Source of the DNA: an uncultured Methanosarcinales archaeon
Lineage (GTDB): Archaea; Nanobdellota; Nanobdellia; Woesearchaeales; UBA11576
DNA: 64,000 bases
NCBI GenBank assembly: GCA_964572875.1
Contig: CAZNGE010000001.1
Location: 24,834 to 88,833 of the forward strand
Reading direction: 5' to 3'
Shown: one piece after another, positions 1 to 64,000 of the stretch
Numbering within the stretch: position 1 is the first letter of the stretch
How the letters are laid out: every line of letters starts with the position of its first letter
The notes under the pieces: model-generated
Seen by the model: only the letters and a program-made list of their open reading frames with translations
Told to the model about the DNA's origin: nothing
Databases searched by the model: none
Made by a program: the position numbers and the translations under genes

Positions 1-2
1 GG

Positions 3-1410
<1,408 letters not shown>

Positions 1411-1453
1411 AACAGCAGAGAGCTTCAGCAAGCATCAGGAAAAGAATATCAAG

Positions 1454-2644
1454 ATGGAACTGCCCACCCTCCATAACATGTACATAGGGAAGAAGCGCGT
1501 CCTAGTCAGGACTGGGTTCGATGTGCCTATAGACGAGAAAGGGAATATCCTGGATGACAGCAGGATCCGCATCTCAGTTCCCACGATAAAATATCTTCTT
1601 GAGCATGGCGCTTCGCAGGTCATTGTCATCACGCACATAGGCAGGCCCAAGGACAAAGAGGCCCACCTGAAGACAGACAGGTTGGCTGCAAAGCTCTCGG
1701 AGCTTATCGGCGCGCAGGTAAAGAAGATAGACAGTCTCGGGGAGAAAGGAATCCCCGCCCCAGAGCAGAGCCGGATCGTGATGCTTGAGAACCTGCGTTT
1801 CGACCCACGGGAGAAGGATAAGGACCCGGAGAAAAGGGATAGTCTCGGAAAGCAGCTCGCATCCCTCGCCGACATATACGTGAATGACTCGTTCTCTACC
1901 TGCCACAGGGACCACGCGTCCATGACATCAGTGCCTAAATTCATCCCGGGCTGCGCAGGGCTGAGCGTTGAACAGGAGGTCTTCACCATCACCAAGGCTC
2001 TGGAAGATCCAGAAAGGCCGTTCATCTCCATCATCGGCGGAGTCAAGGCAGACAAGCTCAACGCGATAGCTAACCTCATAGACAGGGTCGACATGATACT
2101 TGTTGCGGGCGCGCTCGCATTCACCCTCCTGAAACAGTTCGGCAGGGAAGTTGGAAAGACAAAGACAGATACAGAAGGGCTTGCAGGATTCGAAGACCTG
2201 CTGCCCAAGATAAAAGACAATCCGAAAGTCATCCTTCCGGTGGATGCCGTGCTTGCAGACCGGTTCGACAAGGACGCGCAATCCAAGACAGCATCGACAG
2301 ACAGCATGGATCCGGCATGGATGGCGCTCGACATCGGCCCTGAGACGATAAGGATATTCAAGGATAAGCTGGCAGGCGCCAAGACCATAGTCTGGAACGG
2401 GCCGATAGGCGTGTTCGAGTTCGACAGGTTCGCCAATGGCACAAAGGAGATAGCAGAGGCGCTGGCAGATTCAGGCGCGACTGTGATTGTAGGTGGCGGT
2501 GATTCTGGCGCTGCTGTCGAGAAGCTCGGGCTCAAGGAGAAGATGACACTCGTATCATCCGGCGGAGGTGCATCACTGGCCTTGTTTGAGGGCAAGGAGC
2601 TCATAGCTTTAAAAGGTTTGGAACAAAGCATGAAGAAACCATAG
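1454..2644 (+). CDS. pgk: Phosphoglycerate kinase
   Basis: KRVLVRTGFDVPIDEKGNILDDSRIRISVPTIKYLLEHGA and the C-terminal VIVGGGDSGAAV hinge motif. ATG at 1454 (MELPTL). The earlier track start overlaps gap. Confidence 0.93.
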   Translation: MELPTLHNMYIGKKRVLVRTGFDVPIDEKGNILDDSRIRISVPTIKYLLEHGASQVIVITHIGRPKDKEAHLKTDRLAAKLSELIGAQVKKIDSLGEKGIPAPEQSRIVMLENLRFDPREKDKDPEKRDSLGKQLASLADIYVNDSFSTCHRDHASMTSVPKFIPGCAGLSVEQEVFTITKALEDPERPFISIIGGVKADKLNAIANLIDRVDMILVAGALAFTLLKQFGREVGKTKTDTEGLAGFEDLLPKIKDNPKVILPVDAVLADRFDKDAQSKTASTDSMDPAWMALDIGPETIRIFKDKLAGAKTIVWNGPIGVFEFDRFANGTKEIAEALADSGATVIVGGGDSGAAVEKLGLKEKMTLVSSGGGASLALFEGKELIALKGLEQSMKKP

Positions 2645-2679
2645 AAAATTATAAAAGAACACAGATTATTCAGAAGGAC

Positions 2680-3648
2680 ATGGCGAAAAAGAGGAAAGCG
2701 AAGAACAAGAAGGCAAAGTATGATGTCATCGCTGTAGGATCTGCCACCATAGACTGCTTCGTGAACCTGCCTGTCGATTTCAGGAACATCAGGCACGGCT
2801 CGAAACTGCTGATCGAGGACATAAAGCTCCTTACAGGAGGCGGAGCGACAAACGTCGCTGTCGGCCTGAGGCGCCTCGGCCTTAAGGTAGGGTTCATAGG
2901 AGAGGTCGGTGACGACCACTCTGCATACATCGTAAGGCGCGACCTCGAGAAGGAAGGCGTCGATTTCCTTGTCAAGCAGCACTCAAGGCACGAGACCGCC
3001 TACTCAGTGATACTCGAGTCAATGGGAAAGGACCGCGCAATACTCGTTTACAAGGGTGCAAGCAGCTATCTCCATCCTGAAGAGGTCAGGAGCATAAACA
3101 AGGACGCTGCATGGTTCTATTTCTCGTCGATGATGGGAGCATCGCTCAAGACCCTGAACACACTCGCGAACTATGCGAAGAGGAACCGCATCAGGGTGTT
3201 CTTCAACCCGAGCAGCTACACCATAGAGAGATGCAGGAAAGAGATGGACAATATACTTTCAGCCACGACGATAATCTCGGTCAATAAGGAGGAGGCGCAG
3301 GCGCTGCTCGGCAGCAGGTCAGACAGGCCGGAAGAGCTCCTGAAAGGCATGAAGGCCCTCGGCCCTGAAGTATGCATCATGACCGACGGCGAGAATGGAG
3401 CTTATGCGTTCGATGGGACGTCATTCGTCCACCAGGAAGCCAGCAGGATAAGGATTGTGGACACTACCGGCGCAGGGGATTCATTCAACTCAGGGTTCCT
3501 TGGAGGATACCTAATAAACAAGAGACTCAATGATGATAAGAGGCTGAGAGCAGCCATGAAGATGGGTGCGGCAAACGCTAAGTCGGTCATCAGCCATGTA
3601 GGGGCCAAGACGGGCCTGCTTACCAGGAGGAAGATGCTAAGATGCTAG
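2680..3648 (+). CDS. PfkB-family carbohydrate kinase; in this operon context probably an ATP-dependent 6-phosphofructokinase (inference)
   Basis: Ribokinase/PfkB signature DTTGAGDSFNSGFLGGYL and an N-terminal GSATIDCF motif. Position between pgk and fba. RBS AGAAGG. Confidence 0.8.
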   Translation: MAKKRKAKNKKAKYDVIAVGSATIDCFVNLPVDFRNIRHGSKLLIEDIKLLTGGGATNVAVGLRRLGLKVGFIGEVGDDHSAYIVRRDLEKEGVDFLVKQHSRHETAYSVILESMGKDRAILVYKGASSYLHPEEVRSINKDAAWFYFSSMMGASLKTLNTLANYAKRNRIRVFFNPSSYTIERCRKEMDNILSATTIISVNKEEAQALLGSRSDRPEELLKGMKALGPEVCIMTDGENGAYAFDGTSFVHQEASRIRIVDTTGAGDSFNSGFLGGYLINKRLNDDKRLRAAMKMGAANAKSVISHVGAKTGLLTRRKMLRC

Positions 3649-4562
3649 TCACGAACAAGGCGCTCCAGCAGGTTGCGCAGAAGAGGAAGTACGCTGTAGG
3701 TGCATTCAACGTTTATGACATGGAGTCTGTCCAGTCGGTGGTGAAGGCTGCTGAGCTTGAGAGGTCTCCGGCGATCATCGCTACCAGCGAGGGCGCGATA
3801 GAGTATGCAGGTCATGAGTTCATCGCAGACCTGATCAGGCTTGCCGCGGAAAAGTCAAGGATGCCTTTCAGCATGCACCTCGACCATGGCAAGGACATGA
3901 AGATAATAAAAGACTGCATACGTCTGGGCTATACCTCTGTCATGATAGACGCTTCAAAGCATGAGTTCAAGGATAACATAAGGATGACGAGGAAGGTGGT
4001 GGGCATGGCCCACAGGAAAGGGGTCTCTGTCGAGGCTGAGCTGGGAACCATCGGCGGCGTCGAGGACAATGTCTCAGCCAAGACGATCATACTCACAGAG
4101 CCTGATGACGCAAAGGAATTCGTCGGGAAGACCGGATGTGACACCCTCGCGGTCGCGATAGGCACGAGCCATGGCGCTTACAAGTTCGCAGGAAAGTCAA
4201 AGCTCGACATAGCCAGGCTGAAGCTGATAAAGAGGAAAGTGAAGGTCCCTCTCGTTCTGCACGGGGCGTCAGGTATACCGCAGTGGGTGGTCAGGAAAGC
4301 CACTCTTTTCGGTGCGATGCTAGGCAAGGCGAGGGGTGTCTCAGAAGAGGACATAAGAGCGGCTGTCCACAACGGCATCAGCAAGGTCAACATCGACTCG
4401 GACCTGAGGCTTACGTTCGACGCCACAGTCCGGGAAGTGCTGAAGAACAGGCCGGAAGAGTTCGACCCTAGGAAGATCCTCGGCCCCGCAAGGGATGCTA
4501 TCACTGAGATGATAAGGTACAAGATGAGGCTGTTCAGCTCTTCTGGAAAAGTAAAGAGGTAG
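3642..4562 (+). CDS. fba: Fructose-bisphosphate aldolase, class II (metal-dependent)
   Basis: YAVGAFNVYDMESVQSVVKAAE...MHLDHGKD...LHGASG class II FBA/tagatose-bisphosphate aldolase motifs. Overlaps pfkB stop (ATG..TAG). Confidence 0.85.
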   Translation: MLVTNKALQQVAQKRKYAVGAFNVYDMESVQSVVKAAELERSPAIIATSEGAIEYAGHEFIADLIRLAAEKSRMPFSMHLDHGKDMKIIKDCIRLGYTSVMIDASKHEFKDNIRMTRKVVGMAHRKGVSVEAELGTIGGVEDNVSAKTIILTEPDDAKEFVGKTGCDTLAVAIGTSHGAYKFAGKSKLDIARLKLIKRKVKVPLVLHGASGIPQWVVRKATLFGAMLGKARGVSEEDIRAAVHNGISKVNIDSDLRLTFDATVREVLKNRPEEFDPRKILGPARDAITEMIRYKMRLFSSSGKVKR

Positions 4563-4565
4563 AAT

Positions 4566-5231
4566 ATGACAATCATCGTGGTGAATTTCAAGACGTATGC
4601 GCAGGCCACAGGCGAGCGCGCCGTAAAGCTCGCGAAGATATGCGAGAAGGTGGCGAAAGAGAAGAAGATAGACATAATGGTTGCTGTGCAGAACGCAGAC
4701 CTGTTCCATGTATCAAGCGAAGTCTCTATCCCGGTCTTTGCAGAGCATATAGACCCTGTCAAGTACGGCGCCAACACAGGAAAGGACCTTCCCGAAGCGC
4801 TGGTCGAGAACGGCGCGACAGGAGTCCTGATCAACCACTCAGAGGACCAGGATGAGCTTAAGGACATCGAGGGGAGCATAAAGCGCGCGAAAGACATCGG
4901 CCTGAAGACAATTGTCTGCGCCCCGAGCGCTAAGTCGAGCGAGGCTATCGCTGCTTTCGGGCCTGACTTTGTCGCTGTCGAGCCTCCTGAGCTCATCGGG
5001 GGGGACATATCAGTGTCGAAGGCGCAGCCAGGGCTGATATCAGAGACTGTCAAGCTCGTCCATAAGGTAGACGGGAAGATTCCGGTGCTGTGCGGCGCAG
5101 GGATAAAGGACCACGAGGACGTCAGGATAGCGGTGAAGCTTGGCTGTGAAGGCATACTTATCGCGTCCGGCGTGACAAAGGCAGAGGATCCTGAGAAGGC
5201 TCTTCTGGACCTGACAAGGGGGTTTGGATGA
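4566..5231 (+). CDS. tpiA: Triosephosphate isomerase, short archaeal type
   Basis: 221 aa, IVVNFKTY start, GGD/EPPELIGG and AGIKDHEDV motifs typical of the archaeal roughly 220-aa TIM. Confidence 0.85.
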   Translation: MTIIVVNFKTYAQATGERAVKLAKICEKVAKEKKIDIMVAVQNADLFHVSSEVSIPVFAEHIDPVKYGANTGKDLPEALVENGATGVLINHSEDQDELKDIEGSIKRAKDIGLKTIVCAPSAKSSEAIAAFGPDFVAVEPPELIGGDISVSKAQPGLISETVKLVHKVDGKIPVLCGAGIKDHEDVRIAVKLGCEGILIASGVTKAEDPEKALLDLTRGFG

Positions 5232-6436
5232 TGCTGCACCTGGACATATCACATCTGGACATAAGGAGATACTCTTCCATCAAATCAAAGCTGGACAGGA
5301 TAAGGAAGATGGAAGTTCCGGCATTTGAGAAGCACAAGGAAGACATCACAAGGCTTACAGCTACGCTCAAGAAGTACAGGAAGTACAGCAACCTGCTCGT
5401 CATCGGAAACGGCGGATCTAACACATCATTCAGGGCATTCCATCAGGCGCTTGTCCCGATGGACAGCAAGAAGAAGGCGTTCATCCTCACGACAATGGAG
5501 CCTGACCTGATCAGCGAGCTGAAGGAGGTTTTTCCGAAAAGAAAGACGCTTGTCATGCCCATCAGCAAATCAGGCACCACGATAGGGGTAATAGAGTCCT
5601 TGCTCGCTTTCGACGGGTACAGGATGCTGCCGGTGACATCGCCAGGAACTGGTGCGCTTTCAGTGATAGCTGAGAAAGAGGGTTTCGAGATGGTTCCGCA
5701 CGCGCCTGTCGGCGGACGTTACTCAGGGCTTACCGCCTCTGCATTCGCGCCTGCCCTGTTCTTCGGCATAGATGTAGAGACCATAGACAACGGAGCCAGG
5801 ACAACGTATAAGTACTGCAATCCGCAGGTGCACATAGACAAGAACCCTGCGTTGCAGCTCGCGGCTTCGCTCTACCTGCTCGACAAGAAGGGATATGACG
5901 AGATATTCTGCCCAATATACTCATCGAAGCTTTCAGGGTTCCAGAACCTCATAGTCCAGCTCATGCATGAGACTGTAGGCAAGAAGAAGAAAGGCCAGAC
6001 CATATTCTGCGCTGACGCCCCCGAGTCCCAGCACCACACCAACCAGCGATTTTTCGGCGGGAAGAGGAACGTGCTGGGTGTCTTCCTGACTGTCGAGAAC
6101 CAGCAGGACAATGACACGAAGGTCAAGGTCCCGCCTTCGATAAGGCAGATCAAGGCGCGTGACGGCACCATAGGAGATGTCAACGGCGTGCCTTATGCCA
6201 AGGCCCTTGAGTACGAGTTCAGGGGAACCTATGAGGATGCGATAGACAAGAAGATACCTGTCGCGCACATAAGCCTCGACAAGGTCTCTGCATTCAGTGT
6301 AGGTGAACTGATGGCATTCTGGCATTACGTTGCAGTATATTCCGCGTGGCTGCGGGACCTCAACCCGTTTGACCAGCCGCAGGTCGAGAGCTCCAAGGAC
6401 ATCAGCTTCAGGCTGAGTAGAATGCACAAGGGATGA
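5228..6436 (+). CDS. pgi: Glucose-6-phosphate isomerase (conventional PGI family)
   Basis: VIGNGGS and ISKSGTT motifs (PGI GIGGS / SKSGTT signatures). ATGA overlap with tpi. The exact start (5228 or a later Met) is uncertain. Confidence 0.72.
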   Translation: MMLHLDISHLDIRRYSSIKSKLDRIRKMEVPAFEKHKEDITRLTATLKKYRKYSNLLVIGNGGSNTSFRAFHQALVPMDSKKKAFILTTMEPDLISELKEVFPKRKTLVMPISKSGTTIGVIESLLAFDGYRMLPVTSPGTGALSVIAEKEGFEMVPHAPVGGRYSGLTASAFAPALFFGIDVETIDNGARTTYKYCNPQVHIDKNPALQLAASLYLLDKKGYDEIFCPIYSSKLSGFQNLIVQLMHETVGKKKKGQTIFCADAPESQHHTNQRFFGGKRNVLGVFLTVENQQDNDTKVKVPPSIRQIKARDGTIGDVNGVPYAKALEYEFRGTYEDAIDKKIPVAHISLDKVSAFSVGELMAFWHYVAVYSAWLRDLNPFDQPQVESSKDISFRLSRMHKG

Positions 6437-6509
6437 GCGACCATTCATGGCCCTAAGAAATACATTCAAGGATATGATTCAAGGATATGTTCTGGCATTA
6501 ACGTTGAGC

Positions 6510-7790
6510 TCACACCCAATTGACCTTCAGGAAATGCACCGAGCATGAGAAGCAGGGGTCATAGGCCCTTATCAGCTTTTCTATCTCGAAGACGATCTTC
6601 TTATCTCCGAGCTTTATTACAGAAGGCAGGAAAGCCCTTATGTCCTCCTGCATGTTGAGCAGGCTCTGGCAGGTGGGGGTTATGATGTTGGCCTTTGTTA
6701 TGTCCCCTTTCTCGTTTATCTCATAGTCATGTATCAGGATGCCCCTCGGAGCTTCCGTCACTGCTATGCCTCTTGACTTCCTGAACTTCATCTCCGCAGG
6801 GGTCTCTTCCTGGACCTTGAGCTTGCGGCAGATCTCCATGCACCTGTCGATGCTGTGCACCAGCTCCACCGCCTGCGCGAAGTTGTTCATGAAAGGATTC
6901 ATTATAGGGAGCTTGACCTTTGCGTCGGTGAGCAGCTTCTTGGCGTTCTTAGACAGGAACTTGTAATTGTTGTTGAGCCTGGCAAGGGCACCGACCATGT
7001 ACCTCTTGTCCTTCTTGACGACGAAATTCGCTGTCGAATAAGGCTCATGGTACTCCTCCAGGTATTTCAGGTAATCGTCTTTCTTGAACTTGCTGGACTG
7101 GGAGACCAGGCTCCCGTATAAGGTAGGATAAGTGCTGCCGTCTTGGAGCGAGAAGTATTCTGTCTCATTCTCAAACTTAGGGCATTTCAGTTTTGTGAAC
7201 AGGCGGGCGGTCGCTGCAGCGTCCGCCTGGGCGTCCTGCAGCCTTCTCCTGAAATTATCTATCTGCTCCTGCTCAGGTATCTTCAGCATCCCTCCGACCT
7301 GGGCAGACACGGGATGCATGTCCCTGCCTCCGATGGTCGATATGATATCATTGCCGAGCTTGGTGAGCCTGAGTGCCCTCAGGACATCGTTCTTGAACTT
7401 GGGTCCAAGAGCGAGGGCTGATTCCGCACCGACATAGTCGGGCAGCGCTAGGAAATAGAGGTGCGTCGCATGGCTCCGTATCCTCTCTCCGAGAACTATG
7501 AGCTCCCTGAGCATCTTTGTCTGCTCAGAGACCTTTATGCCGAGCGCGTTCTCGACCGCCTGTATCGAGCACATGGTGTGGATGCAGCTGCATATGCCAC
7601 ATATCCTAGATGTCAGCTCAGGAGCCTCATAGCATTTCCTTCCCTTTAGCAGACCCTCGAAGTATCTTGATCCCTCTATCGCGCCGAGTTCACACCGCTT
7701 TACCTCATTCCCGTCGATGGACAGGGTGAGGTTGGCGTGACCCTCTATCTTTGTTATGTGCTCGAGCTTTATTGTCTTTGACATCTTCAA
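6510..7790 (-). CDS. hydA: [NiFe] hydrogenase large (alpha) subunit, group 3
   Basis: N-terminal RICGICS and C-terminal DPCFSCSVH Ni-Fe ligand motifs. Short C-terminal extension (FLKVNWV) consistent with protease processing. Confidence 0.9.
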   Translation of the reverse strand: MKMSKTIKLEHITKIEGHANLTLSIDGNEVKRCELGAIEGSRYFEGLLKGRKCYEAPELTSRICGICSCIHTMCSIQAVENALGIKVSEQTKMLRELIVLGERIRSHATHLYFLALPDYVGAESALALGPKFKNDVLRALRLTKLGNDIISTIGGRDMHPVSAQVGGMLKIPEQEQIDNFRRRLQDAQADAAATARLFTKLKCPKFENETEYFSLQDGSTYPTLYGSLVSQSSKFKKDDYLKYLEEYHEPYSTANFVVKKDKRYMVGALARLNNNYKFLSKNAKKLLTDAKVKLPIMNPFMNNFAQAVELVHSIDRCMEICRKLKVQEETPAEMKFRKSRGIAVTEAPRGILIHDYEINEKGDITKANIITPTCQSLLNMQEDIRAFLPSVIKLGDKKIVFEIEKLIRAYDPCFSCSVHFLKVNWV

Positions 7791-7805
7791 AAATCTCCTA
7801 CAGTG

Positions 7806-9029
7806 CTATTTCTTCTTGAGCTTCATCCTGCTGAAGAATGATGCCGGTTTCTTGGGCTTTTTCGGCGCCACTTTCTTTGGTGCTTTGTTCTTGACCTTAT
7901 TTTTGACGCAGGTTTTCTTATTTGCAGGCGTTTTCTTTGTTTTCTTCTTCACTGCATTTTTCTTGGCATTCCTCCTGGCAGGCTTCTTCTTGACCCTCTT
8001 CTTCAGCGCTTTCTTCCTTGAAGGATGGCTCTTGGCTTTCCTCTTTGTCTTCTTCACTTTACTGGCTTTCTTCCCCTTCCTGGCCTTTTTGGGCCTCTTC
8101 AGTTTCTTAGCATGCTTCTTCATCTTCTTGTCATGCTTCTTCATCTTCTTGTCATGCTTCTTCATCTTCTTGTCATGCTTCTTCATCTTCTTGGCAGGCT
8201 TTTTCTTCGCTTTATCCTTCTTAGGCCTTATCTTGACCGGCTTGACCATTTTCTGCTTGGGCGGTTTCTCTATCATGAGCCCTGCGAATGTCCTGAGCCT
8301 CTGCTTTATGTGCTCTTTGGTGAATCCTTTCTCTTCAAGAAGCTTTATTATGAGCGGGATGTTCGCGTCAGGTGTAGGTCCTCTGCATCCCCAGCACTCA
8401 AGCCCGCCGTTAGTGCATATGGAATCACAGCCTCCTCTGGTTATGGGGCCAAGGCACATCTTTCCATCGTCGAGAAGACAGCGGTTCTGGTTCAGCCTGC
8501 ACTCGAAGCATACAGGCTTGTCATAATCAACAGGGGTCTTGCCCAGAAGCACGTCCTTTATGAAGTTTAATACCTGCTTCTTGTCTGGAGGGCATCCAGG
8601 TATGTAATGATCCACAGTCACATAATCCTTTATGGGCGTGGCCGGCATGTCCCTCAGTTCCTTGAGCTTCTCATAGACGAGACCTGAATATTTGGAGGGG
8701 TCGATGAAGTTCCTGTATGCGGGGATGCATCCTGTGCAGGCACAGGAACCGAACGCCACAAGAACCTTTGCCCTGCTCCGCACTGATTTTAGGATATCGA
8801 GATCATCATTGCTCGCCACGAGACCTTCTACGAACGCAATGTCTAACTGCTTGTCATCCTTGATTTCCTTCACGAACCTGAATGCCTTTATGTCTATATG
8901 CGCCGCGAGGTCAAGCAGCTCCTCTTCATTGAACAGGAAACTCAGCAGGCACCCATTGCAGCCCGTCAGGTCATAAAACGCTACTGCCGGTTTGTTGCTC
9001 TTATTAGGTCTCGCCATTTTATGGATCAA
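7806..9029 (-). CDS. hydD: [NiFe] hydrogenase small (delta) subunit with an unusual 150-aa Lys-rich C-terminal extension
   Basis: N-terminal AFYDLTGCNGC and GSCACTGCIP FeS-binding regions typical of a group-3 small subunit. Canonical length is about 260 aa, here 407 aa with a KKMKKHD repeat tail. Confidence 0.85.
   Translation of the reverse strand: MIHKMARPNKSNKPAVAFYDLTGCNGCLLSFLFNEEELLDLAAHIDIKAFRFVKEIKDDKQLDIAFVEGLVASNDDLDILKSVRSRAKVLVAFGSCACTGCIPAYRNFIDPSKYSGLVYEKLKELRDMPATPIKDYVTVDHYIPGCPPDKKQVLNFIKDVLLGKTPVDYDKPVCFECRLNQNRCLLDDGKMCLGPITRGGCDSICTNGGLECWGCRGPTPDANIPLIIKLLEEKGFTKEHIKQRLRTFAGLMIEKPPKQKMVKPVKIRPKKDKAKKKPAKKMKKHDKKMKKHDKKMKKHDKKMKKHAKKLKRPKKARKGKKASKVKKTKRKAKSHPSRKKALKKRVKKKPARRNAKKNAVKKKTKKTPANKKTCVKNKVKNKAPKKVAPKKPKKPASFFSRMKLKKK
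8111..8194 (-). repeat. Four tandem 21-nt repeats (catgcttcttcatcttcttgt on + strand) encoding (KKMKKHD)x4 within the hydD tail
   Basis: Direct reading of 8111..8194 shows four consecutive identical or near-identical 21-mers. Confidence 0.9.
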
Positions 9030-9865
9030 TCGTTCTTGTACTTGCTTATCTCGTCATACCTGAACACTGGGCCGTCCAGGCAGGTGTATTTCCCGTGTAT
9101 CATGCAGTGGCCGCACACGCCGAGTGCGCAGTTCATCAGCCGTTCCGTGCTTATGTACATCTGGTCCTCCTTGAATCCCTTGCTCTTGAGTATGTCTATG
9201 GTTATCTTCATCATCATAGGCGGCCCGCATATGAAAACTATCTTGTTTTCCGGGTTGAGCTTTGCCTTGTCGAGAAGGTTGGTGATGAAGCACACGTCGC
9301 AGGATATGCTGGCCTTCTTGGGATTCTTGTCGACGCTGAGGTTGAGAAGGTAGTTCTTCTTCCACTGCTTCATATCATCCTTGAACAGGATATCCTCCGG
9401 CGTCCTGAAGCCGAAGTATATCATGACATCGCCGAAGTCGTTCCTGTGCTTGTCGACATACGCAAGTATTCCCTTGAGGGGGGCGACCCCGCTTCCGCCG
9501 CCTATGAGTACGAGGTTCTTGCCGAAGAACCTGTCCATGGGGTATCCTTTGCCACATGGTCCCCTGACGTACAGAGAGTCGCCTTTCTTCAGGTCTGCCA
9601 GCGCCTTGGTGACATTGCCCACCTCCCTTATGTTGAGGTCGAGATGATCGTCAGAGCAGGAAGCGACTGATATAGGCGCCTCGCCTATGCCGGGGAGAGT
9701 GACCTGGAAGAACTGGCCTGGATCGTAGTGTGACTTCAGCGCCAGCCGTATCAGGAAGCAATCCGAACTCTCCCGCCTGTAGAGCGTTATCTTCGCCGGC
9801 TGAGGCAGGTAAGGGTTTCTCATCTTCCCGCCGGGTTCATCAGTCCTTGTCTTTGTCCTTGGCAT
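9026..9865 (-). CDS. hydG: Hydrogenase gamma subunit (FAD/NAD(P)-binding, 2Fe-2S; PyrK/sulfite-reductase-like)
   Basis: GIGEAPIS, GGGSGVAPL and C-terminal CxxGxCxxC...C motifs. Stop overlaps the hydD start. Confidence 0.85.
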   Translation of the reverse strand: MPRTKTRTDEPGGKMRNPYLPQPAKITLYRRESSDCFLIRLALKSHYDPGQFFQVTLPGIGEAPISVASCSDDHLDLNIREVGNVTKALADLKKGDSLYVRGPCGKGYPMDRFFGKNLVLIGGGSGVAPLKGILAYVDKHRNDFGDVMIYFGFRTPEDILFKDDMKQWKKNYLLNLSVDKNPKKASISCDVCFITNLLDKAKLNPENKIVFICGPPMMMKITIDILKSKGFKEDQMYISTERLMNCALGVCGHCMIHGKYTCLDGPVFRYDEISKYKND

Positions 9866-9902
9866 GAGTTTATCCTCAATAGGTAATCATGAATCCTTTT
9901 CA

Positions 9903-10880
9903 TCAATCCTTCATATCATTCAGTATATTAACGAAATTTATCCTTGTCGGGCATCCTCTTATGCATCTCCCGCAGCCTGTGCATAGGTTCATGCCATGCT
10001 TCTCCCTGAAGTACTGCAGCTGATGGTATATCCTGTGCTTGAACCTGTCTTCCCTCGAGTCCCTGAAGACATGTCCTCCCGCGACTTTCGTGAAGCAGGT
10101 CAGCTGGCATGACGCCCAGTTCCTCTTTCGTTCCACCTTGCTGAGCTTGGAGTCTATCTCATCATATAGGTCAAAGCAGTAGCAGCTCGGGCATAGCGTG
10201 ACGCATGCCGCGCAGCTGAAGCAGATATCTACCCCTTTCTTCCAGTCAGGGCTGTTATAGTATGCTGCGATGTCCCTCTTCTCGAGCTTGAGGTCGGTCT
10301 CCATGCGGCGGTCCTCAGGCGTGAGGAAAAGGTCCGTATCCCAGAAATATTTCCTGTACCTGTCCACGAACGACCTGCCCTTCTCAGACCCGATCTCCAC
10401 GAGGTATGCATCCTCTTTCTCATAGAGCATGAGGTCGTAATAGTCACCGAGGTCCATAGATGAGCAGAAGCAGTATTCGTCGAAAGGCTCCTTGCAGTGG
10501 TAGCCGATAAGGACCGTCCGCTCCCTCTCCTCGGTATAGTACGGGTCTTCTGTCTCTTTCATGAACATTAGGTCCTGGCGTTTTATCGAGTTGAGGTCGC
10601 ACCTCTTAAGGCCCAGCATCACCCTCTGCTTCTTCTCCGGCTGGAGCTCAGGCACAGAGACCTTGCCCTTGTCGAACGACATAAGGGTCTGCCGCTTCTT
10701 GAAGAAGAAATGCTTGACAGGGAAGTATGTATGGAGGTCAAGATGTATCGCTGAAACGTCTTTTATGGTCTCGAACCTGGACTCGTCTGTCATGACCGGC
10801 GCGACAAGCTCGTTGTATCTCATGACATCTGACAAGAAATCATTGAATGACGACTTGTTTATCTTCAGCATATATACCAC
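9903..10880 (-). CDS. hydB: Hydrogenase beta subunit (4Fe-4S; AsrA/HydB-like)
   Basis: CFSCAACVTLCPSCYC and CTGCGRCIRGCP ferredoxin-type clusters. First gene of hydBGDA order. Confidence 0.8.
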   Translation of the reverse strand: MVYMLKINKSSFNDFLSDVMRYNELVAPVMTDESRFETIKDVSAIHLDLHTYFPVKHFFFKKRQTLMSFDKGKVSVPELQPEKKQRVMLGLKRCDLNSIKRQDLMFMKETEDPYYTEERERTVLIGYHCKEPFDEYCFCSSMDLGDYYDLMLYEKEDAYLVEIGSEKGRSFVDRYRKYFWDTDLFLTPEDRRMETDLKLEKRDIAAYYNSPDWKKGVDICFSCAACVTLCPSCYCFDLYDEIDSKLSKVERKRNWASCQLTCFTKVAGGHVFRDSREDRFKHRIYHQLQYFREKHGMNLCTGCGRCIRGCPTRINFVNILNDMKD

Positions 10881-11028
10881 TTTTTATTTTATGAGCAGTG
10901 CCACCGCGAATTCACGAGGCGCTTTAGCAACAACAATGCGGGCGTTGTCGGGGGACGCCCCATCCGGGGAGACAGCCCCTTCAGCGGATTATTCGCACGC
11001 CGAGCCTCGCGTGGCGCTGCGACTTTTT

Positions 11029-11361
11029 CTACTCGACTTCCACTTCTTTCAGCACGATATCCTTCCCTTCGATGACTTCAGGGACTGCCTTGCACTTGGG
11101 ACAGAGATATACTGAATGGCCATGGCTGTGCTCCAGTATGTCCGGCTCTCCCTCGTATCCGCAGGCGCATCTGACTTTTGCCTTCCTCGTGACTATCTTG
11201 ACATGCCAATCAGGCACCATACTGCTTAGAGTCTTATTGAGCTCTTCTGCTGGAAGATGCCCCAGATCGCCCACTTCAACGGTTATACCCTTTATTTTCC
11301 CTTGTTTCACATGCTCCTGTGCCACTTCTATGATGTCTTTGCTTATAAGGGTATCATGCAT
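11029..11361 (-). CDS. hypA: Hydrogenase nickel-insertion protein HypA
   Basis: MHDTLISKDIIEVAQE start, CACG...CPKC zinc finger, 110 aa. Track start 11373 is TTG. ATG is at 11361. Confidence 0.8.
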   Translation of the reverse strand: MHDTLISKDIIEVAQEHVKQGKIKGITVEVGDLGHLPAEELNKTLSSMVPDWHVKIVTRKAKVRCACGYEGEPDILEHSHGHSVYLCPKCKAVPEVIEGKDIVLKEVEVE

Positions 11362-11509
11362 CCAGGAAACCAAACAAGCCTTTCTATATAAATATTATCG
11401 TGATTTTAGCGGTTTGTGTAATCATCAAAAAGTCGTGAAAATAAGAGGTGACCATAAGAGGGTGCGTATGAGAAGATATGAGAAAAAAATTATGGAAAAA
11501 TGATGACAT

Positions 11510-13930
11510 CTATTTTATCCCGAGCTGCTTCTCCTTCTCTGCAATCGCCAGCGTTGTCTTGACCACAGTGTCCGGGTTGAGGCTCATGCTGTGTATGCCT
11601 GCCTCGACCACGAACTCTGCGAAGTCCGGGAAGTCCGAAGGAGCCTGTCCGCAGATGCCTATGTACTTTCCTTTCTCGTTCGCGACCTTGATGACCTGCG
11701 CTATAAGTCTCTTGACAGCCTCATTGCGCTCATCATATATAGATGACACGAGCTCTGAATCCCTGTCAAGCCCGAGCGTCAGCTGGGTGAGGTCGTTCGA
11801 GCCGATGCTGAAGCCGTCAAATATCTCAAGGAACTCTTCCGCGAGTATGACATTTGCCGGTATCTCGCACATGCATACGACCTCAAGGCCGTTCTCGCCC
11901 TTCTTCAGCCCATTCTTCTCCATCTCTGCGAGTACCTTGTTTCCTTCTTCTACTGTCCTGCAGAAAGGCACCATCACCTTCAGGTTGGTGAGGCCCATCT
12001 CGTTCCTCACTTTGAGCACTGCCCTGCACTCCAGGCCGAACGCCTCCCTGAAAGATTCAGAATAATATCTTGATGATCCCCTGAAACCTATCATAGGATT
12101 GTCCTCTTTAGGCTCGAAGAACGTGCCGCCTATCAGGTTCGCGTACTCATTGCTCTTGAAATCGCTGAACCGCAGTATGACATCTTTCGGATAGAATGCA
12201 GCGGCGAGCCTCGCGACTCCCATCGCGAGCTTGTCGACATAATACTTGACCTTGTCCTCGTATCCCTTGGTCAGGTCTGCTATCTGCTTCTTGACCTTTG
12301 CGTCAGTCACCTTGTCAGGCTGCAGGAGCGCCTGCGGGTGTATCTTGATGAATGAGTTGATGATGAACTCCTCCCTCGCAAGCCCCACGCCCTTGTTAGG
12401 CAGGAAGCTGAAGTCGAACGCCTCCTCCGGGTTGCCTACGTTCATCATGATCTTGGTCCTTGTCTCGGGCATGCTTGAGAGGTCTGTGGTCTCTATATCG
12501 AACTTGAGAACTCCCTCATACACCTTTCCTATGTCACCTTCTGAGCAGTCGACAGTTATCTTCTTCCCTGACGGTATATTCTCTGTAGCGTTTCCTGTCC
12601 CTACCACACAAGGTATGCCAAGCTCTCTTGAAATGATGGCTGCGTGGCACGTACGCCCACCACGATTCGTCACTATTGCTGCTGCTATCTTCATGATAGG
12701 CTCCCAATCTGGATCAGTCATATCAGTGACAAGGACCTGTCCTTTCTTGAAGTCTCCGATTTCATGGACCTCCTTTATCACATTGGCCTCTCCTGCGCCT
12801 ATCTTCTCACCTACACTATGCCCCTCAATCAGCACTTTTCCCTTTTCCTTGAGCACATAATTCTCTATCTTTGTCGTGTCTTTCCTGCTCTGTACTGTCT
12901 CGGGCCTCGCCTGGACTATGAAGAGCTGTCCTGTGTCCCCGTCCTTTGCCCATTCCATGTCCATGGGCTTGAAGTGGCCTGCCTTCTCGCTGTAATGGTC
13001 CTCTATTATGCAGGCCCATTTGGCAAGCGTGATCACCTCATCCTCATTCAAGGCGAACTTCTTCCTGTCCTCACTGCTCACCTGGACGTTCTTCGTGGGC
13101 TTGATGCCATTGTGGGTGTAGATCATCTTTATGGCCTTCTCACCGACTTCCTTGTTTATGATCGACCTGAATCCTTTCTTAAGCGTGGGCTTGTGTACAT
13201 AGTATTCGTCTGGATTGACCGCGCCCTGGACCACGTTCTCTCCAAGCCCGTAAGCTGCTGTGATGAATACGACATCCGTGAATCCTGATTCCGTGTCTAT
13301 CGAGAACATGACTCCTGAGCATGCTTTGTCTGACCTGACCATCTTCTGCACGCCGATGGAAAGGGCGACCTTGAAGTGGTCGAAGTTCTTGTCCACCCTG
13401 TATGATATGGCCCTGTTGGTGAACAATGACGCGAAGCACCGCCTGCAAGCGTCAAGAAGCATCTCTGGTCCGCATATGTTGAGGAATGTCTCCTGCTGTC
13501 CTGCGAAGCTCGCGTCCGGAAGGTCCTCTGCTGTAGCGCTGCTCCTTACCGCGACGTCTACGTTGTCGCCGTACTGCTTGCACATGTCAGCGTATGCCTT
13601 TACGATTGCGTCCTTGAGCTCCTGCGGGAACTCTGCGTTCAGGAAAAGGTGCCTTACCTTCTCACCCCTGAGTGCGAGGTTCTTCATGTCAGATGTGTTT
13701 AGGTCTCCGAGGACCTCGCGTATCTTATCCTTTATGCCTGATTTCTCGACAAGATAGTCATATGCATAAGCCGTGACCGCGAACCCGTTGGGGACCTGCA
13801 CACCCTTCACCGTAAGGTTGCGGTACATCTCACCGAGAGAGGCGTTCTTGCCTCCGGTATAGGGCACATCCTCTATGCCTAATTGATCGAACCATAGAAT
13901 GAACTCTTTAGACTTATCCATATATTTCAC
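11510..13930 (-). CDS. ppsA: Phosphoenolpyruvate synthase (pyruvate, water dikinase)
   Basis: 806 aa, N-terminal ATP-grasp, central GGRTCHAAIISRELG phospho-His domain, C-terminal PEP-utilizing TIM barrel. Confidence 0.93.
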   Translation of the reverse strand: MKYMDKSKEFILWFDQLGIEDVPYTGGKNASLGEMYRNLTVKGVQVPNGFAVTAYAYDYLVEKSGIKDKIREVLGDLNTSDMKNLALRGEKVRHLFLNAEFPQELKDAIVKAYADMCKQYGDNVDVAVRSSATAEDLPDASFAGQQETFLNICGPEMLLDACRRCFASLFTNRAISYRVDKNFDHFKVALSIGVQKMVRSDKACSGVMFSIDTESGFTDVVFITAAYGLGENVVQGAVNPDEYYVHKPTLKKGFRSIINKEVGEKAIKMIYTHNGIKPTKNVQVSSEDRKKFALNEDEVITLAKWACIIEDHYSEKAGHFKPMDMEWAKDGDTGQLFIVQARPETVQSRKDTTKIENYVLKEKGKVLIEGHSVGEKIGAGEANVIKEVHEIGDFKKGQVLVTDMTDPDWEPIMKIAAAIVTNRGGRTCHAAIISRELGIPCVVGTGNATENIPSGKKITVDCSEGDIGKVYEGVLKFDIETTDLSSMPETRTKIMMNVGNPEEAFDFSFLPNKGVGLAREEFIINSFIKIHPQALLQPDKVTDAKVKKQIADLTKGYEDKVKYYVDKLAMGVARLAAAFYPKDVILRFSDFKSNEYANLIGGTFFEPKEDNPMIGFRGSSRYYSESFREAFGLECRAVLKVRNEMGLTNLKVMVPFCRTVEEGNKVLAEMEKNGLKKGENGLEVVCMCEIPANVILAEEFLEIFDGFSIGSNDLTQLTLGLDRDSELVSSIYDERNEAVKRLIAQVIKVANEKGKYIGICGQAPSDFPDFAEFVVEAGIHSMSLNPDTVVKTTLAIAEKEKQLGIK

Positions 13931-14083
13931 CCTCTTTTTCCCAAAGCGATAATCGACCGATGATGCTTAACTAAAACTTAATTATTATATTCTTATATAC
14001 TGCCTAACCCTCTGTCATTTATAAATGTTACCTTACAGAAACAATCAAAAACTATTTAAAGGACGCCCCCTCTGCGAAAAAGC

Positions 14084-14983
14084 ATGAAAAGAGGCTACCT
14101 ATTCGTCCTGCTGACAGCTTTGGTTAGCGGCGTGTCCATATTTCTCAACAAGTTCGGCGTGGAAGGTATAAACCCTTATGTCTTCACAGGATTCAAGAAC
14201 CTCATAGTGGCGCTTTTCCTGCTGTCATTCCTGCTGGCATTCAAGGAATTCAAGACATTGAAGACTCTTGAGCCGAAGCAATGGGGGCAACTTGCAGCCA
14301 TAGGCTTTTTTGGCGGTTCCGTGCCTTTCCTCCTGTTCTTCAAAGGGCTTTCCATGGCTCCGAGCGCAACAGCTGCGTTGCTGCACAAGTCCATGTTCAT
14401 ATTCATAGCGATCTTTGCAGTCATGTTCCTGAAAGAGAAGCTCAACAAGGGATTCATCATTGCGGCTGTCCTGCTTTTCGCAGGCAACCTCCTGCTGCTC
14501 GGAAAGGCAGCATTCGGTTTCGGCATGCCTGAGGCGCTGATAATGCTCGCAGTCCTGTTCTGGTCTGTCGAGACGATAATATCCAAGCATGTCCTGAAAG
14601 AGCTTCCGTCAAGGATTGTCGCTTTCGGAAGGATGTCATTCGGTGTGCTTTTCATCCTTATATTCCTGGGCGCGACAGGAAACATAACAAATATTGCTGC
14701 TTTGACTGCTCCGCAGATAGGCTGGATAGTTCTTACATCCGCCCTGCTATTCCTATATGTGATTTCATGGTATGCAGGCCTGAAGCTGGTGCCTGCGTCA
14801 AGGGCTGCCTGTGTTCTTCTGCTCGGAAGCGCGGTAACGACTCTGCTCTCTTTCATCTACGCAGGTTCTGTCACTGTAGCAGGTCTTGCAGGGACTGTGT
14901 GCATAATTTTAGGAGTGCTTATCATAACAGGATATTCTTACATCACATCAAAGCTCAGGATATTGTTTCCTTCTAAGAACTAA
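14084..14983 (+). CDS. EamA/DMT-family transporter (10 TM)
   Basis: Two-fold repeated 5-TM hydrophobic architecture, 299 aa. Confidence 0.75.
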   Translation: MKRGYLFVLLTALVSGVSIFLNKFGVEGINPYVFTGFKNLIVALFLLSFLLAFKEFKTLKTLEPKQWGQLAAIGFFGGSVPFLLFFKGLSMAPSATAALLHKSMFIFIAIFAVMFLKEKLNKGFIIAAVLLFAGNLLLLGKAAFGFGMPEALIMLAVLFWSVETIISKHVLKELPSRIVAFGRMSFGVLFILIFLGATGNITNIAALTAPQIGWIVLTSALLFLYVISWYAGLKLVPASRAACVLLLGSAVTTLLSFIYAGSVTVAGLAGTVCIILGVLIITGYSYITSKLRILFPSKN

Positions 14984-14992
14984 AATCAAGAA

Positions 14993-15436
14993 CTAGATTT
15001 TCTCCACTGCATATCCATAATGTATCATGGCAGTGTCTCCTTCCTTTGCGCCTTTGTAGAGAGGTGCGACGATTCGGACATCACCCCCGCCCAGGTCTGC
15101 CCTGAAGAATCCCTTGATCTCCTTGACAAGCTTTCCAGGCTTCACCACGCAGAGCCGTCTTACCAGAGGCGGCAGGTCCTTGCTCAGCATTGCCTCATGG
15201 CCTTCGCAGAAGTATTCCCTGATCGTCTCTACATTCCAGAAGTCTTCACGGGTCTGCCTGAGGCGCTCGAATGCTTTCGGGAATGTCTTCTCGAGATATT
15301 CGCGAGGCAGGGGAGTGTCATTCTCGACAGCCTCGCGCATGCGCTCGTATTCCTCCTCTGTCATGGTTTTCCTGAAATCCACAAGCACCCTTGCGCATGG
15401 GAACGCGTACCGCATGAAATAGACTTCAGGAAGCAT
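14993..15436 (-). CDS. Hypothetical protein, translationally coupled downstream of hypC
   Basis: ORF begins 1 nt after the hypC stop (alternative Mets at 15445/15448 overlap it). Coherent non-repetitive sequence. No recognisable family. Confidence 0.5.
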   Translation of the reverse strand: MLPEVYFMRYAFPCARVLVDFRKTMTEEEYERMREAVENDTPLPREYLEKTFPKAFERLRQTREDFWNVETIREYFCEGHEAMLSKDLPPLVRRLCVVKPGKLVKEIKGFFRADLGGGDVRIVAPLYKGAKEGDTAMIHYGYAVEKI

Positions 15437-15437
15437 A

Positions 15438-15674
15438 TCAGGCATCATCCACACCCTTATCCTCATTCTCAAAGACTGTCTCCCACGCCTTGAGGCTCTT
15501 CAATGCCTCTTCATCAGGTATCTTCTGCACGATGATCTGCGCAGACACGAACACGTAGTCCCCGACAGCATACTCCCCATCCATGATCCTCGCAATCCTC
15601 GTCTGCCCAGGATACTCGACAGTAGCATCATCCCCTTCTATCTTCACTATCTTCCCAGGCATCGCCAAGCACAT
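15438..15674 (-). CDS. hypC: Hydrogenase assembly chaperone HypC/HupF
   Basis: MCLAMPGKIVKI N-terminus (MCLAIP signature), 78 aa. Confidence 0.85.
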   Translation of the reverse strand: MCLAMPGKIVKIEGDDATVEYPGQTRIARIMDGEYAVGDYVFVSAQIIVQKIPDEEALKSLKAWETVFENEDKGVDDA

Positions 15675-15808
15675 CTTATCATCCTCATCTTAGGCAGCAC
15701 CACGACAACCTGCGGTTGTGGGGTTCAAGCAGAGCTCGAACCACCGCTCCTCGCGTGCAGCTGCAGCAATAAGTAAAACATATAAACCCTACTGCCTATA
15801 AAAACCTT

Positions 15809-16237
15809 ATGCTCCACATCCTGGCATTCGGCAATCCGTACCTAAAAGAGGACAGTCTCGCAGTCAGGGTAGCTGACCTTATCATAGAGGACAAAGTGCC
15901 CGGCATTGAGATAGTGAAATGCATCTCTCCTGACGAGCTGCTGAACTACTTTGACAAGGATTTCGTGATACTCGATGTTGTCAAGGACGCGGATGATGTC
16001 ATGATTATTGATGACATAGAAAGGCTGCAGTCAGGAAAGATAGTATCGCTCCACGACTTTGACCTCGGATTCTTCCTGAAGCTGATGAAGGAGACAGGTA
16101 GGATGGAGAAGATAATGATAATAGGCATCCCTCAGCAGGGCGACATAAAAGAGATTAAAGAGAAAGTCAAGAAAAAGATTCTGGGCCTGCTGGACAGCCT
16201 CAATCCTCCTGCCAGTCCAGCTGCAGGAAATGCGTAG
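15809..16237 (+). CDS. Hydrogenase maturation endopeptidase (HycI/FrhD family)
   Basis: ILAFGNPYLKEDSLAVRVADLI and SLHDFDLG motifs, about 140 aa, adjacent to the second hydrogenase. Confidence 0.75.
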   Translation: MLHILAFGNPYLKEDSLAVRVADLIIEDKVPGIEIVKCISPDELLNYFDKDFVILDVVKDADDVMIIDDIERLQSGKIVSLHDFDLGFFLKLMKETGRMEKIMIIGIPQQGDIKEIKEKVKKKILGLLDSLNPPASPAAGNA

Positions 16238-17489
16238 AGCAGGAAATGCAGGGGTCGTAAGCTCTTATCAGCTTCTCTATGTCGAGCTTTATCTCTTCCT
16301 GGCCCTTGTCAAGTATCGAGGGAAGGAATGCCTTTATCGACTCTTCTACATGCTGAAGGCTCTGCGTGGTCGGGGTGGTTATGTCCGCGAACGTGCAGTA
16401 CCCCTCATCATCGAACTTGTAATGGTGGAATAGTATTCCCCTCGGTGCCTCGCAAGCGCCGATCCCTTCGCATGAGCATGGCTTGACATCGAACTCGACA
16501 GGCTTCTCCGATTTCAGCTCGAGGTTGGAGAGTATAATGATGGACCTGTTTATGCCTTCCAGGATCTCGATTGCCTGCGCGATTATGTTCATGAAAGGAT
16601 TGGACTTATTCTCGCAGACCTGCCTCGCGTACTGCTTGGCCTCATTCGACAGGAACTCGAAATTGTTGCAGAGCCGCGCCAGCGCTCCGACGAGATAGCT
16701 CTTTCCCTCCTGTGTCGCAAACTCCGCGGTGCTTCCTTCGCGCAGGTATTCCTTGAAGTGCTGCTTGTAGTCCTTTGTCGGGAAGCATGTTCCCCTCTCG
16801 CACCGCACGATCCTGTCTGAGTAGAAATACGTGCCTCCTGACAGCGCGAACTTGGGCGCGTCATTCTCGAACTCCGGATACGAGAGCCCTGAGAAGAGCT
16901 TGACCGTCTCTACAGCGTCGACCTTGCACTGCTTGAGCTCCTCGACGAGCGCATCAATCATGGTCTTGTCAGGTATCCGTGAGAACCCGCCGATGACACA
17001 GCCGATAGGATGGACGTCCCTGCCTGCGAGCGTGAATACTATATGGTTGCCGAGCCTCTTGAGCCGCAGCGCCCTCTCGACGAGCGCTTTGTGCTTCTTC
17101 GCCAGGCCTATCGCGCTCCCGACGCCGGAATAGTCCGGCAGGGTTAGGAAGTAGAGGTGCAGAGCATGGCTCTGTATTATGCCCCCTATGTTGAGGACTT
17201 CGCGAAGCTTACGGGTCTGCTCAGATACCTTGATGCCGAACGCGTCCTCTATCGCCTTTATCGAAGTTATGGCATGGACCACGGAGCATATCCCGCATAT
17301 TCTCGACGATATATGGCTCAGGTCATTGAACTTCTTGCCCTTGAGTATGCCTTCGAAGAACCTCGCGCCCTCGAGCACGTTGAGCTTGGCCTCTTCCACC
17401 TTGCCGCCGGATATCTTCACGTGCAGCTTCGCATGACCCTCTATCTTGGTTATATGGTCGAGCTCAAGCTTTCTTGGCATCTTTTTCAC
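16200..17489 (-). CDS. Second [NiFe] hydrogenase large subunit, group 3 (paralog of hydA)
   Basis: RICGICS and DPCISCSTH motifs. 429 aa. Readily alignable to 6510..7790. Confidence 0.9.
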   Translation of the reverse strand: MKKMPRKLELDHITKIEGHAKLHVKISGGKVEEAKLNVLEGARFFEGILKGKKFNDLSHISSRICGICSVVHAITSIKAIEDAFGIKVSEQTRKLREVLNIGGIIQSHALHLYFLTLPDYSGVGSAIGLAKKHKALVERALRLKRLGNHIVFTLAGRDVHPIGCVIGGFSRIPDKTMIDALVEELKQCKVDAVETVKLFSGLSYPEFENDAPKFALSGGTYFYSDRIVRCERGTCFPTKDYKQHFKEYLREGSTAEFATQEGKSYLVGALARLCNNFEFLSNEAKQYARQVCENKSNPFMNIIAQAIEILEGINRSIIILSNLELKSEKPVEFDVKPCSCEGIGACEAPRGILFHHYKFDDEGYCTFADITTPTTQSLQHVEESIKAFLPSILDKGQEEIKLDIEKLIRAYDPCISCSTHFLQLDWQED

Positions 17490-18273
17490 CTTTTGATTTC
17501 AGAATGGCATCCTTTACCTTCTGCTCGCCGAACTTACTCAGCTTGTTCATGACATCCTTCTCATCGAGGCCCCAGCTCTTGAACAACGCGACTTCTGCAG
17601 GGAAGTTTGCGGTGTCGAGCGGCCCCCTGCACATTATGCAGGGTATGTTCTGCTTAATGCATACCGCGTCGCAGCCTCCGCGCGTGAGCGCTCCCATGCA
17701 CACTGTCTTCTCGCGCAGGAAGCAGTCCTTTCCCCTGCGCGGGCATTGGTTGCATACAGGGCCCTTGAACTCCTCGAACTTCTTCCCTTCGAGATAGCCG
17801 TTGATGAAGTCCATGAACTCCTTCTTGAGTATCGGGCAGCCATGGAGATAATGGTCCACCTTGACGAATCGGTCTATGGGCTGCGCCTCTATTGAGTCCG
17901 AGAGCATCTGCTGGTTATAGATATACTTGCCCAGCTCCTTGCTCTCTATGAAGTTGCGCATCGCAGGAATCCCCCCGTAGCATGCGCAGGCCCCGAGTGC
18001 GACAACAAGCCGGGATTTCTTTCTTATCTGCTTGAGCTTGCTGACTTCCCTCTTCGTGGTTATCGCACCTTCGACAAAAGCGATGTCGAACTCAGCTTCC
18101 TTGTTCTTCTCCTTTATGAGATTGAAATACTTTATATCGAGCTTCTCCAGAAGCCTGCTGAGATCATCAAGAAAGAGCACTGTGAACCCGCACCCCTCGC
18201 AGCACGTGAAGCAGAAAAATCCGACTATGGGCTTTGCATGCTTTGGGCCTGAAGCAGGAGATTTTTTTGGCAT
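17464..18273 (-). CDS. Second [NiFe] hydrogenase small subunit, group 3
   Basis: FFCFTCCEGCG and GACACYGGIP cluster motifs. 269 aa. Overlaps the large subunit start. Confidence 0.85.
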   Translation of the reverse strand: MPKKSPASGPKHAKPIVGFFCFTCCEGCGFTVLFLDDLSRLLEKLDIKYFNLIKEKNKEAEFDIAFVEGAITTKREVSKLKQIRKKSRLVVALGACACYGGIPAMRNFIESKELGKYIYNQQMLSDSIEAQPIDRFVKVDHYLHGCPILKKEFMDFINGYLEGKKFEEFKGPVCNQCPRRGKDCFLREKTVCMGALTRGGCDAVCIKQNIPCIMCRGPLDTANFPAEVALFKSWGLDEKDVMNKLSKFGEQKVKDAILKSKGEKDAKKA

Positions 18274-18572
18274 TTAACAGTACCTCTTTTTTCAGCACAT
18301 ATCTCATTTTGCACGGTTTATAACTTTTTTGTTTTTTACGCGACATGTGAAAAGACGCAAAAAAGCTGAAATGCCTGAAAACGAGGCTTCTGAATTAGTG
18401 ACTAAACATCTGAAAATCCGACAGACCACTGCGCAGTGAACACGAATTTTTATAAAGGGCGTAATCTGGGACACAATACAGTTAGTAATACGTCCAGTAG
18501 CAAAAATTGATGTCAAAGATTGAAAATAGAGTGAAAAAGAGGCATACTGATTAGGTCAGTAGTTACGACAAA

Positions 18573-19808
18573 ATGAGAGTGTTGATGTTCGGTTGGGAGT
18601 TCCCCCCCTTCAAGAGCGGCGGTCTAGGTACGGCCTGCTATGACCTAACCAAGGGTCTCTCGAACCAGGGCGTAAACGTCACCTTTGTCATGCCTGTCGC
18701 TCCTGAAGGAGCCAATGCGCAGTTCGTCAAGCTCGTGGGTGCCAACAACTTCTCAAAAAATGTCAAACTCCGCAAAATAAGCTCTGTTCTCACACCATAC
18801 CAATCATTCAGCTCGTATTCCGAAGCGCTCAGCAAAGTCAGGGCATCATCGAATTACACGACCTCTAAGGATAAGGTATATGGCAATAATCTCTATGAAG
18901 AAGTATACCGTTACTCCATCGCTGCTGCTGACATAGCTGAGGAAGAGGAGTTCGATGTTATCCATGTCCATGACTGGATGACCTACAGGGCAGGCATAAA
19001 CGCCAAGGCCGCTTCTGGCAAGCCATTGGTCGCACATATCCATGCGACAGAGTTCGACCGCACAGGAGGCAATCCCAACCAGATAATAAGCCACATGGAA
19101 TATCAGGGCCTCAGGGCTGCGGATGTAGTGATAGCCAACTCGAATTTCACCAAGCAGAACGTAATCAAGCATTACAGCATCGATCCGGATAAGATAAAGG
19201 TCGTTCACTGGGGAATCGATCCCGAGAACCCATATTATGGGATCAATCATAAGTCTCCTTTCGATGATGAAAAGATCGTACTTTTCCTCGGCAGGATAAC
19301 CATACAGAAAGGTCCTGATTACTTTGTTGAGGCAGCCAACAATGTGCTGAAGTATGTGCCGAATACCAAGTTTGTGGTCGCTGGCTCCGGAGACATGTTC
19401 GAGCGCATGATCAACAGGGCAGACGAGCTGGGGATACTCAACAACTTCATATTCACAGGATTCCTCAAGGGCGCTGACGTCCACAAGGCATTCCAGATGG
19501 CAGACCTTTATGTGATGCCTTCAGTTTCCGAGCCTTTCGGCCTCGTCGCGCTCGAATCGCTAAAGAACGGCACGCCGATACTGATATCAAAGCAGTCAGG
19601 GGTCAGCGAGGTCGTGAATCACGCCCTGAAGGTCGATTTCTGGGATGTGGCTGAGATGACCAACAAGATAGTCAATGTGCTGAAGTATCCTGAACTGCAT
19701 TCAGAGCTAAAGGAAAACAGCTTCAGGGAAGTACAGGGCTTCAACCTTGACGAACCGGCCAGGAAGACCAGGGAGATCTACGAGCAGGCTATAATTATCA
19801 AGAGGTAA
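18573..19808 (+). CDS. GT-B retaining glycosyltransferase (GT4/GT5-like; archaeal glycogen/alpha-glucan synthase-like)
   Basis: MRVLMFGWEFPPFKSGGLG N-terminus and C-terminal EPFGLVALESL motif of GT4/GT5 synthases. Adjacent to GH57. Confidence 0.75.
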   Translation: MRVLMFGWEFPPFKSGGLGTACYDLTKGLSNQGVNVTFVMPVAPEGANAQFVKLVGANNFSKNVKLRKISSVLTPYQSFSSYSEALSKVRASSNYTTSKDKVYGNNLYEEVYRYSIAAADIAEEEEFDVIHVHDWMTYRAGINAKAASGKPLVAHIHATEFDRTGGNPNQIISHMEYQGLRAADVVIANSNFTKQNVIKHYSIDPDKIKVVHWGIDPENPYYGINHKSPFDDEKIVLFLGRITIQKGPDYFVEAANNVLKYVPNTKFVVAGSGDMFERMINRADELGILNNFIFTGFLKGADVHKAFQMADLYVMPSVSEPFGLVALESLKNGTPILISKQSGVSEVVNHALKVDFWDVAEMTNKIVNVLKYPELHSELKENSFREVQGFNLDEPARKTREIYEQAIIIKR

Positions 19809-19816
19809 TCGAAAAA

Positions 19817-21064
19817 ATGGTGAGCGTGTGTTTTTATTTCCAGGTGCATCAGCCTTTCAGGATGAGGCGTTACCCTATCTTTGATATAGGGAAGAAGCGG
19901 AACTATTTTGACGACGAGAAGAACATAGAGGTGCTCAGGAAGGTCGCGAGGAAGTGCTACCTCCCTGCGAACAGCCTCATGCTGGATCTTCTTGAGAGGC
20001 ATCCCGGGTTCAGGATATCCTATTCTTTGTCAGGTGTTTTTATTGAGCAGTGCGAGAAGTGGGCTCCCGAAGTGCTGGAGAGCTTCAGGAAGCTTGTGGA
20101 TACTGGACGTGTCGAGATTCTATCTGAGACTTACTACCACTCTCTCGCATACCTTTTTTCTAAGGATGAGTTCAAGGAGCAGGTGCTTTTGCACAGGAAG
20201 AAGATTGAGGAGGTGTTCGGCGTCACGCCAAGAGTCTTCAGGAACACAGAGCTGATATACAACAATGAGATCGCGAACTACATCGAAGGAATGGGCTTCA
20301 AGGGAATCATAGCCGAGGGTTGGGACCCTATCCTGGGCTGGAAGAGCGCGAACTTCGTTTACAGGCCAAAGACGACCAGGAATATCAGGCTCCTGCTCAA
20401 GAACTACCGCCTGTCTGATGACATAGCGTTCCGCTTCTCGAACAGGGGATGGGCGGAATGGCCCCTGACGACAGATAAGTTCTGCCAGTGGGTGAACAGA
20501 TACAACGGCAGCGGCGAGTGCATCAACCTGTTCATGGACTACGAGACGATAGGGGAGCACCAGTGGGAGGACACAGGCATATTCGATTTCCTGCGACACC
20601 TGCCAGGCGAGCTGCTGAAGCACCCTGACAACAGCTTCAAGACACCGTCAGAGCTGATAGACACGCACGAGGCAAAAGACGAGATAGACTGCCACCACAT
20701 GATATCCTGGGCAGACATAGAGCGCGACCTGTCGGCATGGCTCGGCAACAGGATCCAGCAGTCATCCGCGAACAGGCTCTACTCATTGGAGAAGGACATA
20801 AAAAATTCAGGAGATCAGCAGCTGCTGGACGACTGGCGCAAATTACAGACATCAGATCATTTCTACTACATGTGCACCAAATGGTTCAATGATGGCGACG
20901 TGCATAAGTACTTCAACCCTTATGACTCGCCATACGACTCTTTCATGAATTTCATGAACGTGATGAATGACATAGTGATACGGCTGAAATCAGGGACTAA
21001 GACGGCATCAGGTGAGGCTGCTGCTGGCGAGGTGAAGGGCGATGACATGGGCAAGGCATTATAA
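19817..21064 (+). CDS. Glycoside hydrolase family 57 protein (alpha-amylase/branching-enzyme family)
   Basis: FYFQVHQPFR region-I motif of GH57 and overall GH57-like N-terminal domain. 415 aa. Confidence 0.72.
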   Translation: MVSVCFYFQVHQPFRMRRYPIFDIGKKRNYFDDEKNIEVLRKVARKCYLPANSLMLDLLERHPGFRISYSLSGVFIEQCEKWAPEVLESFRKLVDTGRVEILSETYYHSLAYLFSKDEFKEQVLLHRKKIEEVFGVTPRVFRNTELIYNNEIANYIEGMGFKGIIAEGWDPILGWKSANFVYRPKTTRNIRLLLKNYRLSDDIAFRFSNRGWAEWPLTTDKFCQWVNRYNGSGECINLFMDYETIGEHQWEDTGIFDFLRHLPGELLKHPDNSFKTPSELIDTHEAKDEIDCHHMISWADIERDLSAWLGNRIQQSSANRLYSLEKDIKNSGDQQLLDDWRKLQTSDHFYYMCTKWFNDGDVHKYFNPYDSPYDSFMNFMNVMNDIVIRLKSGTKTASGEAAAGEVKGDDMGKAL

Positions 21065-21119
21065 GAAGAGGAAATCAGCCGCAAGGCCTATCGTGAAAAG
21101 GATGGAACGGAGGGAGGCC

Positions 21120-21437
21120 ATGATGAAGAAGAGTGCAAAAAACAAAGAGGAGAGCGCTAAGCGCGTATCATCTAAGAAGGAGGAGATATCCCCTGAGAAA
21201 TATTTCATACTCAAGGACGGGACCCATATCAAGAGCATAAAGGAGCTTGCCATGATGATGGACAGCATGAGCGATGACAGCTTCAGCTTCCACGTCAATG
21301 AGGAGAAGAATGATTTCGCCAACTGGATAAGGGACGTGTTCGGCAAAGAGGATCTTGCTGACTCATTGCTTGCGCTGAAGTGCAGGAAGGAGAACCAGAT
21401 AGCGCTGCTCAAGCATGCGCTGCACGACAGGATATAG
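21120..21437 (+). CDS. Hypothetical basic protein sharing a novel approximately 65-aa domain with the next gene (paralog A)
   Basis: Strong SD GGAGGGAGG before ATG 21120. Domain YFILKDGTHIKSIKEL...FHVNEEKNDFANWIRDV is shared with 21493..22356. Confidence 0.5.
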   Translation: MMKKSAKNKEESAKRVSSKKEEISPEKYFILKDGTHIKSIKELAMMMDSMSDDSFSFHVNEEKNDFANWIRDVFGKEDLADSLLALKCRKENQIALLKHALHDRI

Positions 21438-21492
21438 GATCAATAATATCAGTGATGATATGGAAAAGATAGAGGCAAACAAGGTGCTATAG

Positions 21493-22356
21493 ATGGACGA
21501 CAAGATGACGCTTATGGACGTGGAGAACCTGCTCAAGGATGTGCATCCTGAAAGGGCTTTCGTGCTCAAGGACGGATCCTCGATAAAGAACCTGCAGGAG
21601 CTGTACTCAGTCTTGCAGGGTATGGAGTCGCACGTATTTGAACATCACGTGAATGAGGAGAGGAACGACTTCGGCAACTGGGTGAAGGACGTGCACAAGG
21701 ACTACAGGCTCGCGAACAGCCTGTTCTCTGCAGGCACTAAAGACGAAGCAGTGAAGGCTATAGGCAGCAGGATATACGAGATAGAGAAGAAGATCAGGCC
21801 TGAGAAGAAGGTTGTTCCCGCGTTGCGGCAGAAGCAGCACAGCATGGTGGTTGTCGCACCTCAGAAAGCCGGGCCTGCGCCTGTGAAAGCTGTGGACCTG
21901 CCGGCCAAGGAGGAGAATCCTGTGCTCGAGGACGCAGGAGAACTCGAGAAGAAGGTCATCGTCGAGGCAAAGATAGAGAAGAAGATTGAGAGCAAGTCAG
22001 CAGCCATCAGCGAGGAAGGCGTGTCGAGGAGACTGCCTGACAAGGATGACCCTTGTGAAGAGCTGATAAAGTTCGCAGAGGAGAAAGGATTCGCAGGCAG
22101 GCTTATAGGCGAAGTGACCAGCGTATTCACGCGCCCCGACATCAGGGGTTTCGCCAGTGATATGAAGAAGGTGTTCGCATCGGGAAGCGAAGCTGATGAC
22201 AGCGTCATGGCAGATGGTGCGGATCAGGAAGATGATGATGAAAGCAGCGGGCCGGAACTGTCTGGCGCAGCCGCAGTCAAAGCGATCAAGGCATCTCAGG
22301 GCGATGATGACAAGAAAGATGAGATCTTGTCCTATCTGAAGAAGGTGTACAGATGA
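21493..22356 (+). CDS. Hypothetical protein, paralog B: conserved N-terminal domain plus long acidic predicted-disordered tail, coupled to the MinD-like ATPase
   Basis: AFVLKDGSSIKNLQEL...HHVNEERNDFGNWVKDV domain. Roughly 180 aa D/E-rich tail. Stop overlaps the MinD start (ATGA). Confidence 0.55.
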   Translation: MDDKMTLMDVENLLKDVHPERAFVLKDGSSIKNLQELYSVLQGMESHVFEHHVNEERNDFGNWVKDVHKDYRLANSLFSAGTKDEAVKAIGSRIYEIEKKIRPEKKVVPALRQKQHSMVVVAPQKAGPAPVKAVDLPAKEENPVLEDAGELEKKVIVEAKIEKKIESKSAAISEEGVSRRLPDKDDPCEELIKFAEEKGFAGRLIGEVTSVFTRPDIRGFASDMKKVFASGSEADDSVMADGADQEDDDESSGPELSGAAAVKAIKASQGDDDKKDEILSYLKKVYR

Positions 22357-23138
22357 GCGGCGCAAGAAAGGATTGCAGGGTCATAGGCGTCATCTCCATA
22401 AAGGGTGGAGTGGGCAAGACTACAGTTGTGTCTAATCTCGGCGCAGTGCTTGCCGGCCAGTTCGGCAAGAAGGTGCTGCTCGTGGACGGAAACATGACAG
22501 CGCCCAACCTGGGACTGCACCTGGGGGTCCTGGATTCAGACAAGACCCTGCACGACGTGATATATGACCACGCACCCATAAACGATGCGGTGCTGACATC
22601 AAGCTATGGATTCGATGTCCTGCCGAGCGCATTGGCTCCGAGGAAGAGCCAGCAGAAGCGCATAAACCCGTACAAGCTGCACAACAGGCTCCTGCGAATA
22701 AGGGGTGATTATGATTTCATAGTGATTGACTCGTCGCCGAACCTTAATGATGAGATGCTGTCCGCGATGATAGCCTCAGACGAGCTGGTGGTCGTGACGA
22801 GCCCTGACTACCCGACGCTGAGCTGCACCATGCACGCCATCAAGGTGGCCAAGGAGAGGAAGACACCTATCAAAGGCCTGGTGCTGAACAAGGTGCGGAA
22901 CAGGAGTTTTGAGCTTTCAGTCAAGGACATAGAGGCTGCGACAGGGGTGCCCGTGCTCTCGGTCATAGATGACGACGTGAAGGTGCTGGAAGCGCTCTCG
23001 AAGACGACTCCTGCCTCGCTTGCTGCGCCGAAGAAGGACTTTTCGGTCGCGTACTGCTCTCTCGCAGCGAAGCTTGCAGGCGAGGAATACAGGGACCCGC
23101 GATTCATGTCGAGAGTGGCGTCCATCTTCAGAAGATAG
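22353..23138 (+). CDS. MinD/ParA-family P-loop ATPase (deviant Walker A)
   Basis: GVISIKGGVGKTTVVSNLG (KGGxGKT) motif. 261 aa. Confidence 0.85.
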   Translation: MSGARKDCRVIGVISIKGGVGKTTVVSNLGAVLAGQFGKKVLLVDGNMTAPNLGLHLGVLDSDKTLHDVIYDHAPINDAVLTSSYGFDVLPSALAPRKSQQKRINPYKLHNRLLRIRGDYDFIVIDSSPNLNDEMLSAMIASDELVVVTSPDYPTLSCTMHAIKVAKERKTPIKGLVLNKVRNRSFELSVKDIEAATGVPVLSVIDDDVKVLEALSKTTPASLAAPKKDFSVAYCSLAAKLAGEEYRDPRFMSRVASIFRR

Positions 23139-23200
23139 GATATCATAGGATCATAGTCTCAACTCAGAAAGAAAAGTACTCATCTGTATCCGTTGGGGGA

Positions 23201-25042
23201 ATGATTTTGGAAGAAAAAAGAGGTGAACATAGAGAACCTAAGGCAGATTTCCTGTTCGAGGTATCCTGGGAAGTATGCAACAAGGTCGGCGGCATAAACA
23301 CGGTCATAAAGAGCAAGATACCGCAGACAGTCAGCAGGTACGGGGACAAGTACTGCCTTGTAGGGCCCTATTTCCATGACAAGGTCAAGGGCGAGTTCGA
23401 GGAGCTCGTGCTGCCCGAAGAGTACAGGGAAGGCAGCGAGGCGCTGAAGGGCATAGGCATAGTGCCCCACTACGGCAAGTGGCTCACAGAAGGGTCTCCC
23501 AACACTCTGCTTCTTGATTTCCAGCCGTTCTTTGAGAGGAAAGATGAGGTGAAGAAGAAGCTGTGGGACATGTACAAGATAGATTCGCTCAACTCCTCGA
23601 ACGAGTTCGACGAGCCCGCCGTGTGGGGCTGGGCCGTCGGGATAATAATCGAGAGTTTCTTCAATAGGTACAACGCGGAATGGAAGATTGCCACCGTGTT
23701 CCACGAGTGGCTTTCAGGCGCAGGGATACTCTACCTGAAATCCCAGAAGTGCAGGATAGCAACTATATTCATAACGCACGCCACTGTCATGGGCAGGTGC
23801 CTGGCGAATGCAGGAGTGGACCTGTACCAGCGTGACGGAGAGGACAAGCTCCTGCTCGATAGGATGGATTTCGATAAGGAGGCGTATGACCGCCACATGC
23901 AATCGAAGCACCAGCTCGAGAAAGCCAGCGCAAACGCCACGGATGTCTTCGCGACGGTCTCGGAGATAACCGGGATGGAGGCAGAGCACGTGCTGAGGAA
24001 GAAGCCGGACCTGCTTGTGCCGAACGGCCTCAACCTTGACGATTTCCCGACGGTAGAGGAGAACTCAATCAAGCACAGGATATTCAGGGACAAGATATAC
24101 CATTTCCTGCTCTATTATTTCTTCCCTTACTACCACCTCGACATAGACAACACGCTGATCTACTTCATAGCGAGCAGGTACGAGATGAGGGACAAGGGCA
24201 TTGACATATTCATAAAGGCCTTGAGCAGGCTCAACCAGAAGCTCAAGGAGGAAAGGTCCAAGAAGAGCATCGTTACGTTCTTCTGGGTGCCTTCAGGAGT
24301 GAGAGGCGTCAAGCAGGAGATCGTAGAGAACAAGACCATGTTCAAGGATGTCGAGGACAGCCTGAAGGACAATTCAGAGCATGTCATGTGGCGCCTGCTG
24401 AGCACTTTCGTCGGCGACAAGCCGATAATAAAGGAGACCATATTCGACAAGGCGTTCCTGGCAGACATAAAGAAGAAAGTGATGAAGTTCAAGAGGGAAG
24501 AGACCGCACCTCCGATATGCACCCATGATCTCATAGACCATAATGATGAGATAACGCGCAGCCTCTCTGAGGAAGGCCTCCTGAACTCGAGAGAGGACAA
24601 GGTAAAGGTGATATTCTATCCGATATACCTGACAGGCGCTGACGGGCTTCTCGACCTGACATACTATGAGGCAATACAGGGCGCGCATCTCGGCGTGTTC
24701 CCCTCATTCTACGAGCCTTGGGGATACACCCCTCTGGAGGCAGGAGCGCTCGGGGTCGCATCGATAACGACAGACCTTGCGGGATTCGGGAAATACATTG
24801 AAGGGAAGACTGACGAGAAGTGTCTTGGCATCTGCGTCCTGAAGAGGCTGGGCAGGCCGGACGCGGAAGTGATAGACGCGCTGTATGACAGGTTATACAC
24901 GTACGCAGAGATGCCGAAGAAGAATCGTGTCGACAACAAGCTTGAGGCCAGGAAAATGGCCAGCCTTGCGGACTGGGACAGCCTGATACTGAATTACTTC
25001 AACGCTGAGGATATGGCTATAGACAGGGTATTCAGCGGATGA
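23201..25042 (+). CDS. Glycogen synthase, eukaryote-type (GT3 family)
   Basis: FLFEVSWEVCNKVGGINTVIKSK N-terminus (the LFEVAWEVANKVGGIYTV signature of GT3 glycogen synthases). 613 aa. Confidence 0.85.
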   Translation: MILEEKRGEHREPKADFLFEVSWEVCNKVGGINTVIKSKIPQTVSRYGDKYCLVGPYFHDKVKGEFEELVLPEEYREGSEALKGIGIVPHYGKWLTEGSPNTLLLDFQPFFERKDEVKKKLWDMYKIDSLNSSNEFDEPAVWGWAVGIIIESFFNRYNAEWKIATVFHEWLSGAGILYLKSQKCRIATIFITHATVMGRCLANAGVDLYQRDGEDKLLLDRMDFDKEAYDRHMQSKHQLEKASANATDVFATVSEITGMEAEHVLRKKPDLLVPNGLNLDDFPTVEENSIKHRIFRDKIYHFLLYYFFPYYHLDIDNTLIYFIASRYEMRDKGIDIFIKALSRLNQKLKEERSKKSIVTFFWVPSGVRGVKQEIVENKTMFKDVEDSLKDNSEHVMWRLLSTFVGDKPIIKETIFDKAFLADIKKKVMKFKREETAPPICTHDLIDHNDEITRSLSEEGLLNSREDKVKVIFYPIYLTGADGLLDLTYYEAIQGAHLGVFPSFYEPWGYTPLEAGALGVASITTDLAGFGKYIEGKTDEKCLGICVLKRLGRPDAEVIDALYDRLYTYAEMPKKNRVDNKLEARKMASLADWDSLILNYFNAEDMAIDRVFSG

Positions 25043-25070
25043 GGATATGTTTAGGTAAGGAGATGCTAAA

Positions 25071-26033
25071 ATGGAGCTGAGAAAAGATTACATCCTTGAC
25101 AGGTGGGTCATCATAGCCACCGGAAGAGGGAAGAGGCCCCACGAGTTCAAGACCGAGGATGACATATATGCTGATGATAAGGGTCCTGAGAAATGCTTCT
25201 TCTGCCCTGGCAACGAGTCCATGACCCCTCCTGAAATAGGCAGGGTGAAGGACGACAAGGGCGGATGGAAGCTGCGCTGGTTCGCGAACAAGTTCGCTGC
25301 TGTCGACAAGAGCGGCGACGCCAGTATCAAGACAGACAACAATTTCTTCACATACTCTGACGCATATGGGAACCATGAGGTCATTGTCGAGACTCCTGAC
25401 CACATGAAGCAGATGATAGACCTTAATGAAAAGGAGATAATGGACCTGCTGAAAGTATACGCACGTCGCATAGACGTGCTGATAAACGAGCCTAACATTA
25501 AGTACGTGTGCGTTTTCAAGAATGAAGGTAAGAAGGCAGGCACATCAATCGTGCATTCGCACAGCCAGCTGATATCGCTCAACACTGTGCCGACAGAGGT
25601 CACAGCGAAGATAGAGGCTGCAAAAAGGTTCCCTTCATGCCCTTACTGCGACATAATCAAGACAGAGGCAAAGGGCCACCGGCATGTCCACGAGGACGAC
25701 ACGACTGTGACGTTCACGCCTTACGCTTCAAGGTTCAACTTCGAGGTCTGGATATTCCCGAAGAACCATTACAAGACCCTGAGAGACTTCTCTGATGACG
25801 AGATGTTCGACCTTGCGGCTGCTATGAAACGGGTGCTGAAAAAGCTGAAGGACCTTAACGCCAACTTCAACATGGTGATGTACTATGCGCCCAAAGGCGA
25901 GGACCTGCACTTCCATATAGAGTTCCTGCCCCGCATCGCGACATGGGCAGGGTTTGAGCTGGAGTCAGGGGTCACGATCAACGTCGTGAGCCCTGAGGAC
26001 GCGGCCCTGTTTTATAAGGGCGAGCATAAATAA
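25071..26033 (+). CDS. Galactose-1-phosphate uridylyltransferase-family (GalT/HIT) nucleotidyltransferase
   Basis: CFFCPGNE zinc site and HSHSQ (HxHxQ) active site. 320 aa. Confidence 0.8.
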   Translation: MELRKDYILDRWVIIATGRGKRPHEFKTEDDIYADDKGPEKCFFCPGNESMTPPEIGRVKDDKGGWKLRWFANKFAAVDKSGDASIKTDNNFFTYSDAYGNHEVIVETPDHMKQMIDLNEKEIMDLLKVYARRIDVLINEPNIKYVCVFKNEGKKAGTSIVHSHSQLISLNTVPTEVTAKIEAAKRFPSCPYCDIIKTEAKGHRHVHEDDTTVTFTPYASRFNFEVWIFPKNHYKTLRDFSDDEMFDLAAAMKRVLKKLKDLNANFNMVMYYAPKGEDLHFHIEFLPRIATWAGFELESGVTINVVSPEDAALFYKGEHK

Positions 26034-26071
26034 TAAAAATCCCCCACACCCAGCCAATACTGGTGATAATC

Positions 26072-27448
26072 ATGACGGTGAACGAAAAGATATTCAAAGC
26101 TTATGATATACGGGCAGTTTATCCTGATGAGATAGACGAGGATGCAGCATACATCATAGGACGGGCGTTCGTGACATTCCTTGGCTGTAAGGAAGTTGTT
26201 GTGGGCCAGGACATGCGCAGCAGCTCCCCTTCGCTTTTCGATGCCCTCGCCAGAGGGATAACTGACCAGGGAGCCGATGTCATAGACATAGGGAAGAGCA
26301 GCACCCCTTTCTTCTACTTCGGTACTGCAGGCCACGAGGCAGGTATCATGGTCACTGCTTCCCACAATCCCGCCAAGTACAACGGCTTCAAGATGTGCAG
26401 GGACGGCACAGTGCCTATCGGAGGGGACAGCGGCATGCAGGAGATAAAGGCCCTTGCGGTTGCTGGCGGGTTCAAGGATACTGAAACAAAGGGAAGCATC
26501 AGAAAGAAAGACATAACAGATGATTTCATCACGCACAACCTCAAGTTCCTGGACAGCAGCTTGTCAGGAAAGAATCTGAAGATAGTGGTCGATACCGGCA
26601 ACGGCATGGGAGGCTACACATTCCCGAAGGTATTCGAGAGGGTCGAGAACATAGAGGTTGTCCCTCTCTACTTTGACGTAGACATGACATTCCCTAACCA
26701 CGAGGCGAACCCGATAAAGCCTGAGAACGTGAAGGACCTCCAGGAAGCTGTCATCAGTAACAATGCTGACTTCGGCGCTGCGATAGACGGTGACTGCGAC
26801 AGGTGCTTCTTCGTGGATGAGAAAGGGGATGTAGTCACTGCTGACCTTATAACAGCCCTGCTCGCGAAAGAGCTTCTCAAGGACAATCCCGGAGCAAGGA
26901 TACTCTATGATCTCAGGTCAAGCTGGGCCACAAAGGAGGTCATCGAGGAGAACGGCGGAAAGCCGGGCATGTGCCGCGTCGGCCACGCGTTCATAAAGAA
27001 GCAGATGAGGGAAGAGGACGCCCTGTTCGCAGGAGAGCTATCAGGTCATCTCTATTACCGGGACTCATTCGTCACAGAGAGCTCGATAATATCCACTCTG
27101 CTTATAATCAACCTGATACGAAAAGAGGGCAAGGCATTGTCCGAGCTCGTAAAGCCGATAAAGAGGTATTTTCCCAGCGGAGAGATAAATTCAGAGGTCG
27201 GGGACAAGGAAGGCAAGATGAAGGAGCTCGAGGGGATGTTCAGGGCGGAGGCGAAGGTCACTTCGCATCTCGACGGGATAAAGCTTGAGTTCGACGATTG
27301 GTGGTTCAATGTGCGCGCCTCGAACACAGAGCCCCTGCTGAGGCTGAACCTCGAGGCCAAGACGGAAAAGAGGATGGAGGAGATGCGTGACAGGATCGTC
27401 GCGATAATCCGCAGAAAAAGAGATGAAGATATCACACAAGCTTCCTAG
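26072..27448 (+). CDS. Phosphoglucomutase/phosphomannomutase (alpha-D-phosphohexomutase)
   Basis: TASHNPAKYNGFK phosphoserine loop, GDCDR and GELSGH motifs. ATG 26072 with GGTGAT RBS. Track start 26063 is GTG. Confidence 0.88.
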   Translation: MTVNEKIFKAYDIRAVYPDEIDEDAAYIIGRAFVTFLGCKEVVVGQDMRSSSPSLFDALARGITDQGADVIDIGKSSTPFFYFGTAGHEAGIMVTASHNPAKYNGFKMCRDGTVPIGGDSGMQEIKALAVAGGFKDTETKGSIRKKDITDDFITHNLKFLDSSLSGKNLKIVVDTGNGMGGYTFPKVFERVENIEVVPLYFDVDMTFPNHEANPIKPENVKDLQEAVISNNADFGAAIDGDCDRCFFVDEKGDVVTADLITALLAKELLKDNPGARILYDLRSSWATKEVIEENGGKPGMCRVGHAFIKKQMREEDALFAGELSGHLYYRDSFVTESSIISTLLIINLIRKEGKALSELVKPIKRYFPSGEINSEVGDKEGKMKELEGMFRAEAKVTSHLDGIKLEFDDWWFNVRASNTEPLLRLNLEAKTEKRMEEMRDRIVAIIRRKRDEDITQAS

Positions 27449-29252
27449 ACTGGGCATAAGCAGGGACGGCTGCGACGCGGATGTCTGCGTCCTTGCGAAT
27501 AATCTGGGCAGTTTCCTTTTCTTATCTCCTTCATCGATATCCAAGTTCAACGGTTTCTTCACGAACTACGGGCTTAAGCTGTACAAGACGGTGCAGAACA
27601 TAGGTCTTCTCGACCAGGCGCCTGTCGAGATGGAGAACAGCCTGACGGCGATAAGCAGGAGGTATCCTGGAAACTCTGAAAGGATAGTATGCCCTGACAG
27701 CATACAGGGCTTGATATACACCTTGTCCAAGAAAGGGAGCATATTCATGGACTTCGACTTCCGCAAGATGGATGACATGAGGTCGTTCGGGAGGATATAT
27801 GAGGTAACGCAGGAAGACGGCAGGATACTGGTCGAATTCACCAAGATGACCGACGAGAGGGAGGACAGCACAGACGGGGTCGCTGAGTTCAGCTTCTTTG
27901 CGGCGATACAGCCTAAGGGGTTCAGCCCACAGACAGACTATAAGTTCATAGACTATTGGCTTGAGAGCGATTACAGGTATGACAGGGAGAGGAAAGACCC
28001 TCCTGACAGGAGATATGTCTACAGGCCTTTCATGATAAAGGCGAAGCAGCTCCTGATCGGCGTCGGCAAGACAAAGGCGGATGCGATTGCAGAGCTCGAT
28101 AAACTGAAGAAGTTCAAGGCAGGAAAGAAGGATTATAAGACGATAGACAAGAAGAAGGATGCTGAGGCCGCTGCCGCTTTCATCTGCGCCCAGGAGTCGC
28201 TTGAGAAGATGAAGTCAGAGGACATCGACGGCACGACGAGGCTGTACGCAGGCTATCCCTGGTTCTTCCAGTTCTGGTCAAGGGATGAGAACGTTTCCCT
28301 TGGCGCGCTCATGAAGCTGAAGCAGTTCAGGACAGTGAAGGGCATACTTTTCAAGTACCTTAAGAACATCGGCAAGGACGGCAGGCTCGCCAACCGCGTG
28401 CCATCGTCGCATCTCGGCTCTGCAGACGGTGTGGGGTGGTTCTGGAAACGTATCGGAGATTTCATCGCAGCACTCAAGGAGCTGCACCTGCGCGAGAAAT
28501 ACCTGTCGCCCAAGGAGATGAAGGACATAAGGGACTCTCTGGCGGACTCGATAAGAAAGATAGAGAAGAACTACAAGTCAGGCGGTCTCATAACGAACAA
28601 GGACAATGAGACCTGGATGGACACCGACCCTGGCGGCCAGGACCCGCGCGACGGGAAGAGGATCGAGGTGCAGGCCCTGCATCTCAACATGCTCAGGCTG
28701 ATGCATGAGCTCAGCGGCGACATGAGATACAAGACAAAGGAGACGAAGATGAGGAAGGAAGTGATAAAGGGCTTCTGGAACGGGAAGCTGATAGCTGACG
28801 GTGTGGATGATTATACTATAAGGCCGAATATTTTCATAGCGTATTACGTTTATCCTGACCTGCTCCCGAGGAGAGAGTGGCAGACATGCTTTGAGAACGC
28901 ACTGAAGAAGATCTGGCTGGACTGGGGTGGCCTTTCATCCATAGACAAGGGCAATCCCCTCTTCACGCCGGAATATACAGGAATGGATGACAGGAGCTAT
29001 CACCGCGGGGACTCATGGTACTGGATAAACAACCTTGCTGCGATATGCATGTTCAGGAACAATGCTATTGAGTTTGAAGGAAGGATAAAACAGATAATCA
29101 AGGCAAGCTCTGAGGAGATACTCTGGCACGGCGCGATAGGGGACCATGCAGAGATAAGCTCTGCCTCGCATCTTTCGTCGAAAGGGTGCTTTGCGCAGGC
29201 ATGGAGCGCTGCCATTTTCATTGAGCTGATGATGGAGACGATGGGAGGATGA
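27423..29252 (+). CDS. Glycogen debranching enzyme / amylo-alpha-1,6-glucosidase family (GDE C-terminal (alpha/alpha)6 domain)
   Basis: GYPWFFQFWSRDENVSLGAL (the GYPWF..GRDT-type motif of this family) and C-terminal GDSWYWINNL. 5' end overlaps pgm by 26 nt, so the true start is uncertain. Confidence 0.72.
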   Translation: MKISHKLPRLGISRDGCDADVCVLANNLGSFLFLSPSSISKFNGFFTNYGLKLYKTVQNIGLLDQAPVEMENSLTAISRRYPGNSERIVCPDSIQGLIYTLSKKGSIFMDFDFRKMDDMRSFGRIYEVTQEDGRILVEFTKMTDEREDSTDGVAEFSFFAAIQPKGFSPQTDYKFIDYWLESDYRYDRERKDPPDRRYVYRPFMIKAKQLLIGVGKTKADAIAELDKLKKFKAGKKDYKTIDKKKDAEAAAAFICAQESLEKMKSEDIDGTTRLYAGYPWFFQFWSRDENVSLGALMKLKQFRTVKGILFKYLKNIGKDGRLANRVPSSHLGSADGVGWFWKRIGDFIAALKELHLREKYLSPKEMKDIRDSLADSIRKIEKNYKSGGLITNKDNETWMDTDPGGQDPRDGKRIEVQALHLNMLRLMHELSGDMRYKTKETKMRKEVIKGFWNGKLIADGVDDYTIRPNIFIAYYVYPDLLPRREWQTCFENALKKIWLDWGGLSSIDKGNPLFTPEYTGMDDRSYHRGDSWYWINNLAAICMFRNNAIEFEGRIKQIIKASSEEILWHGAIGDHAEISSASHLSSKGCFAQAWSAAIFIELMMETMGG

Positions 29253-30145
29253 AACAGGACGATAACATGGAATACGCGATAGCTTTGGATGTCGGGGGAA
29301 GCAAGATGACCACCTGCCTCGTGGACGAGACAGGGAAGATAATCGACGGTGAGCGCCGGCTGACCGATGCCCCTGAAGGCAGGAGGAAGGTGCTGTTAAA
29401 CATAATATCAGAGATAAAGAAGATGATGGACAAGCACAAGGACATCAGCGTGAAAGGGATAGGCATAGGCATGCCAGGATTCATAGACAGCAAAGGGAAA
29501 GTGGTGTTCATGCCCAATGTTCCGCTTGTCGGGTTCAACATAGTGAATAAGCTCAATAAGAGGTTCAAGTGCCCCGTTGCTGTAGAAAATGACGCGAACT
29601 GCTTTGCGCTCGGTGAATACTCTTTCGGCAGGCACAAGTCAAAGGTCCTGCTCGGCCTCATAGTAGGCACAGGCGTGGGCTGCGGGATAGTATCAAACGG
29701 AAAGCTGATATCAGGTTGCGGAGGCGGCGCAGGGGAGATAGGCCACAACCTGCTTGACAATTCCACAGATAAGCTTGTTGTCAAGAAGAATGATTTCGAG
29801 TCTGTGTGCTCAGGCCCTAACATCAGCAGGCGGTACTCTGAAGCAGGAGGAAAAGACACTATCCCGAAACAGGTATTCGCGGCAAAGGATCATGCAGCTA
29901 GGAAGGTGATAGATGATGAGTACAACTGTCTGGGCAAGTTGTTGGGATCCATGGTCAATACACTGAACCCGGACACCATAGTCCTGGGAGGCAGCGTGAG
30001 CAAGTCGCTGAAACCAGGACGGCTAAGGAAGGAGATCGTGAAATACTCCATACCTTTCTCTGCAAAGCTGGTCAAGGTCAAGCAGAGCAGGCTTGATGAC
30101 ATAGCCGGTGTGCTTGGCGCTGCAGCCTTGATATTCGAGCAGTAG
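29249..30145 (+). CDS. ROK-family sugar kinase (glucokinase-like)
   Basis: ALDVGGSKMT N-terminal ATP motif and GxGxGxG plus CxCGxxGC ROK zinc motif (CSGPN..). Start 29249 or 29267. Confidence 0.8.
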   Translation: MKQDDNMEYAIALDVGGSKMTTCLVDETGKIIDGERRLTDAPEGRRKVLLNIISEIKKMMDKHKDISVKGIGIGMPGFIDSKGKVVFMPNVPLVGFNIVNKLNKRFKCPVAVENDANCFALGEYSFGRHKSKVLLGLIVGTGVGCGIVSNGKLISGCGGGAGEIGHNLLDNSTDKLVVKKNDFESVCSGPNISRRYSEAGGKDTIPKQVFAAKDHAARKVIDDEYNCLGKLLGSMVNTLNPDTIVLGGSVSKSLKPGRLRKEIVKYSIPFSAKLVKVKQSRLDDIAGVLGAAALIFEQ

Positions 30146-30295
30146 GGAGGCTCTAGAGCCATGATTCTGCAGTCTCATCTGCCAGGATTACCCATCCCCA
30201 GACCTTCTGTTACCACTTAACAGAGACAACAAAACGAAACATTTATATATTAGTTCTGAACCTTATATCATTAGTTGGTTGGAGGTGGCTGAGAG

Positions 30296-30928
30296 ATGTA
30301 CTTACCTGACAAGATAGAGAAAAGCATTTCTAGGCTGGAGAGGCTTGCTGATAAAGGCGGGTTTGATGACGATCTATATCTGAGTACAGCTGAGCAATGC
30401 AGCTACATTGATGGAGATGAGACAAAGAGGATGTACACTAGGATGCTCGACCTTCTTGTCGCGCTTTCAAGCTCTGTCAGGCTCGGATTTCATGATACTG
30501 CTGAAGGCATAAGGCTGCTTTACAATGCAGAGTGCGGCGGCAAGTTCAAGATAGACACCGATAGGGCGTTCTCAATCCTTGAAGAGGCGGCATTCACAGG
30601 AAAGTGGAGTGGAAGCCTGCAGGAGTGCATCACCAAGACCCTGAATCTGGATGACCATGCCAAGATGGATTACAGGACCAGGCGAAACAGGGACAGGATG
30701 CATGACCTGACAACAGCATATTCGCTGCTCCTCGCTTCAAAGGATGACAGCTCCCTGAACGCCAGGGCGCTGGTCGCGATGAGGGTGTATGTCGACAGCA
30801 ACCCCTCATCCAAGGATTTCCTTCCTGACGACCTGCGGGCAAGGGTGTTCCCTGAAGAGTTCATGAAGGCAAATGAAGGCAAACGACAGACAGAAAATAG
30901 TCTGAACAAAGATAGAGGTGCGCAATAA
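30296..30928 (+). CDS. Hypothetical protein
   Basis: GGAGGTG RBS. 210 aa. No recognisable motifs. Stop overlaps the start of the next gene. Confidence 0.45.
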   Translation: MYLPDKIEKSISRLERLADKGGFDDDLYLSTAEQCSYIDGDETKRMYTRMLDLLVALSSSVRLGFHDTAEGIRLLYNAECGGKFKIDTDRAFSILEEAAFTGKWSGSLQECITKTLNLDDHAKMDYRTRRNRDRMHDLTTAYSLLLASKDDSSLNARALVAMRVYVDSNPSSKDFLPDDLRARVFPEEFMKANEGKRQTENSLNKDRGAQ

Positions 30929-31935
30929 TGATCCAGAAATCAATACACATACTCACGCAGCTCCAGCATCCGAAAGGCCTGTTCGTGGCTGCGCTTGACA
31001 AGAGCACGCACTACTCAAGGCAGGCATGGATCCGCGACAACATCTACGCGAGCCTCGGCTTCGAGGCGGTTAAGAGGCATAAGGAGGTCGTGAAGGCATA
31101 CCAGGCATTGCTTGACGTGCTGAAGAAGCACGAGTACAAGATAGACTGGGCGATCGTCGAGAAGCCGCAGCATCGCTGGCAGTACATCCACGCACGGTTC
31201 GACCCTGAGACATTCGATGAGTTCCAGGAGGACTGGGGCAACAAGCAGAACGACGCCATCGGAGCTTTGCTCTTCAAGATAGGCGACCTCGAGTCCAAAG
31301 GCATAAGGGTCATACGTGACAAGGATGACGAGCGCATAATCCAGAAGCTCGTATATTATCTTAACTCAATACAATATTGGCATGACAAGGACAGCGGCAT
31401 GTGGGAGGAGAACGAGGAAGTGCATGCTTCCTCTGTCGGAGCATGCGTAGCTGGCCTCAAGAAGATATCCAAGATAGTTGATGTTCCTCAAGTTCTCATA
31501 CAGAAAGGTGAGGAAACCTTGAACCAACTCTTGCCAAGGGAATCTGACAGCAAAGACACAGACCTTGCGCTTCTGTCGCTGATCTACCCGTACAACGTGG
31601 TTTCAGATGAGCAGAGGATGCAGATACTCCAGGATGTTGAGAGAAAGCTTGTCAGGCAGCGCGGAGTGATCCGTTACGCAGCCGACTTCTATTTTAACAG
31701 GAATGGAGAAGCAGAATGGACATTCGGATTCCCTTGGCTTGCAATCATCTACAAGCAGCTGAACAGACCTGACAAGGCAGCGTTCTACATGCGCAAGACC
31801 CTTGAGGTCGTCAACAAAGCAGGCGAGCTCCCTGAGCTCTACTACGCCAACACCGACGAGCACAACGAGAACACTCCGTTGGGATGGGGCCAGAGCCTGA
31901 TGGTTGTGGCGATGACCAAGAACCAGACAGCGTAA
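30928..31935 (+). CDS. GH15-like (glucoamylase/glucodextranase family) glycoside hydrolase catalytic domain
   Basis: QAWIRDNIYA (the W-x-R-D motif), GMWEENEEVH (the LWEE general-acid region), GWGQSL. Roughly 335 aa (alpha/alpha)6-like. Confidence 0.6.
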   Translation: MIQKSIHILTQLQHPKGLFVAALDKSTHYSRQAWIRDNIYASLGFEAVKRHKEVVKAYQALLDVLKKHEYKIDWAIVEKPQHRWQYIHARFDPETFDEFQEDWGNKQNDAIGALLFKIGDLESKGIRVIRDKDDERIIQKLVYYLNSIQYWHDKDSGMWEENEEVHASSVGACVAGLKKISKIVDVPQVLIQKGEETLNQLLPRESDSKDTDLALLSLIYPYNVVSDEQRMQILQDVERKLVRQRGVIRYAADFYFNRNGEAEWTFGFPWLAIIYKQLNRPDKAAFYMRKTLEVVNKAGELPELYYANTDEHNENTPLGWGQSLMVVAMTKNQTA

Positions 31936-31939
31936 TAAG

Positions 31940-33772
31940 ATGAACCTCGAACATATCGCAGAACAGATGAGAATCAAAGGATTGACTAGACAGGCAACCC
32001 TTCTTGAGACAAGGGCAGGGCCTGTGTATCTTCTTACATTGCTACAGAAAAGATGGGAGCAGAAAGTCGTTGATTCCATCGGAGAAGATGCTTTCTATGA
32101 GCTGACTGCAGAATTCATCAGGAACCTCGGGCTTTTGAAAATAAAGAACGCTCTGGACGATTGCGAGACATTCACGCCAAAGGAAGTCGGGATGAATCCT
32201 CTTGAGATAGAGGTCAAAGGCAATGTGGATACGAAAAGCGTAAGGAAGGCAGGAAAGATATATGATGAGCTGGAAAGGCTTGCTTCCGAAGGGTCGATAA
32301 TCATAGCCAGCGAGCTTAAAGAGAGAATCTATGACGACGAGGACATGATCTACAGGATATACAAGGACTCTGACAGTTCTTACGAGTCGAGGGATTTTTT
32401 CTACAACGCATTGTTCAACAGGACAGAAAGATGCAAACGTATGTTTGACATGGACGCTCCCACAGATATTTTGGTTGACCAGATAAGGATAGTGAATGAC
32501 CTGACCGGCCCGGGAGACGCAGGATCAAGGAGAGCATTCAAGGAGCTTGAAGCCTGCTGCAGGGAGATGAAAGACGCTGGCAATGAAGACATGCACCGCT
32601 TGAAGGGAATCTTTGAAGAATCATCCTCAACAATCATCGGGATTGCCGAGAGTGTGTTGAGGTCTGAACAGCAGGATCCTGGTTCGAATGATCATCTTTT
32701 CAGTTCATGGATAGCTGAGAGGAAAAGGACTGCCAGGGAAAGGGTAATAGATAATGAAAGGAGATTGATGGATTTTGAACCTGACCCGCTAGAACGGGAA
32801 TTCATGAGGAATTCAAGTGACGAGCTGATAGTCGAGGCATTTCTTGAGAATGAATTGCTCTCCGAGGCGGCATACGAGGAGAATTCTGACACCGACAGGC
32901 TGGTAGGGATATTGATGAAAAGCCCGATACAATGCAGGCAGTATTTCATTGACATGCGCAATTCATTCCTTAACAGGTTCAGGAACGCATCGATAGGTTT
33001 CAAGCAGATCCTTGAAGGAGGACCGGTGACGAATCCTGAAGCAACTGAAGTTTCCAGTATGCAGAACCATGCAGGTTTTGCCAACATAAAGTATTCTGAT
33101 GATACAAAACAGGAGCTTGAGAGGATTGTAGAGCAGATGGACGAGCTGTTCAGGCAGCTGCCGGACATCTCAGCCCTTCCCACACCCTCAAAGCTCAAGA
33201 GGAAGAGACACCTCAAATACATCATGGAAGAGATGCCGAAAGACCCGACAGACATCACGTTCGGTAATGACTCTGGCTGCTGTATATTCGTTGATGAGGA
33301 CAGGGAAAAGATCCATAACGGAACTTTTGTCCCTGCTTACCTGCTACATCCGGAAGTGAGGATTTTCGGCCTGTACCGTGTCGAAGGAGATAAGAGGCAG
33401 AGGATGGGTATGGTTCTGGCCTTCGAGACAGGATATGAAGACAACAGGGAAGGCAAGGTCCTGGCGTGCAACAGCCTGGAGCTTTCAAGGCTCGGCATTG
33501 CAGGAGGCAATGAGACTGTTGAGAAGCTTGTTGATTATGCTGAGGACTGGCTCGCAGCCTATGCCAAGGAGAACGGCTATGATGGCGCTTGCATGGGTAG
33601 GCACAGCTATAACACTTCTGTGAATTACAGCTCGAAGACAGGCGAGACCGTAGATGAAACCCTAACATTCAGGAATTTTCCTCTTATGTTCTACAGCGAC
33701 ATACTGCAGACCAGGGACGAGCATTCTATGGCCACAAGGGATGATTCCTGCTACTGGCTCTGGAGAAAGTGA
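31940..33772 (+). CDS. Large hypothetical protein (610 aa), orphan
   Basis: Long coherent ORF with no recognisable family. Followed after 33 nt by the archaemetzincin-like gene. Confidence 0.55.
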   Translation: MNLEHIAEQMRIKGLTRQATLLETRAGPVYLLTLLQKRWEQKVVDSIGEDAFYELTAEFIRNLGLLKIKNALDDCETFTPKEVGMNPLEIEVKGNVDTKSVRKAGKIYDELERLASEGSIIIASELKERIYDDEDMIYRIYKDSDSSYESRDFFYNALFNRTERCKRMFDMDAPTDILVDQIRIVNDLTGPGDAGSRRAFKELEACCREMKDAGNEDMHRLKGIFEESSSTIIGIAESVLRSEQQDPGSNDHLFSSWIAERKRTARERVIDNERRLMDFEPDPLEREFMRNSSDELIVEAFLENELLSEAAYEENSDTDRLVGILMKSPIQCRQYFIDMRNSFLNRFRNASIGFKQILEGGPVTNPEATEVSSMQNHAGFANIKYSDDTKQELERIVEQMDELFRQLPDISALPTPSKLKRKRHLKYIMEEMPKDPTDITFGNDSGCCIFVDEDREKIHNGTFVPAYLLHPEVRIFGLYRVEGDKRQRMGMVLAFETGYEDNREGKVLACNSLELSRLGIAGGNETVEKLVDYAEDWLAAYAKENGYDGACMGRHSYNTSVNYSSKTGETVDETLTFRNFPLMFYSDILQTRDEHSMATRDDSCYWLWRK

Positions 33773-33804
33773 AACCAGAAGACACACGAACTAAAGGTGA
33801 AAAG

Positions 33805-34506
33805 ATGCAAAGACTAAGAATCAAGCCGGTATTCATAATGAACCAGGAAGGGCTCTCTGAGCTGGAAAAGAAAGCAATCCTGGACGGAGCCAGGGAATTG
33901 CGGAGCATAGCAGGTGTTGAAGGCCTCATTGAGATCAAGGATTTGGGTGTGTGGAGAAACCGCGACCATGTCAATCCAGATGGTTCATTGAAGAGGTATC
34001 AGAGCGTGGAGTGGTACATACAAAGAGGAAAAGGAAAGAATAACAAGACAGGACAACTGAAGACAGAGTTGATACTGAATGATCTGGAACTTGAGCCTTG
34101 GAGAGATACACAGGACCATTATGACCTGCTTATCTGCCATAGAGATGTCACTTCCTTGTACTTTGATGTGGCGTTTCTAGTAGGCCAAGGGAGACCGGAT
34201 ATTGGAGCAGTGATATCCACCAACAGATTTAGAAACAGTCAACTAAGCGACAGGGAGTTGTATGAGTGCTTGAAAACTGCCGCAATACACGAACTCGGTC
34301 ACGTGTTCAGGCTGCCTGGCCAAGGAAAAAACACCTATAGGAGTGCCGGGAATGATATAGAGAACGACCATTGCACAAACGTATGCGTTATGCGACAAGG
34401 GGATCATGTCCCAAGTGATTGGGTTAGGATAAGCAGAGACAGATTGAAGAATGGCGCATTATGTAGGGAGTGCTCAAGGAATCTAAAAAAATATTTCCGG
34501 AAATGA
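33805..34506 (+). CDS. Archaemetzincin-like zinc metallopeptidase (M54-like), divergent
   Basis: HELGHVF HExxH motif, then HCTNVCVM (C-x3-C-x-M) and CRECS, resembling the archaemetzincin HExxH...C..C.M...CxxC arrangement. ATG 33805 with AAGGTGA RBS. Track start 33769 is GTG. Confidence 0.55.
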   Translation: MQRLRIKPVFIMNQEGLSELEKKAILDGARELRSIAGVEGLIEIKDLGVWRNRDHVNPDGSLKRYQSVEWYIQRGKGKNNKTGQLKTELILNDLELEPWRDTQDHYDLLICHRDVTSLYFDVAFLVGQGRPDIGAVISTNRFRNSQLSDRELYECLKTAAIHELGHVFRLPGQGKNTYRSAGNDIENDHCTNVCVMRQGDHVPSDWVRISRDRLKNGALCRECSRNLKKYFRK

Positions 34507-34600
34507 CCTGAATATTTCTAAAATAAAACCAATATTTCGGAAATGTATGCGAACTGAGCGGAAAGTTTCTGGAAAATCAGCAAGTTTTGCGGTTTCTCGT
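34487..34600. promoter_or_regulatory. Array of TTTCCGGAAA/CGGAAA and AATATTTC repeats upstream of 34655 gene
   Basis: Perfect palindrome tttccggaaa at 34494, tttcggaaa at about 34536, cggaaag about 34558, ggaaaa about 34570, gcggtttc about 34590. AATATTTC three times. Confidence 0.3.
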
Positions 34601-34654
34601 CAATAAGACTTATTAAAATATAAAACATATCCTTTTACACGTAGGAGGTGTGAG

Positions 34655-35143
34655 ATGGTAAAAATATTGGTCTCAGTTCCCTATGCCCGAAGCTATGAAG
34701 GCGAACCGCAGATTGTCAGGGAATTAAAAGAAAATGATGAGAGGAGCCTTGGATTGTATTTACATGACTTGTTTGCAGAAGTCCCGAGAAACCAGATGGA
34801 ACTTGAAGCATTGGTCACTATGTATTGCTGGGCAGAATGTCCTACCACTCGTTGTTCATTCAGCCTTGAATACAGGACGCTGAGAGACCCGACAGAATAT
34901 GAAGGTGAAAAAGAACTATTGGCCAGCATTAAGATAAAAGAGATTATTGAAGCAGGCACTGACTTTGATATTGAAGCAGGCGTGTCACACTTTGAGATAG
35001 GGTTCGCAGGTGAAGAGGAGCTAGTGAGACCATTGGTTGAGTATTTTGAGTTCCAGCACTCACTACATTATATAAAAGTAAAGAAGTACAAAAAGTGGCA
35101 GAGGCGCAGATTAAGCCATTTAAAAACCTTCCTAAACATTTAA
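34655..35143 (+). CDS. Hypothetical protein (162 aa)
   Basis: GGAGGTG RBS 5 nt upstream. No family recognised. Confidence 0.45.
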   Translation: MVKILVSVPYARSYEGEPQIVRELKENDERSLGLYLHDLFAEVPRNQMELEALVTMYCWAECPTTRCSFSLEYRTLRDPTEYEGEKELLASIKIKEIIEAGTDFDIEAGVSHFEIGFAGEEELVRPLVEYFEFQHSLHYIKVKKYKKWQRRRLSHLKTFLNI

Positions 35144-35191
35144 TAATCTTGTTCAGCTAATTATTTTAGTGTTTTTAGGGGGGGTATTACC

Positions 35192-35629
35192 ATGTCTGAC
35201 TGCTTTGAGCTGAATAACCTTTTCGAGGGGATTGAAGGCGCTGTAAAAGGCGCCGCCCTGCTTTCTGAGGCCAAGAAGACAGTGCCTGGCTTTGCTGAAT
35301 ACTTTGACGGCAAGAGCAGGAGCAATGAGCACCTTGGCGCGAGGTTCGAGTCTGGCATACTCGATATCCAGCTGTACCGGCCAGGCAGGGGAGTGTTCTG
35401 CCTGATCAGCTATTCTACATCCATGGATGACCAGCAGACCTTGCGAGCTACCTTCTTCGGGAATGGCACCGAGTTCGCGAGCAAGAACAACTATGACGGC
35501 AAGGACGTGATCAGGGGCTATCAGGGCATAATGCTCGCTGAGACATACCAAGACGGCCAGGACAGCATGGCAGAGATGATAATCAAGATAAGGGGAGAAA
35601 AGGTCCACTTCGACATACCTATTAAATAG
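35192..35629 (+). CDS. Hypothetical protein (145 aa)
   Basis: AGGGGGGGT RBS. No family recognised. Confidence 0.45.
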   Translation: MSDCFELNNLFEGIEGAVKGAALLSEAKKTVPGFAEYFDGKSRSNEHLGARFESGILDIQLYRPGRGVFCLISYSTSMDDQQTLRATFFGNGTEFASKNNYDGKDVIRGYQGIMLAETYQDGQDSMAEMIIKIRGEKVHFDIPIK

Positions 35630-35662
35630 AATAAAGAAAAAACAAGAATATCAAAAAGATTT

Positions 35663-37567
35663 CTACCTTATCCTCACGGCCTCGAGGTTCCTTGGCGCTA
35701 CAGTCTCTATCCTGAACTGACGGTGTATACTGGACGCGAGGTCCAGGCATCGCGAGTTCTCCCCGTGGTTGATGATGACCTTCTTCGGCCTCGGCTGGCA
35801 GCGTGACACGAAGTTCATGAGCTCCCTGCGGTCAGAGTGTCCTGTGATCTCTATCTTGTGCACTTCCATCTTTATCTCGAGCACGTCAGGCTTTCCGGAA
35901 GAGTCGACCCTCATCACTATCTCCTTCTCGCCTTCGCGTATCCTCTTTCCGAGGCTGCCTTCCGGCTGGTAGCATGAGAACACGAGTGAGTTGTTCTTGT
36001 TGTCTGCGAGCGCCTTGAGATACTCAACAGATGGTCCGCCCACGAGCATTCCTGATGTCGCGACGATGAGGCAGCTTCCTGCCTCCTCGATGACCTGTTT
36101 CCTCTCCTTCTGGCTTCCCACCCTCTTGAAGATGGGTGACAGGAATGGGTTATTGTCTTTGTGGAATATCTGCTTGCGCACGGCAGAGTTCAGGAACTCT
36201 GGATATGCCGTGTGGATGGCTGTTATGTCCCACACCATGCCGTCGATATAGACAGGCATGGACTCTATCTCGCCTTTCCTGACCATCTCCTCGATGAGAA
36301 GCATGACCTCCTGAGCCCTTCCGGATCCCAGAGTGGGCAGGAGTATCTTGCCCTTGCGCGCCACAGTGTCCTTGACTATCTTCTTGAGCAGGTCATCCTG
36401 ATCTTTCACAGGAGGGAGCACGTTGTCCCTTCCGCCGTATGTGGACTCTATCATCAGTGTCTCGAGCCGGGGGAAGCGGGTCTCGGCCTGCTCAAGCAAC
36501 CTGGTCCTTGCGAACTTCATGTCCGCGGAATACAGCAGGTTGTGCAGGCCGTTGCCTATGTGCATGTGCACCATGGAGCTTCCGAGCATGTGGCCTGCGT
36601 TGTATAGCGTTATCCTCACGTCAGGAGTCACGTCAGTCACTTCATCATAACCCAGGCAGATCGTGTGCTTCACCATCTCCCTCACCTCTTCAGACGTGAA
36701 GATGGGGTCCTTGCCTTCTGACCTCATTATCTTGACCATGTCCAGCTGCAGCAGCGACATGATGTCCCTTGTGGGCAGGGTACAGTACACAGGCCCCCTG
36801 TATCCCATCTTGAACAGCCACGGCACAAGCCCTGAATGGTCCAGGTGCGCGTGGGTGACTATGACCGCGTCGAGCTCGTCAATCTTGAACTCAGGTGCCT
36901 CCAGGAACGGGTATGCCTCGTTGTCTGAGGCCACGTTTATGCCGCAGTCGAGCAGCACCCTCGATTCCGGCGTCTGGAGGAAAACGGCTGACCTTCCGAC
37001 CTGCCTCGCGCCTCCAAGATATGTTACGCGGACCCATTCCTCTTTCTTGCCCCTTATCCAGCCGTCGTATATCCTGTGCCCTGTCTTGTCGAGGAATTTC
37101 TTCCTGTAATCTGAATTGTCGTACAATACTGCCCTTATGCTCTCGATGAGCTTCGACCTTATCGCAGGGGTCCTCTTTATCAGCGGGACCCAGAGGACCT
37201 TCTCCCTTATCGACCTAAGTAGCTCGCCCTGCTTGCCGATGACAAGCCCTGGCTTCTCGGCGTGTATTATCACCATTGATCTCTGGGTGTCGAATATCAC
37301 ATCGCTGAGGCCTGCTTCCTCAGGGACGAGGTCCTTGATCACGCTCTCTGCCTTCTCCATCTCCATGCAGATGGCAGGGTCGGGCCTGAGCTCTATCCTC
37401 TTCTTGATCATGTCCACTATGCCCTTGATTATGCCTTTGTTGTCCAGGAAGAAGTCCTTGTCTTTGGTGTAGAGCACTATGTTGGCCCCTTCGAACGCCA
37501 TGTCGCTTATCTTGTTCGGCGGCAGGTGTTTCTGTATCTCATTCAGTATGTTTCCCAAAAGTATCAC
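35663..37567 (-). CDS. Archaeal CPSF1 homolog (beta-CASP RNase with N-terminal KH domains; FttA/aCPSF1)
   Basis: 634 aa. Metallo-beta-lactamase HAHLDHSG motif and beta-CASP region. N-terminal KH-like domains. Confidence 0.88.
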   Translation of the reverse strand: MILLGNILNEIQKHLPPNKISDMAFEGANIVLYTKDKDFFLDNKGIIKGIVDMIKKRIELRPDPAICMEMEKAESVIKDLVPEEAGLSDVIFDTQRSMVIIHAEKPGLVIGKQGELLRSIREKVLWVPLIKRTPAIRSKLIESIRAVLYDNSDYRKKFLDKTGHRIYDGWIRGKKEEWVRVTYLGGARQVGRSAVFLQTPESRVLLDCGINVASDNEAYPFLEAPEFKIDELDAVIVTHAHLDHSGLVPWLFKMGYRGPVYCTLPTRDIMSLLQLDMVKIMRSEGKDPIFTSEEVREMVKHTICLGYDEVTDVTPDVRITLYNAGHMLGSSMVHMHIGNGLHNLLYSADMKFARTRLLEQAETRFPRLETLMIESTYGGRDNVLPPVKDQDDLLKKIVKDTVARKGKILLPTLGSGRAQEVMLLIEEMVRKGEIESMPVYIDGMVWDITAIHTAYPEFLNSAVRKQIFHKDNNPFLSPIFKRVGSQKERKQVIEEAGSCLIVATSGMLVGGPSVEYLKALADNKNNSLVFSCYQPEGSLGKRIREGEKEIVMRVDSSGKPDVLEIKMEVHKIEITGHSDRRELMNFVSRCQPRPKKVIINHGENSRCLDLASSIHRQFRIETVAPRNLEAVRIR

Positions 37568-37682
37568 CTTATCATATCAGAATATTTGTCCAATGATTGT
37601 TCTCTTATTCCTATTTATTGTCTTATTTCTTGTTTTCTAGATCTTGGAAAAGATTAAATGAAAATTAAAAAATAGAGAAGGA

Positions 37683-38336
37683 TTATTCCTTCACTCCCGT
37701 GTCTATCTTCTTTGTCAGAACTTTTTCCACGCCTGAGGATGTTACCACGACAATGTCAATGCCGTTTCCTGATGCAGAATCCCTCTGCAGCGCAGCATTT
37801 AGCGACTTGATTGCGAGGCTCTTGCCTTCCTCGACTGACAGCCCTTCCTCGTACAGGGTCTCCAGCACTCCGTACGCGAACACGCTGCCTGATCCTGAAG
37901 CCAGATAGTCATCTGCCTCGGATATGGACCCGTCAGGGTATATGTCATATATTTGCAGTCCTGTGCGGTCTGCTCCTGCGAACAGGAAATGGGATATCCC
38001 CGGTATCATGCTCATCTTGCGTATGTTTGAGTATACCATGCCTGCGAGCAGGTTGGCGGATTCCTTCACAGACACATTCTTGTTTGTCCTCAGCTTCTTT
38101 AGCCTGATCTCTGCCTTTATCAGCTTGAGCAGGAGCTGGACATCAGAGACCGTGCCTGCTGTGGTCAATGCCATGTAGTCCTCTATCGGAAAGATCTTGT
38201 CGACCCATTTGTTCGCGATGAGGTTACCTGCTGTTGCCCGCTTGTCGGCTGCAAGCACGATTCCGTCCTTGCACCTTAGGGCTATTGTTGTTGTGCCGGT
38301 TTTCATCCTATCAATATCATCTGCCATGGATAACAC
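37683..38336 (-). CDS. psmB: Proteasome beta subunit
   Basis: Propeptide followed by GTTTIALRCKDGIVLAADKRAT with the active-site Thr. 217 aa. Confidence 0.9.
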   Translation of the reverse strand: MLSMADDIDRMKTGTTTIALRCKDGIVLAADKRATAGNLIANKWVDKIFPIEDYMALTTAGTVSDVQLLLKLIKAEIRLKKLRTNKNVSVKESANLLAGMVYSNIRKMSMIPGISHFLFAGADRTGLQIYDIYPDGSISEADDYLASGSGSVFAYGVLETLYEEGLSVEEGKSLAIKSLNAALQRDSASGNGIDIVVVTSSGVEKVLTKKIDTGVKE

Positions 38337-38444
38337 CTATAAGCCTTCAGAACTCATTTTTATCGATTCTCGAAGAACTATGCATCCATTTAAAAAACGC
38401 TTATATTTAAAGCTTTCGTATTCTAAGGGCTCCAGTAACTAAGA

Positions 38445-38483
38445 TAAAGCTTAAAACAAAGAAAAAAAGGCTTATACGCCTTA
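38445..38483 (-). terminator. Hairpin plus T-tract terminator of the surface-protein gene (minus strand)
   Basis: On minus strand: TAA-GGCGTATAAGCC hairpin overlapping the stop, followed by TTTTTTTCTTTGTTTT. Confidence 0.45.
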
Positions 38484-39578
38484 TCTCCTGCGTTTGAGCA
38501 CGGCGACTATCACGATTATGCCTGCCACTATGAGCACCAGGTTCGTGATGAGCACTATTGCGACCCACTTGTTCTTGTCCCACCAGCTCTGCTGCGTGTA
38601 TGTCGTCCTTGGTGTCGCTACAGCTATTGTCGCAGGCCTTACATAGGACGAGCTCGGTGCCGGCTCTGTCACGACACTCACGGGCTCAGGCTCTGGCTCA
38701 GGCTGAGGCTGCTGCTGGACAGGCTGAGGCTGCGGTTCTGGCGCAGGTTCCGGTTCTGGTTCAGGTGCTGCGCAGCTGTCCACCTCAAGATAGAGCACGT
38801 CCTCAAGGGTCTCCCTGCCATCCCTATAGAGTACCCTTATGTTGACCGGATACTCACCTTCCTTTACGTCTTCAAGGTCTATCGTGTCTGAGAAATCATA
38901 CTCATTGTCATCGTCATCTATGTCTTCAACGAGCGTGAAATCAAGGCGCTTGTTATAGTTAAGCCCGGGCGCGTCTATTACCATCTCCACGTCCTCGTCT
39001 TCCTTTCCTGTATCGATCAGGTTGATTATCAGGGTAGAAGAGCTTCCGCATTCTGCTTTTTCAGGGGAAAGCTCCTTTCTGAGGAACCTGATTTCATGGC
39101 TCTTCTTTTTGACATCCACATCCAGGTCAAGATCCACTATATGCCTGGTATTGTTCTTGTCCTTTCCTTCGACATGGATGGTGAGCTTATAGGTATCATC
39201 AGTATAAAGCTTGAGCGGTATCGGGAACTCTATCCTCACTGTCTTGTCCCTTTCACCCCGAAGGTCGAAATCATCCGAAGACTCCTCCAGGTCATCACCG
39301 TCGTCTATCTCTTCGAGTACAGCATCAACATCTATGTTCTCTATCTCCCCTCCTTCGACATCAGAGCCATATAGGTTTGCGACCTTTATCTTCAGCACGA
39401 GGAGCGAGTCAGGGATCACATCTATGGTGCCTCCGTTCTCGTCAGCCGACTGCCTGTCGCCATCGACCTCTGCTGTCAGGTCGCTTATCTCCAGCATGCT
39501 CGCTGCCGAGACTGCTGCTGAAAGAAGCACTAAGAATAACATCAATGCCATGCATTTTGCGAATTTCCTCATTTTCAA
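38481..39578 (-). CDS. Secreted/cell-surface acidic protein with signal peptide, PEPEPEP/PQPQ linker and C-terminal TM anchor
   Basis: N-terminal hydrophobic signal (MALMLFLVLLSAAVSAAS). Low-complexity PEPEPEPAPEPQPQPVQQQPQPEPEPEP. C-terminal WVAIVLITNLVLIVAGIIVIVAVLKRRR. Confidence 0.6.
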   Translation of the reverse strand: MKMRKFAKCMALMLFLVLLSAAVSAASMLEISDLTAEVDGDRQSADENGGTIDVIPDSLLVLKIKVANLYGSDVEGGEIENIDVDAVLEEIDDGDDLEESSDDFDLRGERDKTVRIEFPIPLKLYTDDTYKLTIHVEGKDKNNTRHIVDLDLDVDVKKKSHEIRFLRKELSPEKAECGSSSTLIINLIDTGKEDEDVEMVIDAPGLNYNKRLDFTLVEDIDDDDNEYDFSDTIDLEDVKEGEYPVNIRVLYRDGRETLEDVLYLEVDSCAAPEPEPEPAPEPQPQPVQQQPQPEPEPEPVSVVTEPAPSSSYVRPATIAVATPRTTYTQQSWWDKNKWVAIVLITNLVLIVAGIIVIVAVLKRRR

Positions 39579-39829
39579 TTACACCCCATCTGTATCGGTA
39601 TTAGATGATTATGAAATACATACGAATGATTCATCCGTATGATATACATCCATATATCCCTATGAGAAGACAGCCGTCTGACTCCCCCCTACAGGAATCA
39701 CCGCTTTTTTATCACTAGGCGATAAACATGACCCTAAAAATATAAATAACTTGTGTCGTCATGCATGTGGTACGAAAAGGACCGTATTTAAGTTTTACAG
39801 ATTATATAGGAGAAAAAGGGAACTGTATC

Positions 39830-41281
39830 CTAATAGCTCTTGCTGAAATAGATGTTCCACTTCGCGTCCTTGCCGCAGTGCACGCACTTGCTGCCTTCAG
39901 GTGCATGTGGATTGTCCATCGGTATGCATCTTGAGGTGGCTCCGCCTGTCTTGTCCTTTATCAAGTCCTCGCATTCCGGCTCCCCGCAGAACACGGTCTT
40001 GACAAGCTTACGTTCTTTTATCGCCTGGACAAGTGCGTCCATGTCCGCGACCTCGACTATGCTTTTCTCCAGGTTCTGCTTCGCCTTCTCGAAAAGCCTG
40101 TTCTGCATCTGCTGCAATAGCTCCGGCACTGCTGCCTTGAGGTCGTGGACCTTGATGAACTGCTTCTCTCCTGTGTCGCGTACTACCGCGGTGACCTGGT
40201 CTGCCTCCATGTCCTTGGGCCCGAACTCGAGCCTCAACGGCACTCCCTTGAGCTCCCATTCATTGAACTTCCATCCAGGGCTGTAATCCTCCCTGTCGTC
40301 AAGCACCGCGTCGAAATCCTTGAGCAGCTCCTTGATCTCCTGGCACTTGTGCAGCACCTTGTCCATGGTCTCCTCGAAGAGGATAGGGACTATCACTACC
40401 TTATTCGGCGCCATGCTTGGCGGCAGCACAAGGCCTTTGTTGTCTGAGTGCTGCATTATGGTCGTGCCTATCAGCCTTGTTGATATCCCCCAGCTCGACT
40501 GCCAGGGCAGCTTCTGCTCCCCGTCCTTATCCTGGAAGCTCAGCCCGAACGCTTCAGCAAATCCCTGGCCGAGGTTATGGCTTGTGCCGCACTGTATCGC
40601 TTTTCCGTCCGGCATGAATGCCTCGATGGTCATTGTGTATTTCGCTCCTGCGAACTTCTCCTTGTCTGTCTTCTTTCCGTATATGACGGGCACTGCAAGG
40701 AGCTTCTCTGCGAGGTCCTTGTATTCCATCAGGAACAGCTCGACCTCCCTGTCGCAGTCTGCCTCTGTCTCGTAGACGCAGTGGCCTTCCTGCCATAGGA
40801 ACTCCCTGCTTCTCAGGAACAGTTTTGTCGCCTGGGTCTCCCACCTTACGACATTGGCCCATTGGTTTATGCGGATCGGCAGGTCTCTCCAGCTCCTCAG
40901 CCATCTTGAGTATGAATCATACATTATGGTTTCAGAAGTGGGCCTTATGGCAAGCCTTTCGCTGCCTTCCTCATCCCTGTTGGCGATCCACGCAACCTCT
41001 GGAGAGAATCCTTCTGCGTGCTTCGCCTCCTTGTGGAAGAATGATTCGGGTATGAACAGCGGGAAGTATGCGTTCTGCACGCCCCTGTACTTCATGCGCC
41101 TGTTGAAGTATTCCTGTATCTTCTCCCACATCGCATAGCCAAGCGGCCTGAGTATATAGCACCCTTTCACAGGCGCGTAGTCCGCAACCTCAGACTTGAG
41201 GCATACCTGCTGGTACCACTCTGCCATGTCTTCTTCCTTCTTGACGGTTATGCCAAGCTGCTTTTCCTTCTCATCTGCCAT
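39830..41281 (-). CDS. proS: Prolyl-tRNA synthetase, archaeal/eukaryotic type
   Basis: 483 aa. Class II motifs and a C-terminal zinc-binding domain (CGEPECE...CVHCG). Confidence 0.9.
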   Translation of the reverse strand: MADEKEKQLGITVKKEEDMAEWYQQVCLKSEVADYAPVKGCYILRPLGYAMWEKIQEYFNRRMKYRGVQNAYFPLFIPESFFHKEAKHAEGFSPEVAWIANRDEEGSERLAIRPTSETIMYDSYSRWLRSWRDLPIRINQWANVVRWETQATKLFLRSREFLWQEGHCVYETEADCDREVELFLMEYKDLAEKLLAVPVIYGKKTDKEKFAGAKYTMTIEAFMPDGKAIQCGTSHNLGQGFAEAFGLSFQDKDGEQKLPWQSSWGISTRLIGTTIMQHSDNKGLVLPPSMAPNKVVIVPILFEETMDKVLHKCQEIKELLKDFDAVLDDREDYSPGWKFNEWELKGVPLRLEFGPKDMEADQVTAVVRDTGEKQFIKVHDLKAAVPELLQQMQNRLFEKAKQNLEKSIVEVADMDALVQAIKERKLVKTVFCGEPECEDLIKDKTGGATSRCIPMDNPHAPEGSKCVHCGKDAKWNIYFSKSY

Positions 41282-41316
41282 AGTGTATCATGTGGTCTGG
41301 GTTCATTTATATATTT

Positions 41317-42243
41317 TTATCTTTTGACTCCTCTGTGGGTCTGCCTCTTCTTTGCTTTTGCCTTACCTGCGCTCTTTGTCGCGGTTCTCTTACTTGGCTT
41401 TGTTTTCCCCACGCTCCTTGCCTTTGCCGGCCTGCCTGACGTATCGTTCTTTGGCGAAGCCTTTTTCTTTATCGATTCTTTTTGAAATTTTTTCCCTGGA
41501 GAAGATTTCGCTTTTGGTTTCGGCTTAGGGGCTTCACTCTTTCCCCTTCCCTGCAGCACCTTCCTCAAAAACCCCATCAAACCATACGCCTCCCGCTTGG
41601 TCAGCATCGCCTTGCCGATGATCTTCTTCCAAAGTATCTGCTGTGTCTCCCTCTTCTCCTTTGTCTCCCAGCGCATTCCAGAAAATATGTCTTCGAACAT
41701 CCGCATTATCTGGTCCTTCTCGGGCTTGCCGATAGGGGTTATGTGGCTGGTCGATGTCACGTCGCTCAGTGAGTTATAGAGCTCGTACAGCATGACCGCA
41801 ACTGCGTGCGATATGTTGAGCGTGGGATAATCAGTGGATGAAGGCACTGTGACTACGAAGTCGCATTTCTCTATCTCCTCGTTGAACATCCCCTTGCCTT
41901 CCCTGCCTATGACCAGGCCTATCTTCTTCTTGGGGTCCAGGCTCTTCAGCTTTGCCGCGAGCTCTCTCGGAGACAATGGGCTGCGGGGTATGTTGTAGTC
42001 TGTGCCCACCCTCGCGGTCGTGGCGACAAGGTAATCATAGTCATCGACCACGAAGAAGTCCATCACCTCGGCGTGCTCAAGCACCTCCTGCGAGTGCTTT
42101 GCCCTGTTGCGTGCCTCATCACAGAGGTGGTCGCAGTACGGGTTGATCAACACAAGGTTTGTGAAGCCGAAGTTCTTCATCACCCTCGCTACCGCGCCTA
42201 TATTTCCGGGAATTACAGGTTCGAGAAGTATGACGTCTATCAT
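41317..42243 (-). CDS. SpoU/TrmH-class RNA 2'-O-methyltransferase with Lys-rich C-terminal tail
   Basis: ILLEPVIPGNIGAVARVMKNFG SPOUT motif. C-terminal roughly 70 aa K/P/A-rich. Confidence 0.75.
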   Translation of the reverse strand: MIDVILLEPVIPGNIGAVARVMKNFGFTNLVLINPYCDHLCDEARNRAKHSQEVLEHAEVMDFFVVDDYDYLVATTARVGTDYNIPRSPLSPRELAAKLKSLDPKKKIGLVIGREGKGMFNEEIEKCDFVVTVPSSTDYPTLNISHAVAVMLYELYNSLSDVTSTSHITPIGKPEKDQIMRMFEDIFSGMRWETKEKRETQQILWKKIIGKAMLTKREAYGLMGFLRKVLQGRGKSEAPKPKPKAKSSPGKKFQKESIKKKASPKNDTSGRPAKARSVGKTKPSKRTATKSAGKAKAKKRQTHRGVKR

Positions 42244-42255
42244 TTTAGGATATGA

Positions 42256-43431
42256 TCATATGAAAAGGTTTCCGATCCACCTGAACAAAGGCCAGAAAAG
42301 ATTGAGCGCGAGCAGCACGAGCGTGAATACGCTTATCTTCCTCCACCACACATTGCCTCTCTCAGCCCCTTTTATCTTCTGCAAGGTCACCTGCAGCATC
42401 CTTCCGCCGTCGACAGGACCCAATGGCAGCAGGTTCGCCAGGCCTATGCCAAAGCTGAGCAGGCCGGTCATCGCGAACAGCTCCGCCAGCCACTTGATTA
42501 TCTTGTTGATGACAAGGTACCATAGGGAGTCGTTGTTCAGCTCTGTCTTTGCCTTGCTGGACGCCATCACGCCGAGGTAGCCTTTCTCAGGGTCGTCAGG
42601 GTTCTCTGCAGCCTCGAACGTGAAGTCCTGGCTGTCTGCGGTTATCGTGACCTGTTCATGCGACTTGACATCCTTCATCTGTGCTACGAAAGTGTCATAA
42701 TTCGTGACTGTCTCGCCGTTTACCGCAGTGACTACCATGCCTTCCTTGATTCCTGCGTCTATTGCAGGGTATCCTTCTGTCACTCCGACAATCTCTATCC
42801 CTATCTCGTTCTCCATTGATCCTAGGCCTGGCGCGAACGCGTAGTTGAGCAGCAGCAGGCACAGCGCTGCGAGTATGATGTTTGACCAGGGCCCTGCGGC
42901 ATAGACTGAGTATTGGGTAGTGTCTGTAGCTTTCGTCAGCTTCTTCTCGTCAGGCTCGACGAACGCTCCCATGAGCGGCCCGAGGAAGAACACGCCTGAT
43001 GAATTGATGGGCAGCTTATGCGCCCTCGCCACCACTCCATGTGAGAACTCGTGCACGAGTATGACTATGAACAGTGCTATCCAGCCTGTTATCAGCGGGA
43101 TGTGTATTCCGCCTATCGACACCCCGGGTATGACCGGCACGACTGCGGATTTTGCGGTCGGCACTGTGAGGAGATTGAATAGGCTGCGTAACAGGACGAA
43201 CAGTATGGAAAGGAGGCCGATATAGCCCACGCCTATGCCCATATACGCTATGACCTTGACCAGCTCAGCGTGCTTCGTCCCCCACTTGTCCATCAGCTTG
43301 AGCCCGATCTTTGTCCTGTACATCGCCAGGAACTTATGGTGTATGTCAAACTTCTTCCTGAATATGAACACGAGAATTATGATAAGGGAGTAGAACAGGA
43401 TGACCCATCGGTAGTCTTGCCAAAAACCCAT
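42256..43431 (-). CDS. Site-2 protease (M50 family) with PDZ domain
   Basis: HEFSHGVVA HExxH in TM helix, central PDZ-like segment, LPLGPVDGG motif. Confidence 0.8.
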   Translation of the reverse strand: MGFWQDYRWVILFYSLIIILVFIFRKKFDIHHKFLAMYRTKIGLKLMDKWGTKHAELVKVIAYMGIGVGYIGLLSILFVLLRSLFNLLTVPTAKSAVVPVIPGVSIGGIHIPLITGWIALFIVILVHEFSHGVVARAHKLPINSSGVFFLGPLMGAFVEPDEKKLTKATDTTQYSVYAAGPWSNIILAALCLLLLNYAFAPGLGSMENEIGIEIVGVTEGYPAIDAGIKEGMVVTAVNGETVTNYDTFVAQMKDVKSHEQVTITADSQDFTFEAAENPDDPEKGYLGVMASSKAKTELNNDSLWYLVINKIIKWLAELFAMTGLLSFGIGLANLLPLGPVDGGRMLQVTLQKIKGAERGNVWWRKISVFTLVLLALNLFWPLFRWIGNLFI

Positions 43432-43479
43432 TTTACCTCGATCACTTCTTTTTTTTCACTATACAAAAAGATTTTAGGA

Positions 43480-43641
43480 TCACTTCTTCCTTTTGGGCTT
43501 GAGTGCCTTTGTGCCGCATTTCCTGCAGCTGACCTTGCCTGCTATGACCTTGAGATTAGTCGCCCTTATCTTGGACTTGCATCTCCTGCAGACAAATATG
43601 TTCTTGAATTTCCTTTCAGCAGCTTCATCGAATTTTGCCAT
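43480..43641 (-). CDS. rpl40e: Ribosomal protein L40e (not in ORF track)
   Basis: Manual translation gives MAKFDEAAERKFKNIFVCRRCKSKIRATNLKVIAGKVSCRKCGTKALKPKRKK, matching the L40e C-x2-C...CRKCG zinc ribbon. Sits between the S2P and aIF5A genes. Confidence 0.65.
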   Translation of the reverse strand: MAKFDEAAERKFKNIFVCRRCKSKIRATNLKVIAGKVSCRKCGTKALKPKRKK

Positions 43642-43643
43642 GC

Positions 43644-44051
43644 TCAATCACTCTTCACTTGTTTCATGACCCTGTCGGTCAGCACCACCCAGTACAGTAT
43701 GTTGCAGCCCTCTGTCACCTGGCCCTTGAGCTCGCCCGGTATCTTCAGGTCAAAGGTCTCGTATGTCTCTGAGTCCATGAGGTTTGCTGTGTCGCCTGTT
43801 ATGGACAGCACCTGCGCTGTCCTCTTGCCTATGATTGGCACATCGACATTGTCATGCCCTGGCATCACAACGACCCGCTTCTTCTCATCCAGCAGGCCCA
43901 CTCCTGTGATCCTGCACTTCGCGTGTCCGTGCTTCCCTGGCCTGGATATCTGGTTATCCACGACCCTGCTCGCCACGCCATCTATCACCATGAAACTGCC
44001 CGGCTTCATAGAGCCTGCATCAGCCTTCTTTGTTTCTCCTTCATCAACCAT
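43644..44051 (-). CDS. Translation initiation factor 5A (aIF-5A)
   Basis: Hypusine loop SRPGKHGHAKCR. 135 aa. Confidence 0.88.
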   Translation of the reverse strand: MVDEGETKKADAGSMKPGSFMVIDGVASRVVDNQISRPGKHGHAKCRITGVGLLDEKKRVVVMPGHDNVDVPIIGKRTAQVLSITGDTANLMDSETYETFDLKIPGELKGQVTEGCNILYWVVLTDRVMKQVKSD

Positions 44052-44138
44052 AATACCACATCTTTTGCCTTTTTCAGCTAAATCAGAGTATATATGACCT
44101 TTTTTTATTGGGATTTATAAATATTTTGGTGGGCAGGG

Positions 44139-44888
44139 CTAGAACCACCCGAACACCCCTTTCCTCTTCTTCTCTACCTTCCGCGCCTCCTGCTCCTTTT
44201 GCGCCTTATCTTCCTTCTTCTTCCTGTAGTATGCCTTGGCCTTCTCGCGCCTGACCACTGTGGTGAGCTCTTTCTCTATGGCATCGCCATCCTCGAACAC
44301 CTTCTCGAGCCTCTTGAAGCGCTTGTCATGGTAGTATGTCTTGGTGCCTGACTTGAAGAACTTCCTCTGCTTGTGCAGGACCTCATGGAACATTATATAA
44401 TCTACATACTTGGTGTCCGCAACATCCCTGAACACGCTGCTGATCGTGACTGTATCGTTCTTGAAGTCATACGACCCGAAAGTCGTTGTCGCGAACTTGC
44501 CCCACACCAGGTTAGGCTGCTCGACCAATCCTAAGAAATACCTCTCATTCACCCTTTCAAAACTTGCCTCCAGCTGTGGATGCGACTTGTCCTTAGGTAT
44601 CGACAGGTGCAGGCTCTTGACGAAGTTGTTGTAAAGGTCGATGTACATCGAAGGTTTCCTGCTCTTCAGGAGTTTGGCCATCAGCTCCTGCATCAGGCCC
44701 ATCTGTATCTCAGGGGATATCGGATACCATTTGCGCGACATGCGGAACTCCATCACGCCGCCAGAAAGGGTTACATAGGCCCCGTAGTCCTTTATGCGGC
44801 CGGTGTATACTATCCTGAAATCATAATCTGCAGTAGATCCAGGGAACAGGTTGAGATACGCCTGCTCTGCGATATTGTCTTTCATCAT
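44139..44888 (-). CDS. Putative Zn-dependent metallopeptidase (HExxH; SprT/DUF45-like) with Lys-rich C-terminus
   Basis: YIMFHEVLHKQ motif. C-terminal KAKAYYRKKKEDKAQKEQEARKVEKKRK. Confidence 0.45.
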   Translation of the reverse strand: MMKDNIAEQAYLNLFPGSTADYDFRIVYTGRIKDYGAYVTLSGGVMEFRMSRKWYPISPEIQMGLMQELMAKLLKSRKPSMYIDLYNNFVKSLHLSIPKDKSHPQLEASFERVNERYFLGLVEQPNLVWGKFATTTFGSYDFKNDTVTISSVFRDVADTKYVDYIMFHEVLHKQRKFFKSGTKTYYHDKRFKRLEKVFEDGDAIEKELTTVVRREKAKAYYRKKKEDKAQKEQEARKVEKKRKGVFGWF

Positions 44889-44896
44889 GAGGATGG

Positions 44897-46003
44897 TTAT
44901 CCTGAGCTTATCTCGTACCGCAGTATCGCGGCGACCTTTCCGAGGTCGCGCAATTGCACGCCTTCACGGGTCTCTTCAGATATTATCCTGACAGAGCTCC
45001 CGACATTCTCTGCCTCTTTCTCGAACTCCTCTATCTCTGAATCCTCGAGGGATTCCGACAGCAATAAGATGTCGACAGTGCCCATCTTCAGCACTTCCAT
45101 GACCTGCGCCTTGCCGTAGCTCACCATGCCGGGCTTTGTGGCCAGGAGAGTGAGGAACTTGCTGACTATCTGCTTCTCCTGCGATACCTCTTCTGCGGCG
45201 AGGATGTCCTCGCTCTTCTCCAGCAGTTCCTGCAGTCCGAACTCTTCTGTGTATGACAGGTCTTTTGTGCCGATGATCTTCTTCTTGAGCTCTCCTGTCA
45301 GGTAATCATATCCTATGAAGTCGTTTATCGTGACTCCGGGACCGCCGATTATTATCCCTTTCAGCCCTTCGAGTTTCAGGAACTCGTTTTTCATGTATTC
45401 TGCGATCTTCTTGTAGTGCTCTTTAGTAGCACCCTCACGAAGACGCGCGAACCTCAATGCTGACTGTCCGCCTGCCTTCATCTTGCCAGGCACTTCTGAG
45501 TGTGTCTTTCGGATGGGTATGATGGTCTTTCCCTTGAGCAGCGCGAGCATCGCGTCTCTCCGGTCCAGCACAACAAGCCCGTACACTTCCTTGGATTCCA
45601 TCATCTCCCTGAGCGGGCCAAGGATGAATGTCTTGTCGCACCTGTATGTCCTGAAGTTCATGGGCACTGGCGGCACTATGCTCCATACCTTGATGTCTGT
45701 CTGCCCTTCTTTCTCAGACACATTGCCTGAGAACACTGCAAGCCCGTTCGGAGGGGTCTGCTTGAACAGCTTGAGGTGCTGCAGCATCTTCTCCAGCGCT
45801 CCGATCACGTTCTCCCTTGTCTGCTTGCTCTTGATGTTTGAGGCTGTGCCCTGCTCATCTGACAGGTGCTTGTTTATCAGGTTCAGGTCATATCCTGCTG
45901 GAACGTACACTGAGACAAGCTCGGTATGTCTACCTCGATGCTTTTCCAGCTCTTTCACGAACTTCCTGAGATGGAATTTCTCAATCGCTGTAATCGATGC
46001 CAT
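44897..46003 (-). CDS. prf1: Peptide chain release factor aRF1
   Basis: NIKS (SNIKSKQTR) and GGQ (KMKAGGQSALRF) motifs. Confidence 0.88.
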   Translation of the reverse strand: MASITAIEKFHLRKFVKELEKHRGRHTELVSVYVPAGYDLNLINKHLSDEQGTASNIKSKQTRENVIGALEKMLQHLKLFKQTPPNGLAVFSGNVSEKEGQTDIKVWSIVPPVPMNFRTYRCDKTFILGPLREMMESKEVYGLVVLDRRDAMLALLKGKTIIPIRKTHSEVPGKMKAGGQSALRFARLREGATKEHYKKIAEYMKNEFLKLEGLKGIIIGGPGVTINDFIGYDYLTGELKKKIIGTKDLSYTEEFGLQELLEKSEDILAAEEVSQEKQIVSKFLTLLATKPGMVSYGKAQVMEVLKMGTVDILLLSESLEDSEIEEFEKEAENVGSSVRIISEETREGVQLRDLGKVAAILRYEISSG

Positions 46004-46322
46004 GCAGAATCAGAAAAATCGTTAATATATAAAATGTAGGCAAAAGCAACAACTACTGCAATAAGTGCCGCTACAGCAGCTCCACGACCGTAGCCGCCAA
46101 TGAGCACGCTACCGGCTTAACACATAGAATCAATAAACATTAGAGCTGCTCAAAGACTCGCGTAAATCGAGTCTTTGGCATCCTAAAATGCTGCGCATTT
46201 TATGACTTCGGCAAATTCAACGATAGTAAGAATCAGGCGTGCGGGGCGGCACGGGAGCTTTTGCAAGGCAAAAGCGGAGTAGGGCGTGGGGCTGCTGACT
46301 TCGTGAAACAAGCAACCTAACA

Positions 46323-46330
46323 TTTAAATA
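46323..46330 (+). promoter_or_regulatory. TATA box (tttaaata) about 27 nt upstream of the tRNA-Pro 5' end
   Basis: Archaeal promoters place TATA about -27 from the TSS. tRNA begins 46358. Confidence 0.4.
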
Positions 46331-46357
46331 CCCCCTTTAAATCCTTTTTCGCACATT

Positions 46358-46491
46358 GGGGCTATGGTGTAGCTTGGACCACGCCAACCAGAGGTTGCGT
46401 CGGAGCAACTATCATCCGTGGTTTGGGGCCATGAGACCCCGGTTCGAAATATCAAATGCTTGCATTTGAGGCGAATGTCCGGGTAGCCCCA
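46358..46491 (+). tRNA. tRNA-Pro (anticodon UGG) containing two non-canonical introns (about 33 nt between positions 26/27 and about 29 nt in the T-loop at 59/60)
   Basis: Acceptor GGGGCTA/TAGCCCC plus discriminator A. D-arm TGGTGTAGCTTGGACCAC. Anticodon arm CGTGG-TTTGGGG-CCATG (46417..46433). T-stem CCCGG (46438..46442) / CCGGG (46479..46483), and excising 46449..46477 restores the TTCGAAT T-loop. Exon lengths sum to exactly 72 nt. Confidence 0.6.
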
Positions 46492-46556
46492 TGTGAGAAC
46501 GGCAAAATCCCAGACGACTGCAGTGAGTCTGGAGTTTACCGTTTTACATGCTTAAA

Positions 46557-46591
46557 AATGCCGATGACTGGAAGGAGTCGGCATTTTTCTT
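46557..46591 (+). terminator. Hairpin (ATGCCGA...TCGGCAT) followed by TTTTT, likely terminating the tRNA-Pro transcript
   Basis: 7-bp perfect stem then T5 at 46586..46590. Confidence 0.4.
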
Positions 46592-46725
46592 GCATGCTAT
46601 ATTACATTCAAGCAAACTTTATAAACAAACAAAAACTGCTACAATATCTGCTTTTAAAGGCTTAAACAGGCTTTTTAAGACAGAAAAGGCTTTAAAAAAC
46701 TTAATATGACAATTCAAGGGTTAAA

Positions 46726-47196
46726 ATGGCTAAAAAAGTAAAATTAGGTTCTACTAACCGGTATGGCGCCCGTTATGGTGCGAGGAACAAAGAGAAAGTT
46801 GCAGCTTTGGAGAAACAGCACAGGAGAAGGCGCAAATGCCCGTTTTGCAATTATGTCAAGGTCAGACGAGTATCTGCAGGCATCTGGCAGTGCGAGAAAT
46901 GCAATGCCAAGTTTGCTGGAAAGGCTTACACATTCGTCACGCCAAAGGCTTCCAAGGAGATAGTCAAGGAAGAGCCTGAGGAAGCTGAAGAGATAGAGAG
47001 CATTGAAGAACAGGAAGAGACGCCTGAAGAAGAGCAGCCAGAGGAAGATCAGGAAGAGAAGACAGAGGCTGCTGAGGAAGAATCTGCAGACGAACCTGAC
47101 GAAGAGCTCCAAGATGAGGAGATACAGGAAGAAGAGATACCCATTGAAGAGACAGATGAAGATCAGAAGCCGGCAGACCAGCCAGAGGTAGCCTAA
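46726..47196 (+). CDS. rpl37ae: Ribosomal protein L37ae with a 65-aa Glu-rich C-terminal extension
   Basis: N-terminal 90 aa match L37ae including the CPFC...CEKC zinc ribbon. The tail EEPEEAEEIESIEEQEETPEEEQPEED... is extra. Confidence 0.85.
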   Translation: MAKKVKLGSTNRYGARYGARNKEKVAALEKQHRRRRKCPFCNYVKVRRVSAGIWQCEKCNAKFAGKAYTFVTPKASKEIVKEEPEEAEEIESIEEQEETPEEEQPEEDQEEKTEAAEEESADEPDEELQDEEIQEEEIPIEETDEDQKPADQPEVA

Positions 47197-47197
47197 G

Positions 47198-47335
47198 ATG
47201 GTAGAGTACAAATGCTTTGACTGCAACAAGAAGGTGAGCATCGAATACATCAAGAAGAAGGTGCGCTGCCCTTACTGCGGCAGCAAGATGCTGTTCAAGC
47301 CCAGGCTTGTCTCTACTAAAGTAAAGGCAAGGTAG
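47198..47335 (+). CDS. rpoP: DNA-directed RNA polymerase subunit P (RpoP/Rpb12 homolog) (not in ORF track)
   Basis: MVEYKCFDCNKKVSIEYIKKKVRCPYCGSKMLFKPRLVSTKVKAR with the CxxC...RCPYCG zinc ribbon. Canonical position after L37ae. Confidence 0.8.
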   Translation: MVEYKCFDCNKKVSIEYIKKKVRCPYCGSKMLFKPRLVSTKVKAR

Positions 47336-47336
47336 G

Positions 47337-47564
47337 ATGGAATACACTGCAAATCTTTTTGTCAAGGGCGATCCGGACAGGCTCTTCGAGTGCCTTGAGA
47401 CCGAAGAGACCAGCTTTGACCGCTCATCATTCACGATTGAAAAAAAGGATGACGGCCTCGGGTTCAATGTCGAGGCAAAGGATGCGGTCGCCCTGAGGGC
47501 GACGCTCAACACGATCTCACAGCTCCTCATCATCTTTGAGGGTGCGAGAAAGAAACAGCAGTAA
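47337..47564 (+). CDS. pcc1: KEOPS subunit Pcc1-like protein
   Basis: 75 aa. AKDAVALRATLNTISQLL resembles the Pcc1 A.D..ALRA.LN motif. Canonical position between rpoP and pfdB. Confidence 0.5.
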   Translation: MEYTANLFVKGDPDRLFECLETEETSFDRSSFTIEKKDDGLGFNVEAKDAVALRATLNTISQLLIIFEGARKKQQ

Positions 47565-47574
47565 AGGGAATAAA

Positions 47575-47907
47575 ATGGCAGAAGTCTCTAAGGATTTGCA
47601 GGAGAAGATCAACAGGCTTTCTATGATGGAACAGTCCCTCCAGTCGTTCCTGGGGCAGAAGCAGGCTTTCCAGGCGCAGCTTCTCGAGATAGACTCCGCG
47701 CTGGAGGAGCTCGACAAGACAGACAAGGCCTACAAGATCGTCGGCAATGTCATGATCGCGTCTGACAAGGAAGAGATGAAGAAGGACCTTAAGCAGAAGA
47801 AAGAGACCACAGAGCTCAGGATCAAGACCATTGACAATCAGGAGGCCAAGATGCGCGAGAAGACATCTGAGCTCCAGTCAGAGGTCATGAAGGAGATGGG
47901 CAAATAA
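47575..47907 (+). CDS. pfdB: Prefoldin beta subunit
   Basis: 111 aa coiled-coil/beta-hairpin/coiled-coil layout. ATG 47575 with AAGGGAAT RBS. Confidence 0.8.
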   Translation: MAEVSKDLQEKINRLSMMEQSLQSFLGQKQAFQAQLLEIDSALEELDKTDKAYKIVGNVMIASDKEEMKKDLKQKKETTELRIKTIDNQEAKMREKTSELQSEVMKEMGK

Positions 47908-47949
47908 TAAGTCAAGGCAGATGGTTATGATTCTTGATGGGAGCGGAAA

Positions 47950-48198
47950 ATGGACGAAAGGGTGCAAAACATTGTGGAGGCTCTGCAGGAACTCACCGGC
48001 GACAACACAGTCCCCCGCAACATAAAGTCCAAGATTGATGGTATCATCACGATTCTCAAGGAAGACAATGGCCAGGACATGTCCATGAAGGTCAACAAGG
48101 CTTTGAGCGAGCTGGATGACATATCTGATGACACCAACATGCAGGCCTACACCCGGACGCAGATATGGAACATCGTCAGCATGCTTGAGATGATATAG
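47950..48198 (+). CDS. UPF0147-family small archaeal protein
   Basis: VPRNIKSKIDGII...DDTNMQAYTRTQIWNIVSMLE matches the conserved VPRNIR...PNMP.HTRT.IWN signature. Confidence 0.7.
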   Translation: MDERVQNIVEALQELTGDNTVPRNIKSKIDGIITILKEDNGQDMSMKVNKALSELDDISDDTNMQAYTRTQIWNIVSMLEMI

Positions 48199-48207
48199 AG
48201 AAAAACT

Positions 48208-48807
48208 TCACTTTTTTGGTTGCTTTCGATTCTTCTTCGGTGACTTTATATGTGTGACTTCTGTCTTGCTCAGCACGGAATTCGGTATGAATATTATGTC
48301 TCCGCTCTTGGTCTCTATTTTTGTCTCGAGCAGGTTTATCTCGATTATCGTGCCCTGCATGCCCTTGACCTTTATCTTCTGGCCTATCCTGAACTCCTTC
48401 TTGCGCTGTATGAAGAAGCCGGCCATCGCGTTGGGTATGAAGTCCTTTATCCCGAGGAACGTGGACAGTATTATCAGGATGATGACGCCCGCTGCTATCA
48501 TGTGCAGTATGGTAGATACGAGCCCGACCTGCTGGAGCACTATGACTATCGTCACGAAATAGATGAAGTAGGTGGTGAATGACTCTGCTATCTCCTCTAT
48601 CTTCATCGTCATCCCCGCGAGCTTGGTGAAGTTCTCGTTCAGCTCGAAGCTGTGCAGGAACTTGTATATCAGCCTCCCGCATATCTTGCCGAGGATGAAT
48701 CCTATCAGCAGCAACACTATCGCTACTATGAACTTGTAGAACAGCCCGGAAGTAGACTCCCTCACCAGTTGGTATATCTCGACAATGGTATCTGTAAGCG
48801 CAGTCAT
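48208..48807 (-). CDS. Small MscS-like mechanosensitive channel protein
   Basis: Three TM helices followed by a beta domain with a GDIIFIPNS motif. Confidence 0.6.
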   Translation of the reverse strand: MTALTDTIVEIYQLVRESTSGLFYKFIVAIVLLLIGFILGKICGRLIYKFLHSFELNENFTKLAGMTMKIEEIAESFTTYFIYFVTIVIVLQQVGLVSTILHMIAAGVIILIILSTFLGIKDFIPNAMAGFFIQRKKEFRIGQKIKVKGMQGTIIEINLLETKIETKSGDIIFIPNSVLSKTEVTHIKSPKKNRKQPKK

Positions 48808-48973
48808 CCAGAAAACATTGTGCTTCCTTGTTTATATATTTTGTTGATTACGCAGGCACGTTTGCAGCGCATTATTGACGGGCGGGGTGGGCGGTGGGGA
48901 GCTGGAAGGCGGGTACAGATAAGCCCTTAAACCCACAACAACCTTTAAATACATCTTTTCATGAAGACCGACC

Positions 48974-50137
48974 ATGGCAAAACGACTCTCGAAGAAGGCC
49001 AAGAAGGAGATGGACTCCAAGACAGCCAGTGCGCCTAAGAAGAAGGCATCGAACTGGGATCGCATCCAGGAGATGGAGAAAGAGCTCAGCAGCATGCAGT
49101 ACAACAAGCGCACCCAGCACCATTACGGCCTGGTGCGCGCCAAGATCGCTCAGCTCAAGCAGAAGGAGGAGGCGAGAAGGTCCCAGGGCCCTAAGACCAC
49201 GGGCTACTCGCTGAAGAAGAGCGGTGACGCCACTGTAATCCTTGTAGGCTTCCCATCTGCAGGCAAGTCGAGCCTGCTCAACGCGATCACCAATGCGAAC
49301 TCTCCTGTAGGCGCCTACGAGTTCACCACGTTGGATGTCATCCCCGGCCTGCTTGAGCACAAGGACGCAAAGATCCAGATACTTGACGTGCCGGGCATAG
49401 TCATGGGTGCGGCATCAGGCAGGGGCAGGGGCAGGGAGGTTCTTTCAGTCCTGCAGAACGCGGACCTGGCACTCATAATACTCGATACCCTCAGGCCCAA
49501 CGCCCACAAGGTCATACAGAAAGAGATTAACGACGCTCATCTGCGCCTCAACAAGAGGCGGCCGGATGTCAAGATAATGAAGAAGAGCAAGGACGGCATC
49601 AGGATAGGAAAGACAGTCAAGCTGCCTAAGCTCTCTGATGAGACCATAAGGTCGATCTGCAGGGAGTTCCGGATCAACAATGCAGACATACTCATACGGA
49701 GCGAGATTGAGGTCGATGATTTCATCGATGTCATCGAGAGGAACAAGGTATACATCCCAGGCCTCACAGTGCTGAACAAGATAGACCTCGTGGATAAAAA
49801 GCGCCTTGAGGAGATAAAGGAGGAGATCAGGCCCGACCTATGCATATCCGCAGAGAAAGGGACAAACGTCGACAGGATCAAGGACCTGATATTCGACAGG
49901 CTGGACTTCATCAGGGTGTACTGCAAGGAGACAGGCAAGAAAGCGGACCTCGAGGTGCCTATGATAATGCGGCGTGGAAACACGATCCGCGACATGTGCG
50001 AGAAGCTGCACCGCGACTTCGTCACGAAGTTCAGGTTCGCGAAGGTCTGGGGCCCGAGCGCCAAGTTCCCTGGCCAGCGCTTCATGCTCAACCACGTGCT
50101 CAAGGACGGCGATATAGTCCAGATATATCTCAACTAG
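48974..50137 (+). CDS. DRG/Obg-family GTPase with C-terminal TGS domain
   Basis: GFPSAGKSSLLNAIT G1, DVPGIV G3, NKID G4, C-terminal TGS (DGDIVQIY). Exact start uncertain (N-terminal K-rich region). Confidence 0.85.
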   Translation: MAKRLSKKAKKEMDSKTASAPKKKASNWDRIQEMEKELSSMQYNKRTQHHYGLVRAKIAQLKQKEEARRSQGPKTTGYSLKKSGDATVILVGFPSAGKSSLLNAITNANSPVGAYEFTTLDVIPGLLEHKDAKIQILDVPGIVMGAASGRGRGREVLSVLQNADLALIILDTLRPNAHKVIQKEINDAHLRLNKRRPDVKIMKKSKDGIRIGKTVKLPKLSDETIRSICREFRINNADILIRSEIEVDDFIDVIERNKVYIPGLTVLNKIDLVDKKRLEEIKEEIRPDLCISAEKGTNVDRIKDLIFDRLDFIRVYCKETGKKADLEVPMIMRRGNTIRDMCEKLHRDFVTKFRFAKVWGPSAKFPGQRFMLNHVLKDGDIVQIYLN

Positions 50138-50192
50138 CGCAATCATAAGTTTTATATACCTAACAGTCATTTCCTGAAGTTGAGGTGATATC

Positions 50193-50279
50193 ATGCCAGG
50201 ATGCTGTGCGTGTGGACCTAAAAAGAAGAAAGTTGCAAAGAAAAAGCCCGCTAAGAAGAAAGCAGTCAAGAAAAAGTAA
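50193..50279 (+). CDS. Candidate 28-aa peptide MPGCCACGPKKKKVAKKKPAKKKAVKKK
   Basis: TGAGGTGA RBS 5 nt upstream of ATG. Cys cluster plus poly-Lys. Very short. Confidence 0.25.
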   Translation: MPGCCACGPKKKKVAKKKPAKKKAVKKK

Positions 50280-50294
50280 ATCATTTAACTTTTT

Positions 50295-50945
50295 TTATTC
50301 TTCTTTCCATCCGTCCTTACCGACCAGCGGGACGAATGCGCAGTCGCATATCTTTCTCTCTTTGAATTCATCGCCTGACCGTGTCAGCTTGACCAGTGCC
50401 TGGCCATAGGGCCCGCCGACAGGTATGACAAGCCTCCCACCGTCAACAAGTTGCTCCTTCAATGCCTCCGGCACCTTGAAGCAGGCTGCTGTCACGATTA
50501 TGGCATCATATGGCGCGTTCTTCTTCAGTCCCAGGGTTCCGTCACCGACGACGACAGTCACGTTCATGTAGCATAACTTCTTGAGCATGCTCTCCGCATG
50601 TTCCGCAAGTGCAGGTATCCGCTCCACAGAATAGACTGTCTTGGCCAGCCGGGAAAGCACCCCTGCCTGGTAGCCTGAGCCGCATCCGACCTCAAGCACC
50701 TTATCATTACCTTTCAGCTCCAGCTCCTGTGTCATCAGCGCGACGATGTAAGGCTGCGATATGGTCTGCCCTTCTGCAATAGGGAGAGGAAAGTCGCCAT
50801 ATGCTACATCCCGCAGCTCGTGCGGCAGGAACTCGTGGCGGGGGACCTCGAGCATCGCTTTCAGGACTCCAGCGTCAACTATATCGCGCGCTTTCAGCTG
50901 CGCCTCTACCATTCTCCTTCTCGGTTCCTCAAGCGCCATGCTCAT
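50295..50945 (-). CDS. pcm: Protein-L-isoaspartate O-methyltransferase
   Basis: TISQPYIVALM and VLEVGCGSGYQAGVL SAM motifs. 216 aa. Confidence 0.88.
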   Translation of the reverse strand: MSMALEEPRRRMVEAQLKARDIVDAGVLKAMLEVPRHEFLPHELRDVAYGDFPLPIAEGQTISQPYIVALMTQELELKGNDKVLEVGCGSGYQAGVLSRLAKTVYSVERIPALAEHAESMLKKLCYMNVTVVVGDGTLGLKKNAPYDAIIVTAACFKVPEALKEQLVDGGRLVIPVGGPYGQALVKLTRSGDEFKERKICDCAFVPLVGKDGWKEE

Positions 50946-51123
50946 CCCTTTGTCTTGCGTATCTTCTTCTGCTTGACAAGCTTCTCATGCACAGGGAGGT
51001 CTGAGTCCGCATCCACTTCGTAAAGGTCTTCAATCTCCTCTTCGAGTTTTGTTTTTTTCTTTTTTTTTCTGAACAGATCCATATTAACACCTGCCTATCC
51101 ACTATTTAACAATTTAGCAATAT

Positions 51124-51489
51124 TCACTTCTTGAACAGCAGCCAGTTCTTAGGCCCCGCCTTCTCGAACTTCAGCAGCACGTATTCGCCTTTCAGCTTCT
51201 TCCCTTTCAGATCAAACACCATCTTTGATTTATGCTCGCTCATCATTTCATAAGTGCCTCTGTCCCATATCTTCACAGTCCCTGCTCCATACTGCCCTTC
51301 GGGTATCCTGCCCTCGAAATCAGCATAATCCAGGTCATGGTCATCTACCTGCACTGCCAGCCGTTTCACGCCGGCGGATTTCGGCGGCTCTTTCGGCACT
51401 GCCCAGCTCTTCAGCACTCCACCCATCTCCAGCCTGAAGTCCCAGTGATGGTGCGATGCCTTGTGTTCCTGGACTACGAATATTGCCAT
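51124..51489 (-). CDS. Stand-alone LigD-type 3'-phosphoesterase (PE) domain protein
   Basis: FVVQEHKASHHHWDFRLE...VLKSWAVPKEP...KRLAVQVDDHDLDY...EGRIPEGQYGAG matches the LigD PE signature. The track ORF 51124..51819 has a 110-aa low-complexity N-terminal extension judged non-coding (it overlaps the convincing + strand gene 51575..51826). Confidence 0.7.
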   Translation of the reverse strand: MAIFVVQEHKASHHHWDFRLEMGGVLKSWAVPKEPPKSAGVKRLAVQVDDHDLDYADFEGRIPEGQYGAGTVKIWDRGTYEMMSEHKSKMVFDLKGKKLKGEYVLLKFEKAGPKNWLLFKK

Positions 51490-51574
51490 ATTGGTTACCA
51501 TGACGTCGCAATATTTAAATAATATGGTGGTATAATGGGAGGCATAACCAAAAACATATTGGGGGAGTGGAACG

Positions 51575-51826
51575 ATGCCTGAAGAAGAGATTGGGAAGAT
51601 AACGCATTTCTTCGACAAGATCAGCGTAGCAGTGCTGAGCCTTACAGGAGACCTTAAGGTAGGAGATAAGATCCGCATCGAAGCGTCTGAGCCTTTCGTC
51701 CAGACAGTATCATCGATGCAGGTAGAGCACAAGGACATCCAGGAAGCCAAGGCCGGCGATGATGTCGGCATGAAGACAGACAAGCCCTGCAGGGATGGGG
51801 ATAAGGTCATTAAGCTCACTGAATGA
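51575..51826 (+). CDS. Small conserved hypothetical protein (83 aa; EF-Tu domain-2-like beta-barrel fold guess)
   Basis: GGGGGAG RBS 9 nt upstream. Non-repetitive sequence. T-rich terminator immediately downstream. Confidence 0.5.
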   Translation: MPEEEIGKITHFFDKISVAVLSLTGDLKVGDKIRIEASEPFVQTVSSMQVEHKDIQEAKAGDDVGMKTDKPCRDGDKVIKLTE

Positions 51827-51850
51827 TTTTTATTTTTCTTTTATTATGGA
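51827..51850 (+). terminator. T-tract terminator (tttttatttttcttttatt) after 51575..51826
   Basis: Consecutive oligo-T runs directly after the stop codon. Confidence 0.4.
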
Positions 51851-51868
51851 TTAGAATTCTGCAATAAT

Positions 51869-53272
51869 CTACTTAAGCCGTATCTTCTTGCCGCCTTTCA
51901 TGCCAGGCATCCCGGGCATGCCTTTGCCGCCGCCCATGCGCTTCATCATCTTCTCCATCTGCTTCGGCGAGCCGCCGCCCAGTCCCTTGAGCGACTTGAC
52001 CATCTTCTTGCTCTGCTTGTACTGCTTGAGCAGCTCCCTTACCTCGTTCGGGTTGACGCCAGCTCCTTTCGCTATCCTGTCGATGCGCGATGTGGTCATG
52101 ACAGCGTCAGGGTCCTCCAGCTCTTCCTTAGTACATGAATCAAGTATGAACTTCCATTTCTTGAGTTTCCCTTCCTGCACCTGCAGCGCTTCCTTGGGTA
52201 TCTTGAGCCCGCCCATGCCTGGTATCATCTCCATGACCTTACCAAGGGGACCCATCTTCTTCATGGCACTCATCTGCTCGTAGAGGTCGAGAAGGTTGAA
52301 ATCTCCCTTGAGCAGCTTCTTGCCGAGGTCCTGCGCATCCTCTTCTGTTATGGCCTCGCGCGCCTTCTCAAGCAGGCCTTCGAGGTCGCCCATGCCGAGC
52401 ATCTTTCCGACAAATCTCTCTGGCGAATAGACCTCGAGGTCATCAACTTTCTCGCCGACCCCGACGAACTTGACCTTTGCCCCTGTGACTGAGCATGCTA
52501 TCAGTGCCCCGCCGCCTTTGGCGGTTCCTTCAAGCTTTGTGATTATGACTCCTGTGACATCACAGGTCTCGTGGAATATTTTTGCCTGCCGTTCTGCTGC
52601 CTGGCCGACATCCGCTCCTATGACGAGCAGCTTCTCGTCTGCCTGCACTGCCTTGTGTATGCTATTCAGCTCCTCGATGAGCTCGTCAGAGAGTGCGTCC
52701 CTTCCTGCAGTGTCGATGATTACAACGTCAAAGTCCTTGAGCTGCGGCTCAAACTCCTTGTATATCTTAGTAGGATCCTTCAGCTCTGGCTTGCCGAACA
52801 CAGGCACGTTTATCTGCGCTCCGAGCTGCCTCAGCTGCTCGAACGCCGCAGGCCTCCATGTGTCTGTAGACATCACTGCGACCTTATACCCGCGCTTCTG
52901 GTAGTACTTGGCCAGCTTTGCGGTGGTTGTGGTCTTTCCATGTCCGAAAAGCCCTACGAGCATTATCTTTGTGGGCTTCTTTGTTATCTCTATCTTCGAC
53001 TCCGACTCTCCGAGGAACCTTACAAGCTCCTCATACACCACCTTTATGAGGAACTCCTTCTTGGTCAGGCCTGCAGGCGCCTCTTCCTTCAGCACCCGTT
53101 CTTTTATCTGCTTGGTGAGGTCGAAGACCATCTTGACATTGACGTCTGACTGCAGCAATGCCCTCTGGATGTCCTTGACAAGCTCATTTACCAGCTTCTC
53201 ATCTACAAAGATTGCCTTGCCTATCTTGCCCAGTGTATCCTTCAATGAACTTCCAAGTTTTTCTAGCACCAT
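51869..53272 (-). CDS. ffh: Signal recognition particle protein SRP54
   Basis: GLFGHGKTTTTAKLA P-loop, DTAGR, and a Met-rich C-terminal M domain (GMGGLKIP...MKKMG). Confidence 0.92.
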   Translation of the reverse strand: MVLEKLGSSLKDTLGKIGKAIFVDEKLVNELVKDIQRALLQSDVNVKMVFDLTKQIKERVLKEEAPAGLTKKEFLIKVVYEELVRFLGESESKIEITKKPTKIMLVGLFGHGKTTTTAKLAKYYQKRGYKVAVMSTDTWRPAAFEQLRQLGAQINVPVFGKPELKDPTKIYKEFEPQLKDFDVVIIDTAGRDALSDELIEELNSIHKAVQADEKLLVIGADVGQAAERQAKIFHETCDVTGVIITKLEGTAKGGGALIACSVTGAKVKFVGVGEKVDDLEVYSPERFVGKMLGMGDLEGLLEKAREAITEEDAQDLGKKLLKGDFNLLDLYEQMSAMKKMGPLGKVMEMIPGMGGLKIPKEALQVQEGKLKKWKFILDSCTKEELEDPDAVMTTSRIDRIAKGAGVNPNEVRELLKQYKQSKKMVKSLKGLGGGSPKQMEKMMKRMGGGKGMPGMPGMKGGKKIRLK

Positions 53273-53288
53273 ACACCACCTTGAATAG

Positions 53289-53304
53289 ACCTTTATTTAT
53301 AAAG
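53289..53304. promoter_or_regulatory. Near-palindromic BRE/TATA element cctttatttataaagg, positioned to serve SRP54 (minus) and/or the downstream + strand RNA
   Basis: Lies about 20-30 nt from the SRP54 start and about 30 nt upstream of the 53333 helix start. Confidence 0.35.
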
Positions 53305-53332
53305 GTTATTGCGCTATTGAATATATCCCAAG

Positions 53333-53485
53333 ACTGGCCAGCGCCACCGCTCTTAGCGTGTCCGCAGGCTAGCGCTAGCGTCAAATCACAGACCCTGCAC
53401 ATCTCCAGAAACATGCGCTTCGACAGAAGCAGTGGGTAAATCGTCGCTAACAGGGAAACTCAGTCTAGCAGCGTGGCGCTGGCCA
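53333..53485. ncRNA. Candidate structured ncRNA closed by a 16-bp terminal helix (TGGCCAGCGCCACCGCT / AGCGTGGCGCTGGCCA)
   Basis: Long terminal inverted repeat with one bulge. Nested helices TTAGCG/CGCTAA and ACCCTGC/GCAGTGGGT. Internal GCTAGCGCTAGC palindrome. GAAGCAG motif reminiscent of SRP RNA domain IV. No ORF. Confidence 0.3.
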
Positions 53486-53572
53486 AACAAACTAGGGCTC
53501 TCCAGCACCTAGACCCACCCGTCAAAATCCACCACAACATTTATAAATAGAAATGCTGTCTTTTTAAGCATA

Positions 53573-54448
53573 ATGTTTTGGAAAAAAGAGGTTGCAGCTA
53601 CTCCTGTAGATAAAGGCCTGTCCAAGATACTTAAGAACGTAACTTCTCTCAACAAGCAGCCTTTGATAATGGTGAAGAACATATCCAAGAGCTACAGGAA
53701 GAAGCTCGTGCTAAAGGATGTGACGTTCGAGGTTTTCTCCGGAGACATCTTCGGCCTGGTTGGGATGAGCGGCTCAGGCAAGACGACGCTGTTCCAGATC
53801 ATGGCAGGAATGATAACCATCCAGGCAGGCGACGTTCTCATAAGGCATGACATCACAGGACCCAAGAAGAAGCAGGACCTGCCGGACTACCTTTCTGTGT
53901 TCAGGAACCCTTACATCATAAAGAGGAACTTCGGCTTCGCTTCGCAGCTTCCGTCATTCTATGAGCACCTCACTGTGGAGGAGAACCTGCAGATGTACGG
54001 CTCGCTGTACGGCCTGAAGGACAAGCGCATCAAGGAGAACACATCGCACCTTCTCGGCCTTGTGGACCTGACAGATGAGCGCGACACCATCGCAGAAGAG
54101 CTGTCAGGAGGCATGCAGCGCAGGCTTGACATCGCTTGCTCATTGATCCATGACCCGAAGGTGCTGTTCCTTGACGAGCCGACATCAGACCTGGACCCTA
54201 TAATGCGGAAGCAGATATGGAAGCTTATACTGGAGATAAATAAGAAAGGCACGACGATTGTCCTCGCTTCGCACATACTCGAGGAAGTCGAGAGCCTCTG
54301 CACAAAGGTCGCGATAATACATGACAAGAGGGTGCTGGGCTACGGCACATTGAAGGAGCTTAAGGGCATGTTCAAGAGAGGGAAGAAGAGCAAGGGCACA
54401 TTGACCGATCTTTTCGAGACTCTCGCGAAAAAATCAGAGACCGCGTGA
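53573..54448 (+). CDS. ABC transporter ATP-binding protein
   Basis: GMSGSGKTT Walker A, LSGGMQRR signature, LFLDEPTSDLD Walker B. Alternative start at 53669 (MVKNISKSY). Confidence 0.85.
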   Translation: MFWKKEVAATPVDKGLSKILKNVTSLNKQPLIMVKNISKSYRKKLVLKDVTFEVFSGDIFGLVGMSGSGKTTLFQIMAGMITIQAGDVLIRHDITGPKKKQDLPDYLSVFRNPYIIKRNFGFASQLPSFYEHLTVEENLQMYGSLYGLKDKRIKENTSHLLGLVDLTDERDTIAEELSGGMQRRLDIACSLIHDPKVLFLDEPTSDLDPIMRKQIWKLILEINKKGTTIVLASHILEEVESLCTKVAIIHDKRVLGYGTLKELKGMFKRGKKSKGTLTDLFETLAKKSETA

Positions 54449-54452
54449 TACC

Positions 54453-56324
54453 ATGATAAAACTGCTTGAGCTGATAAAGAAGAACTTCAAGCTGCTCGTC
54501 AGGGCAAAGGTATCTGCGCTGGTGATATTCCTTGGACCTCTCCTCCTGGTCTCCCTTCTGGGACTTGCTTACAGCCAGTCGAGCGCTTTCAAGCTAAGCG
54601 CGGCAGTATACTCTGACGGATACACCCCGCTTTCCGATTCCCTGGTAGAGAAGATGATCAACCAGGACTTCAGGGTCGAGAAGCAGGCGTCATCAGAGCA
54701 CTGCATCGGCTCTGTGAAGATGGGCGAGACCCAGGCCTGCATCATATTCCCTGCAGGCATGTCTGTAGAGGAAGACAAGTCCAATGAGATAACATTCTAT
54801 GTCGATTATTCCCAGATAAACCTTGTCTGGCTAATGCTTGATGTCATGTCCGCAAGAGTGTCAGAGCGTTCTGAGGAGATATCCAAGGAGCTTACAGGTG
54901 ATATCCTTAGCAGGATGTGGTTCATAGAGGAGAAGATAAAGACCAGCAGGTCTGACGCTGCATCCATGAAGACCCAGGGAGAAACGATTACCGCGAGCAG
55001 CAGCGGGATGCAGACAGGCTTCAAGAGGCTGGACATCTCGGTGGATTTCTCAGGCATCGACCTGGAAGGGGCAAAGAACAGCAGCGCAGGGATAAAGTCG
55101 GCGCTCGCAGACATAAAGTCTCTTGCAGCCAACCTCTCAACCTCCACCAAGTCGGACTTTGGCAGCATAGAAGGCTCTGCCAACGACATCGCCTCCATGA
55201 CCAACCAGTCAGATGTCATCGCAGAGACAGATGACATAGATGATGCGGTCAACGATGTCCAGGACGCCATAGAAGCATTGGTAGAGAACGTCGACGCTGA
55301 CGCAGACAATGCATCTGGAAAGGCGGATAATGTAATTGCCGAGCTCAATGCGATAAGCCTTCTGTTGGACCAGACAAAATCAAAGATAGCCGAGGTCAAG
55401 AATAAGCGGGATGATCTCCTGACCAATTTCGACTCGCTCTCAGCGTCCATAACGACGATCAACGCGAACATAGACACATTGCAGGGCGCGCTTGACGAGG
55501 CCCTGCAGAAGATAAACGCTGTCAAGGGAAAGACTGCTGAGAGCGTAGCCGCACCTATCACGACCAGGATAGAGCCGGTCACGACGCAGAAGACCCACTT
55601 CAACTCATTGTTCCCGACATTGCTTGTTCTCGTCATAATGATAACAGGCATCCTGCTCTCTTCCACATTGATCATAGTGGACAAGAAATCAAGGGCTTTC
55701 CTGAGGAACAACTTCACCCCGACATCATACTTCACGTTCAATCTCTCTACATACATCACGAGCCTGATAGTCCTTCTGATCCAGCTCCTGCTTTTCGTCA
55801 GCGTTAGCGCGTTCTTCTTCGAGACAGATGTGCTGGCGTCAATATGGCTGATACTGCTGCTCGTTCTGCTGACCTGCACTGTGTTCGTCTGCATAGGGAT
55901 GTTCATCGGATTTCTCTTCAGTACAGAGGAGACTGTGACGCTCGCTTCCATAACCCTGGCAACGGTGTTCCTGATGTTCTCCAGCGCAGTCATACCTTTG
56001 GAGAGCCTTCCCGCTTATCTGAAGAGCATTGCCATGTTCAACCCGTTCGTCATAAGCGAGATAGCGTTCAGGCAGTCAATCATATTCCAGCTTGGCTTTT
56101 CAGAGATAATGGGCAGCCTTGGCTTCCTTGCTGCATACGCGATAGGGATATTCGCGCTTCTTATACTGACGCAGAACGCGTTGAGGAAGCTGTCTTTCAT
56201 GCATTTTACCAGGCTTCATTTCGGGTCTTCATCATTCGCCAAGAAGAAGAAAGGCAGCGCGAAACTGGTAAAGCCTGAACCTCCAAGGAAGAAGGATATA
56301 AACGAGCTCGCAGTAAAGAAATAG
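54453..56324 (+). CDS. ABC-2 type permease with large extracytoplasmic coiled-coil domain (YhgE/Pip-like architecture)
   Basis: N-terminal TM. Roughly 330-aa Ala/Ser/Asp-rich coiled-coil region. Five C-terminal TM helices. Confidence 0.72.
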   Translation: MIKLLELIKKNFKLLVRAKVSALVIFLGPLLLVSLLGLAYSQSSAFKLSAAVYSDGYTPLSDSLVEKMINQDFRVEKQASSEHCIGSVKMGETQACIIFPAGMSVEEDKSNEITFYVDYSQINLVWLMLDVMSARVSERSEEISKELTGDILSRMWFIEEKIKTSRSDAASMKTQGETITASSSGMQTGFKRLDISVDFSGIDLEGAKNSSAGIKSALADIKSLAANLSTSTKSDFGSIEGSANDIASMTNQSDVIAETDDIDDAVNDVQDAIEALVENVDADADNASGKADNVIAELNAISLLLDQTKSKIAEVKNKRDDLLTNFDSLSASITTINANIDTLQGALDEALQKINAVKGKTAESVAAPITTRIEPVTTQKTHFNSLFPTLLVLVIMITGILLSSTLIIVDKKSRAFLRNNFTPTSYFTFNLSTYITSLIVLLIQLLLFVSVSAFFFETDVLASIWLILLLVLLTCTVFVCIGMFIGFLFSTEETVTLASITLATVFLMFSSAVIPLESLPAYLKSIAMFNPFVISEIAFRQSIIFQLGFSEIMGSLGFLAAYAIGIFALLILTQNALRKLSFMHFTRLHFGSSSFAKKKKGSAKLVKPEPPRKKDINELAVKK

Positions 56325-56536
56325 CCTGCTCAACAATCCTAAGCACCCAACAACCAACCACTCATTTCTACAAATAAACAATATAAATACTAAAATACTA
56401 GGTTTTAGTAAAAAAACAAACAATAATTATTATATAAAAACAAGGTTTTAGTATATGCATAGCGATCAATTCAGTCATAACCATAAGGTAAATGAGGTAA
56501 TCATCATATGTTTCAAGCTCCTTCGGAGATAGCTCG

Positions 56537-56719
56537 ATGTCAGGGGTTGTGTATGACGCAAGTCAGGCAACCCTTGACTTTATTTTTCCAGCAAACGGGC
56601 TGCTGGACATTCACGGGGGGTATTTTACTTACCGCTTAGATGGATCTCGGCATTCTCCGAAGAACAAGAAAGAGGTAGCGAGAGCTTTGGAGGAAAATCG
56701 GAACAACACACGAAGGTGA
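56537..56719 (+). CDS. Candidate small protein (60 aa)
   Basis: GGAGAT RBS. Stop sits inside the RBS of the next gene. No homology recognised. Confidence 0.3.
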   Translation: MSGVVYDASQATLDFIFPANGLLDIHGGYFTYRLDGSRHSPKNKKEVARALEENRNNTRR

Positions 56720-56723
56720 GAAA

Positions 56724-58313
56724 ATGCAAGGCACACAACATGCATACATGGATCGGGCTATTCAGAAGGGAATCGAGCTACCTCCAGGATATCTTAATGT
56801 GCAATCAAGCACGGGAAGGGGATTTCTTGCAGAGACAAGGATCGTGCCGAAAGGCAAGATAGGCAGTATAATGCATCTGACCTACGAAGGCCTGGCTGAC
56901 AAGGTCGAGAGGAACAGCACATCAGACAGGTTCAGGACGCCTACGAGAAAGCTCCCTCAGGAGCTGATGAAGGCCAGTATATACTTGACATACGCCGGCG
57001 TCGCTGACAAGGTGGACCGCAGGCCATTGGAGGTTGTGGATGACAGCTATGACCTCGTTGACCTGCGAGACAGAGAAGCTGTGATGCAGTTCGACAGGAG
57101 AAGCGACTACAATGAATTCCTGGAGAGCAGACCTGAGCTCGGGCTCAGTCTTGAGAAATGTGTCAACAGTGAAGGCAACACAAGGTTCGCGCACATCATG
57201 AAGGACAGACCGGGCGGAATAGGCATTGTCGTTGACACTGAATACATAAGAAATGCAGTCAATGCTTCAGGACAATATTCATTCCTCATGCAGAGGAAGG
57301 ATGCGAAGAGCATGAAGAAAGCCTGGGGCATCGCCAAACAATACTTCACAAAGGACGCACTGAAGAAGGCGAGGAAGGACATCGCCAGGAAGATTTATGT
57401 GAATCTTGTAGAGAAAGGCGACTGGAACAGCCTGAAGAAGGCCATGCAGGTCGCTGTCAAGTATTTCGACAGCGTCCAGAGCAAGGAAGCGAGCAGGATC
57501 ATCGATACGCACCTGGATACCCGTGCAGTGGCGATGGCTGACGATGCCATATCAGGATGCCTGAAGCTGGAGACATCAAAGGAAGTTTACAATCGCCTTG
57601 TGAACATCAACAAGCCTTCGACCCTCTCCAAGGCGCTGGACATAGCGAAGCTTTACATGAACCGGGAGGCTGTAGAAGACACCGCCGACCTGCTCAGGCA
57701 GCACCTTGAGCTGAAGCGCATGGACAGGGAGCGTGACACCCGCATTGAGATGAAAAAGGTCCAGGCAAAGCAGGGTACGAAAGTTATGGAAAGTCGGCAG
57801 CTTTTGAAGCCAATCCTCTACATGCCTGTGAAAGACAACCAGCCCGGACGGGAGTCCATCGAAGAACAGGCACGAGAGAGTGCTGATGCACATATAGAGA
57901 GAGGGATTGATGCGAAGCTGGCAGAAGATGCAGAAAAGTTCTTCAGGAAGACAATAACAAGAGAAGGGCGCAAGCTGCTGCATGAATTCCAGACAGCGCA
58001 TAATAATACGCCTGTCACAAAGAAGGTGTCGGTTGAAGAGACCAGAGGGTACATGATGTCCACCCTGCCGCCGCACCCGGACCTGGAGACATTCCTTGCT
58101 CCACCGACCATGAACGAGATTAAAGGACGGAAAAAAGTCGCCAGGATGGAATCTACCCTACCGCCGCGCCCTCTTCTTGAGGGTGCCGCGGAACCAAGGC
58201 ATGAACAGAAGCATTTCAAGAGGGCATACAACAGACCCATGAACACCGGCGAGCCTGTTACAAAAAGGATAGTCCTTACGCCTGAGATGAAGAAGGTTTT
58301 GAGAGCTGCCTGA
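56724..58313 (+). CDS. Hypothetical 529-aa protein with internal repeats
   Basis: GAAGGTGAG RBS. Repeats LTYEGLADKVER / LTYAGVADKVDR and MMSTLPPHPDLE / MESTLPPRPLLE. No family recognised. Confidence 0.55.
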   Translation: MQGTQHAYMDRAIQKGIELPPGYLNVQSSTGRGFLAETRIVPKGKIGSIMHLTYEGLADKVERNSTSDRFRTPTRKLPQELMKASIYLTYAGVADKVDRRPLEVVDDSYDLVDLRDREAVMQFDRRSDYNEFLESRPELGLSLEKCVNSEGNTRFAHIMKDRPGGIGIVVDTEYIRNAVNASGQYSFLMQRKDAKSMKKAWGIAKQYFTKDALKKARKDIARKIYVNLVEKGDWNSLKKAMQVAVKYFDSVQSKEASRIIDTHLDTRAVAMADDAISGCLKLETSKEVYNRLVNINKPSTLSKALDIAKLYMNREAVEDTADLLRQHLELKRMDRERDTRIEMKKVQAKQGTKVMESRQLLKPILYMPVKDNQPGRESIEEQARESADAHIERGIDAKLAEDAEKFFRKTITREGRKLLHEFQTAHNNTPVTKKVSVEETRGYMMSTLPPHPDLETFLAPPTMNEIKGRKKVARMESTLPPRPLLEGAAEPRHEQKHFKRAYNRPMNTGEPVTKRIVLTPEMKKVLRAA

Positions 58314-58354
58314 TCCCGATAATAGCTTATTCTATTCTTATTTTGTTCTCTTCC

Positions 58355-60241
58355 TTATCTTCTCTCCTCTATCTCCGCAGCTATCTCGTCGAGGAAATCG
58401 TCAGGGCTCTTCTCTCCGTGCACGACATTGTCCCTTGTCCTGATATTGACCGTGCCGTTCTCCTGCTCCTTGTCCCCGACGACGAGTATGTAGTTGACCT
58501 GCTGCATCTGCGCCTCCCTGACCTTCTTGGGTATGGACTCTGCCCTGTCATCGAGCTCGACGCGTATTCCTGCGTCAAAGAGCTTCTGCTTCAGTTTCCC
58601 CGCGTATTCATCGTGCCTGTCCGCGACAGTTAATACCCTGACCTGCACCGGGCTGAGCCAGAGGGGGAACCTGCCTGCATAATGCTCCACGAGCACTCCG
58701 AGAAACCGTTCCATCGACCCGTATATCACCCTGTGTATCATGACCGGCCGGTGCTTCTTGCCGTCCTCGCCTTCATATGTCAGGTCGAAACGTTCCGGCA
58801 TGTTCATGTCCAGCTGTATGGTGCCGCACTGCCAGGTCCTTCCTATCGCGTCCTTGATGTGCAGGTCTATCTTCGGACCGTAGAACGCACCGTCCCCTTC
58901 GTTTATCTTGTACTCTTCTCCTTTCTCGTCGAGCGCTCCCTTGAGGCCCTGGGTCGCCTTCTCCCATTGCTCGTCTGTGCCCATGGACTTTTCAGGTCTT
59001 GTCGAGAGCTCGAGATGGTACTGGAGCCCGAACTGCGTATAGAATCTTTCGCAAAGGTTGAGGACGCCCAGCACTTCAGAGGTTATCTGCTCCTCTGTCA
59101 TGTATATGTGCGCGTCATCCTGGTGGAAGCATCGCACCCTGAACAGTCCTGAGAGCACCCCGCTCAGCTCGTGCCTGTGGACGAGCCCTATCTCGCCGAC
59201 CCGAAGGGGCAGCTCCCTGTAGGAATGTATCTTCTCGTTGTACATGAGCATACCGCCCGGGCAGTTCATGGGCTTTATCGCGTACTCTATCTCGTCGATG
59301 ATCGTAGTGTACATGTTCTCGCGGTAGTTGTCCCAGTGCCCGCTCTGCTCCCAGAGGGACCGGTTCATCATTATGGGAGTCTTCACCTCGACATATCCTG
59401 CCTTGCGGTGCTCTTCCCTCCAGAAACGTATGAGCTCGTTCCATATCACCATGCCTTTCGGGGAGAAATATGGCATGCCTGGTGCTTCCTCATGGAAGCT
59501 GTAGAGTTCGAGCTTCTTGCCGATCTTTCTGTGGTCCCTCTTCTCTGCCTCTTCCCGCATCTTGATGTATGCCTTGAGCTCATCTTTTGTCGGGAAGCTG
59601 ATGCCGTATATCCTCTGCAACTGCTTGTTCTTCGCATCTGCTCTCCAGTACGCCCCTGCTATCTTCGTGAGCTTGAATGCCTTTATCATGCCTGAGTGCG
59701 CCACGTGCGGCCCCCTGCACAGGTCGACGAACTTGCCCTGCCTGTAGATGGATATCTTCCCTTCCTCGAGGTCCTTTATCATCTCCACCTTGTACTCGTT
59801 GTCCTTGAAAAGCTCGAGCGCGTCCTTCTTGGATATCATCTCCCTGACGAGCGGGACCTTCTGCTTCATGATCTCGTACATCTTCTTCTCTATCTTCTTC
59901 AGGTCCTCTGGCTTGAAAGGCTCATGGTCTATGTCGTAATAGAACCCCTCTTCGACTACAGGGCCGATAGTGAGCTTGGCGTAAGGGTAGAGCTCTGTTA
60001 TAGCGTGCGCCATGAGGTGAGCCGTGCTGTGCCTGAAGACCTCCATGCCTTCAGGGTCTGCAGGCGTAAGTATCCGGACATCTGAATCAGAATCGACTTT
60101 GACACAAAGGTCCACGACCTCGCCGTTGAGTTTCATCGCGACTGCCTTGTCGGCAAGACCGAGATCCTCTGCAATCGCCGTTCCAGTGACTGCTGTTTTA
60201 TACTCCTTAGAATTCCCGTCAGGAAACTTGACTTTCACCAT
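58355..60241 (-). CDS. thrS: Threonyl-tRNA synthetase
   Basis: N-terminal TGS (MVKVKFPDGNSKEY), editing domain, class II core, C-terminal anticodon-binding domain. ATG 60241 with GGAGGTTG RBS. Confidence 0.9.
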   Translation of the reverse strand: MVKVKFPDGNSKEYKTAVTGTAIAEDLGLADKAVAMKLNGEVVDLCVKVDSDSDVRILTPADPEGMEVFRHSTAHLMAHAITELYPYAKLTIGPVVEEGFYYDIDHEPFKPEDLKKIEKKMYEIMKQKVPLVREMISKKDALELFKDNEYKVEMIKDLEEGKISIYRQGKFVDLCRGPHVAHSGMIKAFKLTKIAGAYWRADAKNKQLQRIYGISFPTKDELKAYIKMREEAEKRDHRKIGKKLELYSFHEEAPGMPYFSPKGMVIWNELIRFWREEHRKAGYVEVKTPIMMNRSLWEQSGHWDNYRENMYTTIIDEIEYAIKPMNCPGGMLMYNEKIHSYRELPLRVGEIGLVHRHELSGVLSGLFRVRCFHQDDAHIYMTEEQITSEVLGVLNLCERFYTQFGLQYHLELSTRPEKSMGTDEQWEKATQGLKGALDEKGEEYKINEGDGAFYGPKIDLHIKDAIGRTWQCGTIQLDMNMPERFDLTYEGEDGKKHRPVMIHRVIYGSMERFLGVLVEHYAGRFPLWLSPVQVRVLTVADRHDEYAGKLKQKLFDAGIRVELDDRAESIPKKVREAQMQQVNYILVVGDKEQENGTVNIRTRDNVVHGEKSPDDFLDEIAAEIEERR

Positions 60242-60326
60242 TTTCAACCTCCGGATCAGCCCTACAACAGCTAATCCTGCACATGACATCAGAGAAAAAG
60301 CGTTCATTATTAAATGTTGTGCTTAA

Positions 60327-61271
60327 TCAGAGCATCTTTGACTTCCTGAAATAGTAATAGACGAGCAGTATCGATGCTATCATCAGCGCAAGCGAGAAAG
60401 GATATCCCCATTTCCAGGGTATCTCAGGCATGAACCTGAAGTTCATGCCGTATATGCTCGCTATGAGCGTGGGTATCAGCACATATGACGCGACCACTGT
60501 AAGCTTCTTTATGACCTGGTTCATCTGGTTGGACATGGATGATGTGTATATCTCGAGTATGACTGTGAGTACGTTGCGGAGAGTGTCGGCAGTGTCCATC
60601 AGCTGGAGCACGTCTTCCCTCATGTCCCTGAACCCGTCAATGTCTTTTTTATCCAGCCTGCTGAGCTGATGCTTCTCGATGGATGATATCACCTCCCTGT
60701 TGGCGACAAGGGTCTTATGGAAGATGAGCATTGCCTTGCGTATCTTGAAAGTCTCATGTATTGCCTTCTTCTGCGGGTTCTCGAACACAGTGGACTCTAT
60801 CTTGTCTGCTGATTCCTGGAACAGCTCAAGGTGCTCGAAGTAAGTGTCTATTATCCTGGCAAGCATGAACTGGACCATCTTTGTCGAGGAGTCTATGTGC
60901 TTAGGGTTCTTTGCCAGCACATCTTCCTTGAACTTGGTCATGCCCTCTATCTCTTCGGTCCTGATGGTGACTAAGTTCTGGTTATTGCACAGGAATATCG
61001 CCAGGGATGTCCCTTCTCCCACACCCTTGTTCAACACAGGCGCTCCGAAGACTATCAGGGAGTACTTCTCCTCCTCTGATGTCGTGGGCCGCTCATAATC
61101 GACTACACGGTCCTGGAACTCGGGGACAGGCACGTGCGTCAGCTTGGATATCTCTTCAAGCTCCTGCTTTGTAGGGTTTAGGCAGTCTACCCAGACGGTC
61201 TTCTTGGACCTCAATGACTCTATATTCCCTTTCACGACAGTGCCTTGTGGACGCCAATATACCGTTATCAT
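60327..61271 (-). CDS. corA: Magnesium/cobalt transporter CorA
   Basis: YGMNFRFMPE GMN motif and two C-terminal TM helices. Confidence 0.85.
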   Translation of the reverse strand: MITVYWRPQGTVVKGNIESLRSKKTVWVDCLNPTKQELEEISKLTHVPVPEFQDRVVDYERPTTSEEEKYSLIVFGAPVLNKGVGEGTSLAIFLCNNQNLVTIRTEEIEGMTKFKEDVLAKNPKHIDSSTKMVQFMLARIIDTYFEHLELFQESADKIESTVFENPQKKAIHETFKIRKAMLIFHKTLVANREVISSIEKHQLSRLDKKDIDGFRDMREDVLQLMDTADTLRNVLTVILEIYTSSMSNQMNQVIKKLTVVASYVLIPTLIASIYGMNFRFMPEIPWKWGYPFSLALMIASILLVYYYFRKSKML

Positions 61272-61373
61272 GATTATAAAGCCCCTTACAGCGTATATAA
61301 ACTTTTGTCCCTACTCTCGAGGGGAACAAAACAATAAGGTTTATATATTGAGGAAATAGGATTATTCTTCACT

Positions 61374-62456
61374 ATGGGCGACTTTTTCAGGCTGAAACGC
61401 ATAGACTTGCAGTTGCAGAAGGTTATCAATCCGGTCAGCTTCTTTGACGTAAATCCTGTCAATATAGACCAGGAGAAAGAGCTGGTGCTGAAAGACCCGG
61501 ACTACAATCCTTATTTCATCTACCCGGAGGTCGAGTTCGACTTCGATGATGTCCAGCAGAGCCTGCACTCGATAGATGAGGACGACTCGCCCATGGGCGA
61601 GCTTCTCAATGAGAAGAGAAACCTGTTCATCGACAAGTGCGAGATGCTCAGCACAAGGGGGTCGAAGAAGTTCACGGTCTTCGCCAAGAAGGTGTACGGC
61701 CTTCCCGCAAAAGACGTCCTTGACAGGGCGGTCAGTTTCTTCTCACTCGAGTCTGAGAGAGAGCCCAAGACCATTTCATCACGCCAGGCCGCGGGCATGC
61801 TCCAGGCAGAGATAAACCATTACGGCTTCAATTACGAGGTGAGCGAGAGGGTGATGAGCTCAAGCGCTATGGTGCTTGTGTCCAGGAGGAAGATATTCGT
61901 GAGGAAAGGTTTCACCTTCTCTGACAACTTCGTGAAGAGGCTCATAATGCATGAGATCGGCACGCACGTGCTGCGCGCAGAGAACGGGAGGGAGCAGCCG
62001 TTCATGATATTCTTCCACGGCTTCCCGAAATACCTGAAGACAGAAGAGGGTCTTGCAGTCGTGAATGAAGAACGCTTCGGACTCCTGAACAACGAGAACC
62101 TGAAGAACTACGCGGCGCGGGCGATAGCTGTGCAGATGGCCATGACCAAGAGCTTCTCTCACATATTCAGGTACCTGCTGGAATTTTTTCCGCCTAACAC
62201 CGCGTTCAAGCTTGCGCTCAGGGCAAAGCGGGGCATCGCAGACACATCTAAGCCAGGCGGCTGCCCAAAGGACTACGTGTACATCGACGGCTACCTGAAA
62301 GTGAAGGAATACCTGAATAATGGCGGCTCCATAAAGGACCTGTATTACGGCAAGGTGGACATCGAGCACCTGCACATGCTGGAAGAGATACCCGGGATAA
62401 ACCCGCCGAAATATATCCCGAAAAACCAAACCTTTAAAAGTCTATTGAGCTTCTGA
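61374..62456 (+). CDS. DUF1704 / QEGLA-motif family putative metallopeptidase
   Basis: IMHEIGTHVLR HExxH and TEEGLAV (QEGLA-like) motif. 360 aa. Confidence 0.5.
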   Translation: MGDFFRLKRIDLQLQKVINPVSFFDVNPVNIDQEKELVLKDPDYNPYFIYPEVEFDFDDVQQSLHSIDEDDSPMGELLNEKRNLFIDKCEMLSTRGSKKFTVFAKKVYGLPAKDVLDRAVSFFSLESEREPKTISSRQAAGMLQAEINHYGFNYEVSERVMSSSAMVLVSRRKIFVRKGFTFSDNFVKRLIMHEIGTHVLRAENGREQPFMIFFHGFPKYLKTEEGLAVVNEERFGLLNNENLKNYAARAIAVQMAMTKSFSHIFRYLLEFFPPNTAFKLALRAKRGIADTSKPGGCPKDYVYIDGYLKVKEYLNNGGSIKDLYYGKVDIEHLHMLEEIPGINPPKYIPKNQTFKSLLSF

Positions 62457-62462
62457 ACCGTC

Positions 62463-62801
62463 ATGAAACTGGTCATTCTCGTAAGGCAGGATCTTAAGCT
62501 TCCCAAGGGAAAGCTTGCCGCGCAGGCAGCCCACGCAGCTGTCGAAGTCACACTGAAATCCAGCAGGATCAAGGTCGCTAAGTGGAGGTCTGAAGGCCAG
62601 AAGAAAGTGGTCCTTAAGGTGAAGGATGAGAAAGAGCTTATCAGGTTCATGCAGCAGGCAAAAGATGCTGGTCTCAAGACAGCGCTGATAACTGACGCAG
62701 GCAGGACATGCATCGCTCCAGGCACGAGGACATGCCTTGGCATCGGGCCAGACTCAGATGAGAATATTGACAATCTCACAGGAGAATTGCCTATGATATA
62801 G
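62463..62801 (+). CDS. pth2: Peptidyl-tRNA hydrolase, archaeal type (Pth2)
   Basis: MKLVILVRQDLKLPKGKLAAQAAHAAV. 112 aa. Confidence 0.85.
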   Translation: MKLVILVRQDLKLPKGKLAAQAAHAAVEVTLKSSRIKVAKWRSEGQKKVVLKVKDEKELIRFMQQAKDAGLKTALITDAGRTCIAPGTRTCLGIGPDSDENIDNLTGELPMI

Positions 62802-62828
62802 TAAGAGTAGGACATAAGGTTGCATATC

Positions 62829-63050
62829 ATGGCCATAAAAAAGAAAAGATCGGTTGACAACCTCAAGAGGCAGGACAAGGAGCTGGCAAAGCTCCCTGTG
62901 TTGGAGAAAGAGGAAAAAGTGTTCAGGAAGAAAGAGTCTCTGCTCAGCAGGCTTCTGGTCAGGAAAAGGGTTGTGGTGAAGAAGCCGAAGATACCCAAGG
63001 AACTGAAACTGAAAAGAACCAAGAGCACAACCAAGAGAAAGAAGAGGTAA
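62829..63050 (+). CDS. Small Lys-rich basic protein (73 aa)
   Basis: AAGGTT RBS 7 nt before ATG 62829. About 40% K/R. Confidence 0.4.
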   Translation: MAIKKKRSVDNLKRQDKELAKLPVLEKEEKVFRKKESLLSRLLVRKRVVVKKPKIPKELKLKRTKSTTKRKKR

Positions 63051-63052
63051 AA

Positions 63053-63199
63053 GTGAGTAAGTGGAAGGATTTTTTCAGATGGTATCTCCACATCGACTTG
63101 AAGGACATCACTAACTACATCGCCCTCATATTGGCGGTACTGCTTCTATGGTGGGGAATCAAGACCATCATCTCTTCGATTGCCGCGACTGCGCCGTAA
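63053..63199 (+). CDS. Candidate 48-aa single-TM peptide (GTG start)
   Basis: AGAGGT 4 nt upstream of GTG. Hydrophobic core IALILAVLLLWWGIKTIISSIAA. Confidence 0.25.
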   Translation: MSKWKDFFRWYLHIDLKDITNYIALILAVLLLWWGIKTIISSIAATAP

Positions 63200-63313
63200 A
63201 CATAAAGTGCAAACAAACGCTAGTTCTTTAAAAACCACATCCGAAACATTTAAAAGAAGCCTCTGGAATGGGTAATGAATCTCATCATGGTCTTATATAC
63301 GGAGGGGTGTAAG

Positions 63314-64000
63314 ATGGAAGAAGATGATAAAAAAGAGCATCATGAACATCATTCTCATGCTGCAGGCCACAAGAGGCACCAGCATAAGAAGCCGAAGAAG
63401 AAGGGCCTGAACGGCTACATCATTGGCGGCCTTATCGCTGTTATCATAATCGCCCTGCTGGTGAGGAGCTTCTACAAGCCTGCTGTCAGTGTGGACAATC
63501 CCGGCAAATACGGCTCAGTGGACGTGACATTCTATGTCATGAGCCAATGCCCTTACGGCACGCAGGTCGAGAATGTTTTCGCTCCAGTCATTGATGAGCT
63601 TGGAGACAACATAAACTTCAGGCTGGAGTTCATCGCATCAGGGGTTCCCGGAGCATTCAACAGCCTTCACGGCCCAGCCGAGGTCGAGGGCGACAAGATC
63701 CAGCTTTGCGTACAGGAGCATTATCCTGATGGCCTCATAGGTTTTGTCACATGTCAGAACAAGAATCCCAGTGACCTTAAAGGTTCTGTAGAGAGCTGTG
63801 CAGGGAAGTCAGGAATGGACGCCCAGAAGATCCTCGACTGCGCTGACGGAGAAGAAGGCGATCAGCTGCTCGCTGAATCCATCGCCAAGAGCCAGGCTGT
63901 CGGAGCGAGCGGAAGCCCGACAATGTATTTCGGTGACAGCCTCTACTCGGGCGCAAGGGACGCCACCTCGTTCAAGAGAGAGGTGTGCAAGAGCCTTGAC
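63314..64000 (+). CDS. Membrane-anchored thioredoxin-fold protein with His-rich N-terminus (partial, runs off window)
   Basis: N-terminal HHEHHSHAAGHKRHQHKK, a TM helix, then a SQCPYG thiol-redox-like motif. No stop before the window end. Confidence 0.45.
   Translation, partial: MEEDDKKEHHEHHSHAAGHKRHQHKKPKKKGLNGYIIGGLIAVIIIALLVRSFYKPAVSVDNPGKYGSVDVTFYVMSQCPYGTQVENVFAPVIDELGDNINFRLEFIASGVPGAFNSLHGPAEVEGDKIQLCVQEHYPDGLIGFVTCQNKNPSDLKGSVESCAGKSGMDAQKILDCADGEEGDQLLAESIAKSQAVGASGSPTMYFGDSLYSGARDATSFKREVCKSLD

Follow-up and report, generated by a model that had tools for sequence, protein, structure and literature searches.

We have analyzed a stretch of archaeal DNA of 64,000 nucleotides (the window) containing a hydrogenase operon with the gene order hypA-hydB-hydG-hydD-hydA (Table 1). 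The same order, including the position of hypA, is found at related loci (L001 and L003-L005), and both the four-gene architecture of the enzyme and the core of its small subunit are those of the Pyrococcus furiosus sulfhydrogenases SHI (HydBGDA) and SHII (ShyBCDA). The best NCBIfam matches of HydA are with sulfhydrogenase alpha subunits. The operon adjoins glycolysis and glycogen genes.

The hydD reading frame extends over 7806..9029 on the minus strand and is closed by a TAG codon at 7806..7808. A TTG at 9029 provides an alternative start to the ATG at 9017, and overlaps the hydG stop codon. The product initiated at the ATG is identical to database protein P0001. Downstream, the sequence GGAG at 7795..7798 precedes the hydA ATG at 7784, so placed that the hydD stop and the hydA start are separated by 21 nt, or by 15 nt if a TTG at 7790 is used.

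Table 1. Features of the hydrogenase operon and of the HydD protein in the window
Feature	Coordinates	Strand	Basis or remark
hypA, nickel-insertion maturation factor, first in cluster	11029..11373	-	Pfam HypA, E = 4e-11
hydB, Fe-S beta subunit	9903..10880	-	Pfam Fer4_22; NCBIfam ShyB/HydB
hydG, FAD/NAD(P)-binding gamma subunit	9026..9865	-	Pfam NAD_binding_1, DHODB_Fe-S_bind, FAD_binding_6; NCBIfam HydG/ShyC
hydD, delta (small) subunit of sulfhydrogenase-type [NiFe]-hydrogenase	7806..9017	-	403 aa from ATG at 9017
Conserved Fe-S core, HydD residues 1-249	8271..9017	-	AF2, Cys conservation, dN/dS
Polycationic C-terminal tail, HydD residues 250-403	7809..8270	-	Composition, AF2, homologues, dN/dS
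Proximal tail segment EKPPKQKMVKPVKIRPKKDKAKKKPA, residues 250-275	8193..8270	-	Conserved across clade
In-frame 21-nt tandem repeat, KKMKKHD x3 + KKMKKHA	8109..8192	-	Copy number varies among records
C-terminal amphipathic tip ASFFSRMKLKKK, residues 392-403	7809..7844	-	Conserved
hydA, [NiFe] large subunit	6510..7784	-	Pfam NiFeSe_Hases; NCBIfam HydA/ShyA, E = 2e-85

The core of HydD matches Pfam Oxidored_q6 (PF01058; E = 4e-26), a NuoB-like small-subunit fold, and is modeled confidently by AF2. Residues 8-247 align with the delta chains of sulfhydrogenase 1 in the PDB entries 9e15 and 9nez (9e15_A and 9nez_A; E about 1e-50). Among 52 homologues the cysteines C142, C170, C173, C180, C188, C197, C201, C208 and C211 are invariant, and C20, C23, C92 and C97 are kept in at least 90%. 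The lysine content of the core is 8.8%. The NCBIfam models for ShyD/HydD are matched with E values of 6e-58 and 4e-53, at scores of 196 and 180 bits that lie below the equivalog cut-offs of 460 and 500. By these matches HydD is a divergent member of the family rather than an equivalog, the models being tuned to the orthologues of the Thermococcales. The normal group 3 small-subunit core proposed in an earlier note on this DNA is thus borne out by Pfam, NCBIfam, the PDB alignment and the operon context, and judged in this way it is that of a sulfhydrogenase-type (group 3b-like) enzyme.

The prevailing view of group 3b hydrogenases is that they are soluble and cytoplasmic. Those of the Woesearchaeota are considered to be central in fermentative redox balance, possibly with H2 handed off to partner organisms. 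Their occurrence in Woesearchaeota has been reported previously (PMC8421398).

The lysine-rich tail and its two ends

Known sulfhydrogenase delta subunits comprise 256-266 amino acids and end 7-35 residues past the core. In contrast, HydD continues for 154 residues, 71 of which (46%) are lysine, in good agreement with the 150 residues or so and roughly 45% lysine given in the earlier note. Lysine is far commoner than arginine; together they make up 52% of the tail, compared with 3% aspartate plus glutamate, and the net charge is +75. Alanine contributes a further 9% and proline 8%. In the AF2 model the pLDDT, averaged over blocks of ten residues, is 61-65 over residues 251-270 and 39-56 from about residue 271, mostly as coil, and the tail is predicted to be disordered. 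Three tails scanned against Pfam at E values up to 10 gave only noise. A search with the tail by itself among 5.8 billion proteins gave no match at E<=1e-3, and even HydD itself was not retrieved, presumably owing to the composition filter of HMMER, so that this result does not bear on the presence of such tails in other families.

The tail begins and ends with conserved sequence. The proximal segment is near-identical in P0002 and can be recognized throughout the tail-bearing clade as EKPxLKxVKP. At the other end the tip follows the consensus (K/S)-S-F-F/L-x-x-M/L-K-x-K-L-K-K-K across the clade, and in 31 of 33 tails the pattern (K/S)-S-phi-phi-x-x-phi-K-x-K-phi-K-K-K lies directly before the stop codon. 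Its terminal position and the i, i+1, i+4/5, i+8 spacing of its hydrophobic side chains are likewise conserved in 31 of the 33. Bulky hydrophobic residues form a fraction of 0.19-0.31 of the last 16 residues, compared with about 0.05 in the middle of the tails; in our HydD only four of the last 16 are of this kind. The mean hydrophobic moment of the tips is 0.57, set against 0.66 for the 95th percentile of windows internal to the tails, and so does not discriminate the tip, because K/V-periodic windows within the tails score as high. MinD sequences score low on the same scale. AF2 places only a three-residue helix at the tip, with low confidence.

Repeat slippage, distribution and selection

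The tail contains a 21-nt tandem repeat. Exact copies of the unit CATGCTTCTTCATCTTCTTGT lie at 8111, 8132 and 8153, and a fourth copy at 8174..8194 has G in place of T at its last base. Three of the four perfect copies described earlier therefore stand, the fourth being off by one base, and the encoded peptide is three heptads of KKMKKHD plus one of KKMKKHA, rather than four of the former. The 21-nt periodicity is perfect over 83 nt (8111..8193). The array given by Tandem Repeats Finder is wider, 8096..8205 (period 21, 5.2 copies, 92% matches, score 171), because degenerate flanking copies are included. A perfect tandem repeat of any kind is present in only six of the 33 related tails, and that of the window, at 27 aa, compares with 30 aa in P0007. 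As so few of the tails have one, and this is among the longest, the repeat is not a product of chance. It accounts for only 28 of the 154 tail residues.

The number of heptads varies between records whose sequences are otherwise identical or nearly so. There are three copies in L002/P0122, four in the window and P0001, and five in P0121, the last known from its protein record alone; a scan of metagenomes recovered only the three-copy contig. Independent assemblies are identical base for base outside the repeat, and the closest orthologue (L001) has a single degenerate heptad unit. The occurrence of three, four and five copies in three independent near-identical records indicates that slippage is ongoing. 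Our comparison of these records supports the view that the repeat is a recent, length-polymorphic product of slippage, as the earlier note had suggested; the note had also proposed comparison with orthologous genes, and relatives do carry the tail, with a variable repeat copy number. Other tails have in-frame repeats of their own, specific to their lineages and with periods that are mostly multiples of 3.

Tails rich in lysine are present in all 33 of the closest homologue clusters, with lengths of 79-288 aa, 30-59% lysine and less than 7% acidic residues. The remaining 87 listed homologues have only 7-35 aa beyond the core, as measured for 65 of them and judged for the rest from total lengths of 249-277 aa and the visible C-termini. 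In a neighbor-joining tree of the cores, calculated without support values, the 33 tailed sequences group together to the exclusion of all others. Of 80 GTDB species loci, the nine most similar to the query carry the tail, and one of these is a single-cell genome (L007). Although the cores within the tail-bearing clade have diverged to about 60% identity, the tail has been kept without exception.

No frameshift or premature stop was found in the tails of the 33 clusters, and insertions and deletions, scored relative to the closest orthologue, have lengths divisible by 3. The same comparison, with equal dS for the two parts, gives dN/dS values of 0.066 for the core and 0.28 for the tail (0.38 for its middle and 0.12 for its two ends together), a roughly fourfold faster evolution of the tail. 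From the open frame in 33 clusters, the in-frame indels and the dN/dS value we conclude that the tail is translated, as the earlier note had read it, and is under selection. It is neither an isolated nor a recent peculiarity, but an ancient trait shared by an entire Woesearchaeota clade; on the tree of cores it was gained once in a Woesearchaeota lineage and kept since. These alignments also show that the ends are conserved, while the middle keeps its composition only and is remade by in-frame expansion and contraction of repeats.

The position of the hydA start, which we count as further evidence for translation of the tail, varies with respect to the tail's end: 4 nt from the tail stop in L003, 30-31 nt in L001 and 114 nt in L004, and overlapping it in L005.

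The lysine codons of the tail are 51 AAG to 20 AAA, a ratio like that of the core. AAA-AAA dicodons are absent. Runs of A tend to be kept short, in line with translation and selection of the tail: the longest is 5 nt (P = 0.03 compared with shuffled lysine codons, with eight orthologues deviating in the same direction). A role in ribosome stalling, or as a slippery poly(A) tract, is ruled out by these properties.

Basic extensions occur on other subunits of the enzyme in other lineages. They are N-terminal and lysine rich, and are found on HydG (L017, L021, L045 and L054), HydA (L035) and HydD (L008, L022 and L061); none has an obvious amphipathic tip. Lysine-rich windows are present in 16 of 278 hydrogenase subunits compared with eight of 629 neighboring genes, counts that are based on crude ORF calls and ignore phylogenetic non-independence. 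Outside the hydrogenase there are basic tails on a SpoU rRNA methylase of the window (41317..42243) and on a small unannotated protein (L035:12497-12913), the N-terminal part of which may be a winged-helix DNA-binding domain.

Possible roles of the tail

The rest of the complex carries net charges of +11 (HydA), +9 (HydG), 0 (HydB) and +1 (the HydD core). Since neither the other subunits nor the core are acidic, the partner of the tail must be an external polyanion. Charge neutralization by a tail folded back on an acidic complex is ruled out, the other subunits being neutral to basic.

Our preferred reading, held tentatively and drawn from sequence, is that the tail may localize the enzyme to the membrane or to another anionic surface, as a polycationic tether ending in an amphipathic tip. 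The tip would insert in-plane at the cytoplasmic face of the membrane, and the polylysine stretch would bind anionic head groups, whereby the NAD(P)H-linked enzyme, which evolves H2 and would otherwise be soluble, would be held at the periphery of a very small fermentative cell. There would be one tail of charge +75 per holoenzyme, and oligomerization could then lead to multivalent binding. Slippage of the repeat would tune the length and charge of the tail, with no possibility of switching the gene off. The conserved amphipathic tip, which was missed in the earlier note, modestly favors the membrane over nucleic acid as the partner.

Several known systems bear comparison. MinD, and also FtsA and MreB, are targeted by a short C-terminal helix whose hydrophobic side chains occupy positions i, i+1, i+4/5 and i+8 between lysine or arginine flanks, and the HydD tip is a candidate for a helix of this type. 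The HydD tip differs in that it follows 80-290 residues of polycation and is located on a redox enzyme. MinD binds the membrane through its C-terminal amphipathic helix; one copy alone binds too weakly, so that multivalency is important (PMC8155659). A MinD/ParA-family ATPase encoded in the window has a C-terminus, RFMSRVASIFRR, that is similar to the tip. In Plasmodium, expansion of lysine-rich repeats leads to length-dependent targeting of proteins to the cell periphery, and those of exported proteins (GARP and the KAHRP family) arise by expansion and vary in length between strains, as in the HydD tail (PMC5207086). The Plasmodium proteins are, however, eukaryotic and act at the cytoskeleton and membrane of the host erythrocyte, and they have no homology with the HydD tail. 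A C-terminus that would serve in membrane attachment is also a likeness to the small subunits of group 1 [NiFe]-hydrogenases. The latter (for example, E. coli HyaA/HybO) end in a hydrophobic transmembrane helix, and the enzymes are periplasmic and Tat exported. Unlike these, HydD has no twin-arginine motif at its N-terminus (MARPNKSNKPAVAFYDL) and no hydrophobic stretch at its C-terminus. Polycations rich in K/A/P, disordered and built from repeats, with lengths similar to that of the HydD tail, form the C-terminal domains of histone H1 and mycobacterial HupB, and are present in Chlamydia Hc1 and in AlgP. Tails of the H1 type are attached to DNA-binding globular domains; the HydD tail differs from them in its hydrophobic terminal motif and in the absence of a Pfam match.

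The main rival to a membrane tether, which we consider doubtful, is that a tail of linker-histone or HU type would attach the hydrogenase to DNA, rRNA or RNA-protein condensates within a cell that is very small and crowded. The content of lysine, alanine and proline is H1-like, with repeats of PKK or AKK type (e.g., AKKAAKPAKKAAKP in P0024), and this composition, which is as close to that of linker-histone tails, counts against the tether, as do the presence of only 4-5 hydrophobic residues in the tip and the unexceptional hydrophobic moment. Moreover, a polylysine linker of 100-290 residues far exceeds any polybasic membrane-targeting region known to us. The other basic tails noted above are on nucleic-acid-related proteins (for L035:12497-12913 a candidate one), and as the N-terminal extensions lack an amphipathic tip the common denominator may be charge alone. 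Yet binding to nucleic acid leaves no role for the conserved hydrophobic tip. Neither the full protein nor the three tails scanned at E values up to 10 matched Linker_histone, Hc1/Hc2 or any similar family in Pfam, the subunit that carries the tail is an Fe-S redox protein not known to act on nucleic acid, and there is no obvious gain from placing an H2-evolving enzyme on DNA. If instead the tip were a short linear motif for a specific protein partner or a compartment shell, the lysine-rich part would be a spacer, and the arrangement of folded domain, variable disordered linker and conserved terminal short helix would be that of a flexible leash. Tips such as SFVGMLKGK and SLIGMLKGK may bear a loose likeness to TVGSLKG, a motif for the loading of cargo into encapsulins. 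We find the leash distinctly improbable. Pfam or NCBIfam scans of about 45 ORFs of the 64-kb window revealed no gene for an encapsulin, a BMC shell or another candidate partner, there is none in the roughly 20 kb surrounding three orthologues, as annotated with Pfam, and a neutral spacer need not keep its high lysine and low acidic content clade-wide.

The remaining explanations give the tail no targeting function. An AAG-rich, slippage-prone 3' end of hydD might have grown by drift as a tolerated low-complexity expansion. This would accommodate the unconserved mid-tail sequence, the wide range of lengths, the polymorphic copy number and the fast evolution relative to the core. It is improbable in our view, because the tail has never been lost in a clade of such divergent cores, dN/dS lies well below 1, most strongly at the ends, a conserved tip immediately precedes the stop codon, frames are intact in all the clusters, and similar appendages occur on other subunits of the same enzyme. 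The perfect tandem repeat with its three observed copy numbers might suggest a contingency locus, one of the possibilities raised in the earlier note; in a phase-variable locus, slippage would switch hydD or the downstream hydA on and off. The unit is 21 nt, or seven codons, within the ORF, so slippage alters the tail by seven residues at a time and cannot act as an on/off switch; all three alleles are full length, and most repeat periods elsewhere in the clade are likewise divisible by 3. As an on/off switch the proposal thus finds no support, and we regard it as very unlikely. Lastly, all of the sequences were assembled from metagenomes or single cells, and the tail might be untranslated or the repeat misassembled. 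It is extremely unlikely that this is so, given the same open frame in 33 independent clusters and in nine GTDB species from many studies, the base-for-base agreement of independent assemblies outside the repeat, a repeat tract of 63-105 nt that is probably shorter than a typical short read, and the purifying selection on the tail.

The clade-wide +75 tail, together with the independent basic extensions, suggests that the location of the enzyme, or what it adheres to, matters to these ultrasmall cells. Selection might repeatedly have furnished the NAD(P)H-linked hydrogenases of DPANN archaea with a long polycationic disordered appendage, its localizing effect being rapidly tuned by slippage, a generalization that we think rather unlikely. 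If it were true, the main reductant-disposal enzyme would be positioned at the membrane, host-contact or nucleoid surface of ultrasmall cells, and this would be an archaeal case in which expansion of a low-complexity repeat provides an enzyme of core metabolism with a targeting signal. We found no earlier publications on a lysine-rich tail of hydrogenase small subunits or of such a tail in DPANN archaea. The way in which DPANN archaea organize their metabolism in space can be approached experimentally through the tail, which also exemplifies in nature a disordered region whose composition and termini are held by selection, while its interior is remade by visible slippage.

The tail has consequences for annotation, where it accounts for 'hypothetical protein' labels, inflated subunit lengths and a spurious antisense ORF. 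The latter, rich in phenylalanine and leucine, is present at 7756..8526 on the plus strand, and it stays open because this strand is very poor in A in the region of the tail (AT skew -0.5 to -0.7). Its composition confirms the earlier view that it is an artefact.

A lysine-rich extension of the hydrogenase small subunit

The hydD gene lies in a hypA-hydBGDA operon, and its product is identical to the database protein P0001, whose source is a 190-kb NCBI contig. Translation could alternatively begin at a TTG (9029) that shares nucleotides with the stop codon of hydG. The earlier note took the core (residues 1-249) to be a normal small subunit, and it is. The solved delta chains of Pyrococcus sulfhydrogenase I (9e15, 9nez) match residues 8-247 with E about 1e-50, and the top NCBIfam models are ShyD and HydD, with scores below equivalog cut-offs that are tuned to Thermococcales. 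Fold, operon and cysteines are as expected for the sulfhydrogenase / group 3b family, of which the enzyme is a divergent member. The hydrogenase is no new enzyme. What sets it apart is that an enzyme of core metabolism carries a conserved appendage, extreme to an unusual degree, with visible, ongoing dynamics of its repeats and a testable hypothesis of localisation.

That appendage, previously put at about 150 residues and 45% Lys, counts out at 154 aa with 71 Lys (46%), 52% Lys plus Arg, 3% Asp plus Glu and a net charge of +75; for the core the corresponding values are 8.8% Lys and a net charge of +1. In an AlphaFold2 model made with a 52-sequence alignment the core is confident and the tail mostly coil, with mean pLDDT over 10-residue blocks of 61-65 at residues 251-270 and 39-56 from about residue 271. 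It reads as intrinsically disordered on this prediction. The tail has no match to any curated family in Pfam, and no description of a lysine-rich tail was found in the literature searched.

Three zones can be recognized. The proximal one is conserved as EKPxLKxVKP, the middle varies, and the tip, immediately before the stop, is again conserved. The tip consensus is ...K-S-F-F/L-x-x-M/L-K-(G)-K-L/F-K-K-K, represented by PASFFSRMKLKKK in the window protein and by KKSFVGMLKGKLKKK, KKSFLSMLKGRFKK and KKGFFGMLNKLKKK in other tails. In 31 of 33 tails bulky hydrophobic residues account for 0.19-0.31 of the final 16 positions, compared with about 0.05 in mid-tail; of the two tails outside this range, one is a truncated record. 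Those of the tip fall at i, i+1, i+4/5 and i+8, which would put them on a single face of a helix.

Conservation and repeat turnover

Orthologues share the tail. Among the 120 best homologues, all of the 33 most similar (core identity at least 60%, labelled mostly Woesearchaeota) carry one; these tails span 79-288 aa, and their content of Lys is 30-59% and of acidic residues no more than 7%. The remaining 87 homologues terminate 7-35 residues past the core, as measured in 65 and judged for the rest from total length (249-277 aa) and visible C-termini. The tail-bearers form one exclusive clade in a neighbour-joining tree of cores, drawn without support values. With one genome per species, the tail is present in the nine loci closest to the query, including one single-cell amplified genome (L007), and absent from the other 71.

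Sequence evidence, which derives throughout from metagenome or single-cell assemblies, indicates translation of the tail and selection on it. Indels relative to the closest orthologue, L001 (84% identity), are multiples of three. In the same comparison dN/dS is 0.066 in the core and 0.28 in the tail (0.38 in the middle, 0.12 at the two ends), with equal dS. The hydA start lies 15-21 nt past the tail stop, preceded by GGAG; in orthologous loci it lies at +4 nt (L003), +30-31 nt (L001) and +114 nt (L004), or overlaps (L005). The arrangement of Lys codons keeps A-runs in the tail to 5 nt or less (with Lys codons shuffled for comparison, P is about 0.03), and eight orthologues show avoidance in the same direction, but weakly. 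The antisense F/L-rich ORF is, as suspected, an artefact, open only because the plus strand is A-poor there.

The 21-nt tandem array described earlier as four perfect copies stands, with a one-base correction: the copies at 8111, 8132 and 8153 match exactly, and the last base of the fourth differs. Periodicity is perfect over 83 nt (TRF score 171), and the product is KKMKKHD three times followed by KKMKKHA. The 90%-identity cluster of P0001 holds two additional members from JGI metagenomes: P0121, known as a protein record only, has five heptads, and P0122 has three with one D-to-N change, all remaining residues being identical. A three-copy allele was also found as DNA (L002, contig Ga0307424_1034139), which over about 540 nt lacks one 21-nt unit, has one G-to-A change inside the repeat and is otherwise identical to the window. 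L001 has a single degenerate unit, AKMINMHAKKIRKP. Copy number thus varies from three to five among near-identical sequences, which supports the proposal that slippage is recent and points to its being ongoing. A unit of seven codons leaves the frame intact, so slippage has no means of turning hydD off, and the suggestion of a contingency locus fails in the on/off sense. Other tail middles have their own lineage-specific in-frame repeats, of 11 aa (P0007), 5 aa (P0017) and 7 aa (P0024), and in DNA of 33/66 nt (L005) and 9-27 nt (L001). Judged from these, short repeats keep expanding and decaying and thereby continually rebuild the tails, with composition held.

Basic extensions also occur elsewhere on the enzyme. 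Across the 80 species loci, which gave about 900 crude gene calls, 30-residue windows rich in Lys and poor in acidic residues are found in 16/278 hydrogenase subunits versus 8/629 neighbouring genes, counts that ignore shared ancestry. Those other than HydD C-terminal tails are N-terminal extensions, each with its start at an ATG that precedes the conserved core. They are 35-75 residues long and occur in Woesearchaeota/Nanoarchaeota lineages lacking the HydD tail. This pattern suggests that a basic appendage was gained several times, at different termini.

Positions of features in the window and, where prefixed L, in related hydrogenase loci of other assemblies
Feature	Position	Strand	Remarks
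hypA, hydB, hydG, hydD, hydA	6510..11373	-	Pfam, NCBIfam
hydD	ATG at 9017 to TAG at 7806..7808	-	403 aa
Antisense F/L-rich ORF	7756..8526	+	
Second HydD/HydA pair	16200..18273	-	sulfhydrogenase-type, no long tail
HydD-like of second pair	17464..18273	-	269 aa
HydA-like of second pair	16200..17489	-	429 aa
PEP synthase / glycolytic flanks	1..6436, 18573..31935		
MinD/ParA-family ATPase	22353..23138	+	AAA_31, CbiA, ParA
SpoU-family rRNA methylase	41317..42243	-	
SprT-like metalloprotease homologue	44139..44888	-	
MATCAP match	61374..62456	+	Pfam, E=8e-55
HydG N-terminal extensions	L017:2702-3640, L021:7053-7952, L045:6952-7959, L054:5877-6977		
HydA N-terminal extension	L035:8744-10210		
HydD N-terminal extensions	L008:7794-9353, L022:7776-8762, L061:7800-8789		
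LAGLIDADG homing-endonuclease ORF	L003:4460-5506		GCA_964563755.1
Group-4-like membrane-bound hydrogenase module	L004:1-3868		GCA_043819495.1

What the tail may bind

The partner subunits have net charges of +11 (HydA), +9 (HydG) and 0 (HydB). Since they are neutral to basic, a role in neutralising its own complex is ruled out, and the tail must meet an external polyanion. We tentatively favour a polycationic tether, in which the Lys-rich, predicted-disordered stretch and putatively amphipathic tip would keep the hydrogenase on the cytoplasmic side of the membrane or, in a looser version, at an anionic surface. Behind this lie several likenesses. The pairing of a polybasic, predicted-disordered stretch with a conserved, putatively amphipathic end is reminiscent of in-plane membrane anchors. 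In MinD the part that binds membrane is an amphipathic helix at the C-terminus, which is weak as a single copy and requires multivalency (PMC8155659). The window encodes a MinD/ParA-family ATPase whose amphipathic C-terminal end, RFMSRVASIFRR, resembles both that helix and the hydrogenase tip SFFSRMKLKKK. In Plasmodium, expansion of Lys-rich repeats, which varies between strains, gives length-dependent targeting to the cell periphery (PMC5207086).

Binding of DNA or RNA in the manner of a linker histone would suit the tail's composition and the N-terminal extensions, which lack the tip, but it is doubtful, since the tip is conserved and hydrophobic, no family match was obtained and a rationale is wanting. 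That the tail is tolerated junk is improbable given its retention, dN/dS, conserved ends and recurrence, and a leash for a partner-binding motif is likewise improbable, no shell or partner gene being seen among about 45 window ORFs scanned against Pfam or NCBIfam or in the Pfam annotation around three orthologues. Phase variation, with a seven-codon unit that stays in frame, and artefact are both essentially excluded. In its working the tail would be most like a polybasic-plus-amphipathic membrane-targeting module or an H1-type polycation, and it is a candidate for either class.

Genomic surroundings

Tail-bearing loci share a synteny of PEP synthase, hypA-hydBGDA, then convergent PGI, TIM, FBP aldolase, PfkB kinase, PGK, GAPDH and glycogen synthase, whereas tail-less relatives keep hydBGDA and lack the glycolytic neighbours. 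The flanks are invariable around the tailed operon in the window, L003-L005 and L007-L012. Glycogen and glycolysis genes abound in the whole window; GH57, GH15, glycogen debranching enzyme, phosphoglucomutase and ROK kinase complete a glycogen-to-H2 gene island. H2 production by Woesearchaeota group 3b hydrogenases has been proposed as an outlet for NAD(P)H from glycolysis, in a paper that does not mention the tail (PMC8421398), and this context fits an enzyme with that role.

The second HydD/HydA pair has no adjoining hydB or hydG, and an equivalent pair lies upstream in L005. An alpha-delta-only paralogue beside the tailed enzyme in one genome suggests divided roles. In L003 a LAGLIDADG ORF directly follows PEP synthase, with three genes intervening between it and hypA; it is missing from the window and the remaining orthologous loci. 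In L004 a group-4-like module (Complex1_49kDa/NiFeSe large subunit, NuoH-like and ferredoxin subunits, together with HycI and HypC) precedes the tailed operon at a distance of about 6 kb. Woesearchaeota-type hydBGDA loci are found in several records that bear the title 'uncultured Methanosarcinales archaeon', and in some whose titles name Dehalococcoidia or Deltaproteobacteria; two, L008 (CAYOQS010000004.1) and L012 (CAZLYC010000002.1), have tailed HydD and the same synteny. Wrong taxonomic labels, or contigs binned wrongly, probably account for such titles.

Other window proteins also have charged C-terminal stretches. The SpoU-family methylase has a catalytic domain to near residue 153, then about 150 residues whose final part is a basic K/S/P/T-rich stretch of low complexity (...PKPKPKAKSSPGKK...AKAKKRQTHRGVKR), a further basic, presumably disordered tail in the genome, here on an RNA-binding enzyme. 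The SprT-like protein ends in a K/E-rich stretch and hydrophobic tip (...EKKRKGVFGWF), which may be another charged linker with a hydrophobic end. Finally, in this apparent DPANN archaeon there is a strong match to MATCAP, a family named after the eukaryotic microtubule-associated tyrosine carboxypeptidase.

Follow-up and report, generated by a model that had tools for sequence, protein, structure and literature searches.

A predicted glycogen synthesis and breakdown gene cluster with a conserved DUF5752-MinD module in a Woesearchaeal (DPANN) archaeon

Organization of the locus

A genuine cluster of genes predicted to serve glycogen synthesis and breakdown lies on the + strand at positions 18573-31935 of the window, by which we mean the whole 64,000-nucleotide stretch analyzed here, from a tiny, uncultured Woesearchaeal (DPANN) archaeon. 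Open reading frames and Pfam searches recover every gene named in a first-pass annotation of this DNA at its coordinates and bear out the families assigned there; two small DUF5752 genes (21042-21437 and 21493-22356) were absent from that list. The features discussed below are as follows.

3..344, + strand: C-terminal 113 aa of a second eukaryote-type GT3 glycogen synthase (GT3-2), cut by the window edge (PF05693, E=5.2e-27, profile positions 475-587)
397..6436, + strand: glycolysis/gluconeogenesis operon (Pfam on window ORFs and precomputed Pfam on L082 gene calls)
18274..18572, no strand: divergent intergenic region, 299 nt, AT-rich, with TATA-like TTTTTATAAAG
18573..19808, + strand: GT-B retaining glucosyltransferase at the GT4/GT5 border, 411 aa (Pfam)
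19817..21064, + strand: GH57, alpha-amylase-like subgroup, 415 aa (PF03065 Glyco_hydro_57, 281 bits)
21042..21437, + strand: DUF5752-A, 131 aa (PF19027, 32.2 bits, above the cut-off of 23)
21493..22356, + strand: DUF5752-B, 287 aa (jackhmmer E=1e-27)
22353..23138, + strand: MinD/ParA-family deviant Walker A ATPase, 261 aa (Pfam AAA_31/CbiA/ParA; KGGVGKT)
23201..25042, + strand: GT3-1, full-length eukaryote-type GT3 glycogen synthase, 613 aa (PF05693, E=2.9e-151)
25071..26033, + strand: class I GalT-like HIT-family nucleotidyltransferase, 320 aa (GalP_UDP_transf/HIT)
26063..27448, + strand: phosphoglucomutase/phosphomannomutase (PGM), 461 aa, GTG start (Pfam PGM_PMM I-IV)
27423..29252, + strand: GH133-type amylo-alpha-1,6-glucosidase, 609 aa (GDE_C PF06202, 128.7 bits)
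29249..30145, + strand: ROK-family sugar kinase, 298 aa (PF00480, 193 bits)
30296..30928, + strand: unk210, 210 aa, first gene past a 150-nt gap
30928..31935, + strand: GH15 hydrolase, catalytic domain only, 335 aa, (alpha/alpha)6 barrel (PF00723, 62 bits)
31940-33772, + strand: unknown 610-aa protein
33769-34506, + strand: 245-aa protein (unk245) with a HELGH motif and weak archaemetzincin similarity (NF033823, 39 bits against a cut-off of 145)

From the GT4/GT5-like gene to the ROK kinase gene, the largest intergenic gap is at most 62 nt. Overlaps of 4 nt join DUF5752-B to MinD (as ATGA) and the debrancher to the ROK kinase, unk210 overlaps the start of GH15 by 1 nt, and two more overlaps in the cluster measure 23 and 26 nt, which confirms and extends the 1-4 nt overlaps described earlier. 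The 150-nt gap 5' of unk210 carries a TATA-like TTTATATATT. The genes probably fall into two transcription units, one running from GT4 to ROK and the other from unk210 to unk245, with boundaries placed by gene spacing only. Tight spacing, overlaps and a recurring gene order all favor the earlier proposal of one or two operons that connect the phosphorylation of glucose with both synthesis and degradation of glycogen. Upstream, the region 18274..18572 separates the gene for a [NiFe] hydrogenase small subunit (- strand) from the GT4/GT5-like gene that opens the glycogen operon, and is presumed to hold the promoters; the same divergent hydrogenase/GT4 layout is found in the related loci L084, L085 and L086. 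At the downstream end, unk210 has no Pfam or NCBIfam match, though phmmer finds weak homologues in the same slot at L085:17940-18443 (1.8e-11) and L086:16414-16752 (1.5e-5). The 610-aa and 245-aa proteins have neither a Pfam match nor homologues in any fetched locus; they are probably lineage-specific members of the predicted GH15 transcription unit that take no part in glucan metabolism.

An accessory DUF5752-MinD module

Across DPANN and CPR, a pair of OrfY-like DUF5752 genes lies between GH57 and GT3. Here, DUF5752-A consists of a Lys/Arg-rich N-terminal tail followed by a single OrfY-like domain of ~75 aa; its AF2 model (pLDDT 93.5) finds its best fold match in T. tenax OrfY (4cso), to which a profile match also leads (E=1.6e-5), and its N-terminus, MxWxRH(Y/V)K, is kept in L001, L084 and L086. 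DUF5752-B opens with an OrfY-like domain and continues through a variable linker to C-terminal motifs (ELIxFAE..GF, FASDMKK.F and DDKK..(I/M)LS(Y/H)LKKVY) conserved in alignment with its L084, L085, L086 and L001 orthologues. It has no TM helix in this genome, whereas its equivalent in loci that lack MinD ends in one in 14 cases. The second DUF5752 member, usually tail-anchored, has no anchor in this subclade and is there translationally coupled to MinD. The ATPase itself is closest in the PDB to Pyrococcus MinD (1ion/1g3q, about 1e-35) and scores 182 bits against archaeal MinD (TIGR01969), for which the cut-off is 201.75. It is extended at the C-terminus by ~20 conserved residues (DPRfxS+VxxiF+R), whose helical hydrophobic moment is high (0.73-0.90) and which may be a membrane-targeting helix.

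DUF5752-A, DUF5752-B and MinD together form a conserved accessory module that was previously undescribed. As to its role, we can offer only a guess, held with low confidence, that the trio tethers or scaffolds the glycogen enzymes or the granule at the membrane. Another reading would make the DUF5752 pair OrfY-type transcription regulators and MinD an unrelated division or segregation passenger, with no spatial organization involved. PDB entry 4cso does label OrfY a "transcription factor", the histone-like Lys/Ala/Pro-rich tails of the A-type proteins could bind DNA, and MinD-family proteins usually act in division or in positioning other cargos. We nevertheless think this reading unlikely: the label has no accessible experimental basis, the B-type proteins are membrane-anchored in those 14 loci, and DUF5752-B is translationally coupled to MinD in five genomes. 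Moreover, 4-nt overlaps link DUF5752, MinD and GT3 in a distant Nanopusillaceae locus (L060), L029 has a GH57 that itself carries a fused DUF5752 domain, and other P-loop ATPases are repeatedly found fused to DUF5752.

Glucan hydrolases

GH57 retains the HQP, TE145 and D241-x-E motifs. Its only PDB sequence match, to T. litoralis 4-alpha-glucanotransferase, is weak, with the nucleophile Glu aligned, and the same search finds none of the GH57 branching enzymes of solved structure. The gene may encode either an amylase or the missing branching enzyme; GH57 amylases have been put forward as candidates for the latter role in a review hypothesis (PMC11046441). The GH133 debrancher joins an uncharacterized N-terminal half to a GDE_C domain at residues 270-600; it scores 60.9 against TIGR01561 (cut-off 364) and has no PDB sequence match. 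GH15, the most conserved protein of the cluster (62-85% identity across the fetched loci), keeps the Glu motifs WEENEE and LPE. In both sequence and fold, this short GH15 is nearest to phosphorylase kinase (PhK) alpha/beta: its only PDB sequence matches are to the alpha (6.5e-16) and beta (1.4e-11) subunits, and Foldseek with its AF2 model (pLDDT 87.9) ranks PhK beta/alpha best (TM 0.84-0.88), along with a 371-aa glycosidase (5z3a/7c24).

DPANN archaea are thought to be host-dependent, and metagenome papers on DPANN usually interpret GH57, GH15 and GH133 in a way that would have such a locus consume exogenous or host-derived starch or glycogen rather than a storage polymer of the cell's own. 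Woesearchaeota reconstructions lend this support, with GH57 assigned to starch degradation and GH133/GH15 to glycogen degradation (PMC11606122; PMC9723730). The gene content here makes it improbable. The hydrolases are clustered with two GT3 synthases, a GT4/5 transferase, PGM and a sugar-nucleotide enzyme; no signal peptide was found at the N-termini of GH57, GH15 or GDE, nor any TM segment in these hydrolases; and the cluster contains no transporter gene.

Sugar phosphates, nucleotide sugars and the GT4/GT5-like transferase

The ROK protein is presumed to be a glucokinase. Its slot in L084, L085 and L086 holds a non-homologous PF02685 glucokinase, a non-orthologous displacement that implies a need for a glucose kinase at this position of the locus. 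PGM scores 498 bits against NF007088, under the cut-off of 618. The GalT-like protein keeps the CxxC and HSHSQ motifs and is closer to Arabidopsis At5g18200 (1z84, E=7e-53) than to E. coli GalT (1e-19); its gene stands directly 3' of GT3 in 11 of 40 DPANN/CPR loci and in none of 40 bacterial ones. At5g18200 is described in PMC6329318, citing McCoy 2006, as an ADP-glucose phosphorylase. We propose that the archaeal enzyme likewise interconverts Glc-1-P and NDP-glucose. Since it also passes the NCBIfam GalT cut-off (TIGR00209, 114.8 bits against 102.1), its role could be that of an ordinary uridylyltransferase or could lie in breakdown. Phosphorylase-type synthesis of NDP-glucose is, by estimate, thermodynamically uphill by itself, which counts against a donor-forming role.

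The 411-aa transferase had been called a GT4/5-like synthase. Its matches to Glycos_transf_1 (125.6 bits), Glyco_transf_4 (95.4) and Glyco_transf_5 (80.2) agree with that description as far as it goes, but do not permit assignment to GT5. It carries an N-terminal FKSGGLG (KxGGL-type) motif and a C-terminal E-x7-E, its best PDB matches are GlgM (6tvp, 1e-18), then MshA, then P. abyssi GlgA (1e-15), and every NCBIfam match falls far under its cut-off. The gene adjoins GT3 in 25/40 DPANN/CPR and 21/40 bacterial loci, and its product is proposed, by inference, to be a second glucan synthase or a primer-forming enzyme. Alternatively, it could act like TreT or GlgM, with a small alpha-glucoside or osmolyte (such as trehalose, maltose-1-phosphate or the product of a GlgE-type route) as the product of the locus; OrfY presumably comes from a T. 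tenax trehalose (TreT) operon, which would fit. We hold this to be quite improbable, as Pfam finds no GlgE, TreS or Mak in the cluster, GlgM is matched only weakly in the PDB (71 bits), glgA_Coryne in NCBIfam reaches 124 bits against a cut-off of 302, and GT3, GH133 and GH15 all use polymeric or oligomeric alpha-glucan.

GT3 glycogen synthases and the conservation of gene order

Both eukaryote-type GT3 synthases reported at first pass are genuine. GT3-1 spans positions 1-587 of the 639 in Glycogen_syn (PF05693), and its residues 17-611 align to 28-617 of human GYS1 (8cvx, E=2e-118); full-length alignments to C. elegans GS and yeast Gsy2p were also obtained. Its catalytic motifs are intact, including RYEMRDKG, and the Arg-cluster helix is KKNRVDNKLEARK. 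In contrast to eukaryotic glycogen synthases, it lacks the N- and C-terminal phospho-regulatory tails. The fragment at 3..344 is completed on L082, a contig from the same population that differs from the window by 1 mismatch over 8,140 nt of overlap; there the intact GT3-2 is 603 aa (L082:5854-7665), with a tandem Lrp/AsnC-type regulator 5' of its gene. As the earlier annotation had it, GT3-2 lies directly 5' of the glycolytic operon (GAPDH, PGK, PfkB-type kinase, class II FBP aldolase, TIM and a PGI-like gene). The two synthases are 46% identical over their full length, and a rough NJ tree places both inside deep Woesearchaeal clades, suggesting old paralogues within Woesearchaeota, neither a recent duplication nor an import.

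L001, L084, L085 and L086 share this gene order (GT3 identity 61-79%), and its presence in at least five related genomes means that the clustering is not due to chance. More broadly, GT4-GH57-GT3, with or without GalT, GDE and GH15, occurs across DPANN, CPR bacteria and Bacteroidota, the core being found in 25/40 loci from DPANN/CPR and 21/40 from bacteria. The arrangement is therefore common and conserved as judged from these loci, and the view that it is unusual falls away. So does the supposed rarity of GT3 in archaea: 3,307 matches at E<=1e-20 were found among the scored candidates, and the named close homologues are all Woesearchaeota or Nanoarchaeota. In this lineage, having animal-type GT3 glycogen synthases is the norm.

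Although animals and fungi are the best-known carriers of GT3, and closely related clusters exist in Bacteroidota and CPR bacteria, recent horizontal acquisition of the GT3 genes and cluster from eukaryotes or bacteria, as a true genomic island, is very improbable: composition matches the flanks (GC ~0.47-0.54 inside and outside), an Rfam search finds no tRNA or other match in the window, flanking genes are syntenic in sister genomes (hydrogenase upstream in L084-L086, FttA downstream also in L085), and the two GT3 copies both group within deep Woesearchaeal clades. The related bacterial clusters do indicate that transfers between domains clearly occurred at some time (PMC11046441). A 2024 review confines archaeal GT3 synthases to DPANN and Euryarchaeota and nests Bacteroidetes GT3 inside DPANN (PMC11046441); together with our NJ tree, this nesting makes the direction of transfer more likely DPANN to bacteria.

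A predicted route of glycogen storage and mobilization

We consider it likely, on present sequence evidence, that a fermentative Woesearchaeal (DPANN) archaeon stores and mobilizes glycogen in its cytoplasm by means of this locus, which would be chromosomal and inherited vertically. The analysis shows the protein families, the order and conservation of the genes, and the lack of signal peptides; donor specificity, priming, branching, the direction of the GalT-like reaction and operon boundaries are inferred. PMC11046441 treats both archaeal GT3 activity and glycogen in DPANN as putative, and in situ transcription of Woesearchaeal GH15 and glycogen synthase genes has been reported (PMC11606122). 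Pfam finds no GT35 phosphorylase and no GlgC/GalU in the cluster or in sister loci of 17-22 kb; our coverage of the genome is the 64 kb window and about 7 kb more, and a phosphorylase or pyrophosphorylase may lie elsewhere.

In the proposed scheme, the ROK kinase would phosphorylate glucose and PGM would convert glucose-6-P to glucose-1-P. NDP-glucose might then be formed by the At5g18200-like GalT-family protein (Glc-1-P + NDP <-> NDP-glucose + Pi) or, alternatively, by a nucleotidyltransferase encoded elsewhere. The GT3 synthase would elongate alpha-1,4 chains, with the adjacent GT4/GT5-like transferase as a second synthase or as the supplier of primer in place of glycogenin, and GH57 would trim or branch the glucan. 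Breakdown would be hydrolytic, with the GH133 debrancher and the short GH15 freeing glucose for the kinase to phosphorylate again, and the resulting glucose-6-P would enter the nearby glycolysis operon headed by GT3-2.

Gene content and layout of the island

Open reading frame listing and profile searches recovered every gene that the first-pass annotation had named in the glycogen island, each on the + strand and at the position assigned to it, together with two small genes that had been overlooked between the GH57 and MinD genes, both of which encode a DUF5752 domain.

Table. Genes of the glycogen island
18573-19808, +, GT-B glucosyltransferase with GT4 and GT5 profile matches
19817-21064, +, GH57 protein (PF03065, 281 bits)
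21042-21437, +, DUF5752-A (PF19027)
21493-22356, +, DUF5752-B (jackhmmer 1e-27)
22353-23138, +, MinD/ParA ATPase
23201-25042, +, GT3 glycogen synthase, GT3-1 (PF05693, E=2.9e-151)
25071-26033, +, GalT-like HIT enzyme
26063-27448, +, PGM/PMM
27423-29252, +, GDE_C (GH133) protein (PF06202)
29249-30145, +, ROK kinase (PF00480)
30296-30928, +, unassigned gene, unk210
30928-31935, +, short GH15 protein (PF00723)

From the GT4-type gene to the ROK kinase all gaps measure 62 nt or less, and a gap of 150 nt with a TATA-like element lies 5' of unk210, the GH15 gene and two further unassigned genes, unk610 and unk245. This spacing supports a division of the island into two putative transcription units and fits the earlier suggestion of one or two operons. 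The genes for unk610 and unk245 (31940-34506; 610 and 245 residues) stand behind the GH15 gene, the first after a 4-nt gap and the second with a 4-nt overlap; unk610 has no family match and its exact sequence is absent from the protein collection, while unk245 carries an HELGH motif and weak similarity to archaemetzincins. Neither was retained as a member of the island, as no homologue of either was present in any fetched locus.

The first-pass annotation had also placed a second GT3 synthase at 3-344, directly upstream of the glycolysis operon, and this assignment is borne out (PF05693, E=5.2e-27). The fragment encodes the last 113 residues of GT3-2, which is intact on L082, an overlapping contig of the same population with 1 mismatch to the window in 8,140 nt, where a complete 603-aa ORF annotated with PF05693 occupies L082:5854-7665. 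GT3-2 is 46% identical to GT3-1 and is directly followed by genes for GAPDH, PGK, PfkB, FBA, TIM and PGI. The last gene of this operon (5228-6436) has a weak match to the PGI profile (34.7 bits, residues 51-120) and may encode phosphoglucose isomerase in a divergent form, or some other enzyme of the SIS type. Directly upstream of GT3-2, about 1.5-2.7 kb before the start of the window, L082:4661-5776 encodes a 371-aa protein composed of two tandem Lrp/AsnC-type HTH-plus-ligand modules, a candidate regulator of the GT3-2/glycolysis operon.

Conservation of the locus

If the gene content proposed by the first-pass annotation stood, its view of the locus as rare and unusually redundant did not. 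Among the scored candidates of a GT3 search, 3,307 proteins matched at E<=1e-20, the best 120 all being at least 51% identical, and a genome scan confirmed 584 stretches that encode relatives. We fetched 80 loci for comparison, 40 of the DPANN/CPR type and 40 bacterial (Bacteroidota, Planctomycetota, Deltaproteobacteria); many of the contigs are incomplete, and the counts that follow are minimum values. GT4 and GH57 genes recurrently adjoin GT3, in at least 25 of the 40 DPANN/CPR-type loci and at least 21 of the 40 bacterial ones. Two companions of GT3 are confined to the DPANN/CPR-type loci, namely the GalT-like gene (at least 11 of 40) and DUF5752 (at least 23 of 40). The complete order, MinD included, recurs in L001, L084 (GCA_016929255.1), L085 (GCA_964563755.1) and L086, with GT3 identities of 61-79%; L084-L086 have the same hydrogenase divergently upstream, and L085 has the same FttA gene downstream.

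In a rough neighbour-joining tree without support values, GT3-1 and GT3-2 fall in different Woesearchaeal clades, GT3-1 clustering with MinD-bearing loci and GT3-2 with loci of the GT3-GalT-PGM type. A single clade that holds the Bacteroidota and Deltaproteobacteria sits within the DPANN sequences, consistent with the maximum-likelihood tree of a 2024 Chemical Reviews article (PMC11046441), whose treatment of archaeal GT3 synthases limits them to the DPANN and Euryarchaeota and holds the Bacteroidetes copies to be probably of DPANN origin. Composition is uniform throughout the window, and an Rfam scan of its whole length gave zero matches; the boundary of the island is therefore unmarked by a tRNA or other RNA. 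Given the recurrence, synteny, uniform composition and tree, the locus is vertically inherited, its two synthases are old paralogues and its arrangement is common. The horizontal origin for which the first-pass annotation had proposed a phylogeny is not supported by the rough tree, in which both copies sit in Woesearchaeal clades, and the comparison with related genomes that it had also proposed revealed a common, conserved arrangement.

We therefore regard the island as a Woesearchaeal glycogen operon of typical form, one of a class that has been catalogued before. The DPANN and Bacteroidota clusters, as the review treats them (PMC11046441), comprise the same families (GT4, GH57, GT3, GH133, GH15) in the same GT4-GH57-GT3 core order and raise the same questions: what GT4 does, which enzyme introduces the branches and what stands in for the absent glycogenin. 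Unlike those clusters, the subclade of the window places a MinD ATPase and a DUF5752-B protein devoid of a transmembrane (TM) helix between GH57 and GT3, and its operon adds GalT-like, PGM and kinase genes, with a second GT3 at the head of the glycolysis operon. What is notable is this subclade variant, in which a MinD-coupled OrfY-like module is joined by a GalT resembling At5g18200 and a GH15 resembling phosphorylase kinase (PhK); in a search of the review by topic, neither the DUF5752 pair nor the GalT-like gene was seen to be discussed, nor was the resemblance of GH15 to PhK. The glycogen set of Sulfolobus acidocaldarius (GT5 GlgA, GH57 amylase, GH15 glucoamylase and GH133 'GlgX') has hydrolytic breakdown by GH15 and GH133 in common with the island. 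It differs in that its synthase is GT5 rather than GT3, in that no DUF5752/MinD module is reported there, and in its GH15, the island protein being reduced to the catalytic domain, with the N-terminal one missing. In S. acidocaldarius, according to the review's account, accumulation needs the GH57 'amylase' (PMC11046441).

Predicted enzymes of glycogen synthesis

GT3-1 (613 residues) matches the Glycogen_syn profile PF05693 at 505.6 bits (cut-off 27) over profile positions 1-587 of 639, is collinear with human GYS1 (E=2e-118, residues 17-611 against 28-617) and also aligns end to end with C. elegans GSY-1 and yeast Gsy2p. Its E-x7-E and R..K nucleotide-sugar motifs are intact, and the E-x7-E aligns with that of the solved eukaryotic synthases. 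In eukaryotic GT3 enzymes, glucose-6-P is sensed by a helix bearing an arginine cluster, which reads RRQRIIQRNRTER in GYS1 and KKNRVDNKLEARK at the same positions of GT3-1; since five of the six arginine positions are still basic (K or R), regulation of GT3-1 by glucose-6-P is conceivable. The eukaryotic enzymes (GYS1, Gsy2p, GSY-1) carry N- and C-terminal phosphorylation tails that are missing in GT3-1, whose C-terminus is the point where the eukaryotic phospho-regulatory tail starts, and control by way of such tails is thus excluded. GT3-1 is further set apart from eukaryotic GT3 by its place in a prokaryotic operon.

The GT4/5 protein fits no single family by its profile scores: Glyco_transf_5 passes its cut-off at 80 bits and GT4 profiles score equally well or better, but all NCBIfam glycogen-synthase models remain far under theirs (TIGR02095 glgA, 98 against 328; TIGR02149, 124 against 302). 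Its best PDB match is GlgM, a GT4 maltose-1-phosphate synthase, followed by MshA and Pyrococcus abyssi GlgA. A KxGGL-type motif is typical of glucan synthases, and the protein has one, FKSGGLG, N-terminally. The GT8 glycogenin family is absent among the Pfam matches of the island; in its coverage of lineages with GT3, the review likewise reports no glycogenin homologue and counts what such GT4 genes do among the questions still to be answered (PMC11046441). Because the GT4/5 protein constantly adjoins GT3 in lineages without a reported glycogenin, the most economical inference is that it is a primer-forming enzyme or a second synthase.

In the GH57 protein, Glu145 (in WLTE) aligns with the nucleophile of TLGT, and Asp241 in MDYETIGEH is assigned as acid/base by inspection of the motif only. 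Its sole PDB match is a weak one to a 4-alpha-glucanotransferase (7e-4), and comparison with the PDB branching enzymes of T. kodakarensis, T. thermophilus and P. horikoshii gave zero matches at E<=1e-3. By its motifs the protein belongs with the alpha-amylase-like GH57 subgroup, which the review, where it takes up branching, puts forward as the missing archaeal branching enzyme (PMC11046441).

The GalT-like enzyme scores above the cut-off of the galactose-1-phosphate uridylyltransferase model TIGR00209 (114.8 bits against 102.1) and carries the HSHSQ and CxxC (CFFC) motifs. The protein is far closer to Arabidopsis At5g18200 (E=7e-53, 183 bits in a PDB search) than to E. coli GalT (1e-19, 74 bits), and its substrate may be ADP- or UDP-glucose. 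At5g18200, a class I GalT-like HIT enzyme, is its best structural-database match, with identical HSHSQ and CxxC motifs, although the context differs, the gene of the window lying in an archaeal operon next to a glycogen synthase. The activity of At5g18200 is given as ADP-glucose phosphorylase in a paper that cites McCoy 2006 for the point (PMC6329318). Because a GlgC/GalU-type gene is found neither in the island nor in the 17-22 kb sister loci, the GalT-like protein is the sole candidate in view for a link between Glc-1-P and NDP-glucose.

Predicted enzymes of glycogen breakdown

No glycogen phosphorylase was seen, and none of the island hydrolases has a signal peptide. The GDE_C protein matches PF06202 at 128.7 bits (cut-off 21) and the archaeal gde model TIGR01561 at 60.9 (cut-off 364). 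The GH15 protein is a bare catalytic barrel of 335 residues (PF00723, 62 bits; cut-off 22). With 62-85% identity, no other protein of the locus is as well conserved. The only PDB sequence matches of GH15 are the GH15-like domains of PhK alpha and beta, and its structural model (pLDDT 87.9) matches the same domains at TM 0.84-0.88 as well as 5z3a/7c24, a glycosidase of 371 residues that consists of the catalytic domain only. The (alpha/alpha)6 barrel is common to all of these, whereas classical glucoamylases (bacterial 1lf6) match much more weakly and the N-terminal beta-sandwich of the prokaryotic glucoamylases is absent. Unlike the PhK domains, the GH15 of the island is free-standing, and because it retains both catalytic-type Glu motifs, which are invariant across 38 homologues, it is probably an active hydrolase rather than a regulatory subunit.

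The kinase matches the ROK profile PF00480 above its cut-off (193 bits) and the glucokinase model TIGR00744 at 128.5 (cut-off 260). The slot that it holds in the window (29249-30145) is taken in three sister loci by the unrelated PF02685 glucokinase:

L084:16273-17373, PF02685 glucokinase in the same operon slot
L085:16116-17201, PF02685 glucokinase in the same operon slot
L086:14948-16048, PF02685 glucokinase in the same operon slot

Such non-orthologous displacement argues well for a need to phosphorylate anew the glucose that hydrolysis sets free, and the replacement of ROK by a glucokinase supports glucose as its substrate.

The DUF5752 pair and the MinD-like ATPase

A jackhmmer search on the ORFs of the locus delineated a domain of about 75 residues, FxxxDG...L...M...FxHHVNxxKNDFxxW. 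In most DPANN/CPR loci a pair of genes for this domain lies next to GH57/GT3; the bacterial loci have no such pair. DUF5752-A scores 32.2 against PF19027 (cut-off 23) and DUF5752-B 15.9 in Pfam, the jackhmmer match of B standing at 1e-27. In protein A the domain follows an N-terminal tail rich in Lys, Arg and Ala, and in protein B it precedes a variable tail. In 14 loci the B tail contains a conserved (K/R)EF..G(L/I)..G motif and ends in a predicted TM helix, which makes B a tail-anchored protein in these loci. Among the sampled loci, these 14 have no MinD, and in all six MinD-linked loci B has no TM helix. In B of the window subclade, conserved soluble motifs take the place of the helix, and the genes for B and MinD overlap at stop and start codon.

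The sole fold match of the domain model (pLDDT 93.5) is OrfY of Thermoproteus tenax (4cso; Foldseek probability 0.96-1.0), a protein which we take to come from the trehalose operon of that organism. OrfY has the fold and the NDFxxW motif in common with DUF5752, in two domain copies where the window has two genes. Since the family profile matches both halves of OrfY (E=1.6e-5), the A and B proteins, as judged from profile and model, look like a split version of the tandem OrfY, from which the window and its relatives differ in their separate genes, the basic tail on A and the TM or MinD-coupled tail on B. We found no published literature on DUF5752/OrfY, a family of 5,175 cluster representatives. 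Some members are fused to P-loop ATPases of the KaiC/GvpD type or to ATPases of the HerA/DUF87 type (P0395, P0405, P0403, P0411), which suggests that partnership between the domain and ATPases is general. In L029, a CPR-like MAG labelled 'bacterium', GH57 carries the domain at its own C-terminus as part of a single 502-aa protein (L029:8170-9678), a Rosetta-stone link between the two.

The ATPase of the island is MinD-like by profile, scoring under the curated archaeal MinD threshold (TIGR01969, 182.2 bits; cut-off 201.75), with the deviant Walker A motif KGGVGKT and Pyrococcus MinD as its best PDB match (1e-35). At the C-terminus it carries a conserved extension, some 20 residues long, with a high helical hydrophobic moment. 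No ParB-family domain occurs among the Pfam matches of its neighbours. Bacterial MinD has a C-terminal membrane-targeting helix, and the McdA/McdB system positions carboxysomes. With positioning ATPases of the MinD/ParA class the protein has in common the KGGVGKT motif, an amphipathic C-terminal extension and a small putative partner encoded by a neighbouring gene; it differs in that this partner is OrfY-like and encoded upstream, among genes for glycogen enzymes. A distant Nanopusillaceae locus (L060) encodes a 97-aa DUF5752 protein, a 226-aa MinD-like protein and GT3 in series with 4-nt overlaps. A ParA-like gene of the CPR locus L020 was discarded as evidence, since it is an ordinary Soj with a gene of ParB size behind it, and the MinD tails of E. 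coli and B. subtilis, low in hydrophobic moment, were set aside as comparators.

Adjacency to glycogen genes, the GH57 fusion, a TM anchor exchangeable for MinD and the repeated partnership with ATPases together suggest that the DUF5752 pair may be an adaptor that localises or regulates glycogen enzymes. Alternatively, the pair may act as a regulator, in keeping with the 'transcription factor' label of 4cso and with the tails of protein A, which resemble DNA-binding ones. The adaptor reading can be carried further, to an unrecognised system of A, B and MinD that would place glycogen synthesis at the membrane in DPANN/CPR organisms within a distinct 'DPANN-type' pathway, a proposal which we consider rather unlikely. 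An OrfY-like A/B heterodimer would bind GH57 and/or GT3, and the anchor would be the C-terminal TM helix in most lineages and, in the window subclade and the Nanopusillaceae, a MinD that is switched by ATP and bears an amphipathic tail. In the pathway so conceived, the GT4/5 protein would replace glycogenin as primer enzyme, and activation would proceed by a step of the NDP-glucose phosphorylase type.

Lineage and genomic surroundings

The window, part of a MAG contig of 190 kb, is archaeal, as FttA/aCPSF1 (with its KH domain) and a ProRS of archaeal type show. For GT3-1, DUF5752 and GH15, every close homologue that bears a name is from Woesearchaeota or Nanoarchaeota, and a GT4 fragment at least 90% identical comes from a Woesearchaeota MAG; L001 and a number of further loci are labelled 'uncultured Methanosarcinales', which is for this reason doubtful and was rejected as the taxon of the window. 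TPA/binchicken MAGs under the title 'uncultured Methanosarcinales archaeon' (L001, L003, L007, L011, L016, L018, L024) have GT3 loci of the Woesearchaeota type and are interspersed with Woesearchaeota in the GT3 tree.

The neighbourhood of the island is a fermentative sugar core, to which belong the glycolysis operon, a PEP synthase gene and, at two loci, [NiFe] hydrogenases along with genes for their maturation. One hydrogenase is a set of four genes (6510-10880, - strand) for large, small, FAD/NAD-binding and 4Fe-4S subunits, and looks like the group 3b/sulfhydrogenase type. The second is a pair of large and small subunit genes (16200-18273) within a locus at 14993-18273 that includes HypC-like (14993-15472) and HycI-like (15809-16237) maturation genes; the pair is divergent from the glycogen operon in sister genomes as well as in the window. 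Between the hydrogenase loci lies the gene for an 806-aa enzyme of the PEP synthase/PPDK family (11510-13930, - strand), which also flanks the island in L084. Joint expression of PEP synthase, GH15 and glycogen synthase has been reported in a Woesearchaeota metatranscriptome (PMC11606122).

Significance

As a glycogen locus the island is ordinary for Woesearchaeota, and its chief effect is to correct the idea of archaeal GT3 synthases as something exotic. The locus also offers a compact, complete and syntenic gene set for questions named in the 2024 review's discussion of archaeal glycogen (PMC11046441): the activity of archaeal GT3, its regulation by glucose-6-P, the substitute for glycogenin, the role of GT4 and the GH57 'amylase' as branching enzyme. 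The comparison flags a GalT-like enzyme of the ADP-glucose-phosphorylase type as one that accompanies GT3 as a conserved partner across DPANN/CPR, and the GH15 of this lineage as the closest free-standing relative of the PhK alpha/beta domain. Were the membrane-placement proposal true, the 'DPANN-type' pathway would consist for the most part of proteins related to eukaryotic ones, namely GT3, GDE_C and the PhK-like GH15. For the large DUF5752/OrfY family, its ties to glycogen enzymes, membranes and P-loop ATPases provide a first testable functional context. The core of the locus is ordinary; the module offers experiment a reasonable lead into this uncharacterised family and into the questions of how archaeal glycogen made by GT3 is primed and branched and how its synthesis is regulated.

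Follow-up and report, generated by a model that had tools for sequence, protein, structure and literature searches.

OrfY of Thermoproteus tenax (PDB 4CSO) is encoded beside TreT and carries the same module twice in a single chain of 216-221 aa, without a tail, a basic extension or an ATPase partner. Eukaryotic glycogen-targeting proteins include glycogenin, which binds the synthase by a C-terminal peptide, and Stbd1, a membrane tether. MinD of the MinCDE system is an ATPase with a deviant Walker A motif; in Haloferax MinD4 the membrane-targeting helix is essential, and MinD-like genes were limited to Euryarchaeota in the dataset of that study (bioRxiv 10.1101/2020.04.03.021790). The ATPases of McdA/McdB and other ParA-like cargo systems form gradients by means of the nucleoid and of hydrolysis stimulated by a small charged, partly disordered partner. 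BcsQ, which belongs with BcsR and BcsE to bacterial membrane-embedded beta-glucan secretion, is considered a factor for the localisation or assembly of the synthase rather than an oscillator (PMC11407121). Finally, in FleN/FlhG-FleQ, the ATP-bound dimer of a MinD-family ATPase binds a regulatory protein.

The window analysed here, a stretch of 64 kb, comes from a tiny DPANN archaeon, and the locus under study is a glycogen gene cluster (Table 1). Three successive + strand ORFs, encoding proteins A, B and C, lie between the genes for a GH57 glycoside hydrolase and a GT3 glycogen synthase; the ORF coordinates agree in this with a first-pass annotation, which had proposed that the trio is a cargo-positioning module. 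Protein C had also been called an orphan MinD-like ATPase, and it is indeed the sole MinD/ParA-like ORF of the 64-kb window, in which no second MinD/ParA gene and no extra copy of the module of A and B were found. The reported absence of MinC, MinE and ParB likewise holds for 30 of the longest window ORFs, which were scanned with Pfam (the window has 55 ORFs of at least 90 aa).

Around the trio, a GlgA-like glucosyltransferase gene opens the conserved unit; its top NCBIfam model is glgA_Coryne (124 bits, under the cutoff). In most of the 80 related loci surveyed below, both this gene and GH57 precede the module genes. Where the upstream sequence reaches 2 kb or more (66 loci), GH57 lies at most 3 kb from the module genes in 52 cases, and it is the gene tied most consistently to them. 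The remaining genes of the island keep their synteny in related loci. The upstream neighbours of the island are NiFe hydrogenase and HypC-like genes.

Table 1. Features of the glycogen island, in window coordinates
Feature	Position	Strand	Basis
GT-B glucosyltransferase, GlgA-like (GT5/GT4)	18573..19808	+	Pfam Glycos_transf_1 125.6 bits, Glyco_transf_5 80.2 bits
GH57 glycoside hydrolase	19817..21064	+	Pfam Glyco_hydro_57 281 bits
Protein A, 131 aa, 'type 1'	21042..21437	+	Pfam DUF5752; alternative starts 21102, 21120, 21123
Protein B, 287 aa, half-module and long acidic tail with conserved islands	21493..22356	+	
Protein B tail island 2, residues 186-229: DPCEELIKFAEEKGF...FASDMKKVFA	22048..22179	+	Conservation, AF2 helix
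Protein B C-terminal amphipathic basic peptide KKDEILSYLKKVYR, residues 274-287	22312..22353	+	Motif, moment, AF2 helix
ATGA, overlap of B stop and C start	22353..22356	+	Read from sequence
Protein C, 261 aa, divergent archaeal MinD-type ATPase	22353..23138	+	NCBIfam minD_arch, PDB matches
Deviant Walker A KGGVGKTT, residues 17-24, intact	22401..22424	+	Sequence, alignment
VDGN, residues 44-47, Asn47 at catalytic Asp position	22482..22493	+	Alignment
Protein C C-terminal amphipathic basic helix DPRFMSRVASIFRR, residues 248-261, candidate membrane-targeting sequence	23094..23135	+	Moment, charge
GT3 glycogen synthase, eukaryote-type	23201..25042	+	Pfam Glycogen_syn 505.6 bits
Rest of glycogen island	25071..31935	+	Pfam and NCBIfam scans
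GalT-like hexose-1-P nucleotidyltransferase	25071..26033	+	Pfam/NCBIfam
Phosphoglucomutase	26063..27448	+	Pfam/NCBIfam
GDE_C debranching enzyme	27423..29252	+	Pfam/NCBIfam
ROK kinase	29249..30145	+	Pfam/NCBIfam
210-aa ORF, no family match	30296..30928	+	Pfam/NCBIfam
GH15	30928..31935	+	Pfam/NCBIfam

Proteins A and B share a domain, as had been noticed (43% identity over 70 aa, E = 8e-20). It had been put at about 65 aa and left without a family; in fact the module spans about 85 aa and is one half of Pfam DUF5752 (PF19027), with the three-dimensional fold of OrfY (4CSO). Protein A matches the DUF5752 model with 32.2 bits, above the gathering cutoff of 23, and protein B with 15.9 bits, under it; the domain search found no match to a well-characterised unrelated family. 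The model is 208 positions long: an OrfY-type protein spans positions 2-207 and protein A positions 55-96. The module profile matches OrfY at two places, whereas A and B, encoded by separate adjacent genes, have a single module each (residues 48-131 of A, positions 21183-21434, pI 5.5; residues 16-101 of B, positions 21538-21795). Judged by their sequences, A and B are half-size relatives of OrfY that lack its tandem-module architecture. Type-specific HMMs all match both OrfY modules: the A and B types are not assignable one-to-one to the N- and C-module.

At least 5,023 cluster representatives belong to the module family, and elsewhere the module is fused to other P-loop ATPases. No mention of DUF5752 was found in the literature searched, nor anything relevant on OrfY of Thermoproteus, 4CSO or TreT. 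In Thermoproteales, a metagenome scan placed OrfY-type genes adjacent to TreT, with a 13-nt overlap; in Woesearchaeota, the module genes sit after GT5-GH57 and before GT3. We conclude that the primary, and far wider, association of the module is with GH57/GT5 and, in Thermoproteales, with TreT, and not with the ATPase.

Protein A had been described as a basic protein of 105 aa. A small basic protein is present, but the 105-aa form (start 21120) is probably truncated, because the basic segment added by the in-frame ATG at 21042, which gives 131 aa, is conserved in related loci, at the protein level, as KWxRHYKK...RMxRRE. Shine-Dalgarno-like sequences precede both starts, so the choice between them is not fully settled. 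The extension thus added covers residues 1-47 (21042-21182, pI 11.1). Such Lys/Arg-rich N-terminal extensions are a general trait of the type 1 paralogues, the type found most widely, with which protein A groups in a neighbour-joining tree built on about 80 residues and of weak resolution.

The tail of protein B beyond its module had been judged probably disordered. This applies to residues 135-184 and 231-259, where the AF2 pLDDT is below 50, but not to the intervening island 2 (helices at 187-229, pLDDT 62-70) nor to the C-terminal helix, residues 259-286 (pLDDT about 80). Island 2 is kept throughout the B family, its FxxDMKKVF portion even in the divergent locus L037; a Pfam search with it gave no match. 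Island 1 of the family (IAKERLEQILI / TAAERLEKIL) is degraded in the window's own protein B, where the Arg is missing. We took this island to resemble the MinD-contact helix of MinE, a likeness that was rejected as unsupported: the island profile drew no MinE from the PDB (E <= 10), and no MinE match was found in six B homologues (Pfam, E <= 10).

The peptide that ends protein B has a hydrophobic moment of 0.6-0.76, compared to a mean of 0.30 for the remaining tail. Of the 11 loci with the ATPase, 10 have a module protein that ends in its motif, [ILVM][ILVM]x[HYQE]LK[KR]V[YF], compared to none of the 69 ATPase-less loci; these counts are not phylogeny-corrected, and 8 of the 11 ATPase-bearing loci form a single clade. 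The peptide is a candidate contact site for the ATPase; it could also be a membrane-binding amphipathic helix itself, with no need of such a contact.

For protein C, the best-scoring model is NCBIfam TIGR01969 (minD_arch), yet the score of 182.2 bits is below the cutoff of 201.75; the nearest solved structures are the Pyrococcus MinDs 1ION and 1G3Q (E = 5e-35). The KGGVGKTT motif and the ATGA overlap with the B gene, both of which had been pointed out, are there: SIKGGVGKTT (residues 15-24) agrees with KGGxxGK[ST], signature lysine included, and the overlap indicates translational coupling of B and C. In contrast to MinD, protein C sits in a glycogen operon, coupled to a DUF5752-type partner, with neither MinC nor MinE in the ORFs scanned, and it comes from a DPANN archaeon rather than from the Euryarchaeota of the MinD4 dataset. 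As a BY-kinase it was rejected (eps_fam 47.9 bits against a cutoff of 108, and a C-terminus, ...RFMSRVASIFRR, without a Tyr cluster).

The main departure from MinD is at the catalytic site, where Asn47 aligns with D40 of E. coli and B. subtilis MinD. All 12 island ATPases have D/E-x-N at this motif, compared to D-x-D in the solved MinDs. The MinD mutant D40A has negligible ATPase activity and is locked as a static membrane-bound dimer that makes no gradient (PMC13246001); in PDB 4V02 the residue equivalent to D40 is Ala, and in the wild-type 4V03 it is Asp. Protein C is probably unable to hydrolyse ATP, with residual or partner-assisted hydrolysis a possibility given that Asn differs from Ala. 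At its other end, helix 248-261 reaches past the MinD core aligned with the Pyrococcus structures, with a hydrophobic moment of 0.80 and a net charge of +4, and a similar helix is present in 11 of the 12 island ATPases. Comparable to the membrane-targeting sequence of Haloferax MinD4, this amphipathic helix is a candidate means of binding the membrane.

The gene neighbourhood was surveyed in the best 80 of 338 genomic loci, those most similar to B, a B-type query that biases the sample towards relatives of B. A protein C-type ATPase was present in 11 of the 80. In all 11, the ATPase gene lies directly 3' of a module gene and overlaps or abuts it (eight loci have a junction of -4 nt, two of +1 and one of -11). 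B and the ATPase, paired in the first-pass annotation, thus stay together wherever the ATPase occurs, with semi-independent support from three divergent loci only (L037, L073 and L084). The GT3 gene comes immediately 3' of the ATPase gene in the window, and likewise in every ATPase-bearing locus except L084 (10 of 11).

In sister lineages, the slot of B and the ATPase is occupied by a tail-anchored module paralogue, and in several ATPase-less loci GT3 comes straight after this paralogue. The ATPase and the tail-anchored paralogue are mutually exclusive across loci, in statistics that are not phylogeny-corrected. The tails of these paralogues are Lys-rich and have no motif in common with the tail of B. 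The presence of a tail anchor in the same slot argues for membrane tethering rather than cargo distribution. A tail-anchored paralogue was also absent from 41 of the 69 ATPase-less loci, many of whose contigs are truncated, which may suggest that membrane attachment is dispensable for module function.

From the observed domain identity, synteny, co-occurrence patterns and sequence features, we tentatively propose that A, B and the MinD-type ATPase hold the glycogen-making machinery at the membrane in an ATP-gated, essentially static way, a reading to which we give slightly less than an even chance. Proteins A and B would pair into an OrfY-like two-module unit, an accessory factor (scaffold or regulator) of NDP-glucose-dependent alpha-glucosyltransferase clusters, those with GT5-GH57(-GT3) in Woesearchaeota and those with TreT in Thermoproteales. 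One module paralogue is fixed to the membrane by its C-terminal tail anchor in many Woesearchaeota. In the lineage of the window, the anchor has been lost from B, and the slot is filled by B, with its acidic tail and terminal basic peptide, together with the ATPase. On binding ATP, protein C would dimerise; impaired hydrolysis would make the dimer long-lived, and its two C-terminal helices would seat it on the membrane. The dimer would grip B by its C-terminal peptide, and the A/B unit, with a bound glycogen enzyme or glucan, would be carried to the membrane, a nucleotide-gated tether standing in for a permanent anchor. As an analogy, a design in which a variable linker connects a folded head to a short conserved terminal peptide, and the tethering of glycogen metabolism to a membrane, are familiar from glycogenin and Stbd1, and the GT3 of the island is of eukaryote type; there is, however, no sequence or fold relationship.

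The alternative that survives best, itself unlikely, is transcriptional control. OrfY-type modules would bind the DNA of sugar-storage operons, protein A through its basic extension; protein C would be an anti-activator in the manner of FleN and, depending on the ATP level, would sequester B or A/B at the membrane, and the tail-anchored paralogue a membrane-sequestered regulator. The depositors of 4CSO labelled it 'OrfY protein, transcription factor'; the solved structures related to C include FleN (E = 7e-14), a MinD-family ATPase that counteracts a transcription factor; the pI 11 extension of protein A is conserved as a property; and module genes head, or sit within, operons that are possibly regulated. 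In contrast to FleN/FlhG-FleQ, the module here is acidic and often membrane-anchored.

Dynamic positioning of the McdAB kind, the logic put forward by the first-pass annotation, appears improbable. Protein B would stimulate the ATPase, and hydrolysis-driven gradients would space glycogen granules or synthase assemblies. Several observations are in keeping with this: an A/D-family ATPase is coupled translationally to a charged, partly disordered partner in the operon of the presumed cargo, the dedicated partner gene adjoins the ATPase gene in 11 of 11 loci, and the C-terminal peptide of B co-occurs with the ATPase. However, protein C has a helix of the membrane-targeting type and not ParA-type nucleoid-binding features, its active site is predicted to be impaired, and the passive tail anchor that fills the slot in sister lineages is incapable of forming gradients. 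Protein B, unlike McdAB-type partners, has a folded module and bears its candidate contact peptide at the C-terminal end. DPANN cells are, moreover, very small. The family does position many cargos (PMC11407121), but the Asn at the catalytic Asp position in 12 of 12 members, together with the static dimer and lost gradient of the equivalent D40A mutant (PMC13246001), makes McdAB-like dynamics unlikely.

Equally improbable in our view is a complex of the BcsQ/BcsR kind, in which C and B would be stable subunits that assemble with GT3 (or GT5) or control it allosterically, with ATP in a structural role, which would suit an impaired catalytic site, and the membrane incidental or absent. The ATPase gene is indeed in a polysaccharide-synthesis operon, where the synthase gene comes immediately after it (10 of 11 loci), and Pfam CBP_BcsQ matches C with 41.9 bits, above its cutoff, though outscored by the overlapping AAA_31, CbiA and ParA of the same clan. 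Against the NCBIfam model cellulose_yhjQ (TIGR03371), however, C reaches only 51.9 bits for a cutoff of 157.85, which rules out BcsQ orthology. Glycogen synthases are soluble, and two features indicate the membrane specifically: the amphipathic basic C-terminus, which is conserved, and the mutual exclusion between the ATPase and the tail-anchored paralogue. BcsQ is an A/D ATPase linked to the cellulose synthase apparatus (PMC11407121), that is, to bacterial beta-glucan secretion, whereas protein C belongs with archaeal cytoplasmic alpha-glucan storage and has unrelated partners.

The last reading, that C is an ordinary archaeal MinD, or an Mrp/MinD-type (HypB) ATPase of hydrogenase maturation, beside unrelated small genes, could invoke its closest solved relatives, which are archaeal MinDs, and the NiFe hydrogenase and HypC-like genes just 5', but it is effectively refuted by the conserved B-ATPase coupling (11 of 11 loci, including L002, which has an Mrp antiporter upstream instead of a hydrogenase), and the peptide-ATPase co-occurrence, the sub-cutoff minD_arch score, the family-specific D-x-N and, for hydrogenase maturation, the synteny and the PDB matches (no HypB-type structure at E <= 1e-10) speak against it as well.

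A broader generalisation can be offered as a rather doubtful possibility: DUF5752/OrfY modules would serve archaeal NDP-glucose alpha-glucosyltransferases in general (TreT, GlgA-like GT5 and eukaryote-type GT3) as a regulatory or targeting subunit, comparable in function to the glycogen-targeting proteins of eukaryotes, and one Woesearchaeota lineage would have swapped the passive tail anchor for a naturally hydrolysis-deficient MinD dimer that reads ATP. On this reading, the energy state of the cell would set the membrane recruitment or release of glycogen synthesis. The exchange of a tail anchor for a nucleotide-gated one, made of a peptide and an Asn-bearing MinD, would amount to a natural experiment.

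DUF5752, a family of unknown function, gains a testable context from its alpha-glucosyltransferase neighbours in two distant archaeal lineages. Storage-glucan metabolism becomes a candidate new cargo or process for the ParA/MinD family; glycogen is not mentioned in a 2024 review of its cargos (PMC11407121). Hardly any partner proteins are known for archaeal MinDs, and protein B, with its putative 14-residue contact peptide, is a concrete and readily testable candidate. If the broader reading is true, this would be the first ParA/MinD-family system devoted to storage-polysaccharide metabolism and B the first defined partner of any archaeal MinD. The subject is also carbon storage in the DPANN archaea, which are uncultivated and poorly understood.

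We found that the domain shared by proteins A and B (the module, ~85 aa), regarded in the first-pass annotation as unassignable to any family, is half of DUF5752/OrfY, according to Pfam, a PDB profile match and Foldseek. A scored above the Pfam DUF5752 threshold and B below it. The module profile matched PDB 4CSO (deposited as 'OrfY protein, transcription factor', Thermoproteus tenax) twice, at residues 53-88 and 167-191, and 4CSO ranked first among 350,542 chains in a Foldseek search with the full B model. Since there are two match sites, and single modules of different homologues align to one half or the other of the Pfam model (208 positions), DUF5752/OrfY is a tandem duplication of the module present once in A and once in B. 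These two proteins thus resemble OrfY in fold and HMM match, but not in having two modules, their architecture being halved. An exhaustive profile search yielded at least 5,023 cluster representatives of the family, many of them carrying the module two or three times in tandem; given this, and the duplication in OrfY, A and B may act as an OrfY-resembling pair. The invariant residues of the module (F, G, L, F, H, D, F, W and V, with a near-invariant N) would be compatible with a ligand as well as with a protein surface.

The genomic contexts of the module were then considered. OrfY-type genes were found in hot-spring metagenome contigs (one 221-aa protein spans the whole DUF5752 model, 213 bits). 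There, the OrfY-type gene shares 13 nt with the start of TreT, an NDP-glucose-dependent trehalose synthase (195 bits), and the msc-gt-tpsp trehalose operon known from T. tenax (PMC3634074) adjoins the pair. On three Thermoproteales-like contigs (L095, at 3668-9186, L096 and L097) the whole trehalose locus lies together, with OrfY-TreT-HAD phosphatase on the strand opposite to MSC-GT4-TPSP. When one genome per species was scanned, 338 module-encoding stretches emerged; the best 80 by similarity to B, all from Woesearchaeota/Nanoarchaeia, were surveyed, many on contigs broken off early. Two to four module genes stood side by side in 64 of these 80 loci. Where the upstream sequence sufficed (66 loci), GH57 was found within 3 kb of the module genes, usually with GT5, in 52. 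A MinD-like ATPase was present in only 11 of the 80, or 10 of the 63 whose downstream sequence was long enough. We conclude that the robust partners of the module are alpha-glucosyltransferase/GH57 clusters, the ATPase being a lineage-restricted addition.

Outside sugar clusters, the module occupies the C-terminus of 378-414-aa proteins (loci L008-L012; homologues P0024, P0026), next to a 91-97-aa single-module gene and giant 2,700-aa surface proteins. Fusions of the module to KaiC-like and HerA/FtsK-like ATPases also occur (P0164, P0170, P0177, P0184, P0185), the latter carrying CarboxypepD_reg repeats. The module thus behaves like a portable unit for interaction or sensing, often partnered with P-loop ATPases.

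In the window, Pfam and NCBIfam scans delineated a glycogen island in the order GlgA-like GT5/GT4, GH57, A, B, C (the MinD-type ATPase), GT3, GalT-like nucleotidyltransferase, phosphoglucomutase, GDE_C debranching enzyme, ROK kinase and GH15. No NCBIfam model exists for its GT3 enzyme or its GH57. The presence of two unlike glycogen synthases, GlgA-like GT5/GT4 and GT3, recurs in many Woesearchaeota loci. The four consecutive ORFs around GH15, at the end of the island, had no Pfam match, and the 210- and 610-aa ones no NCBIfam match either. The second hydrogenase pair is divergent to the island; this neighbourhood is also found in L003, L004 and L006, and L002 has an Mrp antiporter upstream instead. 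The window carries archaeal markers (FttA/aCPSF1, a proteasome subunit, archaeal-type ProRS, SRP54, NiFe hydrogenases), and metagenome-assembled genomes of Woesearchaeota/Nanoarchaeia (DPANN) are the source of all close homologues as well as of identical or near-identical contigs. The title 'uncultured Methanosarcinales archaeon' (TPA assemblies), borne by many Woesearchaeota-like contigs among L013-L092, looks like a labelling artefact, gene content and similarity pointing to Woesearchaeota/Nanoarchaeia.

Features of the glycogen island and its surroundings (window positions)
Feature	Position	Strand	Remark
NiFe hydrogenase large/small subunit pair, first	6510-9029	-	
HypC-like genes	14993-15674	-	beside second hydrogenase pair
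NiFe hydrogenase large/small subunit pair, second	16200-18273	-	separate from the first
Glycogen island	18573-31935	+	
GlgA-like GT5/GT4 glucosyltransferase	18573-19808	+	first island gene
A	21042-21437	+	131 aa (probable start)
B	21493-22356	+	287 aa
C	22353-23138	+	261 aa
GT3 glycogen synthase, eukaryote-type	23201-25042	+	Glycogen_syn 505 bits
ORF flanking GH15	30296-30928	+	210 aa
ORF flanking GH15	31940-33772	+	610 aa
ORF flanking GH15	33769-34506	+	245 aa
ORF flanking GH15	34655-35143	+	162 aa

The three ORFs proposed initially are real, including the KGGVGKTT motif of C and the ATGA stop/start overlap (22353-22356), both seen in the sequence. A and B are related as paralogues, being 43% identical over 70 residues (E 8e-20). 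A, first described as 105 aa long, probably starts at 21042, the added basic segment being kept as protein in related loci; Lys/Arg-rich N-terminal extensions are general in its paralogue type (10-19 K/R per 30-60 residues). Because Shine-Dalgarno-like motifs precede both candidate starts, this start is not fully settled. The tail of B, previously taken as probably disordered, is not simply so: the B-family alignment contains conserved tail islands and an invariant-style C-terminal peptide, and the AF2 model places helices at 187-229 and 259-286. Island 1 (window 21928-21978), ETAAERLEKIL or IAKERLEQILI, is invariant in most homologues (P0004-P0021) and degraded, with loss of the Arg, in the window's B and the two homologues nearest to it (AGELEKKVIV). 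A MinE-like reading of this island was unsupported.

Module proteins fell into four types: type 1, to which A belongs, with a basic N-terminal extension and the end ...QIAxLKH/RRLVKELM; type 2, of ~99 aa; a long type with a hydrophobic, tail-anchor-like C-terminal segment; and the B type, with a long tail bearing conserved islands and the C-terminal peptide. Among the 69 ATPase-free loci, the tail-anchored paralogue was present in 28 and B's C-terminal peptide in none. The 11 ATPase loci had no tail-anchored paralogue, and in 10 of them [ILVM][ILVM]x[HYQE]LK[KR]V[YF] or a close variant ended the module protein directly upstream of the ATPase (Fisher P = 6.7e-12 for peptide versus ATPase and 0.007 for tail anchor/ATPase exclusion, uncorrected for phylogeny, with 8 of the 11 loci in one clade and the 80 picked by likeness to B). 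Partial independence comes from the divergent L037, L073 and L084, whose ATPases score 353, 238 and 153 bits (self match, 564). In a neighbour-joining tree, B's module groups among the tail-anchored paralogues, and in L035, L046, L076, L085 and L087 a tail-anchored gene fills the exact B+C slot, between type 1 and GT3.

Transcriptional control, with C in a FleN-like role, is an unlikely explanation: the PDB label of OrfY and A's basic extension speak for it, but the module is acidic, has no match to a DNA-binding fold, and occurs in tail-anchored and giant-protein contexts.

The best family model for C was archaeal MinD, with a score under the curated cutoff, and its nearest solved structures are the Pyrococcus and Archaeoglobus MinDs. 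C runs ~20 residues past the MinD core; this stretch is a basic helix of strong amphipathicity (RFMSRVASIFRR; hydrophobic moment 0.80, charge +4) and is conserved in all but one of the 12 members. The helix, a candidate for membrane targeting, resembles the essential membrane-targeting sequence of Haloferax MinD4 (10.1101/2020.04.03.021790). Asn replaces the second Asp of D-x-D in each of the 12 members (VDGN in C versus VDGD, VDAD and IDAD in solved MinDs). The same residue is Ala in PDB 4V02 and Asp in its wild-type counterpart 4V03. In Bacillus subtilis, the MinD mutant D40A hardly hydrolyses ATP, is trapped as a dimer, has a roughly ten-fold higher membrane affinity (KD 0.74 versus 7.17 uM), and is confined and clustered, the gradient being lost (PMC13246001). 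We infer that C would, like MinD, be a membrane-binding ATP dimer but, devoid of the catalytic Asp, a slow- or non-hydrolysing and membrane-resident one, with the caveat that Asn is not Ala. No MinC or MinE partner was found in Pfam scans of 30 of the window's longest ORFs.

The reading that we favour, at a little under an even chance, is that the A/B unit is held at the membrane by ATP-bound C. A and B would form an OrfY-like unit serving the glucosyltransferase/GH57 machinery, and C-ATP dimers on the membrane would grip B through its C-terminal peptide, the whole acting as an ATP-gated, essentially static stand-in for the tail anchor of relatives. As a variant, B's amphipathic peptide might itself bind membrane. 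It is rather improbable that C is a BcsQ/BcsR-like synthase accessory devoid of a membrane role. Dynamic McdAB-like positioning, the model of the first-pass annotation, is no likelier: the catalytic substitution in C, its membrane-type helix and the passive anchor of sister lineages all argue against it. The module-ATPase adjacency is conserved (eight junctions of -4 nt, one of -11 and two of +1), and all strong MinD-like matches across ~1 Mb of loci lie directly downstream of a module gene; coincidental adjacency is effectively refuted.

Beyond this locus it is possible, if doubtful, that archaeal alpha-glucosyltransferases generally have DUF5752 as a targeting or regulatory subunit, coupled here to an ATP-sensing, naturally locked MinD. 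Storage glucan is not among the cargos in a 2024 review (PMC11407121). The B-C pairing would obey the known general logic of A/D-ATPase-plus-adaptor systems; what would set it apart from them is the storage-glucan context, the likely loss of hydrolysis and an origin as the replacement of a tail anchor.
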